In this document: one piece after another, positions 1 through 64,000 of the stretch
Numbering within the stretch: the first letter of the stretch is position 1
Layout: every line of letters begins with the position of its first letter
NCBI GenBank assembly: GCA_964437835.1
Contig: CAYTJA010000466.1
Coordinates: 6,019 to 70,018, forward strand
DNA from: an uncultured Spirochaetales bacterium
GTDB taxonomy: Bacteria > Myxococcota_A > UBA9160 > SMWR01
Reading direction: 5' to 3'
Length of the DNA stretch: 64,000 bases
Program-made: the position numbers and the translations under genes
Notes under the pieces: model-generated
Told to the model about the DNA's origin: nothing
The model's input: the letters and a program-made list of their open reading frames with translations, nothing else
The model's database searches: none

Positions 1-2456
1 ATGAATTCCATGACCCGTTGCGGCGGCACCCCTTCGCAGGAGGGCACGTACTTGCCGGCATCGAGCGACAGAATGTGCAGCTCCTCGATGAATTTGGGCG
101 AAGGCGCGGTGAGGGTCAGCTCGAGGAGCTGCATCAGCTCGGCAGGGCTCAGCTGCGTGGCGAGGAAACTCGGGAAGAGTTCGGAAAGGAAGCGACCTCC
201 TGCGGTCGCGAGCGCTGTCGCAAAGGCACCGCCGAGCTCGCGTGCCGGAGTGGCGCGGCCGCGGAAGTAGAGCGTGCCGGACATCCAGGCGATGTCGACG
301 GCGGATTGCACTCGCCGCTCGAGTTCTTCCGCGCGAGCCTCCTCTTCGAGGAGCAAACGCTGGCGATCGCGGGTGAGCGACTCGCGCCGGGGCTTGTAGC
401 GCCGCAGTATCGCGAGAGAGCGCCCGTACTCCCGTGCTTGCGCTTCGATCTCGCTCGGATCGCCGGCAATCCAGAGCACGCGGTTTCGCAGTTGCTCCTC
501 GGCGCTGCGATTCACCCAGACCTTCGAATCGCGCTCTGCGGTCGCGAGCATGCGTAGGTCGACGGTGACATTTGCAGGGTCGCGCGCGTCGAGCAGCACG
601 ACGTCGCTTGCGCGTTGGCCGTCTGAGAAATACGCCATCCACGGGAAGCTACGTGCCTGCAGTGTGGGACGAGTAGGCTGACTCAGAAGGTACTTGAGCG
701 ACTCCTGCACCAGCGCGACGAGGTCGTCGCGAGCGACAGAGATGTCGCGCCGCTCGCGCTCCCACTCTTCCCCGCTCGAAGACTGGATCTTGTAACCCTG
801 CTTCTCCGAATAGCCGAGCAGGTTGCTGCGGCGCAGCTCTTCGAGTGCCTCGGTGACCTCGTCTGCGTGCTTCCCGCGGTCCAGGCGATCGAAAAGGCAG
901 CGTGCCACCAAGCTGGCGTGGGTCGGCTCCGTGTCCTGGATGAGCTCGAGCAGCGCCACGGCCTTCGCAACGCGCGCTCCCACCGGAAGATCCTTCTGCG
1001 CACAGTGCGACAGCACACGCGCCATCGTCGTCTGCACGTCGGAATCGAGAGCGGAGTGCTGTACCTCGTAGATCTGGTCCAGCGTAACGAGGCTTCCTAC
1101 CGGCATCTCCCCCAGGTGCTGGGTCCGGAAGAGCTCACCGAGAAGTTGGAGAAGTCCGCGGATCGCCTGATCATCGCCTTGGCTGCGCGACGAGCGGGTA
1201 CGCAGGGCGGTGGTGATCTTCAGCAACAGATCGATATGCCCAGGGAGCATCGGGTAGACCTCGACGAAATCCTCCTCTGTGATTTCGTCGCAGCTGTAAG
1301 CAAACAGCTTGAGGTCGTTACGGTGATTGCGGAAAAGCTCGCGCAGTTGCCTGTCGGCGTCGGGTGTCTTCTGAAGCAGACGCTTGTGAACGACGTCACG
1401 GATGTTCGTGGTAGCAAGGTGCACCCGAAGCTTCGGCTTGAACCGTCCCTTGAGCTTCCCCAAGACCTCCGTCTCGTCGGCCTCCTCGAGCTTCTGTTGC
1501 CCGGTGACGAGCAGCCACGCCCTCCCCTTCAAGCGCTGCCCCAGCTCGGAAACGAAGGACTGCAGCTTGAGCATGCGCTGCTGATCTTGATGGATGTACT
1601 GCGAAACCTCGTCGACGACGATGAAGAGTGTCTTGCCCTTGGCGCGCCGGTCGAGCATGTCGGCGATCGCGCGAGTGGCTTCCTCAACTGAAGAGTTCTG
1701 GGCGGAAGTCCCGGCGCGTGCCGTGATCCACGCCATTGGATCGGTGTAACGGTCGGGATCGAGTGCGTGCATCACCTCAGAGAAGTCTTCCTCGGCCAGT
1801 GCCTGGCCCTTCATCTCGGACCAGGGCTGACCTAGAACCTCAGCGGCCTTGGCCTCGAACTCGCTCCACTGGCCGTCGCGCTCAAGGTTGAGCTCGAACT
1901 CGGCCACGAGTGGCTGCGTGCTGCAGTAACCCAGGCGCCTCTGGATCTGGCGGACTACCGCCGAGTGAATGTGTTCATTGTCGCGAGCGAGACCGCCGAT
2001 ATCGAAGACGACCGCAATCGGGTCGATCTTCTGGCGCAGATCACGCCAGGCATCTTTGAATTCCTGAGCAAGCGGAGAGGTGTCGCGGGCGAGCAATGCC
2101 TCAGCGAGCGACCTGCCATCCAGGAGCGCTACTCCATCGAGCGCGAGGCCAAGAAGCTTGGCGAAGATCGACTTGCCCGAGCCGTAGAAGCCTGAAATCC
2201 AAGAGGCTGGGAGGTCTGGACCCCCTTCTCGCTCGAGCTCCTTTAGGATCGCGCGAAGCAGCTGCACGTACTGCTCATGAATGCCATCGGGGACTCGCCG
2301 GTGGTGGGGGTGATTCTCCGGGAAGCCACCCGTCACGATGTACTCACCGACCTCGTCAGCGAGCTTTTGCGGGCTCTGCTCGTGGAAGTAGACGACCGGC
2401 GCGATATCGCGCGTAACGTCCGAGGTGAATAGCTCTCGAAGCTGCGTCTTCGACAC
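1..2456 (-). CDS. brxC: BREX ATPase BrxC/PglY, N-terminal ~818 codons (3' end runs off the window start)
   Basis: Own translation of the minus strand from GTG at 2456: VSKTQLRELFTSDVTRDIAPVVYFHEQSPQKLADEVGEYIVTGG...DLPASWISGFYGSGKSIFAKLLG (Walker A). The frame stays open to position 1. It is absent from the ORF track because no stop lies in the window. It starts 11 nt downstream of brxB. Confidence 0.85.
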   Translation of the reverse strand, partial: MSKTQLRELFTSDVTRDIAPVVYFHEQSPQKLADEVGEYIVTGGFPENHPHHRRVPDGIHEQYVQLLRAILKELEREGGPDLPASWISGFYGSGKSIFAKLLGLALDGVALLDGRSLAEALLARDTSPLAQEFKDAWRDLRQKIDPIAVVFDIGGLARDNEHIHSAVVRQIQRRLGYCSTQPLVAEFELNLERDGQWSEFEAKAAEVLGQPWSEMKGQALAEEDFSEVMHALDPDRYTDPMAWITARAGTSAQNSSVEEATRAIADMLDRRAKGKTLFIVVDEVSQYIHQDQQRMLKLQSFVSELGQRLKGRAWLLVTGQQKLEEADETEVLGKLKGRFKPKLRVHLATTNIRDVVHKRLLQKTPDADRQLRELFRNHRNDLKLFAYSCDEITEEDFVEVYPMLPGHIDLLLKITTALRTRSSRSQGDDQAIRGLLQLLGELFRTQHLGEMPVGSLVTLDQIYEVQHSALDSDVQTTMARVLSHCAQKDLPVGARVAKAVALLELIQDTEPTHASLVARCLFDRLDRGKHADEVTEALEELRRSNLLGYSEKQGYKIQSSSGEEWERERRDISVARDDLVALVQESLKYLLSQPTRPTLQARSFPWMAYFSDGQRASDVVLLDARDPANVTVDLRMLATAERDSKVWVNRSAEEQLRNRVLWIAGDPSEIEAQAREYGRSLAILRRYKPRRESLTRDRQRLLLEEEARAEELERRVQSAVDIAWMSGTLYFRGRATPARELGGAFATALATAGGRFLSELFPSFLATQLSPAELMQLLELTLTAPSPKFIEELHILSLDAGKYVPSCEGVPPQRVMEF

Positions 2457-2467
2457 TTACGGGACCT

Positions 2468-3097
2468 CTACGGATAGATGCGCGGCCGGTAATCGCTGTC
2501 GGGGTTGATGACGCCCATGAAGGACAATCCCGTGTCGCCGCGTCGCTCACCGGGATAAAGAAGCACAACAGGAATATTTTGCGTGCGACCGTCGAGATGC
2601 TTGAGAAGCGCGGACGTTCGAAAGAACGGATACAGAGCTCCGGCACGCCCGATGATTGCGAGGGTGCGGTCCGCCTTCGCAGGGTTCGCATCAACGAACG
2701 CGCAGATGGCACGGCTTACATCGGATGCGATGCCGTCGGGGCCTTCGATCTCGGCGGACAGCTTCTCGCGCAGGTAGTTCAAGCCTCGGTCGGGCGAGAT
2801 GTGGGCAGTGAGCCGCTCCCTCTCGATCATTCGCTTTACGATGTCATCTCCGAGGTTGCGAATGCGCTGAAGTAGGAGTTTCTGGAGCGAGAGCGTCAGT
2901 ACCACCCAGCCGCTCGAGGTCAGATCTCCTACCAGAGTTTGTACGTGTGCACGCAGCTTGTACTCATCCTGAGGGAGATAGGGGACGATCGCGAAGCGGT
3001 AGTTCCGCATGGTGCTGATCTGCGGGCCGTTCTCGGAAATCAGATCCTTCCGGAGCGCGGCAAATGCCTCGTCGAGTGTCGTGCGCGCAACACTCAT
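2468..3097 (-). CDS. brxB: BREX protein BrxB (DUF1788 family)
   Basis: 209-aa ORF. Blocks parallel known BrxB proteins: FAIVPYLP, IIGRAGALYPFFRTSALLKHL, PVVLLYPG, C-terminal YRPRIY. ATGA start/stop overlap with brxA at 3094-3097. Confidence 0.85.
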   Translation of the reverse strand: MSVARTTLDEAFAALRKDLISENGPQISTMRNYRFAIVPYLPQDEYKLRAHVQTLVGDLTSSGWVVLTLSLQKLLLQRIRNLGDDIVKRMIERERLTAHISPDRGLNYLREKLSAEIEGPDGIASDVSRAICAFVDANPAKADRTLAIIGRAGALYPFFRTSALLKHLDGRTQNIPVVLLYPGERRGDTGLSFMGVINPDSDYRPRIYP

Positions 3098-3885
3098 GAG
3101 GCGGCCTCTTCCACGGAGAGCTCAGCAGCTGCCCATGCGCCGAGAGTCGGATAGCTCCAGCCGAACTCGATGACGTCGCCAGTGCGGCGGTATCGAAGCA
3201 TCGGCAGAGACCGCAGTTTGCTCTCGAGAGTGGCCCCCTCGAGCCAAACGGAACGAAGGTACGGATTCCTCAGAAGCGTCCCCTCGAATGTCACCCCTCG
3301 AAGGAGGTGCAGAATGTACGAGAGGGCTTCGTCGGTGATGCGCGGGAATGCGAGTTGTCTCGGGTCCCGCTGGCCGGACACAAGCCCTGCGGCAAGTGCC
3401 GCAGAGAGCAAGCGACTCGCGAGCTTCTTTCTCGAAGGGAGAGTCCAACGACTGGGGCTCTGCTCCGCGATCCATGCGACCACCGCGCCGCGGCGGACTT
3501 CAGGGCGAAGCCCTTCGCGGCGAGCCGGGAGGAACTCTCCTGAGAACGCGCGGTAGAGCGGATCGGTCAGCTGAAGGTGCCAGTGGCAAATCGCAGTGCG
3601 CGTTTCCGGCGCCATCGTGTGCCATCGACGCAATACCTCGAGCGCCTCGGGAAACGCGTCGAAGCGAGACTGCATATTGAAGACCAGGACCTTCACCCAA
3701 GGAAGACTCTTGGCGCCGAACCAGTACTCCTCGAAGGCGACCTGGGCAGTCAGCCGGTGATCGTCTCGCTTGATTCGTTCCCAATAGGCACGGGACTCAT
3801 CCACCGCGATTCCGCACTTGATGAGGCGAGAGTGAATCTCACGAACCTCGCGAGTCGCTTCGAGGATTTCCGAGATCGGGCTCAT
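3094..3885 (-). CDS. brxA: BREX protein BrxA (DUF1819-like)
   Basis: Track ORF 3094..4071 trimmed to the internal ATG at 3885 (MSPISEILEATREV...), which overlaps the upstream stop as ATGA. Size (~263 aa) and position directly 5' of brxB-brxC fit BrxA. The call rests on gene order and general resemblance, not a computed alignment. Confidence 0.7.
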   Translation of the reverse strand: MSPISEILEATREVREIHSRLIKCGIAVDESRAYWERIKRDDHRLTAQVAFEEYWFGAKSLPWVKVLVFNMQSRFDAFPEALEVLRRWHTMAPETRTAICHWHLQLTDPLYRAFSGEFLPARREGLRPEVRRGAVVAWIAEQSPSRWTLPSRKKLASRLLSAALAAGLVSGQRDPRQLAFPRITDEALSYILHLLRGVTFEGTLLRNPYLRSVWLEGATLESKLRSLPMLRYRRTGDVIEFGWSYPTLGAWAAAELSVEEAAS

Positions 3886-4472
3886 CGCTTCAGTCGGAAG
3901 TGCGGCAGCGCATAACGATCCGCGAGGGGCAGCAGAGCCGATGCGAGCTGGCTCCCCGCCACGGCGAGATCTGCGGGCATTGCGCCCTTGAGGCGCCGCC
4001 CGGTTGCCGTCGCTGTGAATTCCGCTCTCCCGCACCCATTGAGCCAGACTTCCAACCTTTCTCTGGACCACTCCGACAGGAGCGCAGCCAGCTCCGGAAA
4101 CGCCTCGGTCGGCGGCACGCCACTCTGCTTCAGCTCGAGCAGGCGCTCGTCGAGGCGTTCGTCGACCTCGAAGCCAAGGCGGTAGAGAGATACGAGACGG
4201 TCGGCATCATCCGCGCTGGAGCGGGCCGCATCGTCCACCTTCCTCGCCGCCGCGCGGCAAGTTTCTAGGGCGGCCCACTTCCATGTTCTAGGAGCAAGCC
4301 TGCGAAGGAGGTCATCGCCGCCGTACTCGTCGCACATGGCCGTGTGCCACCACCCCAGCCTGGGCGGATCGGTGTTGGCCTCACCTGCCCAAGCGATCAC
4401 GAGCTGGAGCTTCAGAATCTGGTCGAGTTGGTGTGTCGTCATGGTTTTCGCGACTGCGAGATGCTCAGCCAC
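3882..4472 (-). CDS. small BREX-associated protein upstream of brxA (BrxE-like; no P-loop)
   Basis: 196-aa ORF (GTG 4472; alternative ATG 4442) translationally coupled to brxA (ATGA at 3882-3885). No Walker A motif, so it is unlike the BrxF ATPase. Its position matches brxE of type 6 BREX. Confidence 0.5.
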   Translation of the reverse strand: MAEHLAVAKTMTTHQLDQILKLQLVIAWAGEANTDPPRLGWWHTAMCDEYGGDDLLRRLAPRTWKWAALETCRAAARKVDDAARSSADDADRLVSLYRLGFEVDERLDERLLELKQSGVPPTEAFPELAALLSEWSRERLEVWLNGCGRAEFTATATGRRLKGAMPADLAVAGSQLASALLPLADRYALPHFRLKR

Positions 4473-4580
4473 TCATGTCCTGCCAGCCTCTGTCTGGGGT
4501 CCAACCAAGTTGAATTGCAGTGATCGCCGTCTCGGTCATTGGACGGTGCATCTTCCCGCTGTCCACCCCGTGAGGTCAAC

Positions 4581-5009
4581 ATGCCCACCGACCCGGCCAA
4601 TCGGTATTGGAATCCCGTCCTTCAAGTCGGCTTGACCCGTGAGGACGTGCGGCTCCTGGAGCGCCTGGTTCGGCAAGAGCGCGAGCGCCTGCGGGATCTC
4701 AGGGACCCGAATCCGCACTACGAGCACCTTCTCACGCACGCCTGGCTCGGGTTGGCCGAGCACACCCGCGAGATCCGTGAACATGTGGCCCGGAACGACT
4801 TCGAACTCGAGGTCGAGACCGCCAAGGCCATGGTCCATGGACCAAGCCGGGGGCGTCACTCGGGTCCAACGACGGGCAAGCCAATCAAGACGGACCCAGG
4901 CAGGGCTGGATCTACCCCGTGTCCCCGATGCGGGGCGATGCTGCGGCCGGGCGCGGAGTTCGCAGCGCACCGGAAGTCCTGTCGGCCCCAGCCGGGGCGA
5001 CTCGCGTGA
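4581..5009 (+). CDS. hypothetical protein with C-terminal CPRC...H..SC zinc-ribbon-like motif
   Basis: Track ORF 4539..5009 trimmed to ATG 4581 (MPTDPANRYWNPVLQ...). Third codon positions are G/C-rich. Divergent from the BREX operon. No family recognised. Confidence 0.4.
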   Translation: MPTDPANRYWNPVLQVGLTREDVRLLERLVRQERERLRDLRDPNPHYEHLLTHAWLGLAEHTREIREHVARNDFELEVETAKAMVHGPSRGRHSGPTTGKPIKTDPGRAGSTPCPRCGAMLRPGAEFAAHRKSCRPQPGRLA

Positions 5010-5095
5010 AACCGTCCTTCCGCCGGCGTGCCACTGCGCCTCGTGTGCTTGCACCCCCCAACGGAATGGCCCGTAAGTATTTGATTTTGCCGGTA

Positions 5096-5136
5096 CTTTG
5101 AATCTGCGAATCGAGGTTCGAATCCTCGCCGGGGAA
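5096..5136 (+). other. tRNA-Gln(UUG) 3'-half fragment (anticodon loop to discriminator); putative island attR scar
   Basis: Reads CTTTGAA (anticodon-loop-like, UUG) TCTGC GAAT CGAGG-TTCGAAT-CCTCG (perfect T arm, canonical T loop) CCGGGGA A. The matching 5' acceptor strand TCCCCGG, the D arm and the 5' anticodon-stem strand are absent upstream, so this is not a functional gene. Confidence 0.55.
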
Positions 5137-5160
5137 CGCCGCCTGCACGCGGCCGCGGCG

Positions 5161-6060
5161 TCAGCGCGCGGTTTCGCTCCCGGGGTCCGAAAGCTCGTCG
5201 CAGACGCGCAGGAAATCGCTCCAGAAGTCGGTGGCGCTCTCCTCGGCGTCGATGCGCGCCGCGAGCGCGGGGTTGAGGCGAACCTGCGCCATCCCGCGCA
5301 GCATGAGGTCGAGCGAGAGCACGCGTCCCGGCGGCGGACCGCTGAGCAGATGGTCGAAGCCCCGGCGCCGCGGCCGGGCCGCGGGAGCCGCAGGCCGCAG
5401 CGTCGGCGTGGCCGCCGCGTCGAGCGCGCTGCGACAGTCGGGACAGATGCCGTGGCTGATGCTCGCTTCCGAGTGCGCTTCGAGGTACTCCTCGATCTCG
5501 GTCCAGTAGCCCGCGTCGCTGCGAACGCGTTTGCAGCCCGCACAGATCGGCAGCAGCCCGCGGAGCACGCGCAGCTGCTCGAGCGTGCGCTCGCGCTCGA
5601 GCAGCGCTTCCCCGCGTTGGCGCTCGGCCTGCTCGCGCGCGAGATAGGCCAGCCGCTGCTCTTCGACGTCGCAGTTGGTCCCGACCATGCGCAGCGGCTT
5701 TGCCTCGGAATCCCACTCGATCACGCGCCCGCGATCGAGGGTGTGCCGATAGGCGCCGGAGGCCTGCCGCAGGCGGTATTCGCAGTGGAACACGCTCGTC
5801 TCGCCCGCGAGGTGGCGCGCGAGCAGGGCGGCGACGCGCGCGGCGTCGTCAGGGTGGATCAGGCCCTCCCAGAACGCGACCGCGGGGCGCACCTCACCGC
5901 GCGCGTAGCCGAGCGATGCGATCCAGCGATCGCTGTAGAAGACCTCGCCGCTGCGGATGTTCCAGTCCCAGGCGCCGTCGCCGACCGAATCGAGGGCCGC
6001 GCGCAGCCTGGCCTCGCTGCGCTTTCGGAGCTGCCCGGCATCGCGCTCGAGGTCGTCCAT
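5161..6060 (-). CDS. PAS-domain sensor protein with C-terminal Cys-rich LPICxxCK...HGICPxC module
   Basis: Track ORF 5161..6375 trimmed to ATG 6060 (MDDLERDAGQLRK...). PAS core DGAWDWNIRSGEVFYSDRW...GLIHPDD...EYRLR, then a coiled coil, then LLPICAGCKRVRSDAGYWTEIEEYLEAHSEASISHGICPDC. Confidence 0.8.
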   Translation of the reverse strand: MDDLERDAGQLRKRSEARLRAALDSVGDGAWDWNIRSGEVFYSDRWIASLGYARGEVRPAVAFWEGLIHPDDAARVAALLARHLAGETSVFHCEYRLRQASGAYRHTLDRGRVIEWDSEAKPLRMVGTNCDVEEQRLAYLAREQAERQRGEALLERERTLEQLRVLRGLLPICAGCKRVRSDAGYWTEIEEYLEAHSEASISHGICPDCRSALDAAATPTLRPAAPAARPRRRGFDHLLSGPPPGRVLSLDLMLRGMAQVRLNPALAARIDAEESATDFWSDFLRVCDELSDPGSETAR

Positions 6061-6226
6061 TCGCGGGCTCCTGCGCGCTCGAAGCGGCAGTCGCTGTGAG
6101 CGTATCACGTCACCCGCTCGGCTTCCGGTGGCGGACCCAGGCCGGGGAGCGGACTCGGCGTCGAGACAGCGGCGCACGCTCGCGAGCAGCCCCGCGCCCG
6201 CGAATGGCTTGCTTCGGGCAATCCGA

Positions 6227-7324
6227 TCACGCAGCGGGCAGCGGGAGCGGAACCGTGACGGCGCGCGTCGGGCCGAAGCTGTGCAGCGCGAGCGCGTGGA
6301 GGTTGCCGAGGCCGCCGCAGCAGAGCACGAAGATGCGCTCCGGGCTCTCGACGAGATGCACGTCGCCCCGGGCATCCGCCCTGCCCTGCAGCACTTCGCG
6401 GTGGCTCTGCGGCCACCACGCGAGCGGAAGCCGCGCGTGCTGCCAGAGCTGCTGCTGCACCTCTTCGATGCTCGGGTGCGCGGCGTGGATGACGTCTGCC
6501 CAGGGCGGTGCGATCGCGAGCATCAGCTCGGAGTCCGCAGCGGGCGCGATGAACGCGTTGGTGCCGGGGAACGCCAGCGACTTGCCGATGATCTCGAGCA
6601 GCTCGCGCCCGCCCTGCGCGCGCGTGTCGGCGACGTCGATCGTGCCGGTCACGTCCTTGACCGTGAGTGCGTTGCCGGGCACGCCGCGCCGCTCCGCGAA
6701 GGGCGCCCACGGCGAGCGCTCCTCCCACTCGGCGACGACGATGCCTGTCACGCGCGCAGGCTGGCCAAAGACGCTCTTGCTGGTGCGCCCGACCACCTGC
6801 CCGCCGACGTTGCGCATCACCAGGCGCAGCGCGCGGCCGATCGCAGGCGCGGGCCCGGCCTCGCCGCCGAAGCAACCCGCGCCGTAGGGAATGCCGAGCG
6901 CGTGGCGCGCGGGGCCGTTCACGAACACGCCCGGCACCACGCAGCAGGTCGTCGTGTTCAGCGCGAAGAGATTGAACTCCGGCTGCGCCATCGCCTCGAT
7001 CGCCGCGCAGAGCAGCGGCATCGAATTTGCCGGCGCACCGGCCATCACCGCGTTGATCGCGACCTTCTCGACGCTGCAGCGCCCGAGGCGCGGCGGCAGC
7101 GCGGCGAGCTGCTCGTCCGGGAAGCGGCCCGAGGCGGCGACGTGCTCGCGCACGCGCGCCTCCGTGGGCGGGACGAGCGGCAGCCCGTCGCCCCAGCCCG
7201 CATCCGTCGCGAACTTCGCGAAGGCGACCGGGTCGGACTCGACCTCGACGCGCGGACTCGCGAGCCAGTCGAGCTGGCAGCCCTCCGGACCACAGGAGCG
7301 ATCGATGACCGGCGCGCTGCTCAC
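6227..7324 (-). CDS. conserved hypothetical protein, translationally coupled to the UGSC selenoprotein gene
   Basis: 365-aa ORF with normal composition (GWGDGLPLVPPTEARV..., NTTTCCVVPGVFVNGP..., FVLCCGGLGNLH). Its GTG start at 7324 overlaps the TGA stop of the upstream gene (GTGA). Family not recognised. Confidence 0.65.
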   Translation of the reverse strand: MSSAPVIDRSCGPEGCQLDWLASPRVEVESDPVAFAKFATDAGWGDGLPLVPPTEARVREHVAASGRFPDEQLAALPPRLGRCSVEKVAINAVMAGAPANSMPLLCAAIEAMAQPEFNLFALNTTTCCVVPGVFVNGPARHALGIPYGAGCFGGEAGPAPAIGRALRLVMRNVGGQVVGRTSKSVFGQPARVTGIVVAEWEERSPWAPFAERRGVPGNALTVKDVTGTIDVADTRAQGGRELLEIIGKSLAFPGTNAFIAPAADSELMLAIAPPWADVIHAAHPSIEEVQQQLWQHARLPLAWWPQSHREVLQGRADARGDVHLVESPERIFVLCCGGLGNLHALALHSFGPTRAVTVPLPLPAA

Positions 7325-7875
7325 GCTGTGCCTCCGCTAGTTTCGGCGCCGAGCAGCTCGAGCAAGATCGAGAAGTGACGGCGCGCGATCTCGGCGACCT
7401 CGGCCTCTGACTTCGACTCGAGCGGATAGGGCAGCACGCAGAGCCGCAATCCGGAGCGACCACAGTTGCTCGCCATGTTCCTGGCGAGGACCTCGAACTC
7501 CTGCGTCACGACGGCGACCGCCGTCTTGCCCCCCTCGACCGCAGCCACGGCGTCGTGGACGGTCCAGGAGGTGCAGGAGCCTCAATTCCCGAGGCCGACG
7601 ATCGCGACGTCGACCTCGCGCACGAACTCCGCCAGCTCGCGGCGCGTGCGCTCGCCCTGCTCGCCGACGCGGCTGCCCGCGTCCCACCAGCGAAGCTTCG
7701 CTCCGGCGGCCTCGAGTCGCGGCGCCCACTCGCGCGTCACGACGAGAAAGGAGCGCCAGGTCTGATCGAAGCGGATGCCGAGCGTCTTGCCGCGCAGCGA
7801 GCCGGCGGGAGGCCCGGGATCGGCTGCGACCTCCGGCGGCGGCGCGGTGGGATCGAGAACGCGAATCTTTTCCAT
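7321..7875 (-). CDS. UGSC-family selenoprotein (in-frame TGA = Sec at codon 98)
   Basis: ATG 7875 is preceded by AGGAGGAGCC. The frame reads MEKIRVLDPTAPP...REVDVAIVGLGN-TGA(7584..7582)-GSCTSWTVHDAVAAVEGGKTAVAVVTQEFEVLARN...LELLGAETSGGTA-stop. The track splits this into 7582..8976 (C-terminal 97 codons real) and 7321..7548, which share one frame. U-G-S-C is the family-defining motif. Confidence 0.75.
7530..7571 (-). promoter_or_regulatory. candidate bacterial SECIS hairpin
   Basis: RNA sequence CCUCC UG GACCG U CCACG ACGC CGUGG CUG CGGUC GA GGGGG. Three stacked 5-bp helices (one U-G wobble) with a 4-nt G-containing apical loop. The hairpin starts 11 nt after the UGA and the loop starts 29 nt after it. 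Confidence 0.5.
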
Positions 7876-7925
7876 GGCTCCTCCTGCGGTGGGATCAGAT
7901 CGGGTCGAAGAGCGCGCGGGCCGCG

Positions 7926-8741
7926 TCAATCGGAGGGCTCGCCGTGCCCGGCGTGCTCCGCGTGATTCGCATGCTCCGCGTGATCGTGCTCGAGCGCCTC
8001 GACCTCCTCCGCTTGCAGCAGCTGCTTCAGCAGCGGGTGTGGCAGCGTCATGTTCGTCGCGAAGGCACCCTGCGGGTGGTCGATCAGCCACACGTGCAGC
8101 ATCTCGGGGCTCTTGTGGCTGAAGTCGCCGGCAGCACAACGGCCCTCCGGCTCGGGACGCCCGACCGGGATCATGCCGCGCAGCAGACACGCGCCCTTCG
8201 GCCATACGTGGTAGTGCCAGAGGGTCCGCGGCCCGCCGATCTGCAGGCCATGCTCCTCCGGCTTGCGCACGTAGTACATCACGCCCGCGAGCTTGCGGCC
8301 GCGATTCGTCTTCGCGTACATCAGCACTTCGGGCCGCGCGGGGTCGAGCAGCGCGTCGTCGAAGAGGTATTGCTGGTTCGCGAAGTGCGTCCGATCGCCG
8401 AAAATCGGCAGGAAGCCGTCCGCGGTCGCGCGCTCGAAGTCGTACCAGCCGCGGCGCTGCGCGGCCTCGCGCGTGTGCTGCACGAGCTCGTCCGCGGCGC
8501 GCTGCTGCTCGGGCGTCGGCGGTCGGTCCACGGGCCACTGCGTCAGCTCGTACATCACCATGCCCGGCAGCTGCTCCGGAGCCAGCGTGCCCGCGGAGAG
8601 CGGCTTCCAGCTGCGGGGGCTCACGTTGACTGCCGACACCTGGATCTCCGACAGCCGACCGGATTCCGACTCCCGCGCTCCACATCCCGACCCCGCGGCC
8701 GCAAGCAGGAACGCGAGCCCGAGTGCGCGCGCGCGGCTCAT
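7926..8741 (-). CDS. putative lipoprotein with His-rich C-terminal tail
   Basis: 271-aa ORF with a signal peptide and lipobox-like LLAAAGSGC. C-terminal HDHAEHANHAEHAGHG. Its start overlaps the stop of the upstream gene (8738-8741). Confidence 0.7.
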   Translation of the reverse strand: MSRARALGLAFLLAAAGSGCGARESESGRLSEIQVSAVNVSPRSWKPLSAGTLAPEQLPGMVMYELTQWPVDRPPTPEQQRAADELVQHTREAAQRRGWYDFERATADGFLPIFGDRTHFANQQYLFDDALLDPARPEVLMYAKTNRGRKLAGVMYYVRKPEEHGLQIGGPRTLWHYHVWPKGACLLRGMIPVGRPEPEGRCAAGDFSHKSPEMLHVWLIDHPQGAFATNMTLPHPLLKQLLQAEEVEALEHDHAEHANHAEHAGHGEPSD

Positions 8742-9244
8742 CGCGGCGCCCAGAAGCGCTGCCAGCTCTCGAAACTTTCCGGCACCGAACCTTTGCCGGT
8801 GCCGAGCTCGGGCCAGCCCGAGGGCGGCAGATCGATCGGATTGCGCCCGAACTCGGCCCCGTAGAACAGCAGGTGCTTGCGGCGCGCGAACAGCCAGTGG
8901 CCGTCGCTGCGCTCGTAGCGATCCTGATATTGGATCGCCTGCACGATCCAGCGGCCCTGCTGCACGACCTGCGCATGGCAGTAGACGAAGCCGTGCGCGT
9001 GGTCGTCGTCCTCGAGCTCGATCACGTGCGTGCCGACGTTCAGGATCGTGAGGCCGACCGCGCGCAGGCTGCGGTCGAAATCTTCCCGCAGCGCCTGGCG
9101 TCCCGAGAGCTCGCGCGAAACCCGCACCTCCGGCACGTAGAGCTGGACCAGGCGATCCAGATCGCGCGTGTCCATGTAGAGCGCGTAGCGACTGGCCAGC
9201 TGCCGGATCTCCTCGTAGGCCAGCAGCCGCTCGACGTCGTTCAT
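8738..9244 (-). CDS. SnoaL-like / NTF2-fold family protein
   Basis: 168-aa ORF. N-terminus MNDVERLLAYEEIRQLASRYALYMDTRDLDRLVQLY is typical of SnoaL_4-type proteins. Confidence 0.65.
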   Translation of the reverse strand: MNDVERLLAYEEIRQLASRYALYMDTRDLDRLVQLYVPEVRVSRELSGRQALREDFDRSLRAVGLTILNVGTHVIELEDDDHAHGFVYCHAQVVQQGRWIVQAIQYQDRYERSDGHWLFARRKHLLFYGAEFGRNPIDLPPSGWPELGTGKGSVPESFESWQRFWAPR

Positions 9245-9246
9245 GC

Positions 9247-9582
9247 TCAGTTCGTCGCGCTGGTGGGGTCGGACGCGCGGCCGCGGGCGAGCAGAAGCGT
9301 CTGCACGCAGCAGAGCGCGGTGCTGCAGCTGAAGATCGCCATCAGGAAGCCGAAGGCCGTCATGCGCAGTGCGCTTCCGTCACGGACCGCATTGTCCACG
9401 AGGTTTGCGAAGAGCGCGAGCAATGCGACGAAGAGAAGCGTCGCCGAAAGCGATTCGAGGATCTCGCGCGGCTTGCCGGCAGCTGCGAACGCGACTGCGA
9501 GCCAGCCCGCCACCACGAGCCCGACGGCTCCCCAGCCGATCGGGGTCAGGATCTCTGCGAGCTGCGCCAAGAAGTCGGCCAT
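9247..9582 (-). CDS. small integral membrane protein
   Basis: Track ORF 9247..9741 trimmed to ATG 9582 (MADFLAQLAEILTPIGWGAVGLVVAGWLAVAF...) with GGAGAG upstream. About three hydrophobic helices. Confidence 0.55.
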   Translation of the reverse strand: MADFLAQLAEILTPIGWGAVGLVVAGWLAVAFAAAGKPREILESLSATLLFVALLALFANLVDNAVRDGSALRMTAFGFLMAIFSCSTALCCVQTLLLARGRASDPTSATN

Positions 9583-9649
9583 CGGAGCTCTCCTCGCCTG
9601 TGCTGCGGACGCGCCGGCGCCGGACTCGACGCGCGGAGAGTCCCGCCCC

Positions 9650-11680
9650 TCAGCCGGCCAGGTGCGCGCGCACGCGCGCGGCCAGCTGTGGCGGCGTGAA
9701 ACCGAAGTGCTGCGCGAGGTCTGCGATCGGGGCCGAGGCACCGAAGCGATCGATGCCGTAGATCAGGCCGCGCGGCCCGATCAGCCGGCGCAGGCTCTCG
9801 CCGCAGCCGGCCTCGACCGCGACGATCGGCGTGCCGTCCTGCGGCAGCAGGCTCGCGCGGTAGCTCTCGGGTTGCTCGAGCAGCAGCTCGACACAGGGCA
9901 CCGACACCACGCGCACCGCGAGGCCATCGGCCTCGAGCGCGTCGGCCGCGGAACAGGCGAGGCTGACTTCGGAGCCGGTCGCCGCGAGCACCACGGCCGG
10001 CGCGCGCGCGGGCTCGCGCACGCAGTACGCGCCCTTCCACACGTCCCGCAGCTCGAAGCCACTCGGACGCACCAGGCCCGGGAGCGTCTGGCGCGTCAGC
10101 GCGAGCAGCGCCGGTCCGCTCGCCCGCTCTGCGATCCAGGCCCAGGCCGCAGCGGTCTCGATCCCGTCCGCGGGCCGGAACACAGGTAGGTTCGGAATCG
10201 CGCGCAGCGCGTCGAGCTGCTCGATCGGCTGGTGCGTCGGTCCGTCCTCGCCGAGGAAGATCGAATCGTGCGTGAATACGAAGACGGTCTTCGCGCCCAT
10301 CAGCGCGGCGATTCGGATCGAGGGCCGCATGTAGTCGCTGAAGATCAGGAAGCTGCCGCAGTAGGGGCGGAAGCTGCCGTCGAGCGCGATCCCGTTCGAG
10401 ATCGCTCCCATGGCGTGCTCGCGGATGCCGAAGTGGAGATTCGCGCCCGCGAAGGGATCCGCGTCCTTGCCAGCGCCCGGGCCGACGCTGCCGCGGCCCT
10501 TCAGGTTCGGCGGCGCCGCGGAGCCCGCGAGGTCGGCCGAGCCTCCGACGAAGTGCGGCGCGAGCGTCGCGAGGCGCTCGAGCACCGTTGCGCCGTGCTT
10601 GCGCGTGGCCTCGGCGACGCCTTGCAGGCCCTCGGCCAGCAGCTCCGCGAGCTTCGCCGGGAGCTGGCCCGCGCGGCCGGCCTGCCACGCGCGCGCGAGC
10701 TCGGGCTGCGCCTCGCGCCAGCGCGTGAGATCCTCGTCGCAGCGCTTGCGCTCGTCGCGCTTGGCTTGGATGCGTTCGGAGAGATAGGCGCGCACGTCGT
10801 CGGGCACCAGGAAGGTCGGCGACTCGGGCCAGCCGAGCGCCTGCTTCGTGAGTCTCACCTCCTCCGCGCCGAGCTTCTCGCCGTGCACCTTCGAGGTGTT
10901 CGCCTTGTTCGGGCTGCCGAAACCGATCGTCGTGCGCAGCATCACTAGCGAGGGGCGCTCTGCGTCGCTGCGCGCGGCTTCGAGCGCCGCGCGCAGCGCG
11001 CGCCAATCCTGCCCATCGACGCGCTGCACGCCCCAGCCGTAGGCCTCGAAGCGCCGGCCGACGTCCTCGCTGAAGCTGAGCGAAGTCGGGCCATCGATGG
11101 TGATGCGATTGTCGTCGTAGAGGTAGATCAGGTTGCCGAGGCCGAGGTGGCCCGCCAACGAGGCGGCCTCCGAGGCCACGCCCTCCATCAGGTCTCCGTC
11201 CGAGACGATCCCGTAGACGCGGTGCAGGCCCGGCCCGCGCCCGTCGCGCGCGAAGCGCGAGCGCGCGAGGCGCGCGGCGACGGCCATGCCGACGCCGTGT
11301 CCGAAGCCCTGCCCGAGCGGACCCGTCGTGACCTCGACGCCCGGCGTGTGTCCGTACTCGGGGTGCCCGGGCGTGCGCGAGCCGAGCTGACGGAACGCGC
11401 GCAGGTCGTCGAGCCCGAGCCCGAAGCCGAACAGGTGCAGCAGCGAGTAGAGCAGCATCGACGCGTGGCCATTCGAGAGTACGAAGCGGTCTCGCAGCGG
11501 CCAGCTCGGATCGGAGGGATCGAAGCGCAGGTGTTGGTCCCAGAGCTCGAAGGCCGCGCGCGCGAGTCCCATCGGCGCGCCCGGGTGACCCGAGTTGGCC
11601 CTCTCGACGGCGTCGATGGCGAGGAAACGGATGCTGTTTTCGATCCGCTCGCGCAGCGCTTCGGAGAGGGATTGCGTCAT
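9650..11680 (-). CDS. tkt: transketolase
   Basis: 676-aa ORF with [32 protein letters not shown]...[12 protein letters not shown] and DGDLMEGV motifs. Confidence 0.95.
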
Positions 11681-11780
11681 AGGCTGCGAACTCTACCGCC
11701 GAGGCTCCGACGGGGGAAGCGCGAATGCGCGTAGCAGCGGGGCGCGCGCGGCTGCCGCCGCATGAGCAAATCCAGAGCGC

Positions 11781-11804
11781 ACTCCAAAGTTGGAGTTGAC
11801 TCCA
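11781..11804. promoter_or_regulatory. candidate TetR operator: three ACTCCA/TGGAGT half-sites
   Basis: ACTCCA aagt TGGAGT tg ACTCCA forms two overlapping inverted repeats. It lies 27 nt upstream of the TetR start, in the tkt/tetR divergent intergenic region. Confidence 0.4.
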
Positions 11805-11830
11805 GCTATTGAGCGTGCTTTGATGCTGCG

Positions 11831-12514
11831 GTGCCGCCGACCACCGCCAGCGCCGACCCGCTCCCGCGCCCCGAGAGACGCCGCGAGCGGCGCAAGGCCG
11901 AGGTCCGGCAGCGCATCTATGGCTGCGCGGCACAGCTCTTTTTCGACCAGGGCTTCGCCGCCACCACCGTCGACCAGATCGCGCTCGCAGCCGATGTCGC
12001 GCCCGCGACCGTCTTCAACCACTTCGCGAGCAAGGACGCGCTGCTCCACGAGATGAGCGGCGAGGTCCTGAACCTCGTGCAGGCGCTGATCGAAGGCCAG
12101 CGCAAGCGCCCGATCTCGACCCGCAGGCGGCTCGCGGCGATGGCCGACCAGGCCGCCGCGCTGCTCGCGCACACGCGGCGCATCTCGCGTGAGGTCCTGC
12201 TCGACCTTACGCGCAGCACCGCGCCGCCGGGCTCGGCCGGCCCGCTGCTCGCGCGCATCCACGGCAGCTTCGGCGAGCTGCTCCGCGACGGGCAGGCAAG
12301 GGGCGACGTGCGCCGCGACGAAGACCTGCTCTTCTTGTCGGAGATGTTGGTCGGCGTGTTCTACGCCGCGATCACGAACTGGCTCAACGACCCGAGCTAC
12401 CCGCTGGAGCAGCGGCTGCGCCGTGCAGCCGACTTCATCGGCGAGGCGATTGCGGCGCCCGGGGCCGCGCCACGCCGCAGCCCCGCGCGCGGCGGCCGGA
12501 GGCGCGGCGAATGA
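11831..12514 (+). CDS. TetR/AcrR family transcriptional regulator
   Basis: 227-aa ORF. HTH region RQRIYGCAAQLFFDQGFAATTVDQIALAADVAPATVFNHFASKDALL. Confidence 0.85.
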   Translation: MPPTTASADPLPRPERRRERRKAEVRQRIYGCAAQLFFDQGFAATTVDQIALAADVAPATVFNHFASKDALLHEMSGEVLNLVQALIEGQRKRPISTRRRLAAMADQAAALLAHTRRISREVLLDLTRSTAPPGSAGPLLARIHGSFGELLRDGQARGDVRRDEDLLFLSEMLVGVFYAAITNWLNDPSYPLEQRLRRAADFIGEAIAAPGAAPRRSPARGGRRRGE

Positions 12515-13194
12515 AATTCCTGTGGGCGCCGTGCCGAATGCTCTCGTGTGCGCTGATCGCCGCGGCCGCCGCGGCGTTGTCTGCGGACGCGGACGAGCCT
12601 GCCTGGAAGCTCGTCGAACGCGACGACCGCGCGCAGGGCGGCTACGCGCTCTACCGCCGCCAGGCGCCCGGCGATGCCTTTTCGACCTGGCGGATCGAGA
12701 CGCAGCTCGGCGCCGCGCCCGAGCTCGTCGAGCGCGCGACGCTCGCGAACTTCGTCGAGGGGCGCCACGCGCCCGCGGACCGGCGCCAGACGCTGCTGCG
12801 CCGCGAGGGCGACGTGTTCTGGATCCACACGGAGATCGACGTCTCGCTCGCGGCGGATCGCGACGTCGTGCTGCGCGTCGAGCGCGTGCGCGATCCGGCG
12901 CGCGGCGCGCGGCGCATCGAGTGGCGCGCGGAGCCGGACGCCGGCCCCGCGCCGGCGCAGGGCGTCGTGCGCATGCAGGTCTCGCGCGGCTTCTGGGAAT
13001 TCACGCCTGCCGGCGCAGAGCGCACGCTCGCACACTACGAGAGCTATGCGGAGCCCGGCGGCCCCTTCCCGGCCTGGCTCGTCGACTCGATGAGCGCGGA
13101 CCAGGTGCTGGCAGGCCTCGAGCAGCTGCGCGGCACGGTGGCCGACGTCTTGCGGGAGCTGCCGCCGGTCGCCGCAAAGGCCGTCGGCGGCTGA
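12511..13194 (+). CDS. secreted START/SRPBCC-like lipid-binding domain protein
   Basis: 227-aa ORF with a signal peptide (LIAAAAAALSADA). START-like features: GFWEFTP...HYESYAEPGGPFPAWLVDSMS. Its start overlaps the TetR stop. Confidence 0.55.
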   Translation: MKFLWAPCRMLSCALIAAAAAALSADADEPAWKLVERDDRAQGGYALYRRQAPGDAFSTWRIETQLGAAPELVERATLANFVEGRHAPADRRQTLLRREGDVFWIHTEIDVSLAADRDVVLRVERVRDPARGARRIEWRAEPDAGPAPAQGVVRMQVSRGFWEFTPAGAERTLAHYESYAEPGGPFPAWLVDSMSADQVLAGLEQLRGTVADVLRELPPVAAKAVGG

Positions 13195-13301
13195 GGCCAG
13201 AGCTCGAGCCGCCGATCGCGCCGCTCGATCGCGAGCCGCATCGGGTGCAGCGCGAGCGCTGCTTGCATCGGGCGCGCGGCCGCGCGCGCTGCAGCTCGGG
13301 T

Positions 13302-14471
13302 ATGCTGCCGCCCCCGCAGCCAGGAGTCGCGGTGCAGCCCGAAGCTCTCGAAGCGCGCGCCCGCGCGGCCACTGGCCTCTCCGAGTTCGGCGATCCGAGC
13401 TTCCGCATCGGCCTGGCCGCGCTGTGCGAGAGCGCCGAGCGCGAGGCGCGCCTCAACCCGATCGGCCGGATGCTCTTCGAGGGCTACGTCGGCGGCGCGC
13501 TGGCCAATCGGCTCGCAGTCGAGGAGTACCTGCGCACGCACCCGGAGTGCCTCGCGGGGGAGATCGCGGCGCCGGTCTTCGTGTTCGGCCACGGGCGCAC
13601 CGGCACCACGCTGCTCTCGTATCTGCTCGACTGCGATCCGGCGAACCGCTCGCTGCTGCACTTCGAGGCGGGCAGCTCGATTCCGCCGATCCCGCGCGCA
13701 GCCGTCGCCGCCGACCCGCGCGTGGCCGGCGCGCACGCCGCGCGCGCGGCGAGCGACCAGATCATCCCGGAGATGAAGACGATCCACCGCGAGGAGCCGG
13801 AGGGACCGACCGAGTGCGTGTCCGTGCTGGCGCAGCACTTCCATTCGATGCTCTACGAGACGCTCTACAACCTCCCGAGCTACAGCCGCTGGCTGCTCGA
13901 ATCCGACGCGCGCGCAAGCTATCGCTACCACCGGCGCGTACTCCAGATCCTGCAGACGGGCTGGTCCGGGCGCTGGGTGCTGAAGTCTCCGCAGCACACG
14001 CTCGCGCTGCCGGCGCTGCTCGCGGTCTACCCCGACGCAAAGCTCGTGATGCTGCACCGCGATCCGCGCCTATCGCTCGCGTCGGTGCTGAACCTGATCT
14101 CCACCTTCACGTTTGCTACGAGCGAGGGGGATTTCCGCGCCTACATCGTCTCGCACTGGAAGCAGATCTGGCGCGAGATGGCCACGCGCGCGATCCGAGA
14201 CCGCGCGCGGCTGCCGGCCGCGAGTTGCTTCGACCTGCAGTACGCGGACCTGATGGCACGGCCGCTCGAGACGCTCGCAGGGCTCTACGCGTTCCTCGGC
14301 TGGGACTTCCCGGGAGAGACCGAGGCCCGCATGCGCCGCTATCTGGAGCAGAACCCGCAGGGCCGGCACGGCCGCCACAGCTATTCGCTCGAGCGCTTCG
14401 GCGTCTCCGAGAGCGAGCTGCGCGAGCTGCTCGGCTTCTACGAGGATCACTTCGAGATTCCGCGCGAATAG
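13302..14471 (+). CDS. sulfotransferase family protein
   Basis: Track ORF 12189..14471 trimmed to ATG 13302. PAPS-binding-like FVFGHGRTGTTLLSYLL and later WVLKSPQH...MLHRDP. Confidence 0.75.
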   Translation: MLPPPQPGVAVQPEALEARARAATGLSEFGDPSFRIGLAALCESAEREARLNPIGRMLFEGYVGGALANRLAVEEYLRTHPECLAGEIAAPVFVFGHGRTGTTLLSYLLDCDPANRSLLHFEAGSSIPPIPRAAVAADPRVAGAHAARAASDQIIPEMKTIHREEPEGPTECVSVLAQHFHSMLYETLYNLPSYSRWLLESDARASYRYHRRVLQILQTGWSGRWVLKSPQHTLALPALLAVYPDAKLVMLHRDPRLSLASVLNLISTFTFATSEGDFRAYIVSHWKQIWREMATRAIRDRARLPAASCFDLQYADLMARPLETLAGLYAFLGWDFPGETEARMRRYLEQNPQGRHGRHSYSLERFGVSESELRELLGFYEDHFEIPRE

Positions 14472-14644
14472 CCCGGATCGCGGCGGCGGCCCCGAGCTCC
14501 CCGGGTGGCAGGCGCGCGCGCGCCGCATATGCTGCGCCTGCGGACGCGGGCGGAGGGGAGCGGCATGCGGGGGATACCGGAAGCGGCGGGCCAGGCGCTC
14601 GAATCGGGCAGCGCTGCCCTGCCCTTCGGCGCGGGCGAGCGCCG

Positions 14645-15652
14645 ATGAGCGCCGCAGGCGACGCTTTCTTCCGCGGCCGGCGCGTGCTCGTGACCGGCGC
14701 CGCGGGCTTCATCGGCAGCCACCTGACCGAGCGCTTGATCGCGGCGGAGGCCCAGGTGCGCGCCTTCGTGCGCTACCAGTCGCGCGGGGAGATCGGCTGG
14801 CTCGAGGAGCTGCCCGAAGAGCAGCTGGCCGGCCTCGACCTCGTGCGCGGCGACCTGCGCGATCCGGACGCCCTGCAGCGCGCGGTGTCGGGCCAGGAGA
14901 TCGTATTCCACCTCGGAGCACTGATCGCGATTCCCTACTCCTATCAGCACCCGCACGACTTCGTGCAGACGAACATCGTCGGCACCGGCCACCTGCTCGA
15001 CGCCTGCCGCCGCACGGGCATCGCCCGCTTCGTACACACATCGACCTCCGAGGTCTTCGGCAGCGCCAAGCGCGTGCCGATCGACGAGTCGCATCCGCGC
15101 GTCGGGCAATCTCCCTACGCCGCGTCGAAGATCGCGGCCGACGCTCTGGTCGAGTCCTACCAGCGCAGCTTCGGCTTGCCGGCCGTGATCCTGCGTCCCT
15201 TCAACACCTACGGTCCACGGCAGTCGGCGCGCGCGGTGATTCCGACGATCGCGAGCCAGTGCCTCGCGGGCCGCGAGGTCCGGCTCGGCTCGCTGCACCC
15301 GACGCGCGATCTCACCTTCGTGGACGACACCGTCGACGCATTCCTGCGCGCCGCGAGCACGCCGGGCATCGAGGGCCTCGACTTCAATCTCGGAACCGGG
15401 CGCGAGATCTCGGTCGGCGAGCTCGCGCAGCTGCTGATCGAAATGACCGGCGGCAAGTCCCAGCTGGTCGCGGACGGCGAGCGCGTGCGGCCCGAGAAGA
15501 GCGAGGTCGAGCGACTCTGCTCCGACAACCGCCGCGCGCGCGAGCAGCTCGGCTGGGCGCCCCGGCTGCGCCTCGAAGAGGGGCTCGCGCAGACGCTGCG
15601 CTGGATCGAGGCGAATCTCAAGCACTTCCGGATCGGGGTCTACCAGATCTAG
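14645..15652 (+). CDS. NAD-dependent sugar epimerase/dehydratase (extended SDR)
   Basis: Track ORF 13424..15652 trimmed to ATG 14645. VLVTGAAGFIGSHL Rossmann motif and YAASK catalytic motif. Confidence 0.85.
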   Translation: MSAAGDAFFRGRRVLVTGAAGFIGSHLTERLIAAEAQVRAFVRYQSRGEIGWLEELPEEQLAGLDLVRGDLRDPDALQRAVSGQEIVFHLGALIAIPYSYQHPHDFVQTNIVGTGHLLDACRRTGIARFVHTSTSEVFGSAKRVPIDESHPRVGQSPYAASKIAADALVESYQRSFGLPAVILRPFNTYGPRQSARAVIPTIASQCLAGREVRLGSLHPTRDLTFVDDTVDAFLRAASTPGIEGLDFNLGTGREISVGELAQLLIEMTGGKSQLVADGERVRPEKSEVERLCSDNRRAREQLGWAPRLRLEEGLAQTLRWIEANLKHFRIGVYQI

Positions 15653-15726
15653 CAGCTCGCGCGGTTTTCGCTTCGCAGCCCCGCGTTTTCGCACCCCCCC
15701 TCGCCAACTGGAAGTAGAATCCCGGC

Positions 15727-16809
15727 GTGCGGATGGGTTGCGCGATCGTCGGAACAGCGCTCTTCGCGGGCGCCTTCGGGGCGCTGGTGTTCGGCAGCGG
15801 CGGCCCCGACGACGCCCGGGGAGCGGGCAATGCGTCTCGCAGCGCTGCCGCGCTCCGCGCTGCCGAAGCATCCGCGCCGCAATCGCGCCGAGCCCCGCTC
15901 GCTGCGCCGGGCTCCCGAGCCACGACCCGGCTGCCACGGATCCGCCCGGCAGCGGCAGCGCCGACCGCAGCCGCGCTGGCCTCGCGCGAGCAGCTCGAAG
16001 TCTGGAAGCGCCAGCTGCGCGACGGCGCGCGGCGCGAGGTCGTCGGGAACGCGGAACTCGCGCGAACGCAGGCCCGCCTGCGCTCGCTCGATGCGCGCGA
16101 GCTCGGCGCGCTGCGGGAGCTGATCGAGGCCAATGAACTCTCGGAAGCGTCCTCGGGACACGACCTCGACGACGGCGACGGCCGTTTCGAGCCGTGGGAG
16201 CTCGGCTTCCAGATCTGGGAGCACGGGCACCTGGTGCTGCTCGCGCTAGGTCCGGATCCCTACGCGAGCTACGGCTATGCGCTGCGCGCGCTGCCCGAGG
16301 CCGTCGCGGCCTTCGAGCGGCTCGAGCTGCTCGATCTCAGCGGCGGCGAGCTCGGGCAGCTGCCCGACGCGCTCGGCCGGCTAGCGCAGCTGCGCGAGCT
16401 GCGCCTCGCGCACAATCAGCTCGACGCCCTGCCCGAGAGCCTCGGAGAGCTGATCCAGCTCGAGCGCCTGGTGCTGAGCGCCAACCGGATCGAAGCGCTG
16501 CCCCGCTCGCTGCGCGGCCTCGAACAGCTCGAGGAGCTCTGGCTCGCGGACAATCCCCTCGCAGAGCTGCCGGCCGAGCTGCTGGAGCTGCCCGCGCTGC
16601 GCCAGCTCGACGTCTCGCAGTCGCTCGGCGCGGCGCAGCTGCCGCCCGAGCGCGGGCTGCGCGAGCTTCCGGAGGTCGCGCGCGCGGCGAGGCTCGAAGC
16701 GCTCTACGTCGCCGGAAACCGGCTGTGTGGCGCGGCCGTCTCCGCTGCCCGCTTCGACGGCTCGGCTCGCCCACTTCGCGGTCTCGGGCTGCAGCGCTGC
16801 GAAAGCTGA
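15727..16809 (+). CDS. leucine-rich repeat (LRR) protein with N-terminal hydrophobic segment
   Basis: 360-aa ORF. N-terminal CAIVGTALFAGAFGALVF. The C-terminal half is a run of LxxLxLxxNxLxxLP units (LELLDLSGGELGQLPDALGRLAQLRELRLAHNQLDALPESLGELIQLERLVLSANRIEALPRSLRGLEQLEELWLADNPLAELP...). Confidence 0.75.
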   Translation: MRMGCAIVGTALFAGAFGALVFGSGGPDDARGAGNASRSAAALRAAEASAPQSRRAPLAAPGSRATTRLPRIRPAAAAPTAAALASREQLEVWKRQLRDGARREVVGNAELARTQARLRSLDARELGALRELIEANELSEASSGHDLDDGDGRFEPWELGFQIWEHGHLVLLALGPDPYASYGYALRALPEAVAAFERLELLDLSGGELGQLPDALGRLAQLRELRLAHNQLDALPESLGELIQLERLVLSANRIEALPRSLRGLEQLEELWLADNPLAELPAELLELPALRQLDVSQSLGAAQLPPERGLRELPEVARAARLEALYVAGNRLCGAAVSAARFDGSARPLRGLGLQRCES

Positions 16810-16836
16810 ACGCATGCGCACCACACGAGTTGGCTG

Positions 16837-19800
16837 ATGGCGCGGCGCGGAAGACTCGTGCTCGAGCGCGGCCCCGAAGACGCGGTCGGCCTGCCCGCCT
16901 CGCTCGAGGCCGAGCGCCTGATCCTGGGCCGCGGCAGCGATTCCGACATTCGGCTCCCGGTCGCCGCGGTCTCGCGCGTGCACGCCGAGATCGTCTGGCA
17001 GGGCGAGCGCCTGATGCTGATCGCGCGCAGCACGACCAGCCCGACCGCGGTGAACGGCAGCAGCCTCGAGGGCTCGCGCGAGCTCGCGGACGGCGATCAG
17101 ATCGAGCTCGCGAACCAGGTGCTGCTGCGCGTCGAGCTGCCGCCGGCCGAGCCTGCGCGGGTGGCTGCGGATTCCGCCACGCTGGTGTTTGCCGCGCCGA
17201 CTCCGACTCCGGTGGCTCCAGCGCGCGCCCCGGTGGCGCCCGCAGCTCCGGCGGCGCCGGCGGCTCCTGCGGCGCCAGCAGCCCCTGCGACGCCCGCGCC
17301 CGTTGCGGCGCCAGCAGCGCCTGCGACACCCGTACCCGCTGCGCCGCCGGCAGCCCCTGCTAGGCCCGTACCCGCTGCGCCGCCGGCAGCTGCGGTCGCG
17401 GCTCCGGCAGCGGTCGCTCCGTCCCCCCCCGCCGCTGCGCCCGCGCCAGCCGCGGCGCCTGACGCGTTCAAGGGCCCCGCGCGCATCGCGATCGTCGGCG
17501 CGGGACCCGCCGGCATCGCCGCGGGGGTGCAGGCCGCCAAACGCGGCGTGCCTCACGTGCTGCTCGAGCGCGGCCGCCTGGCCGAGACGATCGAGCGCTA
17601 CCAGAAGGGCAAGTTCGTGATGGACGAGCCCACCCGGCTCACGCTGCATCCCGAGCTCGAGGTCGGCTTCAAGGCCGGCGCGCGCGAGGAGATCCTCGCG
17701 ACCTGGCAGAAGGCCGTGTCGCAGGCCGGAGTCGAGCTGCGCTGCGGGCGCGAGTTCGGGGTCCAGGAGATCCGCGGGCAGCGGGGGGCCTTCGAGCTCG
17801 TGTTGCGCGGTGGCGAGCGAATCCAGGCCACCCACGTGGTGCTCGCGATCGGGGTGCAGGGCAATCTCAAGAGCTTCGGCGTCGCAGGCGACGATCTGCC
17901 CCACGTCACCTATCAGCTCGACGACCCAGCCGCCTACGAGGGCAAGCGCGTCGCGATCGTCGGCGTCGGCGACGCCGGGATCGAGAACGCGCTCGCGCTC
18001 GCGCAGCACGACAACGACGTCTTCATCGTGAACCGGCGCGACGAGTTCGCGCGCGCGAAAGCGCGCAACCGCGCGCTCGTCGATGCCGCGATCAAGAGCG
18101 GCCAGATCGCGCACTACACCCACAGTACGGTCGACCACTTCGAGCCCGGCGCGGTCGTGCTGCGCCGCAAGGAAGGTCAGGAGCGCCTCGAGCTCGACCT
18201 CGTGATCGGCCGCCTCGGCGGAAACCCGCCGCGCGACTTCCTGCAGGGCCTCGGCGTGCAGTTCGCGTCGGAAGATCCCGAGGCCGTGCCCGAGCTCTCG
18301 CCGAGCTACGAGACGAACGTTCCGGGCATCTTCGTGATCGGCGCGCTCGCGGGCTACCCGCTGATCAAGAACTGCATGAACCAGGGCTTCGAGGTCGTCG
18401 AGCACATCCTCGGCCAGCCCGTCACCCCGGCCGACGAGCCGCTGTTGCGCGAGAAGTTCAAGGGCATTCCGGGCAGCGTCAGCGAGATTCTCGAGCGCAT
18501 CCGCCGCCGCGTGCCGGTGTTCCGCGATCTCACGCCGGTCCAGCTGCGTGAGTTCTTGTTCGAAGCGGAGGTGAAGCAACTGAAAGCTGGCGAGGTCGTC
18601 TACCGCCGCAACGACTACACCAACGAGTTCTACGCGGTGCTCGCGGGCAAGGTCGCGCTCGAGGAGCCCTCCCTGGAACGCGACGTCGACGTCGGGCGCA
18701 CGATCGCGTTCACGCGCACGCTGCTCGCACAGGACATCCAGGGCTACCGGCGCGAGGTGCCGATCGGCGGCTTCTTCGGCGAGACCGAGCTCTTCTCGGG
18801 TCGGCGTCGCAGTGCGACGGCCACCGCGCTCGAGCCGACCCTCGTCATCGAGGCGCCGCGCCTCTCGATGGCGCGGCTGCTGCAGTCGACTCCGGCCGTG
18901 CAGCGAGCCGTGGATGCGGTGTTTGTCGAGCGCACGCTCGAAAAGCGCCTGCCCGAGCTCTCCGCGGCCGAGCGCGCGGCGCTCGCGGCTGCGGCCGAGA
19001 TCCGCCACTACCCCCCCGATCAGGTGATCTTCAAGGAAGGCGACGCGCCGGACGGTCTGCACCTGATCCGGCGTGGGTCGGTCGCGATCCAGCGCGTGGT
19101 CGACGGCCGCGAGCGCGTGATGCAGTACCTGCAGACCGGCGCGTGGCTCGGCGTGATGGGCGTGCTGTCGCCGGAGCTCGGCCGCCGAGCATCGGTGCGC
19201 GCGAAGGTGCTGACCGAGACGCTGCTGCTGCCGCAAGCCGCGCTGCTGCCGCTGCTCAAATCGAACCGCGCGCTGCGCGAGGGGCTCCAGCGCTGCGCGA
19301 ACGAGGACGCCGTCTGGGACGCCATGCAGGCCGAGGGCGGCGGCGGAACGATGCTCTTCATTCTCGACAAGACCGGGGCCTTCGAGGCCACCGACCTGCT
19401 GCTGATCGACGAGTCGCTCTGCATCCGCTGCGACAACTGCGAGAAGGCCTGCGCGGACACGCACCTCGGCCTCTCGCGCCTCGATCGCGAAGCCGGGCCG
19501 ACCTATCAGACCTCCGGCGGCGCGCAGCTGCACGTGCCGACGGCCTGCCAGCACTGCGAGAACCCGAAGTGCATGGAGGACTGCCCACCCGACGCGATCC
19601 GCCGCCACGCGAACGGCGAGGTCTACATCAAGGACAACTGCATCGGCTGCGGCAACTGCAAGAACAACTGTCCCTACGGCGTGATCCAAATGGCGACGGT
19701 CGAGCCGTATCGGAAGGCGAACCTGCTGGCTCAGCTGCTGCTCGGCAGCAGCCCGAAGCGCGGCGGCGGCGCGCACGCCGAAGGCGAGGCGCACTCCGAA

Positions 19801-19947
19801 GCCGCGGTGAAGTGCGACCTCTGCCAGGGGCTGCCCGCGCCGAAGCGCGGCGGCACGCGCGCGGCCTGCGTCGCGGCCTGCCCGACCGGAGCGATCGTGC
19901 GCGTCGAGCCGCGCAACTTCATCGCCGAGCTGGTCAAAGGGCGTTGA
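16837..19947 (+). CDS. multidomain redox/signalling protein: FHA, Pro/Ala linker, FAD/NAD(P) pyridine-nucleotide-disulfide-oxidoreductase-like domain, 2x cyclic-nucleotide-binding domain, 4Fe-4S ferredoxin clusters
   Basis: 1036-aa ORF. FHA (LILGRGSDSDIRLPVAAVSRVHAEIVWQG...INGSS-type). IAIVGAGPAGIAAG and VAIVGVGDAGIENA dinucleotide folds. cNMP motifs GGFFGETELFSGRRRSATATA and FKEGDAPDGLHLIRRGSV. Cys clusters CIRCDNCEKAC, CQHCENPKCMEDCP, CIGCGNCKNNCP, CDLCQG...CVAACP. Confidence 0.85.
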   Translation: MARRGRLVLERGPEDAVGLPASLEAERLILGRGSDSDIRLPVAAVSRVHAEIVWQGERLMLIARSTTSPTAVNGSSLEGSRELADGDQIELANQVLLRVELPPAEPARVAADSATLVFAAPTPTPVAPARAPVAPAAPAAPAAPAAPAAPATPAPVAAPAAPATPVPAAPPAAPARPVPAAPPAAAVAAPAAVAPSPPAAAPAPAAAPDAFKGPARIAIVGAGPAGIAAGVQAAKRGVPHVLLERGRLAETIERYQKGKFVMDEPTRLTLHPELEVGFKAGAREEILATWQKAVSQAGVELRCGREFGVQEIRGQRGAFELVLRGGERIQATHVVLAIGVQGNLKSFGVAGDDLPHVTYQLDDPAAYEGKRVAIVGVGDAGIENALALAQHDNDVFIVNRRDEFARAKARNRALVDAAIKSGQIAHYTHSTVDHFEPGAVVLRRKEGQERLELDLVIGRLGGNPPRDFLQGLGVQFASEDPEAVPELSPSYETNVPGIFVIGALAGYPLIKNCMNQGFEVVEHILGQPVTPADEPLLREKFKGIPGSVSEILERIRRRVPVFRDLTPVQLREFLFEAEVKQLKAGEVVYRRNDYTNEFYAVLAGKVALEEPSLERDVDVGRTIAFTRTLLAQDIQGYRREVPIGGFFGETELFSGRRRSATATALEPTLVIEAPRLSMARLLQSTPAVQRAVDAVFVERTLEKRLPELSAAERAALAAAAEIRHYPPDQVIFKEGDAPDGLHLIRRGSVAIQRVVDGRERVMQYLQTGAWLGVMGVLSPELGRRASVRAKVLTETLLLPQAALLPLLKSNRALREGLQRCANEDAVWDAMQAEGGGGTMLFILDKTGAFEATDLLLIDESLCIRCDNCEKACADTHLGLSRLDREAGPTYQTSGGAQLHVPTACQHCENPKCMEDCPPDAIRRHANGEVYIKDNCIGCGNCKNNCPYGVIQMATVEPYRKANLLAQLLLGSSPKRGGGAHAEGEAHSEAAVKCDLCQGLPAPKRGGTRAACVAACPTGAIVRVEPRNFIAELVKGR
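17269..17390 (+). repeat. degenerate 36-nt (12-codon) tandem repeats encoding the Pro/Ala linker
   Basis: Exact 26-nt direct repeat CCCGTACCCGCTGCGCCGCCGGCAGC at 17329-17354 and 17365-17390. Related units GCGGCGCCAGCAGC(C/G)CCTGCGAC start at 17269 and 17305. Period is 36 nt. Confidence 0.7.
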
Positions 19948-19949
19948 GC

Positions 19950-20999
19950 GTGGCCGTGGCCTTCGACCCGCTGATGCGACTTCGCGCGCGCGACCGCCGC
20001 CGGCTCGCAAGCGGCCTCGGGCTGGGCCTCGCGCTGGGCCTGGCACTCTGCGTGGCCGGCTGGCCCGGCACCGGCGTCAGCCTCGCGGGCTTCTGCGCCG
20101 CGAGCGGCCTCGGGCTCGGCTGGGCCAACTGGCCGCAGTGGCGCAAGGCCGCCTGGTGGCGCGGCCGCGGCGGCCTGCCGAAGAGTTACGCCCCCCGCAG
20201 CTTCCTGCGCTACGGGAACTTCCTGCACCTGAAGCTCGCGCTGACTGCCGTGGCCGCCGCCTCGCTCGCCTATCTCCTCGACGACCCGCCCGGAGGTCCC
20301 AGCGGGGGCAGCGCCCTCGGCTATGCGCTCGGGGTCTTCTCGACCGCGTTGGTCGTCTGGCTGCTCTGGTTCGGCGTGCGCAAGCGGCGCTACGACGGCG
20401 GCGGCGCGCCGCTGCAGGCCTGGCTCTCCGGCCACGTCTACCTCGGCCTGACGCTGCTCGTGCTGGTGCCGCTGCACTGCGGCTTCCAGTTCGGCTGGAA
20501 CGTGCACTCGCTGGCCGGAGCCCTGCTGTTCCTGACGCTCGTCTCCGGGATCTTCGGGCTCGTGGCCTACACGCAGATTCCCGCGCGCATGACGCGCAAC
20601 CGTCCCGGTCAGCAGCTCGAGGGCCTGCTGCAGCAGGTCGCCGATATCGACGAGCAGCTGCGCGCCGAGGCGCGCGAGCTGCGCAATGCCGAGCCCGTGC
20701 GGCGCGCGATCGAAGAGACCCGGATCGGTGGCGGCCTCGCGGCGCTGCTCTTCTTCTCGGAGGCGAATTGCGCGACCACGCAGGCGCAGGCCGCGCTGAA
20801 GCGCGCGCGCGACGACGACCCCGGTCTGCTGCGCCCGCTCGAGCTGCTGACGACCAAACAGGCGATCCTGCGCCGCGTGCGGCGCGACCTGCGCTACAAG
20901 GCGCTGCTCGACCTATGGCTCGTGCTGCACGTGCCGCTCTCGCTCGCGTGCGTGGCTGCGGTTGCAGTGCACGTGCTCGCGGTCTTCTACTACCGGTGA
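19950..20999 (+). CDS. polytopic membrane protein with two H-x13-H transmembrane helices (di-haem cytochrome-b-like)
   Basis: Track ORF 19143..20999 trimmed to GTG 19950 (alternative ATG 19974), 3 nt after the upstream stop. About 7 hydrophobic helices. GHVYLGLTLLVLVPLH and LHVPLSLACVAAVAVH each place two His exactly 13 residues apart. Confidence 0.65.
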   Translation: MAVAFDPLMRLRARDRRRLASGLGLGLALGLALCVAGWPGTGVSLAGFCAASGLGLGWANWPQWRKAAWWRGRGGLPKSYAPRSFLRYGNFLHLKLALTAVAAASLAYLLDDPPGGPSGGSALGYALGVFSTALVVWLLWFGVRKRRYDGGGAPLQAWLSGHVYLGLTLLVLVPLHCGFQFGWNVHSLAGALLFLTLVSGIFGLVAYTQIPARMTRNRPGQQLEGLLQQVADIDEQLRAEARELRNAEPVRRAIEETRIGGGLAALLFFSEANCATTQAQAALKRARDDDPGLLRPLELLTTKQAILRRVRRDLRYKALLDLWLVLHVPLSLACVAAVAVHVLAVFYYR

Positions 21000-21002
21000 C
21001 AC

Positions 21003-22841
21003 ATGCGACTGCGCCTGATCCAGGTCACGAGGCGGAAGTCCGGGCGCGAGTCGCGGCGCGAGTCGCAGCTCGAGGGCGAGCTGCTCGCACTCGGGCGCGG
21101 CTCCGACTGCGACCTCGAGCTCGTCGACCTGTCCGTCGCGCTCCGGCACGCGGAGCTGTTGCGCAAGGGCGATGGCGTGTACCTGCGGCCGGTCGGCCGC
21201 AGCGAGCTCAGCGTCTCGGGCCAGCGCTGCGTCGGCGAGCGGCGACTCGCGGTCGGCGATGTGGTGCGCATCGGTCCCTTCGAGCTGCGCGCGATCGCGG
21301 CCGAGGCCGGATTCGATCTCGCGCTCGAAGTCGAACAGATGGCGCGCCGCGAGGACGCGCGCGGCGAGCTCGCCAAGCGCAGCCGCCTGACGGTCGAGGG
21401 GGGATGGTTCTCGCGCCGCACGCTCTCCTTTGCCGGCGTCGCGGTGGTGCTGCTCGGCTTCCTCGTGCTGCCGCTCGCGCTCGGGCGCGCGGGCTCCTGG
21501 AGCAGCGGGCCCCTCTCCCACAAACACTCGTTCGCGGCCGATGACTGCGGCGAGTGCCACACGCGCGCGTTCGCCACCGTCGAGAACGGCGCCTGCCTCG
21601 ACTGCCACGCGGAGATCGGCAACCACAGCGACTCCCCGGCGCTCGCAGCCGCCGGCATGACCGGGGCCGCCTGCACCGACTGCCACAGCGAGCACGCGGG
21701 CGAGCCCGGTCTGCTCGCGCGCGCGCAGGACAGCTGCGCGGGCTGCCACACGGATCTCTCGCAGCGGCTCGAGCAGCCGCGCGTCGCGAATGCGAGCGAC
21801 TTCGCTGCGGACCACCCCGAGTTCCAGCTCGCGATGCTCGACCCCGCCACGCGCAAGGCGACCCCCGTCGGCTGGCAGCGGGATCTCGAGGAGCGCTCCG
21901 GCGTGGCCTTCTCACACGCGCGGCACGTCGGTGAAGCATTGCCCGAGGTGCCGGAGCGCCTGCGCAGCGACCCCGCGCGCAAGAGCGAGCCGCTGCGCTG
22001 CTCGAGCTGCCACCAGCTCGAAGCGGGAGGCCAGCGCATGCAGCCGATCGAGTTCGAGAAACACTGTCAGGCCTGCCACCAGCTCGGCTTCGACGCCGCG
22101 CTGCCGGACGACCAGGCGCCGCACGCGAAGCCGGTCGAGCTGCGCGAGGGGCTGCGCAGGCTCTACGCCGCGCAGGTGGTCGCGGGCAATGCGGCCGCGG
22201 TCGCGCTGCCGGAGGCGCTGCGCTTCCGGATCCCCGGCTCGACGCTCTCGGACCAGGAACAGTCGCAGGCGCAGGGCTTCGTCGACGCCCGCGTCCGGCG
22301 CGCCGAGCACGCGCTCTACGTCGAGCCCGGCGAGTGCGCGCGCTGCCACGCGCTCGAGCGCGACGCGCCGGCTGCGAGCGAAGAGAGCGGAGCGGGCGAA
22401 GCGTCCCTGGCCAAGCCGCCGAGCGTTCCGCCGGTCTATATCACCGAGCGCTGGATGCCGCAGTCGATGTTCCGGCACGCGACGCACGCGCCCTTCCCCT
22501 GCGCGGACTGCCACCCGGCCGCGGCGGCCTATCTCGAGGGCGGCGACGCCGAGAACCCGCGCCCCGAGTGGTCGCTGCCGGAGGCCGGGCCCTTTGCCCT
22601 GCGCACAGAAGCCGAGCTCCAAGAGCTCGGGCTGACGCCCAGCAAGCTGGCGTCCGACCTGCTGATTCCCGGCATCGAGCAGTGCCGCGGCTGCCACGGC
22701 GGCGAGAATGCGCGGCCGCCCGAGGTGGCCTCCGAGTGCAGCCTCTGCCACCGCTTCCACCGCGCCGAGCACGGGCCGATGCAGCCGGGCGGCGCGGCGC
22801 GGCCCTCGCCGGTGGCCCGCAACGCGGCGCACTCGGACTGA
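21003..22841 (+). CDS. FHA domain - single TM - decahaem c-type cytochrome
   Basis: 612-aa ORF. N-terminal FHA-like LALGRGSDCDLELVDLSVALRHAELLRKGDGVYL. TM helix LSFAGVAVVLLGFLVLPLAL. Ten CxxCH motifs: CGECH, CLDCH, CTDCH, CAGCH, CSSCH, CQACH, CARCH, CADCH, CRGCH, CSLCH. Confidence 0.85.
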   Translation: MRLRLIQVTRRKSGRESRRESQLEGELLALGRGSDCDLELVDLSVALRHAELLRKGDGVYLRPVGRSELSVSGQRCVGERRLAVGDVVRIGPFELRAIAAEAGFDLALEVEQMARREDARGELAKRSRLTVEGGWFSRRTLSFAGVAVVLLGFLVLPLALGRAGSWSSGPLSHKHSFAADDCGECHTRAFATVENGACLDCHAEIGNHSDSPALAAAGMTGAACTDCHSEHAGEPGLLARAQDSCAGCHTDLSQRLEQPRVANASDFAADHPEFQLAMLDPATRKATPVGWQRDLEERSGVAFSHARHVGEALPEVPERLRSDPARKSEPLRCSSCHQLEAGGQRMQPIEFEKHCQACHQLGFDAALPDDQAPHAKPVELREGLRRLYAAQVVAGNAAAVALPEALRFRIPGSTLSDQEQSQAQGFVDARVRRAEHALYVEPGECARCHALERDAPAASEESGAGEASLAKPPSVPPVYITERWMPQSMFRHATHAPFPCADCHPAAAAYLEGGDAENPRPEWSLPEAGPFALRTEAELQELGLTPSKLASDLLIPGIEQCRGCHGGENARPPEVASECSLCHRFHRAEHGPMQPGGAARPSPVARNAAHSD

Positions 22842-22925
22842 CATTATCGGTCTCGCGACACCACCGCCTCTCCACCCCCGCGAACTGATAGAGTGGCGTT
22901 CGGGGGGAGTAAAGGTGGCGCCGAT

Positions 22926-23570
22926 ATGCAGACTCGAGTCGTGGCGCTATTCGCTGCTCTCATGCTCGCCCCGCTCCAGAGCTCGGCCGGTTCCGGTGGA
23001 GTCGTCACCTTCGGAGGTAGCTCAACACCGGAAGGCTGCACAGGCGGCAACTGCCATCCGGAAGGCAGCCCGGGCTTGACGACTCAGCTCAGCGGTCCCG
23101 GCTCCGTATCGATCGGCACCTTGAATCAATACACGATGAGCGTGGCAGGGGTGACAGCGCTTCAGTTCTGCGGAATCAATATCGCAGCGGACAGCGGCAG
23201 CCTGATGGCGGCCCCACCTTGGACCCAGAAGTACATCTTCTCCGACCAGTTGACGCACACGCAACCGACTCAACCCTGCAGCTTCACATTCGGCTGGGTG
23301 GCACCTGGAACGCCCGACACCTATTACCTCCGCGCGACGGCCGTGGCGGGGAATTCGAATGGCAACCGACGCGACGACACCGCAGTTCCGCTCAACGCAT
23401 TTCCCATCACCGTGCTGCCGGAGCCGAGCCCAAACATGCTGCTGGCAATCGCGGTCGCCACGCTGACCCTTGCCTCGGGCGGTCGTGCCCCCGAGCAGCG
23501 TCCGCTCAGAAGGACACGTCGGCGCCGATGGTCCACAGCACATCGGGGCGCAAGCCATTCTGGCGATTGA
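22926..23570 (+). CDS. secreted protein with CX4CH motif and PEP-CTERM-like C-terminal anchor
   Basis: Track ORF 22893..23570 trimmed to ATG 22926 (signal peptide MQTRVVALFAALMLAPLQSSAG). CTGGNCH motif. C-terminal LPEPSPNMLLAIAVATLTLA followed by an Arg cluster. Lies in a lower-G+C patch. The last 65 nt overlap the convergent OMP gene. Confidence 0.5.
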   Translation: MQTRVVALFAALMLAPLQSSAGSGGVVTFGGSSTPEGCTGGNCHPEGSPGLTTQLSGPGSVSIGTLNQYTMSVAGVTALQFCGINIAADSGSLMAAPPWTQKYIFSDQLTHTQPTQPCSFTFGWVAPGTPDTYYLRATAVAGNSNGNRRDDTAVPLNAFPITVLPEPSPNMLLAIAVATLTLASGGRAPEQRPLRRTRRRRWSTAHRGASHSGD

Positions 23571-24858
23571 GCGGAAAGGACGTATTCCAGAACAGCACCA
23601 CGGTGCCGAAGGGGTTCACCTTGCCACCGACGCCGATGTCCACGGTCGGATCGCCGGAGCGCGGAACGCGCCCGAAGACGTCGGCGGCGAGGGTCAAGCG
23701 CTGAAAGACGCGGACATCCGTCCCCAGGACGTAGCGGAAGGAGTCGCTCGCGGCGGGTCCCGTCGACGCTTCCAATCCGAGGTTCGTGTGGGGAGTGAAG
23801 AGGCTCACTTCCTTCGAGGCGATCATCCAGCCGCCGAAGTCGACCTCCCCGGTCCCCTGGAAGTCGTCTTCGTTGCCGGTATTGAGCTTGATCTGCCCTA
23901 GCACGGCGAGGTCGGGGATGTACTGCTGATCGTCTGCGAAGTGGTACTTCGTGCGCAGCAGCACGTCCCCGATGCCGCCCGACTCCTCGCTGCCCTGGTC
24001 CGTGGAGGGATCTTCGCTCGGAAGGCAGGGGGGCAGCCCGGGTTCGTCGCAGAAATGATGCTTATTGGTGTCAGCGGGCGCAGTGGAAGGATTCGCCGAG
24101 CTGTCCACCCTGGCGACGCTGCGCACCGAGAGCTTCGTGTGTGCAATCGGGAGCATGAAGCCGACGTCCCAACGCTCGGTGATTCCGTAGTTGACGAAGA
24201 ATCGGAACACGTCCTGCGAGAGCTTCAGATCCAGATCGACGATGATGTTCTCGAACTCGAAGGCGGGAAAACCCGGATTGGGCGGCTGGCCGGGGCAGCC
24301 TTCGGGGCGATCGGCCCCGCTCGCACAATCGTCATCGTGGAGAAACACTCGTTGGAGGGAATTCAGATCCTCTCCGTTGAATACCTTGAATTCCTGGCTC
24401 GAAAAGCTGAGACCGAAATTGACCTTGTTCCTTCCGACGGTCTGCGCGCGCTCCGCGAGCAGGGGGCCGAGGCTCTGCGTGGATCGAACGAAGACCGCCT
24501 CGTCCAGATCGAAGGTGAAGGCATTGACTCCGGAGGTGGGCGGGGACAGGTTCGAGGCAGCGCTGATCGCGCTACTCAACTCGGCGAGTTCGGTGATGCC
24601 AGAACCGCTGAAGTGTGCGGTGTGGCCGGCGGAGAAAGTCCTGTCGAGCGTGATCCCGTCGCCTCCGTAGAGGCCGAGGAGCGCATCCGAGACGTCGGCG
24701 TGGGCGGGCGGCGAAGCTCCAGCGATCCAAACGCCGGAAGCGAGAGCAGCTGCGAACCCTGTGCAGCGAGAGCTGGAACCAGCCAACGATCCCTCCAGCC
24801 ACCCCCCACTCGCCTTCCGGCCGCATTCTCTCAAGCGCCCTGCAGGTGGGTCAAGCAC
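23506..24858 (-). CDS. outer-membrane beta-barrel protein
   Basis: 450-aa ORF (start uncertain). Signal-peptide-like AAALASGVWIAGASPPAHA. Alternating amphipathic strands. C-terminus ends ...WTIGADVSF (aromatic terminal residue typical of OMPs). Confidence 0.7.
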   Translation of the reverse strand: MLDPPAGRLRECGRKASGGWLEGSLAGSSSRCTGFAAALASGVWIAGASPPAHADVSDALLGLYGGDGITLDRTFSAGHTAHFSGSGITELAELSSAISAASNLSPPTSGVNAFTFDLDEAVFVRSTQSLGPLLAERAQTVGRNKVNFGLSFSSQEFKVFNGEDLNSLQRVFLHDDDCASGADRPEGCPGQPPNPGFPAFEFENIIVDLDLKLSQDVFRFFVNYGITERWDVGFMLPIAHTKLSVRSVARVDSSANPSTAPADTNKHHFCDEPGLPPCLPSEDPSTDQGSEESGGIGDVLLRTKYHFADDQQYIPDLAVLGQIKLNTGNEDDFQGTGEVDFGGWMIASKEVSLFTPHTNLGLEASTGPAASDSFRYVLGTDVRVFQRLTLAADVFGRVPRSGDPTVDIGVGGKVNPFGTVVLFWNTSFPLNRQNGLRPDVLWTIGADVSF

Positions 24859-24907
24859 TTCCCCGAACCGCGGCTCCGATGAGGCCTGGCTTCGGCATTC
24901 GAGCGAT

Positions 24908-27301
24908 CTAGCCGCCCTTCATGGTCGCGATCCGCCAGACGCCGTCCTTGCGGGAGATTTCCGCGCGCATCTGGCGCGTCTCTCCATTGATCGTCTGGCG
25001 GAAGGTCGCGATCACGATCCCGTCCTGATGCTTCGCGTCGATCAGCTGGGTCTGGACGGCGGAGGCCGGATGCTCCGCGAAGTACGCCCCCATGCTGTCC
25101 CGCTGGATCTCGCTGAGGACCCGAACTCCCTGCATTTCCGCGAGGCTGCCCCTCTGATAGGCGTTCCGGTAGCGCTCCAGGACTTCCTCGGCGACGCGTC
25201 CTGCGTCGAGCTCGTCTTCCACGGAGACGCTGACGATCCGGCTGGTGGACTCGCTGCGGGCGTCGACGGCCTGGAACTCCAGGGTGTGAGGGCCGGAAGC
25301 GGCGGGCGCATAGCGGAACTCGAAATCGGGAGAGGAGGAGGTCGCAACCTCCTGCTGGTCGACGACGACCCGCAGCGATACCGGGCCCTGGGTGTTTCTC
25401 GCCAGCGCCCGGAAGCTCTGCGTGCTTCCCAGCTTCATTTTCTGTGTCGACGAGGCAGGCGTGAGCTCGAGCTCGAGCGCCTTCGCGACCAGGACAGCCG
25501 GTACCGGCGCGGAGACCGGCAGCACCGATGCACTCGTCACCACGGCCCCGGCAGGGGGCCGTGCAGACACGTCCGGGAGGCGCACCGATGTCGTCCCCAT
25601 CTCCAGGGCCGCGATGAAATACTCGCGCGCGCGGCGGAGCTGGGTTTCGGCCTGCTCGAAGGATTCCTCCTCTTGCAGGGTGCGAGACTCGGCGAGGGCG
25701 AGGCTCCCGGCTTCGACCTCCGCTCGGACCCGCGGATCTCTGGACACGAGCGAGCGACTCGAGCGCTCCGCGCTCTCTGCACTCAGCCATTGGGAGCTGA
25801 GGCGCGCGATCCACGCGGCGCGGACCTGCTCGAGCTGCTCCCGAGCCTGGCTGCCCGATGCTTCGATGCGATCGAGCCTGGCGACATCCGTCGCCGCCGC
25901 GGCGCACGCTGCATCGCCCGCAGCAGCCGCTCCGCTCGCCGGCGGCTGCAGCGTCTCTGCGACCGAGCGCTTCAGCTCCGCGAGACGTTCGGGGTAGAGC
26001 GCGCCCACGCCAGCGTGCTCCAGCTTGCGCAGTCCCGTATCCAGCCGTCCACGCGCGTCTTCGACGATCGGGTGCACCGAGCGCCTGGCCTCCTGGCACA
26101 CTTCAGCCAGGCCCTTTCGAATGCCAGCGAGCGCGGAGCCGAGCTCCGCGACCTGCCCTTCGGCGACCTGGGAGCGAGACGCTTCGAGTTCCGACTGGAG
26201 GTCGATCAGGCGCTGGCTCAGCTTTTCCACCAGCGTGGGGTCGGGGAGTAGCGGGGCGAGTCGCTGCACTTCGCCCACGACTCCGGAGGCCTGCTCCCAG
26301 TGGGCCCCTGCGGCGACCAGGCGTTGCTGATTCACGCGAGTCTGGTTCCAACGCCATGCCGTGGTCCCGCCGAAGGCAAGACTCAGAAACAGCCCGCCGG
26401 CGAGCAGGCTGAGATGGATCCGACGCCACAGGCTCCGGGCGGCGATCTCGGGAACGTGGCCCGAGCTCGATGGAAACGCTCGAGCCAGCGCCTCCTGCAT
26501 CTCCTTCGCGTCCTGATAGCGGTCACCCGGCTTCATGCGGGTGGCTTTCGCGATCAGCTTGCTGATTCGCGGGTCGAAGCCGTCTGGAAAGCTGAACTCG
26601 ACTTCGGCACCGGCTCTGTCCAGCCCGCCGAGATAGAACAGCACGGCGTGGTCCTTCTTGAGATCGATGCCTTCGACGGTCGCGTAGGCAGAATGTTCCG
26701 CCAGCGACCAGTAGAGCGAGAGTCCCATCGAGAAGACATCTGCCGACGCGAGCGCGCGTCTGCCACTCGCTTGCTCGGGCGAGATGTACAGAGCGGTTCC
26801 CATCACTTGGGTGCGGTCGTTGCTCGTGAGCTCGTCGCGCGATATGCCGAGATCGCTGACCAGCACCCGTCCGTCGTCACACAGCAGGATGTTCGCCGGC
26901 TTGATGTCGCGGTGGACGAGGTGCTTCCGATGCAGCTCGGCCAGGCCTTCGAGGGCCTCGCGGTAGATCCGAACCGCATCCTCGAGGGACAGCTGGCCTT
27001 CCGCATGGAGGTTCGAGCCCCGCACGAGCTCCATGGCATACCAATACAAGCCGGCCGCTTCGTCCTTCCCGCGGTCGTAGATCTGGACCAGGTTCTGATG
27101 CTTGAATTGCGATAGGCGCTTGGATTCAGCTTCGAATTCTCTCCACAGCTCCCCTGAGGCGAACTGAGGCTTCAGCACTTTTACAGCGCAGGGGCGATCC
27201 CATTTTTCGTCCCAGGCCTCGTAGACCCAAGCCATCCCGCCCTCTCCGAGGAGATCCTTGACCGGGAAGTTGGGAATCTTGGGAAACGAACCCGAATCCA
27301 T
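24908..27301 (-). CDS. receptor-type Ser/Thr protein kinase (Hanks-type) with TM and large extracytoplasmic region
   Basis: 797-aa ORF. GEGGMAWVY...AVKVLK, HRDIKPANILL, DLGISR, GTALYISPEQ motifs. TM helix LSLLAGGLFLSLAFGG. Long C-terminal region ending in an NTF2-like module. Confidence 0.9.
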   Translation of the reverse strand: MDSGSFPKIPNFPVKDLLGEGGMAWVYEAWDEKWDRPCAVKVLKPQFASGELWREFEAESKRLSQFKHQNLVQIYDRGKDEAAGLYWYAMELVRGSNLHAEGQLSLEDAVRIYREALEGLAELHRKHLVHRDIKPANILLCDDGRVLVSDLGISRDELTSNDRTQVMGTALYISPEQASGRRALASADVFSMGLSLYWSLAEHSAYATVEGIDLKKDHAVLFYLGGLDRAGAEVEFSFPDGFDPRISKLIAKATRMKPGDRYQDAKEMQEALARAFPSSSGHVPEIAARSLWRRIHLSLLAGGLFLSLAFGGTTAWRWNQTRVNQQRLVAAGAHWEQASGVVGEVQRLAPLLPDPTLVEKLSQRLIDLQSELEASRSQVAEGQVAELGSALAGIRKGLAEVCQEARRSVHPIVEDARGRLDTGLRKLEHAGVGALYPERLAELKRSVAETLQPPASGAAAAGDAACAAAATDVARLDRIEASGSQAREQLEQVRAAWIARLSSQWLSAESAERSSRSLVSRDPRVRAEVEAGSLALAESRTLQEEESFEQAETQLRRAREYFIAALEMGTTSVRLPDVSARPPAGAVVTSASVLPVSAPVPAVLVAKALELELTPASSTQKMKLGSTQSFRALARNTQGPVSLRVVVDQQEVATSSSPDFEFRYAPAASGPHTLEFQAVDARSESTSRIVSVSVEDELDAGRVAEEVLERYRNAYQRGSLAEMQGVRVLSEIQRDSMGAYFAEHPASAVQTQLIDAKHQDGIVIATFRQTINGETRQMRAEISRKDGVWRIATMKGG

Positions 27302-27574
27302 CGAAGTACCCGGAAGCGCCTGCTGCAGCGCCCTGCGCCACCGCCATCAGCGGCGACGCTAGCCAGGAATAGGGGCCTCCTCGCCACGATCAAAGTAACC
27401 CACGGCGAGGCCCGGCGGCGAGAAGAGTTCGAGGAACCCACCTCGATGCGTCCGCCGACATTCCGCTTCCATTCGCAGCGAGCGGGTGTCTAGAATCGCC
27501 GCGGCTGCGGGGACCGGTTAGGAGCATCGACCATCGGCCAGCGCGAAGCATCGCCCGGCGAAGCAAGGACTCGA

Positions 27575-29635
27575 TTGCGCCTCAGCACCACGGGGATCTA
27601 CTGCGTCGCCGCCGCATCGGCGCTGTTGCTGGCGAGCTGCAAAGGGAAAAGCAGCCCGCGCGGGGGCCCGGACTCCCTCTGCGATGGCGCGTGCCTGCAA
27701 CAGGCGCTTACGCAGAACGATGTCGAGCACGTGGTCGCGCAGGCCAGCATCGAGGCGCAGGCCCAGGGCCTGCCGGTCACGATCGCGGTAGTCGACCGCG
27801 TCGGAAATGTGCTCGCGGTGTTCCGCATGACGGGCGCGTCGACCACCGTGGAGATCTCGGCCGGCCGTTCGAGCGCAAACGGTTCGGGGCTCGCCGGCTT
27901 CGAAATCGAGACGACGCTGGCCGCGATCAGCAAGGCCGGCACTGCGGCCTATCTCTCCTCGCAGGGCAACGCCTTTTCCACCCGGACCGCGAGCCAGATC
28001 GTGCAGGAGAACTTCAACCCGGGGGAGCGCGTGCGCGCGGGTGGCCCACTCTTCGGCGTGCAGTTCTCGCAGCTTCCCTGCGGAGATTTCGTGCGGCGTT
28101 TCGAGAGGAATGGCCTGACCGAGGACGTCTCGCTCGGACCCAAGCGCATGCCGCTCGGCTTCTCGGCCGATCCGGGCGGACTTCCGCTCTACAAGAGCGG
28201 CGTGCCCGTCGGCGGCGTCGGGATCGAGCTCGGCACGAACGCGAGCGCGCCGGCCGAGCAGAGCTACCGAACCGATCCCGACGTGCTCGACCAGGACGTC
28301 CAGCGCGAGGAACGCATCGCGACTGCCGCGGCTGTGAGCTTTGCGGCGCCCGCGAACCGGCGCGCGAACGCGATCTCCGTCGACGGCCGCTTCCTGCGCT
28401 TTGCGGACGATGAGCGCGTCTCGACGCAGCCGATCCCACTCGCGACGCCCGTGACTCTCCCGCCCTCGCTCGGGGTACTCGTGGATGTCGACGGCTTCTT
28501 CGCCGGGGGCGGCGTCCTCGCGGGCACGGAATTGCTGACCCCGGCCTCCGGCATCGTCGCGAGCAGTGTGGACGGGATCGCGGCCGAGCTCGTGGTCAAA
28601 ACGGACGGCACGAATCGCTACCCCGCGATCGACTCGCTCGTGCCCACGCCGGCGGCGGGCGGCATGAGCACCGCCGAAGTCACCGCCGTGCTGCGCGAGG
28701 CATTGCGCGTCGCCGGCCGCTCGCGCGCGCAGATCCGCCGGCCCGCGGGCTCGTCGGTGCGCGTGAACATCTCCATCGTCGACACCGAAGGAACGGTGCT
28801 CGGCTTCGCGCGCACGCCCGACGCGCCGATCTTCGGCGCGGACGTCTCGCTGCAGAAAGCGCGCACGGCGGCGTTCCTGTCGCGGCTCGTGCCTACCTCC
28901 GCAGCCGACGATCTGATCGCGGCGCTCCCGCCACTGCCGGAAGTCACCGCGAAATTCGACACGCGCCCGGTTTCCGAATACCTGATCGCGGCCCAGACTT
29001 TCCTCGCGAAGCCCGATGTCCTCGACGACGGCACCGCGATCAGCGACCGCACGCTCGGCAACCTCGCGCGGCCTTTCTTCCCGGACGGCGTGAACGGCAA
29101 CCCGCCCGGCCCCTTTTCGCGCGTCTTCGAGCGCTGGAGCCCCTTCTCGACCGGGCTGCAGCTCGACGCCGGCCTGCAGGGCATCGCGGTTGCGCTGTGC
29201 CGGAGCTCGCGCGAGCTCCGCAGCCTCCTGTCGATGACCGCCGTCGGCATGTCTCTGATCCCCCCGATCGACCCCGACTTTCCGAACACCTGTCCGGCCG
29301 AGCCGATCGCCTGCACCGATGCGCTCGGCCTCGACCCCGCGCTGCGCGAGCTCGCGAACGGCCTGCAGATCTTTCCCGGCAGCGTGCCGATCTACCGCGG
29401 CTCGCAGCTCGTCGGCGCGATCGGGGTCTCGGGGGACGGCGTCGATCAGGACGACATGGTCGCGTTCCTCGGCCTGCACAACGCGGGCCAGCTGCTCGGC
29501 ACCGGGATCGGAAACGCCCCGATTGCGCAGCGCGCCGACCAGATCCAGGTCGGCGGCGTCAACCTGCGTTATGTGAGCTGTCCGCCGAGCCCCTTCCTCG
29601 ACAGCTCGGAGCAGAGCCCGTGCAAGGGACTGTGA
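27575..29635 (+). CDS. lipoprotein with two GlcG/HbpS-like (DUF336) putative haem-binding domains
   Basis: 686-aa ORF (TTG start). Lipobox LLLASC. Domain 1: VTIAVVDRVGNVLAVFRM...AISKAGTAAYLSS...GGLPLYKSGVPVGGVGI. Domain 2: VNISIVDTEGTVLGFARTPDAPIFGADVSLQKARTAAF...IYRGSQLVGAIGVSGDGVDQDDMVA. Confidence 0.7.
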   Translation: MRLSTTGIYCVAAASALLLASCKGKSSPRGGPDSLCDGACLQQALTQNDVEHVVAQASIEAQAQGLPVTIAVVDRVGNVLAVFRMTGASTTVEISAGRSSANGSGLAGFEIETTLAAISKAGTAAYLSSQGNAFSTRTASQIVQENFNPGERVRAGGPLFGVQFSQLPCGDFVRRFERNGLTEDVSLGPKRMPLGFSADPGGLPLYKSGVPVGGVGIELGTNASAPAEQSYRTDPDVLDQDVQREERIATAAAVSFAAPANRRANAISVDGRFLRFADDERVSTQPIPLATPVTLPPSLGVLVDVDGFFAGGGVLAGTELLTPASGIVASSVDGIAAELVVKTDGTNRYPAIDSLVPTPAAGGMSTAEVTAVLREALRVAGRSRAQIRRPAGSSVRVNISIVDTEGTVLGFARTPDAPIFGADVSLQKARTAAFLSRLVPTSAADDLIAALPPLPEVTAKFDTRPVSEYLIAAQTFLAKPDVLDDGTAISDRTLGNLARPFFPDGVNGNPPGPFSRVFERWSPFSTGLQLDAGLQGIAVALCRSSRELRSLLSMTAVGMSLIPPIDPDFPNTCPAEPIACTDALGLDPALRELANGLQIFPGSVPIYRGSQLVGAIGVSGDGVDQDDMVAFLGLHNAGQLLGTGIGNAPIAQRADQIQVGGVNLRYVSCPPSPFLDSSEQSPCKGL

Positions 29636-31824
29636 GCGGCCGCAGGCGCGCGCGCGTTTTCGCGCGGGTCGTGTGTGCTGCGCTGCCGCTGCTCGCGCCC
29701 GCGGCGCACGCCGCCGACGCTGCGCTGCTCGCGCTGCGTGTCGGCGAGCACCCGGGCTACACGCGCGTCGTGCTCGAGCTCGACGTCGCGGCGCCGCTGA
29801 GCCTCGAGGAGCAGACCCGCATCGGTGACGCCAGCGAGCTGACGCTGCTGCTCAGCGCGGTCGCCGCCGCCGCGCAGCGAGTTCCCGGGAGCGGCCTCGT
29901 CGAGAGCATCCGCGTCGAGCCGCTCGCAGACGCGACGCGCGTGCGCATCCAACTGCGCGAGGCCGGAGTCGAATGGAAGCGCTCCGAGCTTTCGGGACCG
30001 CCGCGCTGGGTGCTCGACTTCTCGACCGGCAGCGGTCTCAGCGATGCGGAGCCCGGCGCCGGCCCCGCGCCGACTGTTGCAGAGCCCCCGCTGCTGGCTC
30101 GAGCGGAGGAAGTGGACGCGACGCCCGTGCCGCCGCGTTCCCGCCTGCGCCGGCCCGGCGACCGCGCGACGCCGCAGCCCGCGGTCGCAGGGCGCTCCAG
30201 CGATCCGGAGATCGCGGCCCGCAGCGCCGCGCGCGAGCGGCTGCCGCTGCCGGACTACGACTTCGTCGCGGTCCCCGACCGCTGGCGCATCGTCGAGAAC
30301 ATCGGCGTGAACGAAAGATTCTGGGATCCCTATCACCAGAACACCCTCAAGGGCGACCGCCCGATCCTCGGTACGCATGACTGGTTCGTGAACCTGGCCG
30401 CGATCTCCGACACCGTCGTCGAGCCGCGCCGGCTGCCGACGCCGGTCGGCCTGCAGGCGGAGCGCAAAGCCGGGCGCAACGGAATCTTCGGTGCCGGCGA
30501 GCAGCTGCTCGTAGTGCAGAACCTGATCCTGTCGGCGTCGCTGATCCAGGGCAACACCGTGTTCCGCCCGCCGGACTGGGAGTTCCGCTTCACGGGCGTC
30601 GGCAACGTCAACTACGCCGAGGTCGAGACGCTCGGCGTGTTGAAGGCCGACCCGGCCAAGGGCAGGAGCCGCACGGACGGGCACTTCGGCCTGCAGGAGG
30701 CCTTCGTCGACCGCCACCTGCGCAACAAGTCCGAGCGCTACGACTTCGACAGCCTGCGGCTCGGCGTGCAGCCCTTCATCTCCGACTTCCGCGGCTTCCT
30801 GTTCCAGGACAGCCAGCTCGGCGCGCGCGTCTTCGGCACCGCAGCGAACAACCGCATCCAGTACAACCTCGCCTACTTCCAGCGCCTCGAGAAGGACACG
30901 AACTCGGGGCTGAACCGATTCGACGCGCTGCGTGAGGACGGCGTGCTGTTCGCGAACGCCTACTACCAGGATTTCCCGGTGCTCGGCTTCACGAGCCAGG
31001 CGATCGTCGCCTACAACTGGAATCGCGAGGCCGACGACCGCCATTACAACGACAACGACTTCCTCGAGCGGCCCGCCCCGATCGGCGACGCGCGCGGCCA
31101 CGACTACGACGTCGTGTATCTCGGGCTGAACGGCGATGGCCACATCGACCGACTCAATCTCACCTTCGCCGGCTACTACGCGGCCGGGCACGACTCGCAC
31201 CAGCCGCTCGCGGCGCACAGCGCTGCGATCTCGGCCTGGTTCACCGCGCTGGAGGGCTCGCTCGACTTCGACTGGGTTCGGCTCAAGGCCTTCGGCCTGT
31301 TCGCGAGCGGCGATGCGGACCCGGAAGACGACCTCGCGACCGGCTTCGACGCGATCTTCGAGAATCCGCAGTTCGCGGGCGCCGACACCAGCTTCTTCCA
31401 GCGGCAGGGCATCCCGCTGATCTTCGGCGGCGGCGTCGTGCTGGTGTCGCGCAACGCGCTGCTGCCTTCGCTGCGAACCTCGAAGGAGGAAGGCCAGTCG
31501 AACTTCGTGAATCCGGGGCTCGGGCTGCTGGGCGTCGGCGCAGACCTCGACATCCTGCCCGAGCTGCGCCTGGTGGCGAACGCGAGCTGGCTCACGTTCC
31601 ACGAGGTCGACTCGCTGCAGCTGCTGCGCAACCAGGCCGAGGTCGACCATGAAATCGGCTGGGACCTCTCGGCCGGCCTGATCTACCGCCCGCTCTTGAT
31701 CCAGAACGTCGCGTTCCGCGTGTCCGGAGCGGTGCTGCTGCCGGGCGCCGGGATGCGCGATCTCTTCGAGACGCACCCGTCGCCCTTCTACTCGGTGCTG
31801 CTGAATCTCACGCTCACGTACTGA
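29632..31824 (+). CDS. AMIN-domain protein fused to a large outer-membrane beta-barrel
   Basis: Track ORF 29197..31824 trimmed to GTG 29632 (GTGA overlap with the upstream stop). Signal peptide ...LLAPAAHA. AMIN-like ALRVGEHPGYTRVVLELD...RVRIQL...RWVLDF. About 550 aa of beta-strand-rich sequence ending ...LLNLTLTY. Confidence 0.7.
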   Translation: MSGRRRARVFARVVCAALPLLAPAAHAADAALLALRVGEHPGYTRVVLELDVAAPLSLEEQTRIGDASELTLLLSAVAAAAQRVPGSGLVESIRVEPLADATRVRIQLREAGVEWKRSELSGPPRWVLDFSTGSGLSDAEPGAGPAPTVAEPPLLARAEEVDATPVPPRSRLRRPGDRATPQPAVAGRSSDPEIAARSAARERLPLPDYDFVAVPDRWRIVENIGVNERFWDPYHQNTLKGDRPILGTHDWFVNLAAISDTVVEPRRLPTPVGLQAERKAGRNGIFGAGEQLLVVQNLILSASLIQGNTVFRPPDWEFRFTGVGNVNYAEVETLGVLKADPAKGRSRTDGHFGLQEAFVDRHLRNKSERYDFDSLRLGVQPFISDFRGFLFQDSQLGARVFGTAANNRIQYNLAYFQRLEKDTNSGLNRFDALREDGVLFANAYYQDFPVLGFTSQAIVAYNWNREADDRHYNDNDFLERPAPIGDARGHDYDVVYLGLNGDGHIDRLNLTFAGYYAAGHDSHQPLAAHSAAISAWFTALEGSLDFDWVRLKAFGLFASGDADPEDDLATGFDAIFENPQFAGADTSFFQRQGIPLIFGGGVVLVSRNALLPSLRTSKEEGQSNFVNPGLGLLGVGADLDILPELRLVANASWLTFHEVDSLQLLRNQAEVDHEIGWDLSAGLIYRPLLIQNVAFRVSGAVLLPGAGMRDLFETHPSPFYSVLLNLTLTY

Positions 31825-31837
31825 GGCCGATCCACAC

Positions 31838-34800
31838 ATGAAGCTCGCGTTTCCGCTCACGACCGCCCTCGCCGCCGCACTGCTCGCGGCGGTCGCGGCA
31901 GGCGCAGCCGAAGGAGAGGCGCCGCGCGAGATCGCCTATCCGAGCACCCCACCCGCGCCCGAGCACCAGGACAGCGCGCAAGCGGAGGCCAAGAGCGCGG
32001 GCTGCCGCAGCTGCCATACCCCGATGGACGAGGCGAGCATGCACGCGACGCCGGGCGTCGAGCTCGGCTGCAGCGACTGCCACGGCGGAAATGCCGAGAC
32101 CGCGCGCCCCGCGCAGAGTTTTCCGGGCGGCCGCGCCTACGAAGAGGCCAAGGCGCGCGCGCACGTGCAGCCGCGCTATCCGCACGCGTGGGGCCTCGAC
32201 GAGGAGGGGCGGCGTGTCGGCCCGCAGCCGGTGCGCGCCTACACGCTCTACAACCGCGAAGCACCGGAATTCATCCGCTTCGTGAACCCGGGCGACCTGC
32301 GCGTGGCCGAGGAAGCCTGCGGCGCGTGCCACGCGGAGATCGTGCAGGCGAACCGGCGCAGCCTGATGGCGACCGGCGCGATGCTCTGGGGAGGAGCCTC
32401 GTACAACAACGGGATTCTTCCCTTCAAGCGCTACGTGCTCGGCGAGGCCTACACGCGCGACGGTCAGCCGGCCGCGATCGAGAGCCGCTTCGAAATCAGC
32501 CCCGAGCTCGCGAAGCGCGGCGTGCTGCCGCGCTTCCTGCCGCTGCCCGCCTGGGAGACGATCCCTCCTATGGACAACTTCCGCGTCTTCGAGCGCGGCG
32601 GCAAGTTCAACGTTTCGCAGTTCCCGGAGATCGGTCTGCCCAAGTCGCAGGACGATCCCGGCAAGCCCGACATCCGCCAGAGCAACCGCGGCGAGGGCAC
32701 CGGCGCGCGCATCGCGGTGCCCGCGCTGAACATCCACAAGACGCGCCTCAACGATCCCTTGCTGTGGTTCCCCGGCACGAACGACAACCCCGGCGACTTC
32801 CGCGCCTCGGGCTGCAGCGGCTGCCACGTCGTCTACGCGAACGACCGCGAGCCGCTGCACTCGGGCCTCTACGCGGCCGCCGGGCACCAGGGCCAGTCCC
32901 AGAGCGCCGACCCGACGATCGCGGAGCGGCTGAACGCCAGCGGCCACAAGGAGTCCGGCCACCCGCTGAAGCACGCCTTCACGCGCGCAATTCCGACCGC
33001 GCAGTGCATGACCTGCCACATGCATCAGCCGAACATGTTCGTGAACTCCTACCTCGGCTACACGATGTGGGACTACGAGGCCGATGCGCCGCTGATGTGG
33101 CCGAAGCAGCAGGCCTACCCCTCCATCCCGGAGATGCACGAGCGCCTCGAGCGCAACCCCGAGGAGGCGAACATCCGTGGCCTCTGGGGAGACCCCGAAT
33201 TCCTCTCCCGCGTCTGGGACGACGTAAACCCGCAGGCGCGCGACACGCAGTTTGCCGACTATCACGGCCACGGCTGGAACTTCCGCGGCGTGTTCAAGCG
33301 CAACCGCAAGGGCGCGCTGCTCGACGCGAAGGGCGAGACGATCCCCGACGACCTGCCGCCCAAGCAGAAATGGCAGCGAGCGGTCCACCTGCGCGACATC
33401 CACGTCGAGTACGGGATGCAGTGCTCGGACTGCCACTTCGCACAGGACTCGCACGGCGACGGCTTCCTGAAAGGGGAGGTCGCGGCCGCGGTCGAGATCG
33501 GCTGCGCGGACTGCCACGGCACCAGCCGCGCGCGGCCGACGCTGCGCACATCGGGCCCCGCGGCACCGCCGGGCGGCAACGACCTCAGCTTCTTGCGCAA
33601 CGCGGATGGCGGCGCGCGCTTCGTCTGGCGCGGCGAGCGCTTGTACCAGCGCCTGGTCCTGCCGCCGCACACAGAGATCGAAGTCACGCAGGTGATCGAC
33701 ACCGTGACCAGGGGCCATCCGGCCTACAACGCCAAGGCCGCGCGCGCGAAGACCCTCGAGCGCGGGCCCGGCCAGCGCTGGGGCGAGGCGGCTTCGGGTT
33801 GCGAACGCGCGCACGACGACGAGAAGCTGGCCTGCTTCAGCTGCCACTCGTCGTGGGTCACGAGCTGCGGCGGCTGCCACCTGCCGATCCAGGCCAACTG
33901 GAAGACCGAGCGCCACCACTACGAGGGCGGCGAGACGCGCAACTTCGCGACCTACAACCCGCAGGTCGCGCGCGACGAGATGTTCCAGCTGGGCGTCCAC
34001 GGCGAGGCGAAAAACGGCATCATCGCGCCGGTGCGCTCGTCCTCGGCGCTGGTGCTCTCGTCGACCGACATCAACCGCAACCGCATCTACCAGCAGCAGC
34101 CGCCGGTCTCGGCCGGCGGTTTCAGCGCGCAGGCCTTTGCGCCGCACTTCCCGCACACGGTGCGCAAGACCGAGACCAAGACCTGCACGGACTGCCACGT
34201 CTCGCAGCGCAACGACAACAATGCGCTGATGGCGCAGCTGCTGCTGCTCGGCACGAACTTCGTGAACTTCACCGGCTACAACGCGTGGGTCGGAGGCGAG
34301 CGCCATCTCTCCGCGATCCAGGTCACCGAGTGGGACGAGCCGCAGGCCGTACTCGGGAGCTACCTGCACCGGTACGCCTATCCCGACTGGTTCGCGGAGC
34401 ACGAGGCGCGCGGCCGCGAACTCACGCGGCCGAGCCCGGGCGCACTCGACGCGGACCCCGGCTGGGTCGCCTCGCTGCGGCGCTTCTTCCAGGGGAGCTT
34501 CGGAGGCCACGCGATCTACGACGGAACCTACGGCCACGGCTCGGGCCCGGTCGGCTGCCTGCAGCTGCGCGGCGAGTACCTCTACGCGGCCGAGGGCCCG
34601 CGCGGCATGCAGGCCTACGACGTCGCGTCGGTCGCGAACAAGGGCTTCTCGGAGCGCGTGGTCACGGCGCCCTTCTCGCCGCTGGGCCAGAACCTGCGCG
34701 TGAAGTCACGCAACGCGACTTGCGTTGCGCTGCCGACGACCCAGCCGATCCGCCCCGAGCGCAACCGCCAGGTTCGCGAGGCGTTTCCCGAGAACCTCGA

Positions 34801-35731
34801 GCAGGCGATGCACCCGATCTACAGCTATGCCGCGGTGACCGACTCCGAAGAGGGCCTGATCCTCGTGAACGTCGAGACCCTCGGCGACTTCGAGCCGCGC
34901 AACAACTTCTTCGAGCGCGCACTGACCTGGAATCCCGGCGGCCTGCTGGATGGCGCGCGGCATGCGCACTTCGCGGGGCACCTGCTCTACGTCTCGGCCG
35001 ACACCGGCATCATCGTCGTCGACCTGAACGACCCGCTGCAGCCGAAGGCGCTCGCGCGGATCCCGCTGATCAAGCCGCGCGCGTCGATGCAGCAATTCCG
35101 CTACCTCTTCGCGGTCGACCTCGAGGGTTTCAAGGTCGTCGATGTGACGAACCCCGCCGCACCGCGCCTCCTGCCCGGCTCGAGCGTGCGCCTCGCCGAC
35201 GCGCGGCGCGTCTTCGTCTCGCGCACCTACGCCTACGTTGCCGCGGGCCGCGAGGGTCTCGTGATCATCGACGTCGAGCGCCCCGAAGAGCCGCGCATCG
35301 CGCAGCGCTTCGACGCGGGCGGCCAGCTCTCCGACGCGCGCGACGTGATCGTCTCGACGACCAACGCCTCGCTCTTCGCCTACGTCGCCGACGGCGTGAA
35401 CGGCCTCAAGGTGCTGCAGCTGACTTCGCCCGAGAGTCAGCCGCGCCTCTACGGCTTCAGCCCCGAGCCGAAACCCGAGCTGATCGCGTGGCGCAAGACT
35501 GCCTCCCCGGCGCTCTCGCTCTCGCGCCCCCTCGAACGCGACCGCGCGGTCGACGAGACCGGCCACCAGATCGCGGTCTTCGGCCGCGTCGGCTCGCGGC
35601 CCTTCGACCTCGAGGAGATGCAGCAGCTGTATCTCGGCGACGACGAGCGCGTCTGGACCGTCGAGGACGAGGAATCCATCCCGAGCGCTGCGCGGGCGAG
35701 CGGCGGACCCCGCGATCGCTGCCCGCCCTGA
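31838..35731 (+). CDS. secreted decahaem c-type cytochrome fused to a C-terminal LVIVD-repeat (beta-propeller-like) region
   Basis: 1297-aa ORF with a signal peptide. Ten CxxCH motifs: CRSCH, CSDCH, CGACH, CSGCH, CMTCH, CSDCH, CADCH, CFSCH, CGGCH, CTDCH. C-terminal repeats: GLILVNVETL, GIIVVDLNDPLQP, GFKVVDVTNPAAP, GLVIIDVERPEEP, GLKVLQLTSPESQP. Confidence 0.85.
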   Translation: MKLAFPLTTALAAALLAAVAAGAAEGEAPREIAYPSTPPAPEHQDSAQAEAKSAGCRSCHTPMDEASMHATPGVELGCSDCHGGNAETARPAQSFPGGRAYEEAKARAHVQPRYPHAWGLDEEGRRVGPQPVRAYTLYNREAPEFIRFVNPGDLRVAEEACGACHAEIVQANRRSLMATGAMLWGGASYNNGILPFKRYVLGEAYTRDGQPAAIESRFEISPELAKRGVLPRFLPLPAWETIPPMDNFRVFERGGKFNVSQFPEIGLPKSQDDPGKPDIRQSNRGEGTGARIAVPALNIHKTRLNDPLLWFPGTNDNPGDFRASGCSGCHVVYANDREPLHSGLYAAAGHQGQSQSADPTIAERLNASGHKESGHPLKHAFTRAIPTAQCMTCHMHQPNMFVNSYLGYTMWDYEADAPLMWPKQQAYPSIPEMHERLERNPEEANIRGLWGDPEFLSRVWDDVNPQARDTQFADYHGHGWNFRGVFKRNRKGALLDAKGETIPDDLPPKQKWQRAVHLRDIHVEYGMQCSDCHFAQDSHGDGFLKGEVAAAVEIGCADCHGTSRARPTLRTSGPAAPPGGNDLSFLRNADGGARFVWRGERLYQRLVLPPHTEIEVTQVIDTVTRGHPAYNAKAARAKTLERGPGQRWGEAASGCERAHDDEKLACFSCHSSWVTSCGGCHLPIQANWKTERHHYEGGETRNFATYNPQVARDEMFQLGVHGEAKNGIIAPVRSSSALVLSSTDINRNRIYQQQPPVSAGGFSAQAFAPHFPHTVRKTETKTCTDCHVSQRNDNNALMAQLLLLGTNFVNFTGYNAWVGGERHLSAIQVTEWDEPQAVLGSYLHRYAYPDWFAEHEARGRELTRPSPGALDADPGWVASLRRFFQGSFGGHAIYDGTYGHGSGPVGCLQLRGEYLYAAEGPRGMQAYDVASVANKGFSERVVTAPFSPLGQNLRVKSRNATCVALPTTQPIRPERNRQVREAFPENLEQAMHPIYSYAAVTDSEEGLILVNVETLGDFEPRNNFFERALTWNPGGLLDGARHAHFAGHLLYVSADTGIIVVDLNDPLQPKALARIPLIKPRASMQQFRYLFAVDLEGFKVVDVTNPAAPRLLPGSSVRLADARRVFVSRTYAYVAAGREGLVIIDVERPEEPRIAQRFDAGGQLSDARDVIVSTTNASLFAYVADGVNGLKVLQLTSPESQPRLYGFSPEPKPELIAWRKTASPALSLSRPLERDRAVDETGHQIAVFGRVGSRPFDLEEMQQLYLGDDERVWTVEDEESIPSAARASGGPRDRCPP

Positions 35732-35755
35732 TCGCGCGCCCGCGGGCGCGCGGGA

Positions 35756-37093
35756 TCACAGCAATTTGCGCAGCTTCTCGAACGCCGCCGAGGCGCGCGC
35801 GCGGTCGTAGTTTTCGGGATTGTCGAGCTGCTCTGCGAATTTCAGCGCCGCGTCGATCAGGGAGCCGGCCCGCTGCGCCGAAAGCGCGCCCTGCTGCCGC
35901 AGGTTGTCGGCCAGCGCCTGAACCGCGAGCGCGGCCTGCTCGGCCGCGGCGTAGTCGAGATATTCGCCCGAGGCGCCCTCGGCGAGCAGGCTGTCGAGCA
36001 CGCGCCGGATCGCGGCGGCGTCTGGCTTCCACGCGTCGAGGGTCGCGATCGCGGTCTGCAGGCGAGCCAGCATCCGCTGCGCGGCCTGTTGCGCCTCGGC
36101 CGGCCCTTTCGCGGTGGCCTGGTGCAGCGCGCGGAGCTCGCCGCGCAGCGCTTCGGCCTGCTCCGGCGCGGCTGCAACCAGCCCGTGCCGCAGCATCAGG
36201 AAGCTCGCGTCGGAGAGCCGCGGGACGCCGGGCCCGAGGCCGGTGCTCGCGCGCGCGCGCCAGCGGGCCTCGCTCATCGGGTGGTGACAGGCGTGGCAGT
36301 CGAATAGCACCAGCTCGGGCCAGACGCCGTCGTGCCCGCGCCCCGCGTCCAGGAACAGCTCGAGCAGCCGCCGGGCCGCGACCGCCTGCCCGATCGCCCA
36401 GAACTGCGCGCCCTCGGCCGCGCGCTTCCCGCGCGGCGGGTAGCGCTTCGCCGTCGTCTCGGAGTCGAAGTGCGCGGGCTGGGTCAGCGAGAAGACCTGC
36501 AGCTCGAAGCTGATGCGCGGATGGCCCGCGCCCATCAGGCGATGGCCGACGAGCTTGTCGCGCGTGCCGATGTGGCAGGAGCTGCAGAGCTCGGCACGCA
36601 GCAAGGGATCGTCGGTCGGGTACATCCCGTCGCGCAGATTGTCTGCGCGGGAGCGGCCCGAATCGTGCGGCTTCAGCCAGCCCTCGCTGCCGCCGTGACA
36701 GGCCTCGCAGCCGACGCCGCCCGCGAGATCGAACTTCGCGCCGCGGCGCTGCGCGGGCACATGATCCGCATGGCAGTCGAGGCAGAGCGCCGACTCGTGC
36801 GCCGCCCCGATCCCGAGGCTCGCGGCGATCTGCTTGGATTTCTGGTCGAAGAGGTGCTGATAGGCCTTCGCGTGCTGATCTTCCTGCTTCCAGAGCGTGT
36901 ACTCGCTCTGCCAGACCGCTCCCTTGCCGGGCCCGAGCTTGCCGTGACAGGGCGCACCCGCGCAGGACGCGACGCCTTCGTGGCGCTGCCCGTCGGCCTG
37001 CGGAAGCACCGGCTGCGCCGCGACCGCAGCCGCGCAGAGCGCGCCGCACGCGGCCCTGCCACAGAGCGCCCCGAGCTCGCGAATCCCGATCAC
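35756..37093 (-). CDS. multihaem c-type cytochrome (cytochrome c554-like family)
   Basis: 445-aa ORF with a signal peptide. CAGAPCH (CX4CH) plus CLDCH, CEACH, CSSCH, CHACH. Helical C-terminal half. Confidence 0.8.
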   Translation of the reverse strand: MIGIRELGALCGRAACGALCAAAVAAQPVLPQADGQRHEGVASCAGAPCHGKLGPGKGAVWQSEYTLWKQEDQHAKAYQHLFDQKSKQIAASLGIGAAHESALCLDCHADHVPAQRRGAKFDLAGGVGCEACHGGSEGWLKPHDSGRSRADNLRDGMYPTDDPLLRAELCSSCHIGTRDKLVGHRLMGAGHPRISFELQVFSLTQPAHFDSETTAKRYPPRGKRAAEGAQFWAIGQAVAARRLLELFLDAGRGHDGVWPELVLFDCHACHHPMSEARWRARASTGLGPGVPRLSDASFLMLRHGLVAAAPEQAEALRGELRALHQATAKGPAEAQQAAQRMLARLQTAIATLDAWKPDAAAIRRVLDSLLAEGASGEYLDYAAAEQAALAVQALADNLRQQGALSAQRAGSLIDAALKFAEQLDNPENYDRARASAAFEKLRKLL

Positions 37094-37240
37094 GCGCGGA
37101 ATCCTACACCCCCGATCCGAGACCCGGGCGCCCCTCTCGAGGACAGGGAAGCACGCTTTCAGTGCCCGTGAATCCCCTCAAGCCCGGGGGACGATCCCCG
37201 ATACAGAGGGACCTTTCCAGCACGCAGGAGCTTCGCCCCG

Positions 37241-38761
37241 ATGCAGACTCCGGAGGCCCTCCTCGCCAAGCTGCTCGAGCGCGCCGACACGCTGCCCTCG
37301 GTGCCCGCGGTCGCGGCCGAGGTGATGCGCGTCTCGCAGCGCGAGGACTGCAGCATAGACGCGCTGGTGCGCGTGATCTCACTCGACCCCGTGCTCTCGG
37401 GCCGACTGCTCAAGCTCGCGAATTCCTCGGCGGCGGGAAACCGCACGCCGGTCACCCAGCTCTCGCGAGCCGCGATGCTGCTCGGCATGCGCTCGGTCAA
37501 GCTGATGGCGCTCAGCTGCTCGATCGTGTCCGCATTCCCGCAGGACGGTCGCGGCGCCGTCGACCTGCGCGCGCTCTGGCGGCGCAGCGTCGTCCGAGCG
37601 GTTGCCGCGCGCGCGTTTGCGCTGCACCGGAAATCGCCGCTCGCGGACGAGGCCTTTCTGTGCGGCCTGCTCTCGCAGCTGGGCCGCCTCGTGCTCTCGC
37701 AGACCCTTCCGAAGCGCTACGCCGAGGTCGTCCAGCGCGCCGCCGGCGCGTGGCCGAGCGCCGACGACGAGCGCGCTGTCTTCGGCTTCGATGGCGCGGC
37801 GGTAGGTGCGGCGCTGCTGCGTCACTGGTCGCTGCCGGAGCTGCTCTGCGATGCGATCCAGTGCGCTAGCCAGTTCCCGGCCACGCCTGCGAAAGCAGAG
37901 CCGCAGGTCATCGAGCTCGCGCAGCTGGTGCAGCTCGCCGCACACTGTGAAGAGCTCGTCTGCGGACGCGACGCGGCCGCGGCGATGGAAGCTCTCCAGG
38001 AGTTCGCGGAGAGCGAGCACGGGATCGACGCACAGACGCTCGAGAGCCTGCTGCTCGACCTCGAGAGTGGAATCGCGGAGACCGCCGACGCGCTCGAGCT
38101 GCGCGTGCAGAGCGTCCGCATGCAGGAGGTCCTGGAAGCGGCGCAGCAGCAGATCGCTCGCGAGAGCCTGCACCTGGCCTCTGAGCTCGCAGGGCTGCAT
38201 CAGTACAGCGAGACGCTCGAGCGCAAGACCCACGAGCTCGGGGAGCGCGCCACCACCGACGCGCTCACCGGCATCCCGAACCGGGCCTGCTTCGACGCAT
38301 TCCTGCAGCGCTGCATGGACGAAGCCGCACTTGCGAGCCGGCCGCTGCCCTTCGGCATCCTGATGCTCGACGTCGACCACTTCAAGCGCGTCAACGACAG
38401 CTACGGCCATCCCATCGGCGACGAAGTCTTGAAGCTCGTCGCACAGACGCTGCGCAAGGCGATCCGCGGCAGCGAGATCAGCGCGCGTTACGGCGGAGAG
38501 GAATTCGCCGTCGCGTTGCAGTGCAGTCGCCCGGGTCTGGAGATTGCCGCTGAGCGCCTGCGCGGCGCAATCGAGAACGCGAAGCTGCAGGCCGAGGCAG
38601 CGACGATCTCGGTCACCGTGAGTATCGGCGGAGCCTGTGTCGAAGACTTGCGCAGCGCCGACGCGGCACTGCTGATGCAGCGCGCCGACCGCTGCCTCTA
38701 CGCGGCCAAGCACTCCGGGCGCAACCGCGCGGTGGTCCAGCTCGCTTCGGCGGACGAGTAG
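37241..38761 (+). CDS. HDOD domain - GGDEF diguanylate cyclase
   Basis: 506-aa ORF. HDOD-like LPSVPAVAAEVMRVSQRED...LVRVISLDPVLSGRLLKLANS. GGDEF domain with DALTGIPNR, DVDHFKRVNDSYGHPIGD, RYGGEEFAV. Confidence 0.85.
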   Translation: MQTPEALLAKLLERADTLPSVPAVAAEVMRVSQREDCSIDALVRVISLDPVLSGRLLKLANSSAAGNRTPVTQLSRAAMLLGMRSVKLMALSCSIVSAFPQDGRGAVDLRALWRRSVVRAVAARAFALHRKSPLADEAFLCGLLSQLGRLVLSQTLPKRYAEVVQRAAGAWPSADDERAVFGFDGAAVGAALLRHWSLPELLCDAIQCASQFPATPAKAEPQVIELAQLVQLAAHCEELVCGRDAAAAMEALQEFAESEHGIDAQTLESLLLDLESGIAETADALELRVQSVRMQEVLEAAQQQIARESLHLASELAGLHQYSETLERKTHELGERATTDALTGIPNRACFDAFLQRCMDEAALASRPLPFGILMLDVDHFKRVNDSYGHPIGDEVLKLVAQTLRKAIRGSEISARYGGEEFAVALQCSRPGLEIAAERLRGAIENAKLQAEAATISVTVSIGGACVEDLRSADAALLMQRADRCLYAAKHSGRNRAVVQLASADE

Positions 38762-39267
38762 TCGGCCGCGGATTCCGCGTTTCGGGCGGCCCGCGCATCC
38801 AAGGTACGGCGGCCGCGGCGCTCGCGACGCCGGTCGATCCGCAGCAGCCGGCTGCGCCCCGCAGCGTCTCGCGCGCGCAGCCCCGGCTCCGCTGGGCTGC
38901 GCAGCAGCCGCGCGATGCTGATCGCGCAATGGAGCGTGCACGCGCTCCCAAACAGGTAGATCCAGAATTCCGCCATTCGCCTCCCCCAACCCGGGAAGTG
39001 AGTGCCCCGGACGGCGGAAAAAGTGACACTCAGAACCAGGCCTGCGCGCCGAGCCCGCCCCCGGGGTGCGCAACTCCCAGAGGTCGAGGAAGCCGAATTC
39101 CAGCCCTTCGGGTCGACGTCGCGCTGCAAGGAGGTCGCGGCCGGACGGCTCTGATCGCTCAGCGGCTCGTCTGGTCCACGCCGCGGCGAGCGGGCTCGCA
39201 GACGCAGGCGGTTGATGAATCTCCGAAGTTGTTTGAATTCCTGCTCGGTCATGGGATTCTGGGCCAT
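38698..39267 (-). CDS. hypothetical protein (doubtful)
   Basis: 189-aa ORF. ATG 39267 is preceded by ACAGGAGATGCC. An internal ATG at 38976 is preceded by GGGGGAGG and followed by one hydrophobic helix (FWIYLFGSACTLHCAISIARLL). The 3' end overlaps the convergent GGDEF gene by 64 nt. No family recognised. Lies in a lower-G+C gap. Confidence 0.3.
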   Translation of the reverse strand: MAQNPMTEQEFKQLRRFINRLRLRARSPRRGPDEPLSDQSRPAATSLQRDVDPKGWNSASSTSGSCAPRGRARRAGLVLSVTFSAVRGTHFPGWGRRMAEFWIYLFGSACTLHCAISIARLLRSPAEPGLRARDAAGRSRLLRIDRRRERRGRRTLDARAARNAESAADYSSAEASWTTARLRPECLAA

Positions 39268-39307
39268 GGCATCTCCTGTCCGGTGGAAAGCGGGGTCAGT
39301 CTAAGAG

Positions 39308-40243
39308 ATGCAACAGACGCAGGGATCACTTCCGACGGCGATTCTCGGGCGCACGGGCTACGCGACCACGCGCCTCGGCTTCGGTGCGATGGAGCTTGCG
39401 GGCTTCGACCCGAGTGGATCGAGCCTCGACGCCGAGCGGCTCTTGAACTCGGTGCTCGATCTCGGGATCAACCTGATCGATACCGCGCCCGACTACGGCC
39501 AATCCGAAGCGCTGATCGGCGCGCACCTCTCCCGTCGCCGCAGCGAGTTCTTCCTCGCGAGCAAGTGCGGCTGTATCGTCGGCCGCGAACCGAAGCTCGC
39601 GAACGGGCGACTCGAGCACGACTTCAGCCCTGCGAACATCCGCGCGGGCGTCGAACAGAGCCTCTCGCGCATGCGCACCGATCGCCTCGATCTCGTGCAG
39701 CTACATTCGAGCCCATCGCGCGCGCTGCTCGAGAAGCATGGCAGCGTCGAGGCGATGCAGCGGCTGCGCGAAGAGGGCAAGGTTCGCTTCCTCGGCATGT
39801 CGAGCACGCTGCCCGACCTCGCGGATCACATTGCGATGGGCGTCTTCGACGTCTTCCAGATCCCGTACTCCGCGCTGCAGCGCGAGCACGAGGCCGTGAT
39901 CCAGCGCGCAGCAGCAGCGGGAGCGGGCACGATCATCCGCGGTGGCGTCGCGCGCGGCGCGCCCGCGCCCGATCACGACGCCCTGCAGAAGCCGTCCTTC
40001 TGGCGCCCCTTCTCGGAGCAACGCCGCGACATGTGGCAGAGCGCGCGCCTCGACGAGATCCTCGGCGGCCTCTCGCGCATGGAGTTCCTGCTGCGCTTCG
40101 CGCTCGGCCACGCCGGTCTGCACACGACGATCGTCGGCACTGCCAAGCTCGCACACCTCGAGGCGAACGTCGCGGCTGCCGCGAGAGGACCGCTGCCCGC
40201 GGAGCTCCACGCCGAGGCGCTGCGTCGCCTTGGCGCGCCGTGA
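39308..40243 (+). CDS. aldo/keto reductase
   Basis: 311-aa ORF. LGFGAMEL..., INLIDTAPDYGQSEALIG, FLASKCG, and typical AKR C-terminal blocks. Confidence 0.85.
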   Translation: MQQTQGSLPTAILGRTGYATTRLGFGAMELAGFDPSGSSLDAERLLNSVLDLGINLIDTAPDYGQSEALIGAHLSRRRSEFFLASKCGCIVGREPKLANGRLEHDFSPANIRAGVEQSLSRMRTDRLDLVQLHSSPSRALLEKHGSVEAMQRLREEGKVRFLGMSSTLPDLADHIAMGVFDVFQIPYSALQREHEAVIQRAAAAGAGTIIRGGVARGAPAPDHDALQKPSFWRPFSEQRRDMWQSARLDEILGGLSRMEFLLRFALGHAGLHTTIVGTAKLAHLEANVAAAARGPLPAELHAEALRRLGAP

Positions 40244-40251
40244 GGCAAGCG

Positions 40252-42423
40252 ATGCAGACGCACAAGACCTACTGCCGCTTCTGCCATGCGCTCTGCGGCA
40301 TCGAAGTCGACGTCGAGAACGGGCGCGCCGTGGCGCTGCGCGGAGATCGCGACCACCCGATCTCCCGCGGCTTCACCTGCGAGAAGGGGCGGCAGTTGCT
40401 CGAGCAGCACGACCACCCCGAGCGCATCCGCAGCTCGCTGCGGCGGAGAGCCGACGGGAGCTTCGAGACCATCGCGAGCGAGCGCGCGCTGGACGAGATC
40501 GCCGAGAAACTGTCGCGAATCCTGCGCGAGCACGGGCCGCGCGCGATTGCGCTCTACAACGGCACCAAATCGTGGACCAACGTCGGCTACGGGATCTCGC
40601 GCAGCTGGCTCGACGGCATCGGATCGCCCTCGCTCTACACGACCGTCACGATCGACCAGCCCGCGAAGTCGATGGCACGTGCGCTGCACGGCGGCTGGAT
40701 GGCGGGCCACCAGGACATCGCGACGTCGGACGTCGCGCTCTTCATCGGCGGCAATCCGCTGCAATCCTTCAGCAGCGAGCACCTGAAGCTCCCCTGCGCG
40801 AATACCTGGGATTATCTTCGCGACTATCTCCGGCGCGGGCTACAGCTGATCGTGATCGATCCGCGCCGCACGGAGCTCGCGCAGCTCGCGGCGGTGCACC
40901 TGGCGGTGCGGCCCGGGGAGGATCCGACGCTGCTCGCCGGGATGATGCGCGTGATCCTCTCCGAAGCGCGCTTCGATCGGGACTTCGTGGCCGCCTACGC
41001 GAGTGGACTCGATGCGCTGCGCGAGGCGGTCGAGCCCTACACGCTCGCTTACGTCGAGCGGCGCAGCGGCGTTCCGCAGGCCGAGGTCGTCCGGGCCGCA
41101 CGGCTCTATGCGCGCGGGCCGCGCGGCTCGGCGGTCGCGGGCACCGGCGCGAACATGGCGCCGCATCCGCTCGCGACCGAGCTGCTGGTCTGCGCGCTCA
41201 ACACGAGCTGTGGCCGTCACGCGCGAGCCGGAGATCCGCTCGGCCACGCCGGCGTGCTCACGCGCTCGGTTCCGCGGCGCGCGCAGCCGCTTCCGCCGCG
41301 GCCCTTCTGGGGCAAGATCCCCGGTCCGCGCGTGCGCGGGCTTCGCTCGTTCTTCTACGAGCAGCCGACGGCCGCGCTCGCCGACGAGATCCTGACGCCC
41401 GGTGAGGGCCAGATCCGCGCATTCATCTGCAATGGCGGCAACCCCGCGGTAGCGTTTCCCGACCAGCAGAAGGTCGTGCGCGCGCTCGAAGCCCTCGACT
41501 TGCTCGTCGTGCTCGACGTGCAGATGACTCCGACCGCCGAGCTCGCGGATTTCGTAATCGGCTGCAAGCTCTCGCTCGAGAAGCCCGACTACACGCGCCA
41601 CCTCGAGTGGTATTTCCGCGAGCCCTTTGCGCAATTCACGCCGGCGCTGGTCCAGGCCGAAAGCGACGTGCTCGATGAATGGGAGTTCTTCTACGGGCTT
41701 GCGCAGCGCATGGGCGTGCCGCTCTCGCTCGGGCGCGGAGTCTTCGAAGGGCCAGGCGGCGGCCGCCCCGTCGACCTCGCGAACAAGCCCACGACCGAGG
41801 CGCTGATGGAGCTCGAATGCGCGGACGCCTGCGTGTCGCTTGCGGAGCTTCGCAAGCATCCTGGCGGCGCGATCTTCGAATCGGCTCGACGCGATGCGCT
41901 TCCCGCCGATCCCGCGAATACCGCGCGCCTCGAACTGGCGCCCGCGCAGCTCGTGGAGGAATTGCGCGCGATCCGCACAGAGCCGATCGTCCCCGGAGCC
42001 GGCTACCGCGAAGGCGCGCACTTCAGCCACCGCCTGATCAGCCGCCGCATGCGGCAGGTCTTCAATTCGACCGGCGTCCACCTCGACGCCTTGCGCACGC
42101 GCGGCCCCGGAAATCCGGCCTTCATGAACCTCGGCGATATGCGCGATGCGGGCCTCGCAACGGGCGATCTCGTCGAGATCGAATCCGATCACGGCCGCAT
42201 CTGCGCGCTCGCGCGCGAGGACGAGACTCTTCCGCACGGCGTGATCGCGATGGCGCATTCCTGGGGCACGCTGCCGGGCCGCGACGACCTCGCCGGCGAT
42301 CCCGCGCAGGGCGCCTGCACCAACCGTCTGATCGCCTGCGACCGCGACTTCGAGCCCTACTCCGGGCACTGCCGCCAGAGCGCGATCCCGGTGAACATCC
42401 GCCGCGCGGCACGCCGCAACTGA
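40252..42423 (+). CDS. molybdopterin-dependent oxidoreductase (DMSO-reductase superfamily)
   Basis: Track ORF 38929..42423 trimmed to ATG 40252. N-terminal FeS motif CRFCHALCG...C. GGNPxxS-type block (FIGGNPLQSF). C-terminal barrel domain (GDLVEIESDHGRI...). Confidence 0.85.
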   Translation: MQTHKTYCRFCHALCGIEVDVENGRAVALRGDRDHPISRGFTCEKGRQLLEQHDHPERIRSSLRRRADGSFETIASERALDEIAEKLSRILREHGPRAIALYNGTKSWTNVGYGISRSWLDGIGSPSLYTTVTIDQPAKSMARALHGGWMAGHQDIATSDVALFIGGNPLQSFSSEHLKLPCANTWDYLRDYLRRGLQLIVIDPRRTELAQLAAVHLAVRPGEDPTLLAGMMRVILSEARFDRDFVAAYASGLDALREAVEPYTLAYVERRSGVPQAEVVRAARLYARGPRGSAVAGTGANMAPHPLATELLVCALNTSCGRHARAGDPLGHAGVLTRSVPRRAQPLPPRPFWGKIPGPRVRGLRSFFYEQPTAALADEILTPGEGQIRAFICNGGNPAVAFPDQQKVVRALEALDLLVVLDVQMTPTAELADFVIGCKLSLEKPDYTRHLEWYFREPFAQFTPALVQAESDVLDEWEFFYGLAQRMGVPLSLGRGVFEGPGGGRPVDLANKPTTEALMELECADACVSLAELRKHPGGAIFESARRDALPADPANTARLELAPAQLVEELRAIRTEPIVPGAGYREGAHFSHRLISRRMRQVFNSTGVHLDALRTRGPGNPAFMNLGDMRDAGLATGDLVEIESDHGRICALAREDETLPHGVIAMAHSWGTLPGRDDLAGDPAQGACTNRLIACDRDFEPYSGHCRQSAIPVNIRRAARRN

Positions 42424-42431
42424 GAACGAGG

Positions 42432-43460
42432 CTAGGCGAGATGCTCCCAGTGCAGCGAAGCGCCGCCGCAGACGGGCACGCGCAACCTGCGCCCTACCAC
42501 GCGATCGAGCTCGCTGGCGTCGATGCCGGTCGCGGGGCGGCGCTCGCAGAGGTCGGCCGGCCCGAGGCGGGCGCCCGCGGGCAGGTCGCGCGCGGCCTGC
42601 AGGCCGCGCCGCGCGAGCTGCAGCGCCTCCCGCTCGGCGGCCCTCGGCCGCTTCTCGGGCTGGCCCAGCGCGGCTTCGACGACGCGTACGGCGCACACCA
42701 GCGCCGCGAGCTCCGCGGGCTCGAGCGAGGCCTGGTGGTCCGGCCCCGGAAGCGTGCGGTCGAGGGTGAAGTGCTTCTCGATCGCAACCGCGCCGAGTGC
42801 TACGGCCGCACACGCAACTTCCCAGCCGAGCGTGTGATCCGAATAGCCGACCGGCAGCCCGAAGTGATCCCGCAGCGTCTGCATCGCGCGCAGGTGGCAA
42901 TCCTCGGGCCGCGTCGGATAGCTCGAGGTGCAGTGCAGGAGCGTCACCGCGCCCGCGCCTGCATCGCGCAGCCAGCCGAGCGCGCGCTCGATCTCGGCGA
43001 GGCTCGCCATCCCGGTCGAGAGGATCACCGGTCGACCGCAGCGCCCGATCCGGCGCAGCAGGCGCGGATTCGTGATTTCGCCCGACGCGACCTTGAAGCG
43101 CGCGACCGGAATCGCCGCGAGCAGCTCGACGGACTCCTCGTCGTAGGGCGTCGACAGGAACTCGATGCCGAGCTGCGCGCAGAGCGCGGCGAGCTCCCGG
43201 AAGCCCGCGAGATCGAGCTCGAGCGCGCGCAAGAGCTCGCGCTGATCCCGCGCGCCCGTGCGGAGCTGATAGGCGGCCGTCGGCGCCGCGGCTCCGGCCA
43301 CACAGTCAGCGCGGAAGGTCTGGAACTTGACCGCGTCTGCGCCGGCCGCGGCCGCGACCTCGACCAGCTGGCGCGCGCGCGAGAGATCGCCGTCGTGGTT
43401 CACGCCGGCTTCGGCGATCACGGTGCAGCGGGGCGGAACACGCAGCTCGGATGCAGCCAT
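42432..43460 (-). CDS. neuB: nonulosonic acid synthase (NeuB/LegI/PseI family)
   Basis: Track ORF 42432..44420 trimmed to ATG 43460. VIAEAGVNHDGDLSRARQLVEVAAAAGADAVKFQTF, LSTPYDEESVELL, KVASGEITN, SDHTLG, and a C-terminal SAF-like domain. Confidence 0.9.
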   Translation of the reverse strand: MAASELRVPPRCTVIAEAGVNHDGDLSRARQLVEVAAAAGADAVKFQTFRADCVAGAAAPTAAYQLRTGARDQRELLRALELDLAGFRELAALCAQLGIEFLSTPYDEESVELLAAIPVARFKVASGEITNPRLLRRIGRCGRPVILSTGMASLAEIERALGWLRDAGAGAVTLLHCTSSYPTRPEDCHLRAMQTLRDHFGLPVGYSDHTLGWEVACAAVALGAVAIEKHFTLDRTLPGPDHQASLEPAELAALVCAVRVVEAALGQPEKRPRAAEREALQLARRGLQAARDLPAGARLGPADLCERRPATGIDASELDRVVGRRLRVPVCGGASLHWEHLA

Positions 43461-43564
43461 GCTGCAAGGGTCGGCCGCCTGCGCGCGCGCTTGAGCGCGG
43501 AGGCGCTGCACGAGAGCGGGCAGCTTCACGACTCCGGGAGATCCCCGATCGCCCGATCGAGTGT

Positions 43565-44248
43565 CTACCCGAGCAGGTCCGGGCTGCGCGCCTGCAGCAG
43601 CTGGAAGGCCTCCGCCGCGCGGAATCCCGACTGCGCCCCGCGCAGCCGGGCCTGGGCCAGCACGGCCTCGCGGCTGCGCGGGAACGGGAACTCCCCGAGC
43701 TCGCCGGCGTAGACCTCGAGGATTTCGAGCTTCCGCTCGAGGAAACGCGCGATTTCGACGAAGAGCTGCGGGTGGAAGGGAGCCAGCGCGTGCAGCCCAC
43801 CGGCCTCGGTCTCGGAGAGCGTCTCGTAGGCGAGGACCTGCTCGAGCTCCGGGCGCCGGAAGGGCTTGGCCGCCGAGGCGAAGGCCTCCGCGACGCCGCG
43901 ATGGTCGCTGTGCGCGTCGCCGGCGAAGGGCAGATACAGCCGCTGCGGCCGCAGCTCGGCCAGGATGCGCGCCGCGGCGCAGACGCGCTCGGCCACGGGA
44001 ATCGCGTCGACCGCGGTCGTCGGCCAGCCGAACGCGTGCACCCCCTTCATGCCGTAGGCGCGCGCGACATTCGCGATCTCGTCGCTGCGCGCCGCGATGC
44101 GCTCGGGAGCAAAGCCGGCCGCGGCGTGCATCGACGTCGCGATCACCCAGTGCAGCTCGTCGCCCGCGGCCGCGTGGCGCAGCAGCGTACCGCCGCAGCC
44201 GAGGGTCTCGTCGTCGGGATGCGGCGCAACGACCAGGACGACGCCCAC
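43565..44248 (-). CDS. PIG-L / LmbE family deacetylase
   Basis: Track ORF 43565..44437 trimmed to GTG 44248, preceded by GGGAGGAAAC. VLVVAPHPDDETLGCGGTL and HSDH motifs. Confidence 0.8.
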   Translation of the reverse strand: MGVVLVVAPHPDDETLGCGGTLLRHAAAGDELHWVIATSMHAAAGFAPERIAARSDEIANVARAYGMKGVHAFGWPTTAVDAIPVAERVCAAARILAELRPQRLYLPFAGDAHSDHRGVAEAFASAAKPFRRPELEQVLAYETLSETEAGGLHALAPFHPQLFVEIARFLERKLEILEVYAGELGEFPFPRSREAVLAQARLRGAQSGFRAAEAFQLLQARSPDLLG

Positions 44249-44307
44249 GTTTCCTCCCGCGGCCCGCAGGGCCGCCGTACCCCGTTTCGGCCGGAGGCGC
44301 GCTCGAG

Positions 44308-45360
44308 ATGACAGGCCCGACGCTGTGGGTCGAAGCCGTCGGCAGCCCCGCGTGGCCGACCTTGCTGCCCGCGCTGCGCGAGGTCGCGGGCCGCATCGTC
44401 GCCTTCGAGGTCGATCCCACGGCCGTCGGCGCAGCACTCGTGGACCGCTGCCTGCTGGTTCCCCCCTACCGCGAGCTGCGCGGCCCCGAGCTCTTCCTCG
44501 AGCTGTGCCTGCGCGAGCGTGTGGAGATCGTGCTGCCGAGCATCCACGAGGGCCTGGCCTTCTGGTCGCAACACCGCGCGCGCTTCGAAGCGCACGGAAT
44601 CGCGGTGCCGATCTCGCCGCCCGAGACGCTGGCGATCTTCGCCGACAAGTGGGAGACCTACCGATTCTTCCGGCGCCACGGAATTCCGACGCCCGCGACC
44701 TCGCTGCAGCACGAGTACGAGCTGCTCAAGCCTCGCGTCGGGCGCGGCGGCGCCGGGATCCGGCGCGCGCCGCCGGATGGCCGTCCGCTGCCGGAGGGTC
44801 TGCTCTCGCAGCAGCTGCTCGTGGGCCGCGAGATCTCGGTCGATGCGCTCTGCGCTGCGAGCGGCGAACCGATCTATCTCGTGCAGCGCGAGCGCCTCGC
44901 GGTGGAGTCGGGCCTCGCGATCAAGGCCCGCGTGCTGCAGGAGCCCGCGGTCGAGCGCGAGGCGCGCCGGCTGCTCGCGGCCGCACGCTGCTTCGGGATC
45001 GTGAACCTGCAGTGCTTCCTCGCGCCGGACGCCTCGGTCGCCTTCACGGAGGTGAATCCCCGCATTCCGGGCGGCCTCTCGCTGTCGATGCGCGCGACCG
45101 AGAATTGGTTCGCGGTGCTGCTCAAGCTGCTGCGCGGCGAGCCGATCGAGCCCGTACCGGTGCGGCGCGATCTCTGGATGCTGCGGCACTGGAGCGACGT
45201 GTTCAGCGAAGGCCCCCCGCAACTCGAATCTGCCAGCGCAGTCGCTGCCGCGCCCGAGGCCCCGAGACTCGCCGCGCGAATGACGGAATGGAGCTCGTGC
45301 GCCGCCGCGTCCTCGTCGTCAGCGGAATCCGCTCCGAGTACGACATCCTGTATCCGGTGA
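44308..45360 (+). CDS. ATP-grasp domain protein
   Basis: Track ORF 43561..45360 trimmed to ATG 44308. DKWETYRFFRRHGIPTP, LLKPRVGRGGAGI, EISVDAL, VNLQCF...EVNPRIPGG. The 3' 73 nt overlap neuC. Confidence 0.7.
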   Translation: MTGPTLWVEAVGSPAWPTLLPALREVAGRIVAFEVDPTAVGAALVDRCLLVPPYRELRGPELFLELCLRERVEIVLPSIHEGLAFWSQHRARFEAHGIAVPISPPETLAIFADKWETYRFFRRHGIPTPATSLQHEYELLKPRVGRGGAGIRRAPPDGRPLPEGLLSQQLLVGREISVDALCAASGEPIYLVQRERLAVESGLAIKARVLQEPAVEREARRLLAAARCFGIVNLQCFLAPDASVAFTEVNPRIPGGLSLSMRATENWFAVLLKLLRGEPIEPVPVRRDLWMLRHWSDVFSEGPPQLESASAVAAAPEAPRLAARMTEWSSCAAASSSSAESAPSTTSCIR

Positions 45361-46454
45361 TGCGCGCGGTCGAGGCGCATCCCGAGCTCGAGCTCGAGCT
45401 CTGCCTGACCGGCGCCCACCTCTCTTCGCGCTTCGGCGCGAGCGCCGATTGGGCGCTGCGCGACGGCTTCCGCGTGGTCGAGCGGATCGAGAGCCTGTTC
45501 GACTCCGACAGCGGCTCGGGTCGCCTGCGCGGCGCCGCGGTGCAGCTGCTCGGCCTCTCCCAGTGCGTCGCGCGCCAGGCGCCCGACTTCCTGTTCGTGT
45601 GTGGCGATCGCGAAGAGGCCATCACGACGGCGCTGGTCGGCGCCTATCAGAACGTGCCGGTCGCCCACCTGGCCGGAGGCGACCTCGCCGTCGGAAACGT
45701 CGACGACTCGGTGCGCCACGCGGTCACGAAGCTCGCCCATCTGCACTTCACGCTCTCGGAGCAGAGTGCGGAGCGCGTGCGCCGCCTCGGCGAGGAGCCG
45801 TGGCGCGTACACGCGGTCGGAAATCCCGCGCTCGACCGCATCCGCGAGGCACCCAGGATCTCGCGCAGCGAGCTCTCGAAGCAGCTCGGGATCGAGCTCG
45901 GCAGCGGCCCGCTCGTACTGGTGATCCAGCACGTGATCAGCAGCGAGAGCGCCTGCGGCGCCGATCAGCTGCGCACGACGCTCGAAGCGGTGAGCGCGCA
46001 GGGCTGCAGCGCGCTCGTGGGCCAGCCGAACTCGGACGCCGGCAGCCGCGCGATGCTCGAAGTGATCCGCGAGTTCGCGGAGCGCCATCCGCAGCTGAAG
46101 CCGATCCCGACGCTGCCCCGGGACCTCTTCGTGAACCTGCTGCGCGAGACCTCCGTGCTGGTCGGCAACAGCAGCCTGGGCCTGCTCGAGGCGCCCTTCC
46201 TCGGGCTGCCAGTCGTGAACGTCGGCCGGCGCCAGGGCGGCCGCGAGCACGCCGCGAACGTGAGCTTCGTGCCGCACGAACGCGCGGCGATCGCGGAGGC
46301 CCTGCGGCGCTGTCTCTGCGACCGCGCGCTGCGCGAGCAGATCTCGCACATCGCACAGCCCTTCGGCGACGGGCACTCTGGCCCGCACATCGCAGAGCTG
46401 CTCGCGCGCGCACCCGAGCGCGAGCGCCTGCTGGTGAAACGATGGACCTACTGA
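45288..46454 (+). CDS. neuC: UDP/GDP-N-acetylhexosamine 2-epimerase, hydrolysing (NeuC/LegG family)
   Basis: Track ORF 44097..46454 trimmed to ATG 45288. VVSGIRSEYDILYPVM, GDREEAI, VAHLAGGD, HAVTKLAHLHF, GNSSLGLLEAPFLGLPVVNVGRRQ. Confidence 0.85.
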   Translation: MELVRRRVLVVSGIRSEYDILYPVMRAVEAHPELELELCLTGAHLSSRFGASADWALRDGFRVVERIESLFDSDSGSGRLRGAAVQLLGLSQCVARQAPDFLFVCGDREEAITTALVGAYQNVPVAHLAGGDLAVGNVDDSVRHAVTKLAHLHFTLSEQSAERVRRLGEEPWRVHAVGNPALDRIREAPRISRSELSKQLGIELGSGPLVLVIQHVISSESACGADQLRTTLEAVSAQGCSALVGQPNSDAGSRAMLEVIREFAERHPQLKPIPTLPRDLFVNLLRETSVLVGNSSLGLLEAPFLGLPVVNVGRRQGGREHAANVSFVPHERAAIAEALRRCLCDRALREQISHIAQPFGDGHSGPHIAELLARAPERERLLVKRWTY

Positions 46455-46981
46455 GCGCCGAGACACCGCCCCTGCGCGTGCTCTTCGTCTGCACCGGAAA
46501 CATCTGCCGCTCGCCGATGGCCGAAGCGGTGCTGCGCACGCTCGGAAGCAGGCCCGGCGCGCGGCTGCCGGCCTGCGTCGCCTCCGCCGGCCTGCGCGAC
46601 GTCCACTCCGGAAGCGGAGCCGACGAACGCGCGGTAGCAGTGGCGGCCGCGCGCGGCTACGACCTGCGCGCCCACATCGCGCGCGGGCTGCGCCGCGAGG
46701 ACTTCTCGCACTTCGACGTGATCGTCGGCATGGGCCCCTGGCACCAGGCGCAGATCCTCGCGCAGCGCCCGGCCGGCAGCCCGGCCGCGGTCTGCTCGCT
46801 GCCGGACTTCGTCGACGCGCCGCACCCCGCCGAGATCCCGGATCCCTTCGCGGGCACCCCGCTCGACTTCGAGCGCGCGCTCGACCTGATCGAAGCCGGC
46901 TGCCTCGGGCTCGCGCGCGCGCTGCGCCCGGTGGCCGCGCGCCGCGTCGCAGTGCCGGTAGAGGCCGCGTGCTCGCGCTGA
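46442..46981 (+). CDS. low-molecular-weight protein-tyrosine phosphatase
   Basis: Track ORF 45449..46981 trimmed to ATG 46442. CX5R(S) loop VLFVCTGNICRSPMAEA and a DP motif near the C-terminus. Confidence 0.8.
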   Translation: MDLLSAETPPLRVLFVCTGNICRSPMAEAVLRTLGSRPGARLPACVASAGLRDVHSGSGADERAVAVAAARGYDLRAHIARGLRREDFSHFDVIVGMGPWHQAQILAQRPAGSPAAVCSLPDFVDAPHPAEIPDPFAGTPLDFERALDLIEAGCLGLARALRPVAARRVAVPVEAACSR

Positions 46982-47682
46982 TCCCCGCGCGAGCGGGATC
47001 GAAGGGCATTCCGCGCAAGAATCTCGCGCTGCTCTGCGGTCGCCCGTTGATCGCCTGGAGCATCGACTGCGCGCGCAACGCGCGCGGCGTCGAGCGCGTA
47101 GTCGTCAGCACCGATTGCCCCGAGATCGCAGCCGCCGCGCGCAGCGCCGGCGCCGAAGTGCCCTTCCTGCGCCCGGCCGCGCTCGCGGGCGATCGCGTTC
47201 CGGGCATCGACCCGCTGCTGCACGCGCTCGCATGGCTCGCCGCGCACGAGAACTATCGCCCCGAGTGGCTCGTCACCCTGCAACCGACCTCTCCGCTGCG
47301 CGCGCCCGCGGACGTCGAGGCAGCCTTCGAGCTCGCAGAGAAGCCCGGCGTCGATTCTGTGGTGTCGGTCACGCCCGCAGCTGCGCATCCATTCTGGTCG
47401 AAGCGGATCGAGCCGGACGGCCGCTTGATCGACTTCCTCGCGGACCGTCCGGAAGTTCCGACGCGACAGGAGCTGCCGGAGGCCTTTGCGCTGAACGGGG
47501 CCGTGTATCTCGCGCGCCGGGAGATCCTGCAGGGCGCGCGCAGCTTCTACAACGAACGGACCTACGCGCTGGTGATGCCGCGCGAGCGCTCGGTCGACAT
47601 CGACACGCCCTTCGACCTCGAGCTCGCGGGCTGGCTGCTCGCCCGCGAGCAGGCGCGCAGGGCCGCGATCACCTCGCCCTGA
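46969..47682 (+). CDS. neuA: acylneuraminate (nonulosonate) cytidylyltransferase (NeuA/LegF family)
   Basis: 237-aa ORF. LALIPARAGSKGIPRKN, LQPTSPLR, NGAVYL. Confidence 0.85.
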   Translation: MLALIPARAGSKGIPRKNLALLCGRPLIAWSIDCARNARGVERVVVSTDCPEIAAAARSAGAEVPFLRPAALAGDRVPGIDPLLHALAWLAAHENYRPEWLVTLQPTSPLRAPADVEAAFELAEKPGVDSVVSVTPAAAHPFWSKRIEPDGRLIDFLADRPEVPTRQELPEAFALNGAVYLARREILQGARSFYNERTYALVMPRERSVDIDTPFDLELAGWLLAREQARRAAITSP

Positions 47683-48836
47683 GCCTCGGCGCCGAGCCCG
47701 CTGCTGCACGGCAGGCAGAGCACCTCGGCCTGCACCGCGTCGGCAACCGGACAGCCGCGCGGCGTCGCCGTCTGCGCCCCTGCGTGAGCCGGACTCCGGT
47801 GCAGCGGCTGCCAAAGCGGCCGCGTCTCGATGCCCTGCGCGCGCAGCGCGCGCGCGATCTCGTGCCGATCGCAGCCGAAGCGCGCCGCATCCACGCGCAG
47901 CGCCGAGAGCCAGCAGGAGCTCTCCGCCCACGGCGCCTCGGCCGGCGACGAGACCCCAGGCAGATCCGCGAGCTCCTCGGCATAGCGGCGCGCGATCGCG
48001 CGCTTGCGCGCGACGAACGCATCGAGCTGCTCGAGCTGAGCGAGGCCGAGTGCGGCCTGCAGGCTCGAGAGCGCGTAGTTGAAGCCGATCTCGCGGTGCA
48101 CGTACTCGACCGGATCGTCTTTGGCCTGCGCTGCGAGGTAACGCACGCGCGCGGCCAGCGCGGCGTCTCCCGTCACGAGCATTCCGCCGCCGCCCGCGGT
48201 CACGGTCTTGTTGCCGTTGAACGAGAAGCACGCGACGTCGCCCACGCTGCCGACCGGAGCCCCCGCGCAGGACGCTCCGAGCGCTTCTGCGGCGTCCTCG
48301 ATCAACCAGAGTCCGTTCTCGTCCGCGAGCGCCCGCAGCTCCGGGAGCGCTGCCGGATGCCCGAGCACGTGCACTGCGATCAGCGCGCGCAAGCGCGCGC
48401 CGCTCTCGCGCTCGACCCAGTCCGCGCCGCTGCGCCGGCAGCGGATGCTCAGGAACTCCTCGAGCTGGCTCGGATCGAGCTGCCAGGTGATCGGATCGAC
48501 GTCTGCAAAGACCGGCGCCGCACCCGAGTAGCGCACCGCGTTCGCAGGCGCGACGAAAGTGATCGCGGGCAGGAGCACCAGATCGCCCGCTCCGATCCGC
48601 AGCGCGCGCAGCGCGAGGTGCAGCGCCGCGGTGCCGCTCGCGGTCGCGACCGCGTGCGGGCGCCGTACCCGCGCCGCCAGCGCCGACTCGAAGCGCTGCA
48701 GCCAGGGCCCTGCCCCGGCGACCCAGCCGCTCGCGAGGCAGGCCGCGACGCTTTCCTGCTCGCGTCGGCCCAGCTGCGGCACCGCGAGCGGAATCCGGAT
48801 CTCGGGCAACTCCGGAGCCAGGGCAGCTGCGCTCAT
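47562..48836 (-). CDS. DegT/DnrJ/EryC1/StrS family aminotransferase (LegC/PseC-like)
   Basis: 424-aa ORF. ATASGTAALHLAL, DVACFSFNGNKTVTAGGGGMLVT (PLP-Lys region), EIGFNY. The 3' tail overlaps convergent neuA by 121 nt. Confidence 0.85.
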   Translation of the reverse strand: MSAAALAPELPEIRIPLAVPQLGRREQESVAACLASGWVAGAGPWLQRFESALAARVRRPHAVATASGTAALHLALRALRIGAGDLVLLPAITFVAPANAVRYSGAAPVFADVDPITWQLDPSQLEEFLSIRCRRSGADWVERESGARLRALIAVHVLGHPAALPELRALADENGLWLIEDAAEALGASCAGAPVGSVGDVACFSFNGNKTVTAGGGGMLVTGDAALAARVRYLAAQAKDDPVEYVHREIGFNYALSSLQAALGLAQLEQLDAFVARKRAIARRYAEELADLPGVSSPAEAPWAESSCWLSALRVDAARFGCDRHEIARALRAQGIETRPLWQPLHRSPAHAGAQTATPRGCPVADAVQAEVLCLPCSSGLGAEAQGEVIAALRACSRASSQPASSRSKGVSMSTERSRGITSA

Positions 48837-48843
48837 CGCAGCT

Positions 48844-49929
48844 TCATTCGAGGCGCCCGTCCTGGAAATCGACCTGCGCCTGCTGATAATCGGGCGGGCG
48901 CCCGATGTCGAGCCAGTACTCGAGGATCGGAAAGCTCGCGACGCGCCGGCCGCGCGCGAGCAGCGCGTCGATCAGGTCGGTCATCTGATAGGCGTCCTCC
49001 GCCGGAAGCAGATCCAGCGCCGACGGTTCGACCAGGTAGATCCCCGCATTCACGAAGAACGACAAGCGCGGCTTTTCGCGCAGGCTCTCGACGCGCGAGC
49101 CACGGCATTCGACCACCCCGTAGGGGATGTCGATGTCGTGCCGCCGCGTCGCGAGCGTGAGCTCGGCGCCCTGCTCGCGGTGGTAGACGAGCAGCGCACG
49201 GAAATCGACGCTCGTGAGGATGTCGCCGTTGATCACGAGGAAGGGCGCCGTCGCGCGCGCGAGTTGGCGCAGCGAACCCGCGGTGCCGAGCGGGCGCTCC
49301 TCGTTCAGGTAGCGCAGCTCGAGGCCCAGACCGCGCCCGTCCCCGAAGTGGCGGGTGATCTTCTCGGCCGCGTGGTGTGTCGTGATGTGCACCGTCTGCA
49401 CGCCGGCGTCGCGCAGGCGCGTGAGCGTGTGCTCGAGCAGCGGCCTGCCGCCGACAGGCAGCATCGGCTTCGGGGTGTGATCGGTGAGCGGGCGCAGGCG
49501 CTGGCCGCGCCCGCCGGCCATCACGACCGCCTCGAAGCTCGGGTCGATCTCGGGCACCAGCTGCTCCAGCGTCACGAGATCGACGACGCGGTTCTCGGCA
49601 TCGAGCAACGGCAGGTGACGGATGCCGTGGCGGCGCAGCAGCCGGCGCTGCGTCGCCGCGCGGCTGCCGACGCGCGCGACGACCGGCGCCCGGTAGGGGC
49701 CGCCCTCGCGGCGCCCGAAGAGATCCCGCACGGGCCGCTCGAGGTCGGTGCCCGCGAGCACCGCGCGGCGCAGGTCGCCGTCGGTCAGCAGGTCGAGCAG
49801 GCGCCCCTCCATGTCGACCACGACCACCGCGCCGCGCCGATTGCGGTCGATGCGCTGCATCGCCTCGCGCAGCTTTGCCTCGGGCGAGATCCAGAGCGGG
49901 TTGTCGTCGCGCTCCGCCGCGGCGCTCAC
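48844..49929 (-). CDS. CBS-domain sugar-phosphate nucleotidyltransferase (PtmE-like)
   Basis: Track ORF 48844..50754 trimmed to GTG 49929 (GTGA overlap with the upstream stop). CBS pair, then VVMAGGRGQRLRPLTDHTPKPMLPVGGRPLLEH, GTAGSL, NGDILT. Confidence 0.8.
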   Translation of the reverse strand: MSAAAERDDNPLWISPEAKLREAMQRIDRNRRGAVVVVDMEGRLLDLLTDGDLRRAVLAGTDLERPVRDLFGRREGGPYRAPVVARVGSRAATQRRLLRRHGIRHLPLLDAENRVVDLVTLEQLVPEIDPSFEAVVMAGGRGQRLRPLTDHTPKPMLPVGGRPLLEHTLTRLRDAGVQTVHITTHHAAEKITRHFGDGRGLGLELRYLNEERPLGTAGSLRQLARATAPFLVINGDILTSVDFRALLVYHREQGAELTLATRRHDIDIPYGVVECRGSRVESLREKPRLSFFVNAGIYLVEPSALDLLPAEDAYQMTDLIDALLARGRRVASFPILEYWLDIGRPPDYQQAQVDFQDGRLE

Positions 49930-50591
49930 GCTGCGCTCCTGCGCGCGACGCGCGCGGGGTTCCCGACCGCGACCGCGCCCGCTGCGACGTCCTCGAGCAC
50001 CACGGCACCGGCGCCGACGATCGCGCCCTCGCCGACCACGAGGCCCTGGAGCACCACCGCTCCCGCGCCGATGTGCGCGAGCGCTCCGACGCGCACCGCC
50101 CCCGCGAGGCGCGCACCGGTCGCGACGTGGGCATGGGCGCCGATCCGGCAGTCGTGCTCGACCAGGGCCCCGGTATTGATCAGCACGCCGGCCGCGAGCT
50201 CCGCACCCGCGTTCACGACCCCCCCCGCGAGCAGCGTGACCCCGGGCTCGAGCCGCGCATGCCGGGACACGATCGCCTTTGGATGCAGCACCCGCAGCGG
50301 CGCGAGGCCGGCCGCCACGGCGCGCAAGAAGAGATCGCGGCGCGGGCGGTTGTCGTGCGTGCCCCCGAGACCCATCGCGAAGTGCGTGGCGCCGCGCGCG
50401 CGCAGCTCCGGAAGCACTTCGTCGCCGCCGAGATGCCGCAGGCCGAAGGCCAGCAGCGTCTGCTCCGGGAGCTCCGGATCGACGACTCCGAAGAGCTCGA
50501 TCCCGCCCCCCTCGCAGAGCGCATCGAGCACCACGCGCGCGTGGCCCCCGCCTCCGATCAGCACGGCCCGGATGCGCTTCTGCTCGCTCAC
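49926..50591 (-). CDS. NeuD/PglB/VioB-family hexapeptide sugar N-acetyltransferase
   Basis: Track ORF 49926..50831 trimmed to GTG 50591 (VSEQKRIRAVLIGGGGHARVVLDAL...). C-terminal left-handed beta-helix repeats (IGAHAHVATGARLAGAVRVGALAHIGAGAVV...). Confidence 0.8.
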   Translation of the reverse strand: MSEQKRIRAVLIGGGGHARVVLDALCEGGGIELFGVVDPELPEQTLLAFGLRHLGGDEVLPELRARGATHFAMGLGGTHDNRPRRDLFLRAVAAGLAPLRVLHPKAIVSRHARLEPGVTLLAGGVVNAGAELAAGVLINTGALVEHDCRIGAHAHVATGARLAGAVRVGALAHIGAGAVVLQGLVVGEGAIVGAGAVVLEDVAAGAVAVGNPARVARRSAA

Positions 50592-50812
50592 GCCCCGGCG
50601 CCTTAGCAAGAGCCGTTCCAACGCAGCGCGAAGCCGGGCTGTCCGGGGAAGCCCCGAGCCGGGCAGCGGGGGGAAGACCCGGTGCGATCGCTGGCGCGGC
50701 AGGCCGATACCGCTCCGGGTGCCGCTCTGCGGCTGCGGGCCGCAGGGCCCACACTCAGGTATGTCGCCCGCAGTGCGTCGAGACGCCCGCAGCCCGAGAG
50801 ATCCGGAGCCGA

Positions 50813-51577
50813 ATGGACATCGCCACCACACTCGGACTCGCAGCCGCGATCGCGATCCTGCTGCGGGCCATCTCGATGGGCGGATCGCTGGCGCTCTTCT
50901 TCGACCTGCCCTCGGCGCTGATCGTGCTCGGAGGCACGCTCGCGGTCACGCTGATCCACCAGCGCCTCGGCAACGTCGTCGGCGCCTTCGCTCTGGTGCT
51001 GCACGCGTTTGCGGACCGCCGCCGCCCGAGCGCGGAGCTGGTGCCGGCGATCGTCGAGCTGGCGCAGAAGACGCGCAAGCAGGGCCTGGTCGCGCTGGAC
51101 GGAATTCCGATCCGCGATCCCTTCCTCGCGCGCGGCGTGCGCCTCGGGGTGGACGGACTCCCGCCCGAGACCGTGACTGCGATCCTCGCGAGCGACATCG
51201 CATTCACGCGCGAGCGGCACGAGATGGGGCAGAAGATCTTCCGATTCATGGGGAGCAGCGCGCCCGCGATGGGCATGATCGGCACGCTGATCGGTCTGGT
51301 GCAGATGCTCCAATCTCTCTCGGATCCCGAAAAGATCGGCCCTGGCATGGCCGTTGCGCTGCTCACGACCTTCTACGGCGCGCTGCTCGCCTTCGTCGTC
51401 TGCGGCCCGATTGCCGAGAAGCTCGAGACCCGCACGAACGAAGAAGTCGCGCGCAAGAAGCTGATCGCCGTCGGCGTGACTGCGATCCTGCGCGGCGAGA
51501 ACAGCGCGCTGGTGCGCAGCAAGCTCGAGGCCTTCCTCGCCCCGAGCGCGCGCAGCGGCGCTGCGCGAGACCGCTAG
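50813..51577 (+). CDS. motA: flagellar stator protein MotA/PomA
   Basis: Track ORF 50279..51577 trimmed to ATG 50813. GMIGTLIGLVQML and MAVALLTTFYGALLA motifs. Four TM helices. Confidence 0.9.
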   Translation: MDIATTLGLAAAIAILLRAISMGGSLALFFDLPSALIVLGGTLAVTLIHQRLGNVVGAFALVLHAFADRRRPSAELVPAIVELAQKTRKQGLVALDGIPIRDPFLARGVRLGVDGLPPETVTAILASDIAFTRERHEMGQKIFRFMGSSAPAMGMIGTLIGLVQMLQSLSDPEKIGPGMAVALLTTFYGALLAFVVCGPIAEKLETRTNEEVARKKLIAVGVTAILRGENSALVRSKLEAFLAPSARSGAARDR

Positions 51578-51580
51578 TCG

Positions 51581-52270
51581 GTGGAGGACGAGGGCTGCAG
51601 CGCATCCCAGACCCCGCGCGGAGCCCCCGCGTGGACGCTCACGCTCGCGGACCTGATGACGCTACTGCTCGCGTTCTTCGTGCTGCTCTACGCGACCGCG
51701 CGCACGGACGCGCAGAAGTTCCGGCAGATCACGAGCTCGCTCCAGGGCGCCTTCGGCCCGCGCGCCGCGCAGGGCGCCGCGAGCGACGCGCTAGCGCAGC
51801 AGCCCGAAACCGCTGCGGACTCCGAAGCCCGCCTGCTCGAGGGGCTCGGCGCCGCGCTCGAAGAGCGCGGCCTTTCGCGCGCGGTCGCGATCGAGCGCGA
51901 GCCGCGTGGCTTCCGCCTGCGCGCAGCGGTCGAGCTCTTCTTCCTGCCGGGCAGCGCCGAGCTCGCGCCCGGGGCGCTCGTCGTGCTCGACGACATCGGC
52001 GAGCTCGCGCGCGCGTTGCCGCACGAGGTCGCGGTGATCGGGCACCCGGACGCCGCTCCGGCGCAGCGGGAGGACGCAGAGGCCGGCTGGCCCCTCGCCG
52101 CGGCGCGCGCGATCGCGGCGGTGCGCTATCTGGTCGAGATCGGCGCGGTCGATCCCGCGCGCGTCTCGGCGATCGCGCGCAGCGGCGCGCGCGGAGCCGA
52201 AGCCGGCGGTCTGGTGCCGGCGGAAGCCGCTCCGCACCCGGTCGAGTTCCTGTTCCAGCGCGCGAAGTAG
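51581..52270 (+). CDS. motB: flagellar stator protein MotB (OmpA-like C-terminal domain)
   Basis: 229-aa ORF, GTG start 3 nt after the motA stop. APAWTLTLADLMTLLLAFFVLLYA plug/TM region. OmpA-like FLPGSAELAP...WPLAAARAIAAVRYLV. Confidence 0.85.
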   Translation: MEDEGCSASQTPRGAPAWTLTLADLMTLLLAFFVLLYATARTDAQKFRQITSSLQGAFGPRAAQGAASDALAQQPETAADSEARLLEGLGAALEERGLSRAVAIEREPRGFRLRAAVELFFLPGSAELAPGALVVLDDIGELARALPHEVAVIGHPDAAPAQREDAEAGWPLAAARAIAAVRYLVEIGAVDPARVSAIARSGARGAEAGGLVPAEAAPHPVEFLFQRAK

Positions 52271-52516
52271 CGGGCAGCTTTCAGCCTGAGCGATCGGCTC
52301 CGCGGCGGGCTTTCGATTCGAAGCTCCCCGTTCAACGCGAATGCCCGATTGCAGCGCGAAAGCCCCCGCATGGCGCACCCGGAAGCATCGGCTCAGTAGA
52401 AGTACTGATGCATGTGACTCCAGATTCCTGCGGAGCGCAGTCCGTACAAACCCCGAGCCGGCCTCGGTCAGACTGCGCATTCTTCCGTCGGCAACGAAAA
52501 AATCCTGCTCGGACGC

Positions 52517-52543
52517 TCAAGCAGCCGGCCTCCCCGCCGATCC
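52517..52543 (+). promoter_or_regulatory. weak sigma-28 (FliA)-like promoter candidate
   Basis: TCAA-N15-GCCGATCC versus the enterobacterial consensus TAAA-N15-GCCGATAA. About 50 nt upstream of the histidine-kinase start. Followed at 52549-52561 by the perfect palindrome GTGCAAcTTGCAC. Confidence 0.25.
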
Positions 52544-52592
52544 CAAACGTGCAACTTGCACATCCCGTGCGAGTTGAAAGGCGGGGTGAAAA

Positions 52593-53393
52593 GTGGTCAC
52601 GACGGCACAGATCCCCGGATCCGAGCCGGGCGCGCTTTCGGATTGGAAGCGGCTGGCGGCAGGATCTGCCGCGCAGACCGAGACCGGCGCCAGCTCCGCC
52701 GATCTGCCGCAGCAGCGGCCGGCCGCGCTCTCCGCTCTCGATGCGGCCACGCTCGCCCACCGCCTGCGCAATCCGCTGACCGCGATCCACCAGTCGGTCG
52801 AGACCCTGGCTCGCAGCCTGCCCGCTGGCAGCCGCGAATCCGAGCTCTGCGAGATCGCGCTCGACGAGACGCGGCGCCTCGAGCGCACGGTCTCGCGCGC
52901 GCTGCGCGGCGCGCGCAACCTCGAACGCAGCCGCGTCGAGATCGGCGGGCTGGTGCGGCGCATTGCGGGGCGGATCGCACTCGACCCGAGGCTCGAGCGG
53001 GGAATCGATCTCCAGCTGCGCGTCGACGACGCAGAGCTCTTCGCGAACGTCGACCCCGATCGCGTGAGCGAGGCGCTCGCGAGCCTGCTCGAGAACGCGC
53101 TCGACGCGGTTTCGCAGGGCGGGCAGATCGCGATCGCGGTCGCCGCTCAGCACTCCCTCGGCGTTTGCGGCCTGCGCATCGACGTGCGCGACAGCGGCGC
53201 GGGCTTCGACGAGCGGGCCCTGCGCGCCGGGCCGCAGCGCTTCCACTCGACCAAGCCGCTCGGGCTCGGCATCGGGCTCTTGATCGCGCGTGAGGCCGCA
53301 GAGGCCCACGGCGGCTTCCTGCGCTTGCGCAACGCCGACGAAGGCGGTGCGCGCGTTTCTCTGTGGCTGCCGCTCGAGCCGGTCGGACGTTAG
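52593..53393 (+). CDS. soluble sensor histidine kinase in flagellar cluster (FlrB/FleS-like position)
   Basis: 266-aa ORF (GTG start). H-box LAHRLRNPLTAI. HATPase_c N/G boxes LLENALDAV, DSGAGF, GLGIGLLIAR. The 896-aa ORF on the opposite strand is antisense noise. Confidence 0.8.
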   Translation: MVTTAQIPGSEPGALSDWKRLAAGSAAQTETGASSADLPQQRPAALSALDAATLAHRLRNPLTAIHQSVETLARSLPAGSRESELCEIALDETRRLERTVSRALRGARNLERSRVEIGGLVRRIAGRIALDPRLERGIDLQLRVDDAELFANVDPDRVSEALASLLENALDAVSQGGQIAIAVAAQHSLGVCGLRIDVRDSGAGFDERALRAGPQRFHSTKPLGLGIGLLIAREAAEAHGGFLRLRNADEGGARVSLWLPLEPVGR

Positions 53394-53402
53394 GGGGTTT
53401 TC

Positions 53403-54770
<1,368 letters not shown>

Positions 54771-54792
54771 TCGGAGCTGAGGGAGATCGCGT

Positions 54793-55536
54793 ATGTCTGA
54801 CGCAGCGAAACCGAAAGTCCCCCCCGCCCCGGAAGCAGCCGCGGGCGCAGGCAAGCAGAAGCGCCTCGCCGCGCTGCTGATCCCGGCCGTGGCCGGGCTC
54901 GCGATCGGCGTCGGCGGCGCGACCGGCTGGTTCGTGTTCGCCTCGCAGGGCGCGCCGGCCGCCGAGGAGTCAGCGGAGCACGGCTCCGACGAGCCCGCCG
55001 AGGGCGATGCGGAGGGCGACACCGGGCACGGCGCTGCAGCGGCTGCGGACCACGCGGAAGACCCGCACAGCGAGGACGCGCCCGCGGCGTCCGCGCACGG
55101 CGACGCCGAACCCGCAGCCGCAGATCAGGACAAGAGCGAGCACGCCGACTCCGGCCACGGCGGCAGCGGCAAAACGGGCGGCCGCAGCCACGGCGGTGGC
55201 GGCGGTCACGGCGAAACTCCGGACGCGAATGGCAAGGGCCCGCTGTGGAGCCTCGATCCGATCGTCACGAATCTCGTCAACGACGGCACCCCGATGCTGC
55301 TGAAGCTAAAGCTCGAGCTCGGCTTCGCTTCGGAGGAGGCCCGCGAGCAGGCGATGGGAAGCGACTCCGCCGTGCGCGACGCCGTGCTCACGCTGGTGTC
55401 GTCGCGCCGCGTCGCAGATCTGACCAGCTTCGAGGGCAAGGTGCTGCTCAAGGAAGACATCCGGATGCGCCTCGACCACGTGCTGGACGGTCCGCAGCTG
55501 AAGAGCGTTCTCGTGACGGAGTTCGTGATCCAGTGA
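54793..55536 (+). CDS. fliL: flagellar basal-body-associated protein FliL with long acidic/His-rich insert
   Basis: 247-aa ORF. TM helix LLIPAVAGLAIGVGGATGWFVF. About 95 aa of low-complexity D/E/H/A/G sequence. Conserved FliL domain LDPIVTNLVNDG...LKLKLELGF...VLVTEFVIQ. Confidence 0.8.
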   Translation: MSDAAKPKVPPAPEAAAGAGKQKRLAALLIPAVAGLAIGVGGATGWFVFASQGAPAAEESAEHGSDEPAEGDAEGDTGHGAAAAADHAEDPHSEDAPAASAHGDAEPAAADQDKSEHADSGHGGSGKTGGRSHGGGGGHGETPDANGKGPLWSLDPIVTNLVNDGTPMLLKLKLELGFASEEAREQAMGSDSAVRDAVLTLVSSRRVADLTSFEGKVLLKEDIRMRLDHVLDGPQLKSVLVTEFVIQ

Positions 55537-56492
55537 GCACCGAAGCCGAGCTGCTGACGCGCGAGGAGCTGGACGCAATCCTCTCCTCGGCCGACGCCTT
55601 CGCGGCGGAGGAGCCGAGCCGCCTCGCCGCGCCCTTCCGCTCGGCGCGGGAGCGCAGCCGCAGCGGTCCGCGCCATCCAGAGCTGCACCGCGCGCTCGAG
55701 TGGATGGCCTCGCGCTACGGCCGCGAGCTCGCGAGCCGGCACCAGCGCCGCATCCACTGCGAGCTCTCCGGCTGGGACGAGATGGGCGCCGAGGAAGCGA
55801 CCCAGTTCCTGATCGAGAGCGATCGCGTCGTGCTCTTCGAAACGCGCCCGAATCCCGCGACGGGCTTCCTGCTGTTCTCGCGGCCGGTGCTCTTCGCGCT
55901 GATGGCGCTCTCCTTCGGCGGCCGCCGCATCGATCGCGAGACGGTTCCCTCGCGCCCCTACACGCGCATCGAGCAGCGTTTCCTGCGCTGGCTCGCGGAG
56001 GCCATCGTCCCGATGCTCGAGTCCGAGCTGCGCCCGCTGCGCGGCACCGGGATCGAGCTCGGAGCCGTCGGCGCGCACGCCGAGATCCTGGATCGCTGCA
56101 CGGGATCCCTGCTCGTCGCGACGCTGGCGCTCGAGGGCCTGGTGCCGGTCGGGCGCGTGCGCATCGCGCTGCCGCTCTCCGGGCTCGAGGCCCCTCCCGC
56201 GGCGCTGCGCACGTCGGGCGCGAAGGCTGCGCAGGCGCTCCCGGTCGGCATCGACACGCTGCTCCAGGAAGTCGGGCTCGACCTGCGCGTCGAGCTCGGC
56301 ACGGCCGAGATCACGCTGCGGCGCCTCAGCGAGCTTCAGCCCGGCGACCTGATCCATCTGCAGCCCTCGGATCCCGACGGCTACCTGGTGCGGATCGAGG
56401 GCCAGCCCAAGTTCACGGCCACACCCGGAAGTGTCGGAAGCCGGACGGCCATCCAGATCCAGGAACGCTGCCGACGACGCGGAGGAAAGTGA
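55533..56492 (+). CDS. fliM: flagellar motor switch protein FliM
   Basis: Track ORF 55245..56492 trimmed to GTG 55533 (GTGA overlap with the fliL stop). N-terminal LTREELDAIL (CheY-P-binding-like LSQxEIDALL). C-terminal SpoA-like LSELQPGDLIHL. Confidence 0.85.
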   Translation: MSTEAELLTREELDAILSSADAFAAEEPSRLAAPFRSARERSRSGPRHPELHRALEWMASRYGRELASRHQRRIHCELSGWDEMGAEEATQFLIESDRVVLFETRPNPATGFLLFSRPVLFALMALSFGGRRIDRETVPSRPYTRIEQRFLRWLAEAIVPMLESELRPLRGTGIELGAVGAHAEILDRCTGSLLVATLALEGLVPVGRVRIALPLSGLEAPPAALRTSGAKAAQALPVGIDTLLQEVGLDLRVELGTAEITLRRLSELQPGDLIHLQPSDPDGYLVRIEGQPKFTATPGSVGSRTAIQIQERCRRRGGK

Positions 56493-56851
56493 TGAGCGAG
56501 ACGCCCAAACAAACCCCGGGCCGCGAGCCCGCTGCAGGCGCAGCCGATGCCTCGGCAGTGCCGCGAGTCGCAGCCGGAGCGAGCCGCGGCCGCAGCGGCC
56601 TCGACTTCGTGCTCGACGTGCCGCTGCGCGTGACGGTCGAGATCGGCTCGACGCGCATGCTGGTGGCCGAGGTGCTGCAGCTCGACAAGGGCTCCGTCGT
56701 CGAGCTCGACCGCCTCGCGGGCGAGCCCGCCGACGTGCTCGTGAACGGGCGCCTCGTCGGCCGCGGCGAGGTCACGATGGTCGAAGACCGCCTCGCGGTG
56801 CGCCTGCTCGAGATCGACGGCGGTGGCGCGCCCGCGCGGGGCGAGAAATGA
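56492..56851 (+). CDS. fliN: flagellar motor switch protein FliN
   Basis: ATG 56492 is preceded by GGAGGAAAGTG. LDFVLDVPLRVTVEIGSTRMLVAEVLQLDKGSVVELDRLAGEPADVLVNGRLVGRGEVTMVEDRLAVRL. Confidence 0.9.
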   Translation: MSETPKQTPGREPAAGAADASAVPRVAAGASRGRSGLDFVLDVPLRVTVEIGSTRMLVAEVLQLDKGSVVELDRLAGEPADVLVNGRLVGRGEVTMVEDRLAVRLLEIDGGGAPARGEK

Positions 56852-56888
56852 GTCCCGCCGGGCCGGATCGCGCGCAGAGGAGATCGCC

Positions 56889-57953
56889 GTGAGGACGGTC
56901 GTCGCGCTATGTATCGTGCTTTCCCTGATCCTGCTGCTGCGCGGCGTGCTCGAGCTCTGGCTGCGCGCGCGCGGCGGGTCCAGGCGCCCCTCGCTGCGCG
57001 TGCTCGAGACGACGCGCCTCGCCGGCGGCCAGCATCTGCACGTCGTCGAGCTCGGCGGCCGCCGCTGGCTGGTCGGCGCGGCCTCGGGCTCGGTGCGCCT
57101 GCTCGAGGCACTGCCCGCGAACGCGGGCGAAGCGCGGCCCGGCGCGAGCCCCGAGGCGACTGCGCACCCCGGCACACCGGGTTGGCTGCGCGGACTGCGC
57201 ATCCTGCACCGCGCGAGCCACGTTGCACTCCTGCTCTGCGCGCTGCTCACACCCGGAGCCGCGCTGGCAGCCGCGGATCCGCTCGCGCAGGGCCTGGCGA
57301 GCGCGCTCGAGGGCGCCGGCGAGCCCGCGCGCCTGCACAGCACGCTCCAGGTGCTCGGCGTCGTGACGCTGGTCTCGATCGCGCCTTCGCTGCTGCTGAT
57401 GGCAACCTGCTTCACGCGCGTGCTGATCGTGCTGGCCTTCCTGCGCCAGGCCATGGGCATCCAGCAGCTGCCGCCGAATCAGGTGCTGGTGGGCCTCTCG
57501 CTCTTCGTGACGCTCTTCGTGATGGCGCCCGTCGGCGAGCGCATCCACGGCGAGGCGCTCGCGCCCTACATGGAACAGAAGATCGATTCGACGACGGCCG
57601 CCGACCGCGCCGTGGCGCCCGTCCGCGAATACATGGCGCAATTCACGCGCAGCGAAGACCTGGCGCTCTTCGAGGACCTCTCGGCAAGCAAAGCCCCCGA
57701 CGGCGACGCGCTGCGGCTCAGCACGTTGCTCCCGGCCTACCTGCTCTCCGAGCTGCGCACGGCCTTCCAGATCGGCTTCGTGATCTTCCTGCCCTTCCTC
57801 GTCGTCGATCTCGTGATCGCCTCGATGCTGATCTCGATGGGCATGATCGTGCTGCCGCCGATCGTGGTGTCGCTGCCCTTCAAGCTGATGCTCTTCGTGC
57901 TGCTCGACGGCTGGAACCTCGTGATCCGATCCCTCGTGAACGGGCTGGCCTAG
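56889..57953 (+). CDS. fliP: FliO-like segment and FliP export-gate protein in one continuous reading frame
   Basis: GTG 56889 is preceded by AGGAGatcgcc. The N-terminal ~95 aa is FliO-like (single TM VVALCIVLSLILLL, then RVLETTRLAGGQHLHVVELGGRRWLVGAASGSVRLLE). Then comes a FliP signal-like helix and the FliP core (VTLVSIAPSLLLMATCFTRVLIVLAFLRQAMG...FLPFLVVDLVIASMLISMGM). No stop and no in-frame ATG/GTG/TTG lies between the two parts. Confidence 0.8.
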   Translation: MRTVVALCIVLSLILLLRGVLELWLRARGGSRRPSLRVLETTRLAGGQHLHVVELGGRRWLVGAASGSVRLLEALPANAGEARPGASPEATAHPGTPGWLRGLRILHRASHVALLLCALLTPGAALAAADPLAQGLASALEGAGEPARLHSTLQVLGVVTLVSIAPSLLLMATCFTRVLIVLAFLRQAMGIQQLPPNQVLVGLSLFVTLFVMAPVGERIHGEALAPYMEQKIDSTTAADRAVAPVREYMAQFTRSEDLALFEDLSASKAPDGDALRLSTLLPAYLLSELRTAFQIGFVIFLPFLVVDLVIASMLISMGMIVLPPIVVSLPFKLMLFVLLDGWNLVIRSLVNGLA

Positions 57954-57973
57954 CTCGTGAGGAGTGCCACGGC

Positions 57974-58246
57974 ATGAGCATCGAACAAGTCAGCGACCTG
58001 CTGCGCCAGACGATCCAGGTGACGCTGCTCGTCTCGGCGCCGATGCTGCTCGCAGCGCTCGGAGTGGGGTTGCTGGTCTCGCTGGTGCAGGCGGCGACGC
58101 AGCTCAACGAGCAGACCCTCACCTTCGTACCGAAGATCGTAGTCGTGCTCGGGGTGCTGGGCCTGTTGTTCCCGTGGATCATGGGGACCCTGGTCGACTT
58201 CTCGACCGATCTGATGCTGCTGGTGGCGCGCGAGGGCCGCCCGTGA
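57974..58246 (+). CDS. fliQ: flagellar export-gate protein FliQ
   Basis: 90-aa ORF from ATG 57974. LLVSAPMLLAALGVGLLVSLVQAATQLNEQTLTFVPKI. Confidence 0.9.
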   Translation: MSIEQVSDLLRQTIQVTLLVSAPMLLAALGVGLLVSLVQAATQLNEQTLTFVPKIVVVLGVLGLLFPWIMGTLVDFSTDLMLLVAREGRP

Positions 58247-59016
58247 CGGCAGCCGACGCCGCGCTCGAAGGCGTCGGCCTGTGGCTGGTGTCGAGCCTGC
58301 GGCTCACGGCACTCTTCGCGGTGGCGCCGCTCTTCGGCGACCGCTCGCTGCCGCCGCGCCTGCGCGTCGCTCTCGGCCTCGCCATCGCGGCCGCGCTCGC
58401 GCCGAGCCAGGGCGGCCTGGATCTCAGCGGGGGCAGCGCGCTCGACCTCGCGGGCGCGATCGCATGCGAGGTCGGCATCGGGCTCACGCTCGGCTTCGCG
58501 GCGAGCCTGGTCTTCACCGCCTTCGAGCTGGTGGGCGAATTCATCTCGGTCCAGTGCGGGCTCGGAGCCGCGACTGCGATCGACCCTTCGAGCGGATCCA
58601 TCTCGCCGGTCTTGTCGGGCACGCTGCGCGTATTCGCGCTGCTGGTCTTCCTCGCGACGCTCGGGCACCACGAGCTGTTGCGCGCCGCGGCGCACTCTTT
58701 CGAACAGATCCCGCTCGGCACGCTGCCGGATCCCGAGAGCTTCCGGGCCGTCGCGGGCCTCGGCGCGGGCCTGTTCTCGATCGCGCTGCGGCTCGCGGCG
58801 CCCTTCGCGGTCGCGATGCTGATCTCGAACCTCGCGGTCGGCATTCTCGGCCGCCTGGTGCCGCAGCTCAATCTGATGCTGCTGCAATTGCCGGCGACGA
58901 TCGCGCTCGCGCTCGGGCTCTTCGTGCTCGCCGCGAGCTCGCTGGTCGCCGCGATGGACCACGAGATCGAGCAATTCGGCCGCGCCGCGATCGCGAGCGC
59001 GCTCGGAGACAGCTAG
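58243..59016 (+). CDS. fliR: flagellar export-gate protein FliR
   Basis: GTG 58243 overlaps the fliQ stop (GTGA). Polytopic, with FliR-like blocks (RLTALFAVAPLFG, GFAASLVFTAFELVGEFIS). Confidence 0.85.
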   Translation: MTAADAALEGVGLWLVSSLRLTALFAVAPLFGDRSLPPRLRVALGLAIAAALAPSQGGLDLSGGSALDLAGAIACEVGIGLTLGFAASLVFTAFELVGEFISVQCGLGAATAIDPSSGSISPVLSGTLRVFALLVFLATLGHHELLRAAAHSFEQIPLGTLPDPESFRAVAGLGAGLFSIALRLAAPFAVAMLISNLAVGILGRLVPQLNLMLLQLPATIALALGLFVLAASSLVAAMDHEIEQFGRAAIASALGDS

Positions 59017-60105
59017 ATGGCCGAGCAAGCCGGCGAGCGCAGCGAAGCTCCGACCCAGAAGCGCATCGAAGACGCGCGCAAGCGCGGCGAAGTCGCGCAC
59101 TCGCGCGATCTCGCTGCCGTGCTGACACTCGGCGCGGGCGTGCTCGCGCTGTTCTCGTTCCCGGTCGCGGGCATCGCGACGAGCCTCTTCGAGCAGGCCG
59201 GCAGCAGCTGGGCGGGCAGCGGTGGCCTGCCCGAGAGCGCCGAGGACTTCCGCAACCTGCTCGCGCGCCACGCCATGGCTACGGCCGCGGCCTGCTGGCC
59301 CTTCCTGCTGGTGCTCTTCGGCGTCGGAACCCTCGTCTCGCTCGCGCAGACCGGCGGCGTCTTCAGCCCGGAGGCCTTCGCATTCAAGGCCAATCGCGTG
59401 AGTCCCGCGCAGGGGCTGAAGCGGATGTTCTCGAAAGACCGCCTGATCGACCTCGCCAAGGCGCCGCTCAAGGTCGCGGTGGTGCTCTTCGCACTCGGGA
59501 CGGCGCTGACTGCGGCGCTGCCCCACCTGCTCGCACTCTTCGCGACGCCGATCGAATCCTCCTTCGAGGTCCTGCGCGTGCTCTCGGGCGACTTCGCGCA
59601 AACGGCCTTCTCCGGGCTGCTGCTGCTCGGCCTGCTCGACTTCGCCTGGGTGCGCTTCCGCTACCAGGAGCGGCTCAAGATGACCCCGCGCGAGGTGCGC
59701 GATGAGCTGCGCGAACGCGAGGGCAGCCCGCAGATCCGCGGCCGGCGGCGCTCCCTGCAGCGCGAGCTCTCGCGCCAGCGCATGCTGGCCGAAGTCGGGC
59801 GCGCGGACGCCGTGGTGACGAACCCCACCCATTATGCGATCGCGCTGCGCTACGACCGCGCGATCATGGCCGCTCCGAAGGTCGTCGCGCGCGGCCGCGG
59901 CGAGCTCGCGCTGCGGATCCGGCGCGAGGCGCGCACGCACGGCGTGCCGATCGTCGAGAACCCGCCGCTCGCGCGCGTGCTCTACGCCGCCGGCCGCGTC
60001 GGCCGCGAAGTCCCCGCGCAGCTGTTCCAGGCGGTCGCGGAAGTGTTGGCCTTCGTCTACCGCATCGACCACCGGCGCGGGGAGAAGTGGAGCGTCAGCC
60101 GATGA
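59017..60105 (+). CDS. flhB: flagellar export switch protein FlhB
   Basis: 362-aa ORF. SEAPTQKRIEDARKRGEVAHSRDL N-terminus. NPTH autocleavage site (VVTNPTHYAIALRY). Confidence 0.95.
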   Translation: MAEQAGERSEAPTQKRIEDARKRGEVAHSRDLAAVLTLGAGVLALFSFPVAGIATSLFEQAGSSWAGSGGLPESAEDFRNLLARHAMATAAACWPFLLVLFGVGTLVSLAQTGGVFSPEAFAFKANRVSPAQGLKRMFSKDRLIDLAKAPLKVAVVLFALGTALTAALPHLLALFATPIESSFEVLRVLSGDFAQTAFSGLLLLGLLDFAWVRFRYQERLKMTPREVRDELREREGSPQIRGRRRSLQRELSRQRMLAEVGRADAVVTNPTHYAIALRYDRAIMAAPKVVARGRGELALRIRREARTHGVPIVENPPLARVLYAAGRVGREVPAQLFQAVAEVLAFVYRIDHRRGEKWSVSR

Positions 60106-62144
60106 AGCTCTCGAGCGAAACGCTGCTCGCGCTGGCCTTCTGCTCGATCCTCGCGATCCTCGTGATCCCGCTGCCGCCGGTGCTGCTGGACCTGCTGATC
60201 TCGGTCTCGCTCACGGTCAGCATCCTGGTCCTGCTGCTCGCGATCCACACCGAGCGGCCGCTCGACTTCTCGGTGTTTCCCTCGCTGCTGCTGATGGTCA
60301 CGCTGCTGCGCCTCGGACTCAACGTCGCGACGACGCGCCTGATCCTGCTGCACGGCGCGGACGGCGCCGGAGCGGCCGGCAACGTGATCAAGGCCTTCGG
60401 CGACTTCACCGTCGGCGGCGATCCGACCGTCGGCATCATCCTGTTCGCGATCTTTGCGGTGATCAACTTCGTCGTGATCACCAAGGGTGCCGGCCGCATC
60501 GCCGAAGTCGCCGCGCGCTTCACCCTCGACGCGATGCCCGGCAAGCAGATGGCGATCGACGCCGACCTTTCGCAGGGCATGGTCGACGACTCCGAGGCGC
60601 GCCGCCGCCGCAAGGAGGTGCAGCGCGAGGCCGACTTCTACGGCGCGATGGACGGCGCCAGCAAGTTCGTGCGCGGCGACGCGATTGCCGGCGTGCTGAT
60701 CATGTTCGTGAACATCCTGGGCGGCCTCTTGCTCGGCGTCGTGAGCCACGGCCTTCCGCTCGCGGAGGCGTTCCATACCTACACGATCCTGACGGTCGGC
60801 GACGGCCTGGTGACGCAGGTGCCGGCGCTGATCGTCTCGACCGCGGCCGGTGTGGTCGTGTCGCGTGCTGCAGCCGGTGCGCCGCTGGCCGACGAGCTGC
60901 GCACGCAGCTCTTCGGCCAACCGCGCGCGCTCGCGATGGCCGGCGGCATGCTTGGGGCCATGTCGCTGGTTCCGGGCCTGCCCTTCCTGCCCTTCGCCGC
61001 GCTCGCTGGCGGCGCCTTCGCGCTCGCTCGCGGAGCCAACGCGCGCAAGCTCGGGACAGCCGACGCGGCCGCGCCCAGCGCGGCGCCGGCGATCTCCGAA
61101 GAGACCGAGATCCGCCAGGCGCTCAACCTCGACGAGCTCGAGCTCGAGATCGGCTACGGATTGATCCCGCTCGTCGACCCGGCGCGCGGCGGCGAGCTCG
61201 CGGGACGCATCCGCGCGACGCGCCGGCAGCTCGCCTCCGAGCTCGGCTTCGTCGTGCCCCTGGTGCACATCCGCGACAACCTGACGCTCCCGCCGGGCGG
61301 CTACCGGATCCTGCTGCGCGGCAACACGATTGCGCAGCGCGAGATCCCGACCGGGCGGCTGCTCGCGATCGCCCCCGGAGGCGGAGCCGAGAAGCTGCCC
61401 GGCATCCCGGGCCAGGACCCGGCCTTCGGGCTGCCCGCGCTCTGGATCCAGGAGCGCGACCGCGAGCGCGCGAGCACTGCGGGTTATGCGGTGGTCGACG
61501 CCGCGACCGCGATCACGACGCACCTGGCCGAAGTCGTGCGCGGCCACGCATCGGATCTGCTCTCGCGCCAGCACGTGCGCGATCTGCTCGACCAGCTCGC
61601 CGAGCGCATGCCGCGCCTCGTCGACGACATCGTGCCCGCGATCGTCTCGCTCTCGGTGCTGCACCGCACGCTGCGGCAGCTGCTCTCGGAGCGCGTTTCG
61701 ATCCGCGACCTCGCGACGATCCTCGAGACGCTGGCCGAGTACGCCGCTCGGATCCAGGATCCGGATCTGCTGACCGACCTGGTGCGCGAGCGCCTCTCGC
61801 GCACGATCGTGCGCGATCTGCTCGGAGACGACGGCTCGCTGCACGTGCTGACCCTGGATCCCGAGATCGAGGAGAAGCTGCGCGGCAGCGTCCAGCGCAG
61901 CGAGTCCGGCTCCTTCCTCGCGCTCGACGCCGCGTCGCTCTCGCGCATCGTCGGCGGCATCGAAAAGCTGACCCTCGGCGGCGCGCTCGGTGCGCGCGGC
62001 AGCGCGCCCGCGCTGATCTGCTCGCCGGTCATCCGCTCGGGGCTGCGCCAGGTGCTCTCGCGCACGCTGCCGCGTCTTCCAGTGCTCTCCCACAGCGAGA
62101 TCCCCGCGGAGATCCGCCTCGTGGGAGATGGAGTAGTGAGGTAG
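60102..62144 (+). CDS. flhA: flagellar export-gate protein FlhA
   Basis: ATG 60102 overlaps the flhB stop (ATGA); the track start GTG 60087 is an alternative. FSVFPSLLLMVTLLRLGLNVATTRLIL, FTLDAMPGKQMAIDADL, MDGASKFVRGDAIAG. Confidence 0.95.
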   Translation: MKLSSETLLALAFCSILAILVIPLPPVLLDLLISVSLTVSILVLLLAIHTERPLDFSVFPSLLLMVTLLRLGLNVATTRLILLHGADGAGAAGNVIKAFGDFTVGGDPTVGIILFAIFAVINFVVITKGAGRIAEVAARFTLDAMPGKQMAIDADLSQGMVDDSEARRRRKEVQREADFYGAMDGASKFVRGDAIAGVLIMFVNILGGLLLGVVSHGLPLAEAFHTYTILTVGDGLVTQVPALIVSTAAGVVVSRAAAGAPLADELRTQLFGQPRALAMAGGMLGAMSLVPGLPFLPFAALAGGAFALARGANARKLGTADAAAPSAAPAISEETEIRQALNLDELELEIGYGLIPLVDPARGGELAGRIRATRRQLASELGFVVPLVHIRDNLTLPPGGYRILLRGNTIAQREIPTGRLLAIAPGGGAEKLPGIPGQDPAFGLPALWIQERDRERASTAGYAVVDAATAITTHLAEVVRGHASDLLSRQHVRDLLDQLAERMPRLVDDIVPAIVSLSVLHRTLRQLLSERVSIRDLATILETLAEYAARIQDPDLLTDLVRERLSRTIVRDLLGDDGSLHVLTLDPEIEEKLRGSVQRSESGSFLALDAASLSRIVGGIEKLTLGGALGARGSAPALICSPVIRSGLRQVLSRTLPRLPVLSHSEIPAEIRLVGDGVVR

Positions 62145-62148
62145 TCAA

Positions 62149-63333
62149 GTGCATATCAAGCGCTTCGAAGCAGCGACCCTGCAGGAGGCGGTGCAACAGG
62201 TCAAGGCCGAGTTCGGGCCCGACGCACTGGTGCTCTCGCAGCGGACGCTGAAACGCGATCGCGGCTGGTTCGGCACGGCCGGCAGCGAGGTCGTCGAGCT
62301 CGTCGCCGCGGTCGACCGCGAGGTCCGGCGCGCGGGACAGCCGCCCGCGAATCTCGCCGGACCCGACCCCTCGTGGCGCGAATTCCAGGCCACCAAGGCA
62401 CTCGTCGACCCGCTCGAGCAGGAGTTCCGCGCGCTGCGCGACGAGCTGCGCGCGGTGGGCTCCTCGCTGCGCGATCGCCGCGAGCTCGAGCACGATATTC
62501 AGGAGCTGCGCCTCGCCGCCTCCGAGCTGCGGCGCGAGGCCGCACTGCAGCACTGCGAATCCTATGAGGGCGACTTCGTCGGCCGACTGATGGCCGGGGG
62601 CCTCAGCAGTCGCTTCGCCTTCGGGCTCGCTCGCTCCGCTGCCGAGCGCGTGCGCGAAGCGGGCGAGAAGCCACTGCAGGCGCTGAAGCAGGTGCTCGTC
62701 GACGCGCTCGACCGCAAGCTCGTGCCCGCACGCCCCGAAGCGCCCACGCAGGCCGAGCTCCTGATCGGCGCGCCCGGCGTCGGCAAGACGACCTCGATCG
62801 CAAAGCTCGCGGCTGGGCCCTTCAAGGGGCTGGGACCGCTCTCGCTGATCACGACCGACACGCTGCGGATCGGCGCCGAAGCGCAGCTGCGCGGCTATGC
62901 GCAGAGCCTCTCGCTGCCCTTCCTCGCGGCCGTCTCGGCGAACGATCTGCAGGGCGAGCGCGTGATGCACCCGGATCGCCGCCTGCTCGTCGACACCGCG
63001 GGCCGCAGCGCGAACGACCCGATCGCAGTCGCGGACCTGATCAACTGCCGCGCCGCACTGGGCCCCCGCACACGCGTGCACCTCGTGCTCTCGGCAACCA
63101 CCAAATCGGAGGACCTCGTGCGACAGATCCAGCGCTACCAGCCCCTGCGCCCCGACGGCCTGATCGTGACCAAGCTCGACGAGAGCCGCGACGTCGGCAA
63201 CGTCGTCGACGTGCTGCTGCGGCCGGAGACCCCGCCGCTGTTCTGGATCTGCGACGGGCAGCGCGTGCCAGACGATCTGCACCTGCCGCAGCCCGAGCTG
63301 CTCGCGCAGCGCGTGCTCGGGATCGCAGCATGA
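62149..63333 (+). CDS. flhF: flagellar biosynthesis SRP-type GTPase FlhF
   Basis: 394-aa ORF (GTG start). MHIKRFEAATLQEAVQQVKAEFGPDALVLS. GAPGVGKTTSIAKLA, DTAGRS, TKLDES. Confidence 0.9.
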   Translation: MHIKRFEAATLQEAVQQVKAEFGPDALVLSQRTLKRDRGWFGTAGSEVVELVAAVDREVRRAGQPPANLAGPDPSWREFQATKALVDPLEQEFRALRDELRAVGSSLRDRRELEHDIQELRLAASELRREAALQHCESYEGDFVGRLMAGGLSSRFAFGLARSAAERVREAGEKPLQALKQVLVDALDRKLVPARPEAPTQAELLIGAPGVGKTTSIAKLAAGPFKGLGPLSLITTDTLRIGAEAQLRGYAQSLSLPFLAAVSANDLQGERVMHPDRRLLVDTAGRSANDPIAVADLINCRAALGPRTRVHLVLSATTKSEDLVRQIQRYQPLRPDGLIVTKLDESRDVGNVVDVLLRPETPPLFWICDGQRVPDDLHLPQPELLAQRVLGIAA

Positions 63334-64000
63334 GCCAGACCACCCCGAATCGCTTCGACGCTCCGTTTCGCCCGCGCGCGCGCACTGCGACCTCCGCGCC
63401 GGGTCTCGACCGCAACCGCGCGCAGGTCGTCGCCGCGGCCAGCGGCAAGGGCGGCGTCGGCAAGACGAATCTGGTCGCGAATCTCGCGATCGCGGCGGCC
63501 TCGCTCGAAGCGCGCGTGCTGCTCGTCGACGGCGACCTCGGTCTCGCGAACATCGACGTGCTGCTCGGGCTCTCGCCCGAGCGCACGGTGGCCGACGTGC
63601 TCACGGGCGCCTGCACGCTCGAGCAGGCGCTGATCGAGGGGCCGCGGGGGATCCGGATCCTCGCCGCGGCGGCGGGTCGCGCAGACCTCGCCTCGCTCGG
63701 CGAGCGCAGCCTGCGGCGCCTCGCGCGGCTGCTGCGCCTCGCGGCGCGCCGCTACGACCTCGTGCTCGTCGACGCAGGCGCCGGCGTGGGACCTACCGTC
63801 ACGGGCCTGGCGGCCGCGTGCGACCGCGTGCTGGTGGTCACGAACGCAGAGCCGACCAGCCTGGCCGACGCCTACGCGACGCTGAAGGTCCTGCACCGTG
63901 CGCTGCCCGAGCTGCCGACCGAGCTGATCGTGAACGCCGCGCGCAGCGAGGCCGAGGCGCACCGCACGCACCAGAGCCTCGAGCGCGTTGCGCAGCGCTT
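63330..64000 (+). CDS. flhG: MinD/ParA-type ATPase FlhG (FleN/YlxH), 5' part (runs off the window end)
   Basis: Own translation from ATG 63330 (ATGA overlap with the flhF stop): MSQTTPNRF...VVAAASGKGGVGKTNLVANLAIAAAS...LLVDGDLGLANIDVLLGL...LVLVDAGAG. Not in the track because no stop lies in the window. Confidence 0.85.
   Translation, partial: MSQTTPNRFDAPFRPRARTATSAPGLDRNRAQVVAAASGKGGVGKTNLVANLAIAAASLEARVLLVDGDLGLANIDVLLGLSPERTVADVLTGACTLEQALIEGPRGIRILAAAAGRADLASLGERSLRRLARLLRLAARRYDLVLVDAGAGVGPTVTGLAAACDRVLVVTNAEPTSLADAYATLKVLHRALPELPTELIVNAARSEAEAHRTHQSLERVAQR

Follow-up and report, generated by a model that had tools for sequence, protein, structure and literature searches.

Does a contiguous run of genes that mixes haem proteins with signalling domains encode one electron-transfer system, or a smaller system with local additions? 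The question is raised by a 23-kb block of 12 genes (G1 to G12) at positions 15727..38761 of the window, the 64,000-nucleotide stretch of DNA that was analysed. An earlier note on this DNA had read the whole block as a single regulated path for electrons from the cytoplasm to the cell surface. Genes in the window were called by GC3 and protein domains were identified by Pfam and NCBIfam scans, which recovered all of the redox and signalling signatures that had been claimed. The block uses both strands and comprises at least five transcription units.

Synteny was counted in 46 loci that were anchored on G9 alone and had flanks of sufficient length. G8 and G10 were each present in all 46 of these loci, G2, G3 and G4 each in 44, and G11 in 39; the complete seven-gene set was found in 37. 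Gene order varies between loci while the gene set is retained, including in relatives with G4 identities of 63%, 46%, 34% and 27%. The core cluster occurs in at least 591 species genomes from four phyla, with carriers among the Alpha-, Beta- and Gammaproteobacteria, the Myxococcota and one Verrucomicrobium. Most carriers are aerobes for which no phenotype is known that would require such a system, and one is a Haliea MAG from a biocathode (L050). For these seven genes, but not for the remaining five, clustering is far above chance. The block does not form a single unit, and its core consists of G2, G3, G4, G8, G9, G10 and G11.

Co-occurrence, which the earlier note had proposed to check, holds for seven genes and fails for the kinase, G5, G6 and the HDOD-GGDEF gene, with G1 found in two relatives only; five of the 12 genes are local additions. 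G1 (15727..16809, + strand), an LRR protein (Pfam LRR_8, E 1.6e-14) with an N-terminal TM/signal segment, lies 27 bp upstream of G2, has homologues only in the two close relatives L001 and L002, occurs in none of the 46 G9-anchored loci, and is a lineage-specific accessory. G5, G6 and G7 form a mixed-strand insertion (22926..27301) at the junction of G4 and G8. They encode a choice-of-anchor V protein (G5, 22926..23570, + strand; NCBIfam choice_anch_V, 2.9e-23), a small outer-membrane barrel candidate with a C-terminal Phe and a sub-threshold match to Phenol_MetA_deg (G6, 23506..24858, - strand; 21.8 bits, cut-off 22), and a receptor Ser/Thr kinase with a TM segment (G7, 24908..27301, - strand; Pkinase 2e-35). 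Their GC3 is 0.71-0.81, against 0.89-0.93 in the core genes, and they lie on the opposite strand or as a separate unit. The insertion is missing from L001, L002 and every other locus compared, and in the closest relative (63% identity) G4 is followed directly by G8. G5–G7 are a compositionally foreign, low-GC3 insertion outside the conserved system. G12 (37241..38761, + strand), an HDOD-GGDEF diguanylate cyclase (Pfam HDOD 1e-50, GGDEF 1e-42), was found at none of 86 loci and is a neighbour only, not a system member.

These results bear directly on the view that the approximately 12 genes form one extracellular-electron-transfer conduit, in which two barrels and a haem-bearing PEP-CTERM protein would lead to the surface and the kinase, the FHA and cNMP domains, the LRR protein and the GGDEF protein would do the gating. 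Every domain is indeed present and the genes are adjacent; in this window the kinase even sits inside the cluster with two FHA-type domains, of which that of G2 carries canonical residues. Nevertheless, synteny already largely refutes this view, since G5, G6, G7 and G12 are missing from all 46 full loci, barring one chance kinase match. The supposed PEP-CTERM surface protein, G5, does show a single CX4CH motif (CTGGNCH) and a tail of PEP, hydrophobic and Arg-rich segments, but no PEP-CTERM model matched it, evidence of haem at the motif was not found, and the protein lies outside the system. A single 12-gene conduit is scarcely credible.

Electrons would enter the core at G2 (16837..19947, + strand), a cytoplasmic protein of 1036 amino acids in which no signal peptide was found. 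Pfam, NCBIfam and PDB matches give a domain order of FHA, Pro/Ala linker, TrxR/YpdA-like FAD/NAD(P), two cNMP-binding domains and a HycB/NrfC-like domain for 4x[4Fe-4S] (Pfam FHA 6.8e-12; Pyr_redox_3 3e-29; cNMP_binding 3.7e-31). Its PDB sequence matches are Bdr/YpdA, HycB and CRP, and its FeS domain, with four Cys clusters of the HycB/NrfC type, matches HycB, NrfC and FdnH. Homologues retain the flavin, cNMP and FeS domains and the four Cys clusters almost without exception (59-60 of 60). Of the two cNMP domains, the first has a canonical PBC motif (GE...RSA) and the second a degenerate one, while a CxxC disulphide is absent from the TrxR/YpdA-like flavin domain. The FHA domain, whose residues are canonical (GR...SRxHA...NG), occurs in only six of the 60 homologues, which are Myxococcota-type proteins.

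The adjacent G3 (19974..20999, + strand; a GTG at 19950 is a possible alternative start) encodes an inner-membrane protein with five or six TM helices. Two of these had been singled out previously for their H-x13-H pattern, and the pairs H154-x13-H168 and H319-x13-H333 proved 100% conserved in 68 homologues. Among 20 members of the family, 19 match Ni_hydr_CYTB, to which the di-haem b proteins FdnI and HyaC belong, weakly (best E 5.7e-8), although the protein of the window itself scores 12.3 bits against a Pfam threshold of 30.1, and its AlphaFold2 model (pLDDT 76) had no match among PDB folds (best E 0.43). Haem b binding is therefore argued from the His pattern and family-level profiles, and G3 is a putative di-haem cytochrome b.

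Periplasmic haem is supplied by G4 and G11. G4 (21003..22841, + strand) consists of an FHA / YscD-like N-terminus, one TM helix and a periplasmic decahaem domain, with 10 CxxCH motifs in 68 of 70 homologues and 10 further conserved distal His; its family comprises 1978 clusters at 50% identity (E<=1e-30). Because the haems are necessarily periplasmic, the FHA-like domain must be cytoplasmic. This domain lacks the canonical Ser and Asn in the window, as most family members lack the Ser and about half the Asn, which makes phospho-Thr reading there doubtful. G11 (35756..37093, - strand) is a periplasmic cytochrome c554-like protein (Pfam Cytochrome_C554 2.6e-9; PDB 1bvb, E 0.005) with four CxxCH motifs and one CX4CH (CAGAPCH), a set kept in 52 of 53 homologues, and is likely a periplasmic relay. 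With 10 motifs in G4, 10 in G10 and 4 + 1 in G11, the multihaem counts first reported (10, 10 and about 5) are borne out. For the proposed leg from cytoplasm through inner membrane to periplasm, the expected components are likewise present and correctly placed.

Cyclic-nucleotide control of the cluster, which the earlier note had suggested, is plausible from gene content: two cNMP domains lie within G2 in 59 of 60 homologues, and genes for cyclases with CHASE2 or GAF domains and for a metallophosphoesterase are repeatedly found near the cluster, at eight loci each. A phospho-Ser/Thr link also appears plausible, in that PP2C and FHA proteins recur nearby (nine loci each, e.g., L087), but the kinase that was to provide it is not a core gene and the G2 FHA domain has the narrow distribution given above. 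Signalling domains within two core proteins, these recurrent neighbours, and the resemblance of G8 to HbpS, an extracellular redox-stress sensor component in Streptomyces, might instead indicate that the system is mainly a redox sensor, in which the redox state of periplasmic or outer-membrane haems would be conveyed through the FHA-like domain of G4 and the cNMP domains of G2 to cytoplasmic signalling. Such a role is highly unlikely, as 25 c haems, two b haems, four FeS clusters and a flavin go far beyond the needs of a sensor, cNMP-binding domains take in signals rather than emit them, and the conserved core holds no DNA-binding, kinase or cyclase output domain.

The remaining core genes are tightly packed, with a 4-nt overlap between the G8 stop and the G9 start and a 13-nt gap between G9 and G10. 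G8 (27575..29635, + strand) is a lipoprotein (lipobox LASC) with tandem HbpS-like (GlcG/DUF336) domains, for which the Pfam HbpS-like signal (2e-25) covers three stretches and the PDB matches are EfgA, PduO-C and HbpS. G9 (29632..31824, + strand; start at 29620 in public annotation) has no Pfam match. Its AlphaFold2 model, of low overall confidence (pLDDT 58) but 70-85 within the barrel, has 18 strands and finds AlgE as best Foldseek match (E 1e-14); on this model G9 is predicted to be an AlgE/OprD-like 18-strand outer-membrane barrel and not a 26-strand MtrB-type sheath. More than 5662 homologues share 50-70% identity with it, one of them named 'Alginate export domain-containing' in UniRef, and the protein has about 130 invariant residues, an extremely conserved acidic loop of approximately 70 amino acids and, in the lineage of the window, an N-terminal AMIN-like domain. 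G10 (31838..35731, + strand; 1297 aa) is a secreted decahaem c protein with a C-terminal LVIVD beta-propeller, a plain Sec signal and no relatives in PDB. The 10 CxxCH motifs are present in 71 of 76 homologues, identity across phyla is 55-67%, and 498 of 1297 columns (38%) are at least 90% conserved. This strong conservation, together with a density of about one haem per 130 residues, is more enzyme-like than wire-like, and G10 is a putative terminal redox protein.

Could the core nonetheless be a true porin-cytochrome conduit, split-Cyc2-like or a small MtrAB, in which a haem-bearing segment from G10, or else from G11 or G4, sits in the G9 barrel and delivers electrons to extracellular Fe(III), Mn(IV), humics, electrodes or O2? 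The grouping of lipoprotein, barrel and multihaem genes is reminiscent of how Pcc and Ext clusters are laid out, and the unusually strong conservation of both G9 and G10 would fit partners in a close complex. Near its N-terminus G10 carries a short stretch with two haem sites (C56, C78), and it gives weak matches to ExtM (3.9e-20, far under the cut-off) and to MtrC domains. One carrier is of biocathode origin (L050), and extracellular electron transfer has been proposed by the authors who described the sibling ptd cluster. However, G9 has 18 strands in an AlgE/OprD fold, against 26 in MtrB, G10 has a low haem density and no lipobox, unlike MtrC, OmcA and OmcB, and the carriers are mostly aerobes. 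Moreover, the input is NAD(P)H instead of a quinol dehydrogenase, so that such a conduit would not serve respiration. This arrangement is possible but unlikely. With a barrel in G9 unlike MtrB and a G10 that lacks a lipobox, crossing of the outer membrane is unsupported, and with G5 outside the system the outer-membrane and surface leg of the path first proposed is not supported either.

Taking the domains, topology, invariant ligands and synteny observed in the core as given, we infer flow direction, gating, complex formation and acceptor as follows, and hold with modest confidence that the seven genes form a two-module system in which a cNMP-gated NAD(P)H input feeds an outer-membrane-associated terminal module. 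The make-up of the core suggests a machine for moving electrons from cytoplasmic NAD(P)H across the inner membrane to outer-membrane haem proteins under cyclic-nucleotide control. In the input module (G2-G3-G4, with G11 as periplasmic relay), NAD(P)H would be oxidised at the TrxR/YpdA-like flavin domain of G2, and electrons would pass to up to four [4Fe-4S] clusters, across the inner membrane via two b haems on the invariant H-x13-H helices of G3, and on to ten bis-His c haems of G4, held by its single TM helix with the FHA-fold domain on the cytoplasmic side. The cNMP domains, placed between flavin and FeS domains, may gate this flux on cAMP or cGMP, with lineage-specific Ser/Thr phospho-control possibly exerted through FHA domains and with PP2C partners in other lineages. 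The output module (G8-G9-G10) would be translationally coupled and form a complex of lipoprotein, 18-strand barrel and decahaem-propeller protein at the outer membrane that reduces a terminal acceptor. G10 would carry out the terminal reduction, sitting at the mouth of G9 or on its periplasmic side, and its substrate would be a small species that enters through the barrel, such as a metal ion or chelate or an oxidant based on oxygen or nitrogen; the system would not be a long-range mineral-respiring wire. Since the quinone pool would be bypassed, it is probably dissipative or assimilatory and not energy-conserving. The input module occurs without the output module at one locus (L088) and apart from it at three others (L004, L056 and L064).

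The same parts might run inward, with the output module oxidising an external or periplasmic donor (Fe(II), Mn(II), a reduced sulphur or nitrogen compound, or a cathode) and G11, G4 and G3 delivering electrons to quinone, or via G2 to NAD(P)+. G11 is similar to cytochrome c554, which accepts electrons from hydroxylamine oxidoreductase, quinone reduction is the usual role of Ni_hydr_CYTB-type cytochromes b, and the Haliea carrier came from a biocathode. Transfer to NAD(P)+ would, however, be uphill for common donors and against the membrane potential, while a quinone-reducing scheme leaves no role for an NAD(P)H-type flavoprotein with FeS and cNMP domains that is kept in 44 of 46 loci. Among the cluster neighbours, genes for carbon fixation or lithotrophy do not recur. 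Inward flow is distinctly improbable, and the comparisons below take the outward, NAD(P)H-driven reading as their subject.

Its proposed membrane-crossing step resembles that of known systems. In Fre-MsrQ(YedZ), NOX and STEAP, as proposed here, a cytoplasmic NAD(P)H flavoprotein serves two stacked b haems held by His pairs on two helices; the spacing in G3 is x13 on both helices. In FdnH-FdnI, too, a HycB/FdnH-type FeS subunit docks to a PF01292-type cytochrome b, although FdnH lies on the opposite side of the membrane from the cytoplasmic FeS domain of G2. G3 differs from both in having a distinct arrangement of five TM helices and, on the cytoplasmic side, a helical insert of approximately 90 amino acids, and the periplasmic acceptor is a decahaem protein rather than a molybdoenzyme or O2. 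Foldseek aligns the G9 model with AlgE (E 1e-14; TM ~0.6 on target), but identity is about 10%, Pfam Alginate_exp does not match G9, and its operon is one of redox genes rather than polysaccharide genes. In Cyc2 a small barrel functions with just one haem domain, but Cyc2 has its own haem motif and G9 has none; the acidic loop and the lineage's AMIN-like domain set G9 apart from AlgE, OprD/Occ and Cyc2 alike.

MtrCAB and Pcc (OmaB-OmbB-OmcB) of Shewanella and Geobacter share with the core the clustering of a periplasmic decahaem protein, a barrel and a further multihaem protein, and the general principle of relaying electrons by haems in the direction of the outer membrane. Their input is quinol via CymA, ImcH or CbcL, in contrast to NAD(P)H via flavin, FeS and cytochrome b, their barrels have 20-26 strands instead of 18, and the distal cytochrome here has a beta-propeller and no lipobox. 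No significant similarity to these systems was found, as all matches fall far short of the cut-offs (DmsE family, 24 bits vs 192; ExtM, 72 vs 800).

The closest described system reads as ptdABCDEFG, an uncharacterised, widespread operon of marine Alphaproteobacteria UBA11136 and others, proposed as a porin-cytochrome complex in a 2024 preprint (bioRxiv 10.1101/2023.11.21.568154); the statement that no named system has this combination was thus nearly right. None of the 80 loci compared is a ptd host contig, and no PtdA-like gene recurs near the cluster. By published domain description only, the input modules are equivalent: PtdE (cNMP-binding and 4Fe-4S) and PtdC (FAD/NAD(P) oxidoreductase) correspond to G2, PtdF (ferric-reductase-like membrane protein) to G3, PtdG (periplasmic decahaem) to G4 and PtdD (tetrahaem) to G11, although the ptd flavin reductase is separate and flavohaemoprotein-like, whereas here a TrxR/YpdA-like domain is fused into G2. 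The outputs differ. PtdB, a porin, corresponds in domain terms to G9, but the terminal PtdA is a pentahaem NrfA-family protein with a beta-sandwich where G10 joins 10 haems to an LVIVD propeller, and ptd has no counterpart of the tandem HbpS-like lipoprotein G8. The pairing of a comparable input module with a different haem protein and porin points to the modularity of the input module.

Genes were called by codon-position GC in the window, which has about 70% G+C and in which shadow ORFs dominate raw ORF lists. The flagged block of twelve genes, G1–G12 (15727–38761), opens on the forward strand with G1 (15727–16809), encoding an LRR protein, G2 (16837–19947), which combines FHA, flavin, two cNMP and FeS domains, the membrane protein gene G3 (19974–20999), and G4 (21003–22841), a decahaem cytochrome with an FHA-like domain and a TM segment; these are separated by gaps of 27, 26, and 3 nt. 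There follow G5 (22926–23570, +), for a choice-of-anchor V protein, and two reverse-strand genes, the small barrel candidate G6 (23506–24858) and the Ser/Thr kinase gene G7 (24908–27301). The forward strand resumes with G8 (27575–29635), a tandem HbpS-like lipoprotein gene that overlaps the outer-membrane barrel gene G9 (29632–31824) by 4 nt, and, after 13 nt, G10 (31838–35731), which joins a decahaem region to LVIVD repeats. The c554-like cytochrome gene G11 (35756–37093) lies on the reverse strand and the HDOD-GGDEF gene G12 (37241–38761) on the forward strand. Spacing and orientation imply five or more transcription units, distributed over both strands, which rules out a single operon. No Rfam model matched the window at gathering thresholds, and hence no riboswitch was found upstream of the operons; a promoter and terminator scan stayed at background level. 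A 71-nt tRNA-Ser(cga) called by ARAGORN within G2 (19443–19513, −) is probably a false positive, since a class II tRNA-Ser would be longer and the call lies inside a conserved ORF.

The earlier note had read all twelve genes as one regulated electron conduit running from the cytoplasm to the cell surface. The domain and motif signatures that it listed were borne out by Pfam and NCBIfam searches and motif counts, and synteny showed that a conserved functional cluster exists, although five of the twelve genes are not members of it. All twelve window proteins were compared by tblastn with loci fetched from other genomes, and counts were taken from 46 loci for which G9 had been the sole anchor and the flanks were long enough. 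Homologues of G8 and G10 occurred in all 46 of these, those of G2, G3, and G4 in 44, and that of G11 in 39, with all seven genes together in 37. G7 had a homologue in a single locus, and G1, G5, G6, and G12 in none (0/46). This synteny excludes chance juxtaposition, and it is concluded that the core consists of G2–G4 and G8–G11, with G5–G7 as an insertion, G1 as a lineage-specific accessory, and G12 as a bystander.

The closest arrangement, at a locus whose G4 is 63% identical (L001), has the order LRR, G2, G3, G4, G8, G9, G10, lacks G5–G7, and places G8 78 nt from G4. All six of these core genes are retained in relatives with 46, 34, and 27% G4 identity, and a G11 homologue is also present in the farmland-metagenome locus L003. 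Gene order varies between loci, with G2 first or last, G11 on either side, and the modules sometimes convergent, while the set is kept. The input module G2-G3-G4 stands without an adjacent output module (G8-G9-G10) in L088, and the two modules lie apart from each other in L004, L056, and L064, which argues for a modular system. A genome scan with the G9 alignment matched at least 591 species, with the cultured carriers Parahaliea, Sediminihaliea, Undibacterium, and Hyphococcus among them, and a protein search found a G9 homologue in cultured Oceanibacterium hippocampi. The full seven-gene cluster also occurs in a MAG from a biocathode community, Haliea sp. ‘Biocath_Gamma_022’ (L050), an origin that is possibly a hint towards electrode interaction.

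The inserted genes differ from the core in composition, with GC3 of 0.71–0.81 in G5–G7 versus 0.89–0.93 in the core genes; no flanking repeats were found around them. NCBIfam places G5 among proteins with a ‘choice-of-anchor V’ domain (2.9e-23). For the PEP-CTERM-like label attached to it in the earlier note, no NCBIfam PEP-CTERM model matched even at E ≤ 10; by eye, PEPS, a hydrophobic run, and an Arg-rich stretch can be made out near its C-terminus, after which the tail is unusually long. G6 gave only a sub-threshold match to a MetA-pathway barrel. A role in the system was rejected for G5, as a surface haem protein, and for G6, as a second conduit barrel, because neither is conserved with the cluster. 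G7, a Hanks-type kinase, carries an HRD motif together with a TM segment. The junction between G4 and G8, which holds this 4.7-kb low-GC3 insert in the window (22842–27574), is occupied in Rhodospirillaceae/SAR116 loci by a secreted ORF of ~150 aa that is unrelated to the insert (L015, 7561–8169, and 10 other loci), and it seems to be an insertion hot spot.

Just downstream of the block (39308–42423, +), an aldo/keto reductase gene is found together with one for a molybdopterin oxidoreductase (Fe4S4, Molybdopterin, Molydop_binding); in other genomes neither was associated with the cluster. The window (9650–11680, −) and L003 (422–2479) each have a transketolase gene at a distance of a few kb from the cluster, which may be a remnant of synteny shared by the two hosts. 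Further along, at 53403–63333 (+), the window carries a sigma-54 activator (53403–54770), the flagellar export genes for FliO/FliP (56823–57953), FlhB (59017–60105), and FlhA (60087–62144), and an SRP54-type FlhF-like GTPase (62149–63333). Among named sequences, those closest to the cluster genes come from ‘Myxococcota bacterium’ MAGs; Myxococcota usually lack flagella.

G2, which lacks a signal peptide, matched FHA, Pyr_redox_2/3, cNMP_binding (Pfam, 3.7e-31), and HycB/NrfC/FdnH-like ferredoxin models in Pfam and NCBIfam searches, the ferredoxin part having four Cys clusters. Its flavin domain is closest to YpdA/Bdr and TrxR-type reductases and has no CxxC. This TrxR/YpdA-like domain is fused into the protein in 60 of 60 homologues, and the flavin, both cNMP, and FeS domains are found in 59–60 of the 60. 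The FHA domain is restricted to six of these, which are Myxococcota-type proteins of at least 978 aa; its phosphopeptide-binding residues are all canonical (LGRG...VSRVHAE...VNGS). The first cNMP domain has a canonical phosphate-binding cassette, FGETELFSGRRRSATA, with the conserved Glu and Arg, and the second is degenerate (GVMG...RRASV), its Glu having been lost.

G3 had no Pfam match at E ≤ 0.01. It contains two H-x13-H helices with the His pairs H154/H168 and H319/H333, and these four residues together with H178 are invariant in 68 locus homologues and 20 database homologues. Nineteen of 20 family members weakly matched Ni_hydr_CYTB (PF01292; best E 5.7e-8), the FdnI/HyaC di-haem b family; other matches touch Ferric_reduct and DUF4405, and one homologue is named ‘Ferric reductase like transmembrane component’ in UniRef. 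An AlphaFold2 model (pLDDT 76) has a five-helix core with a cytoplasmic helical insert. This model found no match among PDB folds (best E 0.43), so it is the ligand pattern that points to haem binding by G3.

The 10 CxxCH motifs of the window G4 are shared by 68 of 70 homologues, and another 10 His are conserved; judged from the sequence, this is the pattern of a bis-His wire. Its family comprises 1978 clusters at 50% identity (E ≤ 1e-30, full HMM scan), with top matches over the full length; the 13 proteins returned by a word-indexed search are a sensitivity artefact by comparison. Because c-type haems are attached in the periplasm, the N-terminal FHA-fold domain of G4 must be cytoplasmic. 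In the window this domain keeps the Gly-Arg and the His but carries Ala in place of the canonical Ser and Ser in place of the Asn; over 66 homologues the Arg is present in 85%, Ser in 23%, His in 58%, and Asn in 52%, and Pfam scored a YscD-type FHA fold at least as well. G11, assigned to the input side, resembles cytochrome c554 and has four CxxCH and one CX4CH motif, kept in 52 of 53 homologues. The cytoplasmic location of G2, the invariant His of G3, the ten haem motifs of G4, and the co-occurrence of the three genes support the part of the proposed path that leads from the cytoplasm to the periplasm.

Genes recurring within 10 kb of the cluster included Ccm haem-maturation genes (20 loci), PP2C phosphatases and FHA proteins (9 loci each), and CHASE2- or GAF-type nucleotide cyclases and metallophosphoesterases (8 loci each). 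One locus (L087) reads G2-G3-G4-G8-G9-G10-G11-PP2C-FHA-FHA in that order on one strand, and a Caulobacter MAG (L004) has a CHASE2-cyclase gene and a metallophosphoesterase gene between the two cluster halves. The recurrence of cyclases, metallophosphoesterases, PP2C, and FHA genes makes second-messenger and Ser/Thr phospho-control a recurrent theme, of which the inserted G7 kinase may be the version adopted by the window's lineage. Of the control by phosphorylation and cyclic nucleotides that the earlier note proposed at the input end, the part played by cNMP is plausible. At the stand-alone input module of L088, G4 carries an extra SH3_3 domain, and the flanks encode an MIP-channel/cNMP-binding fusion and a GAF-GAF-PAS nucleotide cyclase (3702–4847 and 12095–14362), another link to cNMP.

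In the output module, G8 has the lipobox LASC and HbpS-like/GlcG segments, with EfgA, PduO-C, and HbpS as nearest solved relatives. A C-x-G-x-C motif directly after the lipobox Cys (27640–27700), present in most but not all of 14 homologue N-termini shown, could be a disulphide or metal site. G9 belongs to a family of more than 5662 clusters at 50–70% identity that spans phyla and carries no Pfam annotation. Its AlphaFold2 model has 18 long antiparallel strands (pLDDT 58 overall, 70–85 in the barrel), with an N-terminal AMIN-like sandwich in the window's lineage. Foldseek placed AlgE first (E 1e-14), followed by OprD/Occ channels and MOMP; MtrB was absent from the top 50 PDB fold matches, and a PDB sequence search with the family profile gave nothing at E ≤ 1. 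The modelled 18-strand fold is as in AlgE, but Pfam Alginate_exp did not match and G9 sits in a redox operon instead of an alg one. About 130 residues are invariant in the family, an unusual degree of conservation among porins. An acidic stretch of some 70 aa between strands 13 and 14 (residues ~563–633; 31320–31530), of low model confidence, is almost invariant across phyla (GDxDPxDD...GFDAIFENP...SKEEGQSNFVNPG) and could form a lumen plug or a cation-binding loop.

All 10 CxxCH motifs of G10 fall within the ~830 residues preceding the LVIVD propeller. The protein is 55–67% identical across phyla, with at least 90% conservation in 498 of 1297 columns, and it and the 14 homologue N-termini inspected have Sec-type signals without a lipobox Cys. 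A PDB sequence search with G10 gave nothing at E ≤ 1, Cytochrom_C552/NrfA did not match even at E ≤ 5, similarity to ExtM was far below threshold, and the only MtrC-domain match had E 0.12. Crossing of the outer membrane and surface exposure, which the earlier note had included in the path, find no support in an 18-strand G9 and a G10 without lipobox. The features of G9 and G10 suggest, as far as sequences can, a specific enzyme-like complex more than a generic nanowire.

In the best-supported mechanism, electrons would pass from NAD(P)H to FAD and four [4Fe-4S] clusters, all within G2, then to two b haems of G3 and the ten c haems of G4, with G11 as a putative relay to the G8-G9-G10 complex and its acceptor, and the flow would be gated when G2 binds cNMP. 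Since quinones would be bypassed, energy conservation is not expected, which is consistent with tight regulation and with a role in assimilation, detoxification, or signalling chemistry. A more specific reading, which we consider improbable, would make the core a bacterial two-membrane counterpart of the eukaryotic NOX/ferric reductases, fuelled by NAD(P)H, gated by cAMP/cGMP, and exporting electrons via an 18-strand barrel in which G10 inserts a haem-bearing part, as a ‘split Cyc2’. In water and soil, aerobic heterotrophs would then use it for reductive iron/manganese acquisition or NAD(P)H-dependent extracellular superoxide production, and ptd-type clusters would couple the input module, as a reusable ‘power supply’, to a different terminal enzyme. 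To our knowledge, the enzyme of such superoxide production is largely unidentified, and it is unusual for an electron carrier to contain cNMP and FHA domains.

Should the model be correct, an unrecognised route that exports NAD(P)H electrons past the quinone pool under second-messenger control would be present in Myxococcota and in many common aerobic Proteobacteria (Halieaceae, SAR116, Rhodospirillaceae, Caulobacterales, Burkholderiales, Lysobacterales). It would bear on extracytoplasmic reduction of iron, manganese, or oxygen by aerobes, on post-translational regulation of multihaem systems, and on recombination of electron-transfer modules, in that like input modules would serve different terminal modules here and in ptd. 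The cultured Parahaliea, Sediminihaliea, Oceanibacterium, Undibacterium, and Hyphococcus allow direct testing.

Among known systems, the Mtr/Pcc conduits have a barrel of ~20–26 strands, wide enough to sheathe a multihaem cytochrome, whereas the G9 model has 18; their outer cytochrome is a multihaem lipoprotein of the MtrC/OmcA/OmcB type, whereas G10 has no lipobox. They combine an MtrA/DmsE decahaem with an inner-membrane quinol dehydrogenase, whereas G4 scores 24.1 bits against a DmsE-family cut-off of 192 and has as partners an FeS-containing NAD(P)H flavoprotein and a cytochrome-b-like protein; at the loci analysed, homologues of CymA/NapC, ImcH, or CbcL did not recur near the cluster. The cluster therefore fails three defining features of Mtr/Pcc, namely barrel size, lipoprotein outer cytochrome, and quinol input. 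The Tenderiales uet cluster was rejected as a relative, being unrelated.

The earlier note had recognised no named system in this combination. That stands for the G8-G9-G10 module, which is undescribed as far as could be found, but a related operon, ptdABCDEFG, has already been named. Its products are a pentahaem NrfA-like PtdA, a porin PtdB, an FAD/NAD(P) oxidoreductase PtdC, a tetrahaem PtdD, a cNMP/4Fe-4S PtdE, a ferric-reductase-like PtdF, and a decahaem PtdG, and the operon was stated to be undescribed and of unknown function, possibly in iron reduction or nitrogen cycling (bioRxiv 10.1101/2023.11.21.568154). Within the searched library, only this 2024 preprint describes something similar, and nothing relevant was found on HbpS/DUF336 with multihaem proteins, FHA with multihaem and cNMP, or LVIVD with cytochromes. 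None of the ptd host contigs is among the loci analysed here, and no pentahaem family recurred near the cluster among 86 loci.

Compared by published description, G2-G3-G4, adjacent in 44 of the 46 loci, match PtdE-F-G in domain architecture. The c554-like G11 has four CxxCH and a conserved CX4CH, where ptd has the tetrahaem periplasmic PtdD. The flavin reductase PtdC is separate and flavohaemoprotein-like, whereas here a TrxR/YpdA-like domain is part of G2. On the terminal side, ptd has neither an HbpS-like lipoprotein nor a decahaem-LVIVD protein, and ends in the pentahaem NrfA-like PtdA where this cluster has G10. Given an input architecture shared with ptd, a different terminal side, and the departures from Mtr/Pcc, the cluster is grouped by architecture, with the Ptd set taken from its description, among ptd-like and porin-cytochrome-like clusters. 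In logic it is also like Fre-MsrQ and NOX, in which a di-haem membrane protein carries electrons from NAD(P)H outward, and the proposed path through G2 and G3 would resemble FdnH-FdnI turned inside-out.

Follow-up and report, generated by a model that had tools for sequence, protein, structure and literature searches.

The closest described relatives of the locus analysed here are two gene clusters reported from Proteobacteria. The ptd cluster (ptdABCDEFG) of marine Alphaproteobacteria was described bioinformatically, with function unknown, in a 2023 preprint by Elbon et al. (bioRxiv 10.1101/2023.11.21.568154). Its inner-membrane set comprises an FAD/NAD(P) oxidoreductase, a cNMP and 4Fe-4S protein, a 'ferric-reductase-like' membrane protein, a decahaem and a tetrahaem (bioRxiv 10.1101/2023.11.21.568154). 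The 'NHC' cluster of Ferrigenium straubiae (2026 preprint) showed expression in every condition that was tried, and its function is stated to be unknown (bioRxiv 10.64898/2026.01.22.701106; PMC10734462); a Gallionellaceae cluster with a 'forkhead-associated protein, 10 haems' is a related report (PMC10734462). The window, a stretch of 64,000 nucleotides, carries a module (genes 2 to 4 of a four-gene run) that by sequence comparison matches both clusters. The original prediction knew of no characterised module with this arrangement. The arrangement is indeed uncharacterised, but it is not unreported, and the two preprints independently gave localisation predictions similar to those presented here.

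In the window, the cNMP and 4Fe-4S protein (gene 2), the ferric-reductase-like membrane protein (gene 3) and the decahaem (gene 4) are encoded adjacently and in the ptd order. The ptd inner-membrane set was compared by means of the paper's description and of loci with the penta-haem layout. Four loci with penta-haem, porin and tetra-haem genes (L015, L034, L036 and L073) encode direct homologues of genes 2, 3 and 4, at identities to the window of 42–46% (flavin part of gene 2), 37–45% (gene 3) and 28–29% (gene 4). However, the outer module of the window consists of an HbpS-like lipoprotein, a 730-aa barrel and a 10-haem/LVIVD protein, with no penta-haem PtdA or porin PtdB. No ORF with five CxxCH motifs was found in the window, and neither the penta-haem nor the porin of L034 and L015 had a significant match there. 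In contrast to the published description, the flavin and cNMP/FeS parts form one protein in the window, as they do in the ptd-type loci that were read. Gene 2 has an additional FHA domain, and the locus also carries genes for an LRR protein and a kinase. The ptd paper reports two clusters, whereas the sixteen Cys of gene 2 in the window would be enough for four. The NHC cluster shares a protein with the order FHA, one TM helix and multihaem cytochrome, adjoining a 5-TM protein and a [4Fe-4S] protein. Its authors saw no redox motif in the 5-TM protein, whereas four invariant His and a weak cytochrome-b similarity are found here. They propose inward transfer to quinone, whereas our main reading is outward, and the Betaproteobacterial loci read here have no flavin/cNMP protein beside gene 3.

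Among characterised systems, formate dehydrogenase-N (FdnH/FdnI) and the [NiFe]-hydrogenase FeS subunit with HyaC dock a four-cluster ferredoxin on a PF01292 di-haem cytochrome b. As in these, an FeS wire would feed a transmembrane b-haem pair; the FeS part of gene 2 matches FdnH, HycB and NrfC, and the H-x13-H of gene 3's last helix aligns, at low probability, onto FdnI H155/H169. However, the FeS subunit is periplasmic in formate dehydrogenase-N and predicted to be cytoplasmic in gene 2. The His ligands are distributed 1+1+2 in FdnI and HyaC but 2+2 on two helices in gene 3, which falls under the Pfam threshold, and the far-side partner is quinone there and a c-type decahaem here. The NOX/FRE family and MsrQ-Fre share with the module the predicted route from NAD(P)H through flavin and two stacked b haems (His pairs on two parallel helices) to an outside acceptor, a step that would likewise be electrogenic and directed outward. 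Unlike in these, the module's flavin domain is of the TrxR and not of the FNR type, cNMP domains and a four-cluster FeS wire come in between, each subunit is a protein of its own and the acceptor is a multihaem cytochrome. By domain content the module falls outside the NOX/ferric reductase family: the Ferric_reduct HMM was unmatched in the window (E 0.39) and no FNR-type domain was found.

A multihaem cytochrome c in the periplasm is paired with a cytochrome b in the membrane, as in the module, in the Tmc, Hmc and Dsr complexes of sulfate reducers, in CbcL/ImcH of Geobacter and in CymA of Shewanella. The Tmc, Hmc and Dsr complexes add a cytoplasmic FeS protein, and CbcL, ImcH and CymA supply outer-membrane porin-cytochrome conduits. 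However, those systems rely on HdrD-like CCG proteins, NarI/NrfD/HybB-type membrane subunits or quinol, and we know of none with flavin/NAD(P)H, cNMP or FHA domains. Searches of the module with Pfam and NCBIfam gave no CCG, NrfD or NapC/NirT match. In these searches the module matched neither an HdrD-like CCG protein nor a NarI/HdrE-type cytochrome b, which sets it apart from the Tmc/Hmc/Dsr group; similarity to DsrO and QrcC is confined to the generic ferredoxin fold.

Layout and conservation of the locus

Four forward-strand ORFs occupy positions 15727–22841 (Table 1). ORF coordinates and junction sequences give gaps of 27, 2 and 3 nt, exactly as originally noted. Gene 3 could alternatively start at TTG 19944 (a 4-nt overlap) or ATG 19974. 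Genes 2, 3 and 4 follow one another in this order in about 66 of 84 related loci, which span Alpha-, Beta- and Gammaproteobacteria and Myxococcota-labelled genomes, and the median gaps across these loci are 4.5 and 8 nt. A gene-3 relative is encoded by at least 582 species, and at E≤1e-3 its family comprises 3607 cluster representatives. Because the gene order, the small gaps and the count of ten CxxCH motifs in gene 4 (73 of 78 homologues) all recur, the layout is more than chance, and comparative sequence evidence identifies genes 2–4 as a real, widely conserved unit. The LRR gene, which had been counted as a fourth operon member, does not belong to that unit: tblastn matched it only in the two closest of the 84 loci (L001, 50%; L002, 43%), a distribution that marks it as a lineage-specific accessory.

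Table 1. Features of the locus, with positions numbered from the first letter of the window
Feature	Position	Strand	Evidence
LRR protein, 360 aa	15727..16809	+	LRR_8/LRR_4 matches; hydrophobic anchor or signal aa 3-25; LRRs ~aa 184-315
Gene 2, 1036 aa, predicted cytoplasmic FHA/flavin/cNMP/FeS protein	16837..19947	+	Pfam and NCBIfam matches; no TM segment
Gene 2 FHA domain, aa 29-91	16921..17109	+	FHA 46.1 bits (cut-off 20.7)
Gene 2 flavoprotein domain, aa 216-517, TrxR-like	17482..18387	+	Pyr_redox_3 3.2e-29; Pyr_redox_2 9.9e-25
Gene 2 tandem cyclic-nucleotide-binding domains	18529..19281	+	cNMP_binding 3.7e-31, 107.4 bits (against 27.5)
Gene 2 ferredoxin domain, four Cys groups	19402..19896	+	Fer4_11, Fer4_7, Fer4_10 matches
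Gene 3, 349 aa, divergent two-haem cytochrome-b-like membrane protein (predicted)	19950..20999	+	Invariant His; weak PF01292
Gene 4, 612 aa: FHA-like aa 13-96, TM aa 138-166, predicted periplasmic decahaem	21003..22841	+	Motifs, Pfam
Putative outer-membrane beta-barrel-like protein	23506..24858	-	Weak Phenol_MetA_deg match; inside 4.7-kb stretch
Receptor-type Ser/Thr protein kinase, 797 aa	24908..27301	-	Pkinase 9.6e-28; PknB-like 1.7e-59; HRD and DLG motifs
Lipoprotein, three HbpS-like (GlcG/DUF336) domains	27575..29635	+	HbpS-like 2.1e-25, three stretches; lipobox LLLASC
Predicted outer-membrane protein, 730 aa	29632..31824	+	Signal peptide; C-terminal beta-barrel-like region ending ...TLTY
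Secreted 10-CxxCH cytochrome + LVIVD beta-propeller fusion, 1297 aa	31838..35731	+	LVIVD, Cytochrome_C7; weak ExtM
c554-like tetrahaem cytochrome, 445 aa	35756..37093	-	Cytochrome_C554 2.6e-9

Downstream of gene 4 the conserved cluster is interrupted by a 4.7-kb stretch of lower GC, which holds a beta-barrel-like protein gene without a counterpart in the 84 related loci. Beyond it the system continues at positions 27575–37093, an extension missed by the earlier note, and we infer that genes 2–4 are the inner-membrane part of a larger trans-envelope system. The HbpS-like lipoprotein is colinear in about 59 loci and is a conserved member of the outer module. The 730-aa outer-membrane protein, for which no Pfam or NCBIfam match was found, has counterparts of 50–71% identity in related loci. 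The most conserved protein of the system is the 10-haem/LVIVD propeller protein (56–83% identity across phyla), and a sequence search found no relative of solved structure for it. The trio is joined to two different outer modules, in 52 complete and 7 partial type-I loci and in 4 ptd-type loci, which marks it out as a self-contained input module. The c554-like tetrahaem is common to both types of locus, that of the window being 42–44% identical over its full length to those of L015 and L034.

Domains and topology of the three proteins

No hydrophobic segment, TM segment or signal peptide was found in gene 2, and members of its family begin directly at the FAD motif. The protein is therefore predicted to be cytoplasmic, which agrees with the original prediction. 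Its domains follow the order FHA, Pyr_redox_2/3, cNMP_binding and 4Fe-4S dicluster, and among proteins of solved structure its flavin part is closest to YpdA/Bdr and TrxR, its FeS part to HycB, NrfC and FdnH. The FHA domain is followed by an Ala/Pro-rich linker (aa ~100–210) with several Thr-Pro motifs. Family motifs of the flavin domain are AIVGsGPaG, YQLDDP in place of CxxC, and GaGDAxIENA...NR. A redox-active CxxC between the FAD and NADPH domains was looked for and the flavin domain held no Cys pair. With the conserved YQLDDP sitting where CxxC would, the domain is closer in type to YpdA/TrxR-type ferredoxin reductases than to TrxR proper. Two cNMP domains that the earlier note had missed separate the flavin part from the FeS part. 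The cassette of the first is canonical (FGE...RRRSAT). That of the second reads GE...RxAT in the family, whereas in the window it has GV and lacks the ribose-binding Glu. At the C-terminus, sixteen Cys in four CxxCxxCxxxC-type groups (862/865/868/872, 904/907/912/916, 935/938/941/945 and 993/996/1011/1015) could hold up to four predicted [4Fe-4S] clusters. This region scores as a four-cluster ferredoxin (Fer4_11 33.3 against 26.2; PDB matches HycB, PsrB-like, NrfC and FdnH). Gene 2 is strongly conserved across its family, all cofactor motifs included.

Gene 3 has a 5-TM core preceded by a clade-specific N-terminal hairpin, with an insert of about 100 aa between TM4 and TM5. This insert is assigned to the cytoplasmic side from basic residues that follow TM2 and TM4 and precede TM5. 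Two H-x13-H pairs, H162/H176 in TM3 and H327/H341 in TM5, are invariant in 23 and 30 homologues, as is H186; a polytopic protein with two such pairs had been predicted. The four TM His are so placed that they could ligate two haems at opposite membrane faces. The match to PF01292 in the window (12.3 bits) is below the threshold of 30.1, but all 23 homologues match this family weakly (best 2.3e-8). Homologues are also weakly and consistently similar to Ferric_reduct (8 of 23) and DUF4405. The AF2 core model has a pLDDT of 89, and a PDB fold search with two good AF2 models gave no significant match. Taken together, gene 3 appears to be a new 5-TM two-haem cytochrome b with candidate haem sites.

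Gene 4 has an FHA match at aa 30–91, one TM helix and ten CxxCH motifs at aa 182–583, a layout that bears out the earlier description. The FHA-like domain scores 37.3 bits as FHA (against 20.7) and 39.3 bits as Yop-YscD_cpl (against 33.2). It is universal in the family but degenerate: Ala and Glu occupy the phosphate/peptide-binding Ser and Asn positions in the window, and across the family Ser is present in 11 of 77, Asn in 5 of 77 and GR in 75 of 75.

Proposed electron path and competing routes

The sequence analysis shows domains, motifs and topology signals, together with their conservation and synteny; the cofactors bound, the contacts between subunits, the direction of flow and its regulation are proposals built on these. 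We favour, at a probability of roughly 0.55, a module that would take cytoplasmic electrons through the inner membrane to the outer-membrane cytochrome system, as the inner module of a trans-envelope conduit. The predicted chain fits a cytoplasm-to-periplasm path: it runs from a flavin/NAD(P)H domain over a four-cluster FeS wire and a two-haem membrane protein to a decahaem with an N-in anchor. Gene 2 would oxidise NAD(P)H at its TrxR-like FAD domain without a disulfide and pass electrons along up to four [4Fe-4S] clusters to an FeS domain docked on the cytoplasmic face of gene 3. There, the His pairs on parallel TM3 and TM5 would put one haem b near each membrane face, and the outer haem would reduce the ten-haem periplasmic wire of gene 4, tethered by its one helix. 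Gene 4 may in turn feed the c554-like tetrahaem and the outer module of HbpS-like lipoprotein, barrel and 10-haem/propeller protein. Flow is probably outward because electrons crossing a bare two-haem wire travel with the membrane potential only when they leave the cytoplasm, an argument drawn from established membrane bioenergetics. The NAD(P)H-to-periplasm relay of the original prediction thus fits the predicted topology and cofactor sites; its phospho-Thr readers at both ends do not stand, and its kinase switch is doubtful.

Several observations count against the main reading: gene 3 is below its Pfam threshold and its AF2 models had no significant fold match, the second cNMP domain of the window lacks the ribose-binding Glu, cyclase and kinase genes show no consistent linkage, the carriers include Fe(II) oxidisers, for which inward electron flow has been proposed, and in about 18 of the 84 loci, mainly from Betaproteobacteria, genes 3 and 4 are present with no gene 2 beside them. 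Upstream of genes 3 and 4 in these loci lie cytochrome c maturation genes or unrelated genes. Gene 3 may therefore interact with quinones, and gene 2 may be dispensable. In that case gene 3 would be a quinol dehydrogenase or quinone reductase linking the quinone pool and the decahaem, with gene 2 as an accessory, a redox/cNMP sensor or second input and not the main donor. FdnI, HyaC, CymA and CbcL are quinone-linked models for such a route, and members of PF01292, the nearest Pfam family of gene 3, are quinone-reactive cytochromes b. The conserved cytoplasmic insert also persists in loci without gene 2. However, about 66 loci have gene 2 in fusion or tight coupling with gene 3, gene 2 retains all its cofactor motifs, and genomes that seem to lack it could encode it at another site. 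Donors typically have this arrangement, in which a four-cluster FeS wire ends beside a membrane cytochrome b, and no quinone-site motif was identified. We consider quinone coupling unlikely but the foremost competitor of the outward NAD(P)H-driven path. One gene 2–gene 3 fusion protein (P0187) was found; gene 3's own Met is kept at its junction, and it may be a read-through artefact.

Uptake in the opposite direction, in which a donor outside the cell or in the periplasm would reduce NAD(P)+ at gene 2 by way of gene 4 and gene 3, seems improbable. The donor could be Fe(II), or else a low-potential substrate on which the 10-haem/propeller protein acts as oxidant. The module occurs in Fe(II)-oxidising Gallionellaceae, where the decahaem has been proposed to link outer-membrane oxidases to the inner membrane, and TrxR-type flavoproteins and FeS wires are reversible. 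However, on bioenergetic grounds inward flow through the two-haem wire would oppose the membrane potential, reaching –320 mV would require a donor far below Fe(II), a proton-coupling element is not evident, and most carriers are heterotrophic Alpha- and Gammaproteobacteria.

Candidate regulators

In the outward path, cyclic nucleotide binding to the tandem cNMP domains of gene 2 probably gates throughput between the flavin and the FeS wire. On sequence grounds these domains are the more conserved candidate regulator; in related loci the module has no consistent linkage to cyclase genes or to kinase genes. The gene 2 FHA domain aligns to that of M. tuberculosis FhaA (3po8, 4e-11) and keeps GR and SRxH (SRVH), and the Asn, which clade relatives have, is replaced by Ser in the window. 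Found only in L001, L005–7, L009, L010 and L019 of the 84 loci, it looks like a true phospho-Thr reader confined to one clade, in which phospho-Thr recognition could add a further gate. Its putative partner is the receptor Ser/Thr kinase encoded 2 kb downstream of the module on the other strand, a candidate that lies within the 4.7-kb interrupting stretch.

That a kinase assembles or disassembles the relay through phospho-Thr readers at both soluble ends, as originally proposed, is very doubtful: the N-termini of genes 2 and 4 both score as FHA, the gene 2 domain retains GR and SRxH and the kinase gene is the one support for kinase control, but most gene 2 homologues have no FHA domain, the kinase has no counterpart near the module in any of the 84 related loci, and the gene 4 domain keeps only Gly-Arg across 77 homologues and scores equally well as the phospho-independent YscD-type fold. 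More likely, the gene 4 domain serves, independently of phosphorylation, to dock on the side of gene 3 that faces the cytoplasm.

Organisation and distribution of the gene cluster

The original prediction described four tightly packed genes on one strand, and this layout was confirmed. All four ORFs lie on the forward strand and, as read from the junction sequences, are separated by gaps of 27, 2 and 3 nt (see table). Third-position G+C backed the coding status of each ORF in a window of ~71% G+C. Gene 3 has alternative starts (TTG at 19944 or ATG at 19974), and either would keep its tight coupling to gene 2. A promoter and terminator scan returned counts equal to the shuffled-sequence expectation, which is evidence neither for nor against an operon.

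Features of the module and its surroundings (window coordinates; residue numbers within gene 2)
Feature	Position	Strand	Remarks
Gene 1, LRR protein	15727-16809	+	hydrophobic segment at N-terminus
Gene 2, FHA/flavin/cNMP/FeS protein	16837-19947	+	1036 aa, without hydrophobic segment
Gene 2, FHA domain	residues 29-91
Gene 2, Ala/Pro-rich linker	residues ~100-210 (17140-17470)		between FHA and flavoprotein domains
Gene 2, thioredoxin-reductase-like flavoprotein domain	residues 216-517		closest solved relatives YpdA/Bdr and TrxR
Gene 2, two cyclic-nucleotide-binding domains			between flavoprotein and ferredoxin domains; cNMP_binding, 3.7e-31
Gene 2, ferredoxin domain			C-terminal to cNMP domains; 16 Cys in four groups; relatives HycB, NrfC, FdnH
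Gene 3, membrane protein	19950-20999	+
Gene 4, decahaem protein	21003-22841	+	FHA-type domain, single TM helix (residues 138-166 of gene 4), ten CxxCH motifs
Lower-G+C stretch	22842-27574		4.7 kb
Small secreted ORF	22926-23570	+	in 4.7-kb stretch; signal peptide
Barrel-like protein		-	in 4.7-kb stretch
Receptor-type Ser/Thr kinase	24908-27301	-	in 4.7-kb stretch
Outer trio, first gene	27575-29635		lipoprotein, three HbpS-like domains
Outer trio, second gene	29632-31824		signal peptide, barrel-like C-terminus
Outer trio, third gene	31838-35731	+	secreted 10-CxxCH/LVIVD beta-propeller protein
c554-like tetrahaem	35756-37093	-	after outer trio
HDOD + GGDEF (diguanylate cyclase) protein	37241-38761	+	divergent from c554-like tetrahaem gene

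Conservation of the window proteins was assessed by tblastn against 84 related loci. The LRR gene has a counterpart in L001 and L002 alone, which are the closest of these loci; gene 1 is a lineage-specific addition. Genes 2, 3 and 4 are colinear in about 66 of the 84, with median gaps of 4.5 and 8 nt within the trio. In the case of locus L087 (6001-9333; GCA_039908105.1), a single protein of 1110 aa, P0187, joins the flavin-cNMP-FeS region to gene 3; a gene 4 homologue comes next and no outer module lies nearby. This fusion agrees with a cytoplasmic gene 3 N-terminus beside the FeS domain. It could also be a read-through product of a lost stop codon, since gene 3's own Met is kept at the junction.

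The family is large. When each species was represented by a single genome, at least 582 species proved to encode a gene 3 relative. They belong to the Alpha-, Beta- and Gammaproteobacteria, with Proteobacteria abundant in sea and soil among them, and to MAGs labelled as Myxococcota. Among 1.84 billion cluster representatives, 3607 matched the family profile at E<=1e-3. Cultured carriers include Oceanibacterium hippocampi CECT 7691, Zavarzinia sp. CC-PAN008 and, according to a preprint, Tistlia consotensis, and the function is therefore open to experiment.

The first description of the module was incomplete, as it missed both the cyclic-nucleotide-binding domains of gene 2 and a wider system at 27575-37093. 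Three further genes come after gene 4 in most loci, encoding an HbpS-like protein, a protein of ~700 aa without a family match and an LVIVD beta-propeller cytochrome of ~1300 aa. This trio is present in the window, set apart from gene 4 by the 4.7-kb stretch, which interrupts a gene 4/HbpS-like gene junction otherwise conserved in other loci. A comparison of its flanks for repeats gave only short, chance-level matches and thus no sign that the stretch is a mobile element. The small ORF within it has no Pfam match; a single CX4CH motif (CTGGNCH) is present, and the tail VLPEPSPNMLLAIAVATLTLASGGRA is PEP-CTERM-like. The 10-CxxCH/LVIVD protein has no solved relative by sequence and is the best-conserved component of the system (56-83% identity across phyla). 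Such strong conservation points to an enzyme more than to a passive wire.

A second outer set was observed in four loci (L015, L034, L036 and L073), in which the gene 2-3-4 trio is joined to genes for a porin-like protein and two cytochromes, one penta-haem and one tetra-haem. The window tetrahaem is 42-44% identical to the tetrahaem of these loci. The same trio with two outer sets and a related tetrahaem indicates that the trio and tetrahaem form a shared inner module, to which interchangeable outer modules would attach.

Domain architecture of genes 2, 3 and 4

The flavoprotein domain of gene 2 contains both FAD and NAD(P)H dinucleotide motifs, and the place of the TrxR CxxC is occupied by YQLDDP, which is kept across the family. 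The FHA domain aligned to that of M. tuberculosis FhaA at 4e-11 and retains the Gly-Arg and Ser-Arg-x-His motifs; the FHA loop Asn is also retained in clade relatives. This domain is found only in a Myxococcota-labelled clade (L001, L005-7, L009, L010 and L019), where gene 2 may be phospho-regulated. Thr-Pro motifs (TPTPVAP, ATPAPV, ATPVPA) are repeated in the adjacent linker. By analogy with GarA/OdhI, it may be speculated that these are putative Ser/Thr-kinase sites that could be read by the FHA domain.

A CxxCH count of exactly ten is kept in 73 of 78 gene 4 homologues, and the FHA-like domain in all 77 examined. In this domain only Gly-Arg is kept (75/75). The phosphate-binding Ser position holds Ser in 11 of 77 (Ala in the window) and the Asn position holds Asn in 5 of 77 (Glu in the window), and the YscD-type phospho-independent fold scored equally well. 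This pattern makes a structural docking element the more likely role. Its partner could plausibly be the cytoplasmic insert of gene 3, because both are universal. The gene 4 product was not on record in an exact look-up, and its solved relatives by sequence were FHA domains only, plus a marginal ActA match.

The original prediction placed phospho-Thr readers at both ends of the relay, through which a kinase would assemble or disassemble it. The electron-relay architecture stands, as does a likely reader on gene 2. The gene 4 domain is unlikely to fill that role, and the idea of two readers with assembly by a kinase is not upheld in the form proposed. Among the other loci, none has a kinase close to the module. 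Cyclase genes lie near only four loci (L002, L071, L050 and L017); at L002, CHASE2-adenylate/guanylate cyclase genes (1-3126 and 20322-20858) flank the cluster. The HDOD + GGDEF protein of the window could provide an additional connection to signalling.

Gene 3 has no Pfam match at default thresholds and belongs to a well-defined family of proteins of ~280 aa. Family alignments of 23 and 30 members showed two invariant H-x13-H pairs, H162/H176 and H327/H341, on helices 3 and 5 of a 5-TM core. An insert of ~100 aa separates TM4 from TM5, and clustered basic residues assign it to the cytoplasm. TM3 and TM5 are therefore parallel, and each membrane face would have one potential bis-His site close by. 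All 23 members matched PF01292 weakly (best 2.3e-8), and some also matched Ferric_reduct and DUF4405. Foldseek of the confident AF2 core model (pLDDT 89) against the PDB gave no significant match, and the profile found only chance-level matches among PDB sequences. With hhalign, only the last helix aligned to E. coli FdnI, His on His, at ~1% probability, and E. coli MsrQ and YodB gave nothing.

Proposed electron path and relation to known systems

The best-supported reading is an electron path running outward through genes 2-4 to the outer module. NAD(P)H would reduce the FAD of gene 2, from which electrons would pass to up to four cytoplasmic [4Fe-4S] clusters. Gene 3 would take them up on two b haems and hand them to the ten c haems of gene 4, with the tetrahaem and outer module at the end of the path. 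The outward direction is inferred from bioenergetics: in a simple two-haem wire, only electrons that leave the cytoplasm move with the membrane potential, and a donor of very low potential would be needed to reduce NAD(P)+ by flow in the opposite direction. The main rival is that genes 3 and 4 form a quinone-coupled pair to which gene 2 is optional. About 18 of the 84 loci, mostly Betaproteobacteria, favor this alternative in having gene 3 without an adjacent gene 2. In four loci that are Betaproteobacterial or labelled Lysobacter (L028, L031, L077 and L057), genes 3, 4 and the outer module adjoin ccm (cytochrome c maturation) genes, and the flavin/cNMP/FeS gene is absent upstream.

In its full form, the outward reading would make the module a new prokaryotic class of electron exporter, a modular analogue of NADPH oxidase, whose overall logic is alike. 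NAD(P)H, aided by the membrane potential, would drive electrons from flavin along an FeS wire to a novel two-haem membrane protein and on to a decahaem. Interchangeable cytochrome systems of the outer membrane would receive them, in hundreds of species that are mostly aerobic, and output would be set by cNMP and, in one clade, by FHA-read Ser/Thr phosphorylation. This proposal is tentative, with a probability of roughly 0.35. The module resembles FdnH/FdnI in pairing a four-cluster ferredoxin with a PF01292-like di-haem protein, but the sides are swapped.

The quinone pool is the electron source of the known conduits for extracellular electron transfer. Direct feeding from cytoplasmic NAD(P)H, if true, would make this a conduit that uses the membrane potential without conserving energy. 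It would be suited to reductions outside the cell, for example of metals ahead of their uptake or of reactive nitrogen or oxygen species, or to supplying a surface enzyme. With cNMP and FHA domains built in, an electron-transport module would be under direct control by signals, a rare arrangement.

The module is of an already noticed, uncharacterised kind. The porin/penta-haem/tetra-haem layout is the 'ptdABCDEFG' cluster of oxygen-deficient-zone Alphaproteobacteria, whose authors give the function as unknown and suggest a porin-cytochrome role (bioRxiv 10.1101/2023.11.21.568154). In Ferrigenium straubiae, an FHA-TM-nonahaem cytochrome adjoins a 5-TM protein and a [4Fe-4S] protein, and the FHA/multihaem combination was described as unreported and of unknown function (bioRxiv 10.64898/2026.01.22.701106). 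A 'forkhead-associated protein' with 10 haems was listed in 27 genomes of a 2023 Gallionellaceae pangenome (PMC10734462). According to two preprints, the family is expressed in nature. Literature searches found no experimental characterisation of the module and no later characterisation of ptd; the Uet cluster of Tenderiales, surfaced by a search on LVIVD, is unrelated. The window version is a variant, differing in the FHA domain on gene 2, the LRR gene, the kinase neighbour and the HbpS/LVIVD outer module.

Other genes of the window

On the forward strand, an aldo/keto reductase gene is followed by one for a molybdopterin oxidoreductase with an Fe4S4 domain (39389-42423). Nonulosonic-acid and sugar-nucleotide genes (NeuB, PIG-L, ATP-grasp, 2-epimerase, DegT and NTP-transferase-CBS) occupy 42432-50831. 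A sigma-54 activator and the flagellar export genes FliOP, FlhA and FlhF were found at 53403-63998; the organism is therefore flagellated, which fits poorly with the Myxococcota label that the nearest MAGs carry.

Follow-up and report, generated by a model that had tools for sequence, protein, structure and literature searches.

We propose that one gene of the window (the whole 64,000-nucleotide stretch of DNA that was analysed) encodes the NAD(P)H-oxidising, cNMP-gated cytoplasmic subunit that feeds and controls a conserved electron conduit spanning the cell envelope and independent of quinones, a reading to which we give a probability of roughly 0.55. The gene cluster looks built to carry NAD(P)H electrons across both membranes through Fe-S clusters and about 20 hemes. 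From what is observed, namely domain content, conservation of motifs and cofactor ligands, gene order, heme counts and topology signals, we infer cofactor occupancy, donor, direction of flow, gating and terminal acceptor, and likewise the chemistry. The gene and its domains are:

16837 to 19947, + strand: the whole gene; its product has an FHA, a Pro/Ala linker, a TrxR/YpdA-like flavoprotein, two cNMP domains and four [4Fe-4S] motifs (ORF and translation, Pfam, family alignment, AF2)
16921 to 17109, + strand: FHA domain, aa 29-91 (Pfam FHA, E 6.8e-12; pLDDT 85-95; residue counts in 12 FHA-fused homologs)
17149 to 17454, + strand: disordered Pro/Ala/Thr-rich linker, aa 105-206 (pLDDT about 30; TRF array; length variable among homologs)
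17482 to 18426, + strand: flavoprotein with two dinucleotide folds, aa 216-530 (Pfam Pyr_redox_3/2, NCBIfam, PDB alignments, Foldseek, conservation)
18499 to 18906, + strand: cNMP-binding domain 1, aa ~555-690 (Pfam; in the family Glu 77/77, Arg 76/77)
18949 to 19341, + strand: cNMP-binding domain 2, aa ~705-835 (Pfam, best stretch 723-810)
19399 to 19914, + strand: four-cluster ferredoxin domain, aa 855-1026 (Pfam Fer4_10/7/9/11, invariant Cys, PDB sequence matches)

The ORF is intact (ATG start, 1,036 aa, a coding-type GC3 of 0.90), and the five-module inventory given in an earlier note made from the sequence alone is correct, each domain type scoring above Pfam's own cutoff and AF2 reaching pLDDT 80-95 for the FHA, the flavoprotein and both cNMP domains. 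That note had also considered that a sequencing frameshift might separate two genes here. An FHA gene artificially joined to a separate oxidoreductase gene could be suspected because the linker is of low complexity and its coding sequence is an imperfect tandem repeat of 18/36 nt (TRF array 17222-17390), the type of region where assemblies slip, because GC3 periodicity weakens in the linker, and because the exact protein is absent from records in which its neighbours are found; Pro/Ala codons, however, would by themselves yield such a weaker GC3 signal. A frameshift does not explain the fusion, since FHA and core lie in frame within a single ORF in 11 of 12 independent related assemblies and positions 17657-21686 match an independent assembly at 99.975% without gaps; the same in-frame arrangement recurs in ~20 metagenomic protein clusters and the FHA-fused proteins form a single clade, so that we regard an assembly error as very improbable. 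The protein is, by its residues, no thioredoxin reductase and no bacillithiol reductase either, as it lacks the catalytic Cys features of both. The two GxGxxG motifs that the earlier note had pointed out (GAGPAG for FAD at 221-226, GVGDAG for NAD(P)H at 376-381) are kept across the family, Pyr_redox_3/2 covers aa 216-517 (E 3e-29), and N399-R400-R401 follows the second motif within an NRRDE that mirrors the NADPH-binding HRRDE of TrxR. The likeness to thioredoxin reductase thus holds for the fold and stops at the active site: in PDB alignments the CAVC of TrxR aligns with an invariant YQLDDP and the position of YpdA Cys14 is Ala, neither the CxxC nor the YpdA Cys being found in family-wide alignments. 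A thiol-disulfide reductase under cNMP control, acting alone and without a functional link to the neighbouring genes, would agree with YpdA/Bdr and TrxR being the best NCBIfam and PDB matches and with JGI annotations as 'thioredoxin reductase', but it is already contradicted by the missing cysteines, its scores are far under the curated cutoffs (145 vs 340 bits for YpdA, 68 vs 343 for the second model), and neither the fused four-cluster ferredoxin nor the near-universal synteny with membrane and heme partners suits a soluble enzyme of this kind; we consider it most unlikely. The closest folds in Foldseek are YpdA (TM 0.68-0.70) and TrxR-type ferredoxin-NADP+ reductases (FNRs), and the two-Rossmann-domain fold is common to YpdA/Bdr and these FNRs (PDB 7a7b, 7a76, 3ab1, 3lzw; TM 0.6-0.7). 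The target lacks CxxC as the FNRs do, and the classical FAD 'GD' motif was not found in it (GALAG) nor in the FAD-binding YpdA; it differs from YpdA in the catalytic Cys and from both groups in its fusion to a probable Fe-S acceptor and regulatory domains, at an identity of about 20%.

The C-terminal domain is covered by Fer4 dicluster families over aa 856-1020. Its four Cys clusters are real, all 16 Cys being invariant in an alignment of 25 homologs, though only one strictly follows the CxxCxxCxxxCP pattern that had been ascribed to all four: the motifs, Cx2Cx2Cx3C(A), Cx2Cx4Cx3CP, Cx2Cx2Cx3CP and Cx2Cx14Cx3CP, make up the DmsB/HycB-type four-cluster pattern. AF2 confidence is low here (40-58), and the best PDB sequence matches are HycB3/HycB4 of HDCR, HycB of formate hydrogenlyase (FHL) and ArrB-type subunits, the HycB, HycB3 and HycB4 proteins being subunits that serve as electron wires. 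Spacing is identical to that of HycB/HydN/DmsB-type subunits, whereas in the target the domain lies in the cytoplasm, forms the C-terminal part of a flavoprotein fusion and has an unrelated membrane protein as its partner in place of NrfD/DmsC-type anchors.

The regulatory domains are well preserved in the family and partly degenerate in this copy. Pfam cNMP_binding (E 3.7e-31) reports three stretches, though the domains are two, because an insertion splits the first; the tandem pair resembles PKA R subunits in Foldseek. Domain 1 carries a canonical cassette, FFGE(646-649)...RRRSAT(656-661), with a variable acidic insertion. Judged from its residues the second site is degenerate in the window copy, where the ribose-contact Glu, present in 76/77 with this copy as the exception, is Val773 and Ser is replaced, in this copy only, by Arg784, the cassette Arg783 being retained; P0001 has Ile at the Glu position. 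Both cassettes are near-invariant family-wide, which argues for selection on ligand binding. Residues counted across 12 FHA-fused homologs show that the FHA domain of this copy retains the pThr-contact residues R32, S46 and H49 and has Ser68 where the family conserves Asn. The earlier note had allowed that ligand-contact residues might be missing, and this is so in part for this copy (E773V, FHA Asn to Ser) and not for the family; its idea of signal input coupled to electron transfer is plausible. The best PDB matches of the FHA domain are mycobacterial FHA proteins. As in GarA/OdhI, it would be a canonical FHA through which Ser/Thr-kinase signals govern a metabolic or redox enzyme; here it is tethered to the enzyme that it presumably controls, its phospho-dependence is putative, and the conserved Asn is Ser.

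The architecture, unusual as the earlier note had called it, is not unique. The family defined by the ~800-aa core is of modest extent, occurring in 171 of 185,579 species genomes and forming 574 clusters at 50% identity, and the FHA fusion is confined to one rare Myxococcota-affiliated clade of at least 12 genomes, a lower bound, besides the ~20 metagenomic clusters. Most of the hosts found are heterotrophs, e.g. Tahibacter, Rudaea, Nevskia, Ferrovibrio and Myxococcota; homologs also occur in marine Rhodospirillaceae MAGs. That note had left the function as unknown and had missed the conserved downstream partners, which narrow it considerably. Loci from Alpha- and Gammaproteobacteria, Methylococcales and Myxococcota, with denominators corrected for contig ends, keep the first five of the following genes in fixed order on the same strand, and all five are present in the window; one homolog (L015) is an orphan without partner genes.

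19950 to 20999, + strand: polytopic 5-TM protein, probably a di-heme cytochrome b (71/72 loci; invariant His; weak PF01292)
21003 to 22841, + strand: non-canonical cytoplasmic FHA, one TM helix and a periplasmic decaheme cytochrome c (64/66 loci; Pfam FHA, Yop-YscD_cpl, Cytochrome_C7/c3)
27575 to 29635, + strand: lipoprotein-like protein with three HbpS-like (DUF336) domains (PF03928, E 2e-25; downstream homolog at 49/56 loci)
29632 to 31824, + strand: probable outer-membrane beta-barrel, start approximate (signal peptide; C-terminal ...NLTLTY; 44/52 loci)
31838 to 35731, + strand: large secreted decaheme cytochrome c with a C-terminal LVIVD beta-propeller region (10 CxxCH; Pfam LVIVD, Cytochrome_C7; 42/49 loci)
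35756 to 37177, - strand: tetraheme cytochrome, c554-like, an accessory member (Pfam Cytochrome_C554; 4 CxxCH)
24908 to 27301, - strand: Hanks-type Ser/Thr protein kinase (Pkinase, E 2e-35)
15727 to 16809, + strand: leucine-rich-repeat protein, 27 bp upstream of the target (Pfam LRR_8/LRR_4)

Target, membrane protein and FHA-decaheme are joined by junctions of 3 nt each (stop 19947/start 19950; stop 20999/start 21003), the start at 19950 agreeing with the source annotation. Numbered from the M at 19974, the membrane protein has two invariant H-x13-H pairs, H154/H168 and H319/H333, and each pair has one His near either face of the membrane, going by the positive-inside residues; a cytoplasmic helical insert of ~100 aa is also present. 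Weak Pfam matches of the family converge on di-heme b families, with PF01292 hit by 24 of 25 members (best 5.7e-8) and the window's own protein reaching only 12 bits, and no solved structural relative was found. The His pattern and these family-wide matches indicate that it is probably a di-heme cytochrome b. The FHA-decaheme, whose FHA is non-canonical by residue counts, has 10 CxxCH in 60 of 63 loci. Pfam gave no match for the barrel protein, whose homologs end in Tyr/Phe in 43 of 46 complete cases, and homologs of the tetraheme cytochrome adjoin the target in 9 loci. The kinase lies in a lower-GC three-gene insertion (22893-27346 in the GC profile), and a kinase occurs near the cluster in 5 of 80 loci only, among them L001 and L007, which are FHA-fused; not conserved family-wide, the window's kinase is a candidate writer for the target's FHA. 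The leucine-rich-repeat protein, with upstream homologs only in L005 and L007, is a lineage-specific neighbour. An HDOD-GGDEF protein also lies near the cluster.

These partners (the di-heme-b-like protein, the FHA-decaheme and the outer-membrane module) place the target in a trans-envelope electron-transfer system. In the path that we propose, the FAD of the TrxR/YpdA-like module would be reduced by NAD(P)H, probably NADPH, and electrons would run along the four [4Fe-4S] clusters, cross the inner membrane via two b-type hemes on the H-x13-H pairs of the adjacent protein, be taken up by the ten c-hemes of the membrane-anchored decaheme, and pass via the HbpS-like lipoprotein to the outer-membrane barrel and the second large decaheme. 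The cNMP pair, placed between flavin and Fe-S modules, most likely gates intramolecular electron transfer on cAMP/cGMP binding, and the flexibly tethered FHA may add a Ser/Thr-kinase input in the Myxococcota-affiliated branch, in support of which a Ser/Thr kinase lies inside the cluster here and beside the two closest FHA-fused relatives. From NAD(P)H, c-type hemes lie downhill, and outward electron movement is favoured by the membrane potential. A path of this kind dissipates energy, hence it would be sensible to keep it under tight allosteric control.

Could the same complex serve another purpose? It might be a redox-sensing signalling complex and not a bulk pathway. Its cytochromes and hemes would inform the flavo-FeS protein of redox conditions in the periplasm or outside the cell, and the FHA and cNMP domains of that protein would relay them to kinase or cNMP networks. 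HbpS-like proteins belong to a redox-sensing system in Streptomyces, the target has three regulatory domains and the cytochrome another FHA, and the kinase and the HDOD-GGDEF protein are nearby. Yet cNMP domains receive and do not transmit, an output domain (kinase, cyclase, DNA-binding) is neither fused nor conserved in the cluster, and four Fe-S clusters, two putative b hemes, more than 20 c hemes and an outer-membrane module would be an expensive sensor; this we hold to be unlikely. Equally unlikely in our estimate is an inward flow through the same complex, from an extracellular or periplasmic donor, e.g. Fe(II), by way of the cytochromes and then the membrane protein into the Fe-S/flavin part, reducing NAD(P)+ or a ferredoxin-like acceptor. 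TrxR-type FNRs operate reversibly. A matching trio is described for Ferrigenium, an Fe(II)-oxidiser whose FHA-multiheme cytochrome is proposed to deliver electrons towards the inner membrane (bioRxiv 10.64898/2026.01.22.701106), and the ptd operon is reported in nitrite-oxidising Nitrospirales (bioRxiv 10.1101/2023.11.21.568154). Against it, passage from c-type hemes to NAD(P)+ (about -320 mV) is strongly uphill and opposed by the membrane potential, an energy-coupling subunit was not found in the conserved gene set, and the hosts found are mostly heterotrophs.

Two preprints appear to have noticed the same trio, matched here by description. The ptdABCDEFG operon of marine ODZ Alphaproteobacteria, of a function its authors call completely unknown, encodes PtdE (cNMP-binding with 4Fe-4S clusters), PtdF (ferric-reductase-like transmembrane) and PtdG (decaheme cytochrome); a porin and more multiheme cytochromes accompany ptdEFG (bioRxiv 10.1101/2023.11.21.568154). 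Order and content match the window trio, homology being compared by description only; penta- and tetra-heme proteins stand upstream there, whereas the window has the HbpS-like protein, the barrel and the large decaheme downstream, and the preprint makes no mention of a flavoprotein module in PtdE, the His pairs, FHA domains or an N-terminal FHA fusion. The 'NHC' cluster of Ferrigenium straubiae combines the same three component types: a multiheme cytochrome, anchored in the membrane and carrying an FHA on the cytosolic side, stands beside a protein with five TM helices and a [4Fe-4S] protein of the cytosol. Its authors regard the function as unknown, found no redox motif in the membrane protein and argue for electrons flowing inward to quinone (bioRxiv 10.64898/2026.01.22.701106). 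The cytochrome is a nonaheme there and a decaheme in the window, and the conserved His pairs of the window's family point to a heme-b route instead.

The electron-path logic of the proposed conduit resembles, with non-homologous parts, that of NADPH oxidase/ferric-reductase systems and Fre-MsrQ-MsrP. In these, cytoplasmic NAD(P)H reduces a flavin, from which electrons reach an outer-face acceptor through a stack of two b hemes bound by His pairs about 13 residues apart. The dehydrogenase is FNR-like there and TrxR/YpdA-like here, where an Fe-S wire of four clusters and the cNMP domains also come in between, the window's membrane protein has five TM helices and falls under the Ferric_reduct threshold (E 0.36), and the acceptor is a decaheme cytochrome instead of O2 or MsrP. 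With the porin-cytochrome systems for extracellular electron transfer (MtrCAB, Pcc) the cluster shares an outer-membrane barrel and decahemes co-encoded with a periplasm-spanning multiheme protein, though Pfam detected no Mtr-family membership beyond generic heme motifs. Electrons enter those systems from the quinol pool (CymA, ImcH/CbcL), whereas this cluster apparently has its own inner-membrane entry. If the conduit reading is true, such an NAD(P)H-linked, cNMP-regulated entry bypassing quinones would be unlike known porin-cytochrome systems.

The 1,036-aa protein of the window most plausibly serves as the regulated point at which electrons from NAD(P)H enter a multiheme conduit across the cell envelope, the other candidate parts of which are encoded downstream of it. 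An earlier note, made from the sequence alone, had described five modules in this protein and proposed that it integrates signals with electron transfer; this interpretation was partly right, but it missed the gene context that explains the protein. The features of the region are as follows:

15727-16809, leucine-rich-repeat protein
16837-19947 (+), fusion protein of FHA domain, Pro/Ala linker, flavoprotein, two cNMP-binding domains and four-cluster Fe-S domain
19950-20999 (+), polytopic membrane protein
21003-22841 (+), 612-aa FHA-decaheme cytochrome with a cytoplasmic FHA domain, one TM helix and ten CxxCH motifs
22893-27346, three-gene insertion: small secreted protein with a CX4CH motif; MetA-like outer-membrane protein (-); Hanks Ser/Thr kinase (24908-27301, -)
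27575-35731, outer genes of the cluster
35756-37177 (-), tetraheme c554-like cytochrome
51578-63333, flagellar cluster

Is the fusion a real protein? Its ORF is unbroken from an ATG start, with a codon-position GC content of 0.75/0.50/0.90 that is of the coding type (GC of the window, ~71%). The five-module inventory stood, since each claimed module exceeds its own Pfam gathering cutoff: FHA at aa 29-91 (E 6.8e-12), Pyr_redox_3/2 at aa 216-517 (E 3e-29), cNMP_binding (E 3.7e-31) and several Fer4 dicluster families at aa 856-1020. In an AF2 model built with a 25-sequence alignment, the FHA beta-sandwich, the flavoprotein and both cNMP domains reach pLDDT values of 80-95; the Fe-S domain has 40-58, low values being usual without cofactors, and the linker (aa 105-206, encoded at 17149-17454; pLDDT ~30) is disordered. 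Because an imperfect tandem repeat of 18/36 nt (17222-17390, 4.7 copies, 80% match) encodes the linker, GC3 periodicity is locally weaker there. The length of this linker differs widely between homologs. The alternative that the ORF is an artefact, that is, two genes joined by a frameshift or a chimera, is contradicted by three results: 11 of 12 independent related assemblies carry FHA and core in frame in one ORF, the FHA-fused proteins all fall in one clade of a neighbour-joining tree of the core region, and an independent short-read assembly is 99.975% identical to 17657-21686 of the window with zero gaps. The exact 1,036-aa protein is absent from public collections, where the adjoining membrane protein and FlhA are present on one 76-kb NCBI contig; in the source annotation, the gene may have been called or flagged otherwise.

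A second alternative is that the protein is a soluble disulfide reductase. The best scores of its flavoprotein module are those against the YpdA/Bdr bacillithiol-disulfide reductase model (TIGR04018, 145.5 bits) and the low-Mr thioredoxin reductase (TrxR) model (TIGR01292, 68.5 bits), far under the curated cutoffs of 339.9 and 343 respectively. At the residue level, the redox-active CAVCDG of TrxR aligns to YQLDDP, which is invariant in 77 family members, and the catalytic Cys of YpdA (GGGPCG) aligns to Ala225 of GAGPAG, a position that is G or A throughout these members and never C. Because of the invariant YQLDDP and the missing Cys at the YpdA position, the flavoprotein is no disulfide reductase, and a thioredoxin or bacillithiol reductase identity was ruled out. 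The description as thioredoxin-reductase-like holds for the fold and the dinucleotide motifs, G221xGxxG226 for FAD and G376xGxxG/A381 for NAD(P)H, and fails for the CxxC. The best fold match is YpdA (TM 0.68-0.70), and TrxR-type ferredoxin-NADP+ reductases are also among the closest (3ab1, 3lzw, 5ygq; E ~1e-16 to 1e-17). Like the fusion protein, these latter enzymes have the TrxR fold without the CxxC, but in the fusion protein a candidate Fe-S acceptor belongs to the same polypeptide. An HRR-type 2'-phosphate site is present, with N399-R400 invariant and R or K at position 401 in 68 of the 77 members. The resulting N-R-(R/K)-D-E after the second dinucleotide motif mirrors the NADPH-binding HRRDE of TrxR, and this likeness suggests NADPH as the probable substrate.

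The four C-terminal Cys clusters were borne out. All 16 Cys of the four motifs are invariant in the alignment of homologs, Fer4_11 scores 33.3 bits against a cutoff of 26.2, and Fer4_10, Fer4_7 and Fer4_9 are likewise above theirs. The Cys spacing is the same as in four-cluster ferredoxins of the DmsB/HycB type (PF13247), and the best sequence relatives of solved structure are HycB3/B4 of HDCR and HycB of formate hydrogenlyase, all of them subunits that act as electron wires.

The tandem cNMP domains (PF00027, 107.4 bits against a gathering cutoff of 27.5) separate the flavin module from the Fe-S module in the polypeptide. Site 1 is canonical (FFGE646-649, R658-S-A-T), and among 77 full-length relatives its Glu is kept in 77 and its Arg in 76; at site 2, Glu and Arg are each kept in 76 of 77. 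With both cassettes near-perfectly canonical, the family looks like a true two-site cNMP receptor, in a tandem arrangement that resembles that of PKA R subunits. The protein of the window is itself the sole Glu exception at site 2 (Glu to Val at G772-V773, Arg783 kept, Ser to Arg784), and P0001, its closest metagenomic relative, has Ile at the same Glu position. From these residues, canonical nucleotide binding in the copy of the window is probably confined to site 1. The FHA domain (PF00498, 46.1 bits against a cutoff of 20.7; beta-sandwich at pLDDT 85-95) retains the pThr-contact residues R32, S46 and H49 and has Ser68 at the Asn position; in the 12 FHA-fused proteins, Arg is present in 12, Ser in 11, His in 12 and Asn in 10. 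Thus, as regards the ligand-contact residues whose loss the earlier note had named as grounds for doubt, cNMP site 1 and the FHA Arg, Ser and His are intact, and the site-2 Glu and the FHA Asn are lost in this copy.

A different FHA domain is carried by the cytochrome; it is found throughout the system, also in those Proteobacteria in which the flavoprotein lacks one. This domain retains the Gly-Arg pair in 62 of 63 copies, the pThr-contact Ser in 9 of 63 and the Asn in none of 63, and in the window the YscD-type FHA model outscores the FHA model. On these residues, the cytochrome FHA most likely serves in docking or assembly without dependence on phosphorylation, and the canonical reader, as far as contact residues tell, is the one fused to the flavoprotein in the Myxococcota-affiliated clade. 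In the metagenomic homologs P0003, P0007 and P0162, a tandem pair of FHA domains takes the place of the single N-terminal one. A Ser/Thr kinase lies within the cluster in the window and next to it in L001 and L007, the closest two of the FHA-fused relatives; across 80 related loci, no kinase, phosphatase or nucleotide cyclase is conserved near the cluster, a kinase being found at five.

A scan of one genome per species returned 171 relatives of the fusion protein, and we examined the loci of the best 80, with counts corrected for contig ends and given as loci with the gene over eligible loci. Downstream of the flavoprotein gene lie the membrane protein (71/72), the FHA-decaheme cytochrome (64/66), an HbpS-like lipoprotein with three DUF336 domains (49/56), a protein ending in an outer-membrane beta-signal (44/52; C-terminal Tyr or Phe in 43 of 46 complete copies) and a decaheme cytochrome of ~1,100-1,300 aa with an LVIVD propeller (42/49). 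All five are on one strand and in a fixed order, and the window holds the complete set, with 3-nt gaps at each junction between the fusion protein, membrane protein and cytochrome genes. The three-gene insertion separates this trio from the outer genes; its GC content is 0.65-0.685 compared with ~0.71, and its genes have no homolog at the same position in the 80 related loci. The c554-like cytochrome recurs beside the flavoprotein gene in 9 loci. Partial sets occur: L015, from a Binatia MAG, has an orphan core protein, and neither a membrane nor a cytochrome partner lies within 10 kb of it; L023 has the core and membrane proteins without the cytochrome. A scan of 15.4-23.2 kb for promoters and terminators returned no promoters, and terminators at chance level.

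Other genes of the neighbourhood can be described briefly. The leucine-rich-repeat protein ends 27 bp upstream of the fusion gene, is conserved there only in L005 and L007, and has sub-threshold matches to Xanthomonas XopAC/XopL-type LRR effectors. Overlapping long ORFs at 12189-15652 are resolved by GC3 into at least three genes, including an unannotated 227-aa secreted protein, a protein of ~400 aa without Pfam match and a GDP-mannose-dehydratase/epimerase-type enzyme, and further upstream are a TetR regulator and a transketolase. On the other side, the stretch 35756-38761 holds the c554-like cytochrome and then an HDOD-GGDEF protein of the diguanylate cyclase type.

The membrane protein matches no Pfam family at threshold and no solved relative by fold (best E 0.1) or profile, and it has unannotated homologs in at least 384 clusters at 90% identity. 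When 25 diverse members are aligned, H154/H168 in one helix and H319/H333 in the last helix are invariant, each pair with a 13-residue spacing, and the positively charged segments fit a placement in which each pair has a His close to either face of the membrane. Such His pairs are the classical bis-heme signature of transmembrane electron transfer, as in cytochrome b and ferric-reductase domains. At permissive thresholds, the weak matches of the 25 members centre on di-heme-b families, namely PF01292, the di-heme cytochrome b561 family (24/25, best E 5.7e-8), Ferric_reduct (11/25) and DUF4405 (7/25); the protein of the window itself scores 12.3 bits against PF01292 (cutoff 30.1). We conclude from these patterns that it is probably a divergent di-heme cytochrome b, with predicted heme binding. 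Membership of the NOX/ferric-reductase-domain families was rejected, as Ferric_reduct (PF01794) gives E 0.36 here and the dehydrogenase is TrxR-like and not FNR-like. Between TM4 and TM5 (aa ~205-305), AF2 places a conserved cytoplasmic helical insert of ~100 aa at pLDDT >90. The insert has a TRIGGG motif, the GG of which is invariant, and a Cys that is mostly conserved, and it may serve to dock the Fe-S domain.

How might these parts work together? The anatomy of the proteins, their conservation and the gene order are observed; cofactors, donor, direction, gating and acceptor are what we infer. NAD(P)H would reduce the FAD of the fusion protein, electrons would pass through its four [4Fe-4S] clusters, cross the inner membrane via two b hemes and reach ten periplasmic c hemes, and then the HbpS-like protein and outer-membrane barrel would lead to the second decaheme cytochrome. 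Nucleotide-dependent repositioning of the cNMP domains could make or break the FAD-to-cluster contact, and the FHA domain, on a disordered TP-rich tether of ~100 residues, would add a kinase input. The proposed reaction would be downhill and aided by the membrane potential, and would therefore dissipate energy, which by established bioenergetics would be a reason for tight allosteric gating. Two other readings of the same parts were considered, namely that electrons flow inward through the system and that it is a redox-sensing complex. A bolder reading, to which we give roughly one chance in three, is a quinone-independent, second-messenger-gated electron export valve, which would let electrons from NAD(P)H in the cytoplasm reach the cell surface only if cAMP/cGMP, and in this lineage also Ser/Thr phosphorylation, permits. 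It would be a bacterial counterpart of NADPH oxidases assembled from parts unrelated to theirs, with a TrxR-like flavoprotein, an Fe-S wire of four clusters, a new membrane protein of the di-heme-b type and a decaheme cytochrome. The logic of the system resembles that of NADPH oxidases and of Fre-MsrQ-MsrP, whose parts are non-homologous to those of the window; the outer half resembles porin-cytochrome complexes, but the system of the window appears to have its own non-quinol entry.

How widespread is this architecture? An exhaustive HMMER scan of 1.84 billion representatives gave 574 clusters at E <= 1e-30; many of these are fragments, and the FHA region is covered by just two representatives. 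Of the best 80 species genomes among the 171 relatives found, 12 have the FHA fusion, and all 12 are MAGs labelled Myxococcota, Deltaproteobacteria or 'Spirochaet*'; the nearest relative of the protein has only 59% identity. Cultured bacteria with the cluster include Tahibacter sp. UC22_41, T. soli and T. harae. A separate architecture is seen in P0262, P0272, P0277, P0281 and P0294 (945-977 aa), with a related flavoprotein module at ~340-610 and a different N-terminal region. The FlhA of the window is 100% identical to an NCBI protein and 63-65% identical to FlhA of Myxococcota MAGs, which points to a flagellated, Myxococcota-affiliated MAG as the source. The flagellar cluster encodes MotB, FliL, FliO/P, FlhB, FlhA and FlhF, and also a sigma-54 response regulator and a histidine kinase; cultured Myxococcota are generally described as non-flagellated. 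The fusion protein is thus a lineage-specific member, FHA-fused and site-2-degenerate, of an uncharacterised and only recently noticed family.

The trio appears to be the same as that of two recent preprints, judged by their descriptions. In marine ODZ Alphaproteobacteria, PtdE (cNMP-binding, 4Fe-4S), PtdF (ferric-reductase-like TM) and PtdG (decaheme) were reported with a function 'completely unknown' (bioRxiv 10.1101/2023.11.21.568154). In the 'NHC' cluster of Ferrigenium straubiae, an FHA-bearing nonaheme cytochrome lies beside a 5-TM protein and a [4Fe-4S] protein; the TM protein was described as having no redox motif, and the combination of FHA and multiheme as not previously reported (bioRxiv 10.64898/2026.01.22.701106). 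The order of adjacent cNMP/Fe-S, ~5-TM and FHA or deca/nonaheme genes is matched by 16837-22841 of the window and by 64-71 related loci. The ptdEFG link rests on descriptions, because the supplementary tables publish no usable sequence identifiers and the ptdA-D gene order was not found upstream in marine Rhodospirillaceae loci. A search for further literature on the system found nothing functional.

In known extracellular electron-transfer pathways, electrons come from the quinol pool and control is mainly via gene expression. If a conduit oxidised NAD(P)H at an entry of its own, and if cyclic nucleotides and Ser/Thr phosphorylation switched it post-translationally, cells would have another means of dumping or delivering reducing power; if the export-valve reading is true, cyclic nucleotides would control extracellular electron transfer by direct allostery. 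The hosts of the system are aerobic soil and water bacteria (Tahibacter, Rudaea, Nevskia, Ferrovibrio), marine Rhodospirillaceae and Myxococcota; with such ordinary aerobic hosts, the system would bear on metal and redox cycling beyond the classical metal reducers. Our analysis offers a testable role for a trio left unexplained in two recent studies, and also for a membrane-protein family of at least 384 clusters that has had neither annotation nor a solved relative.
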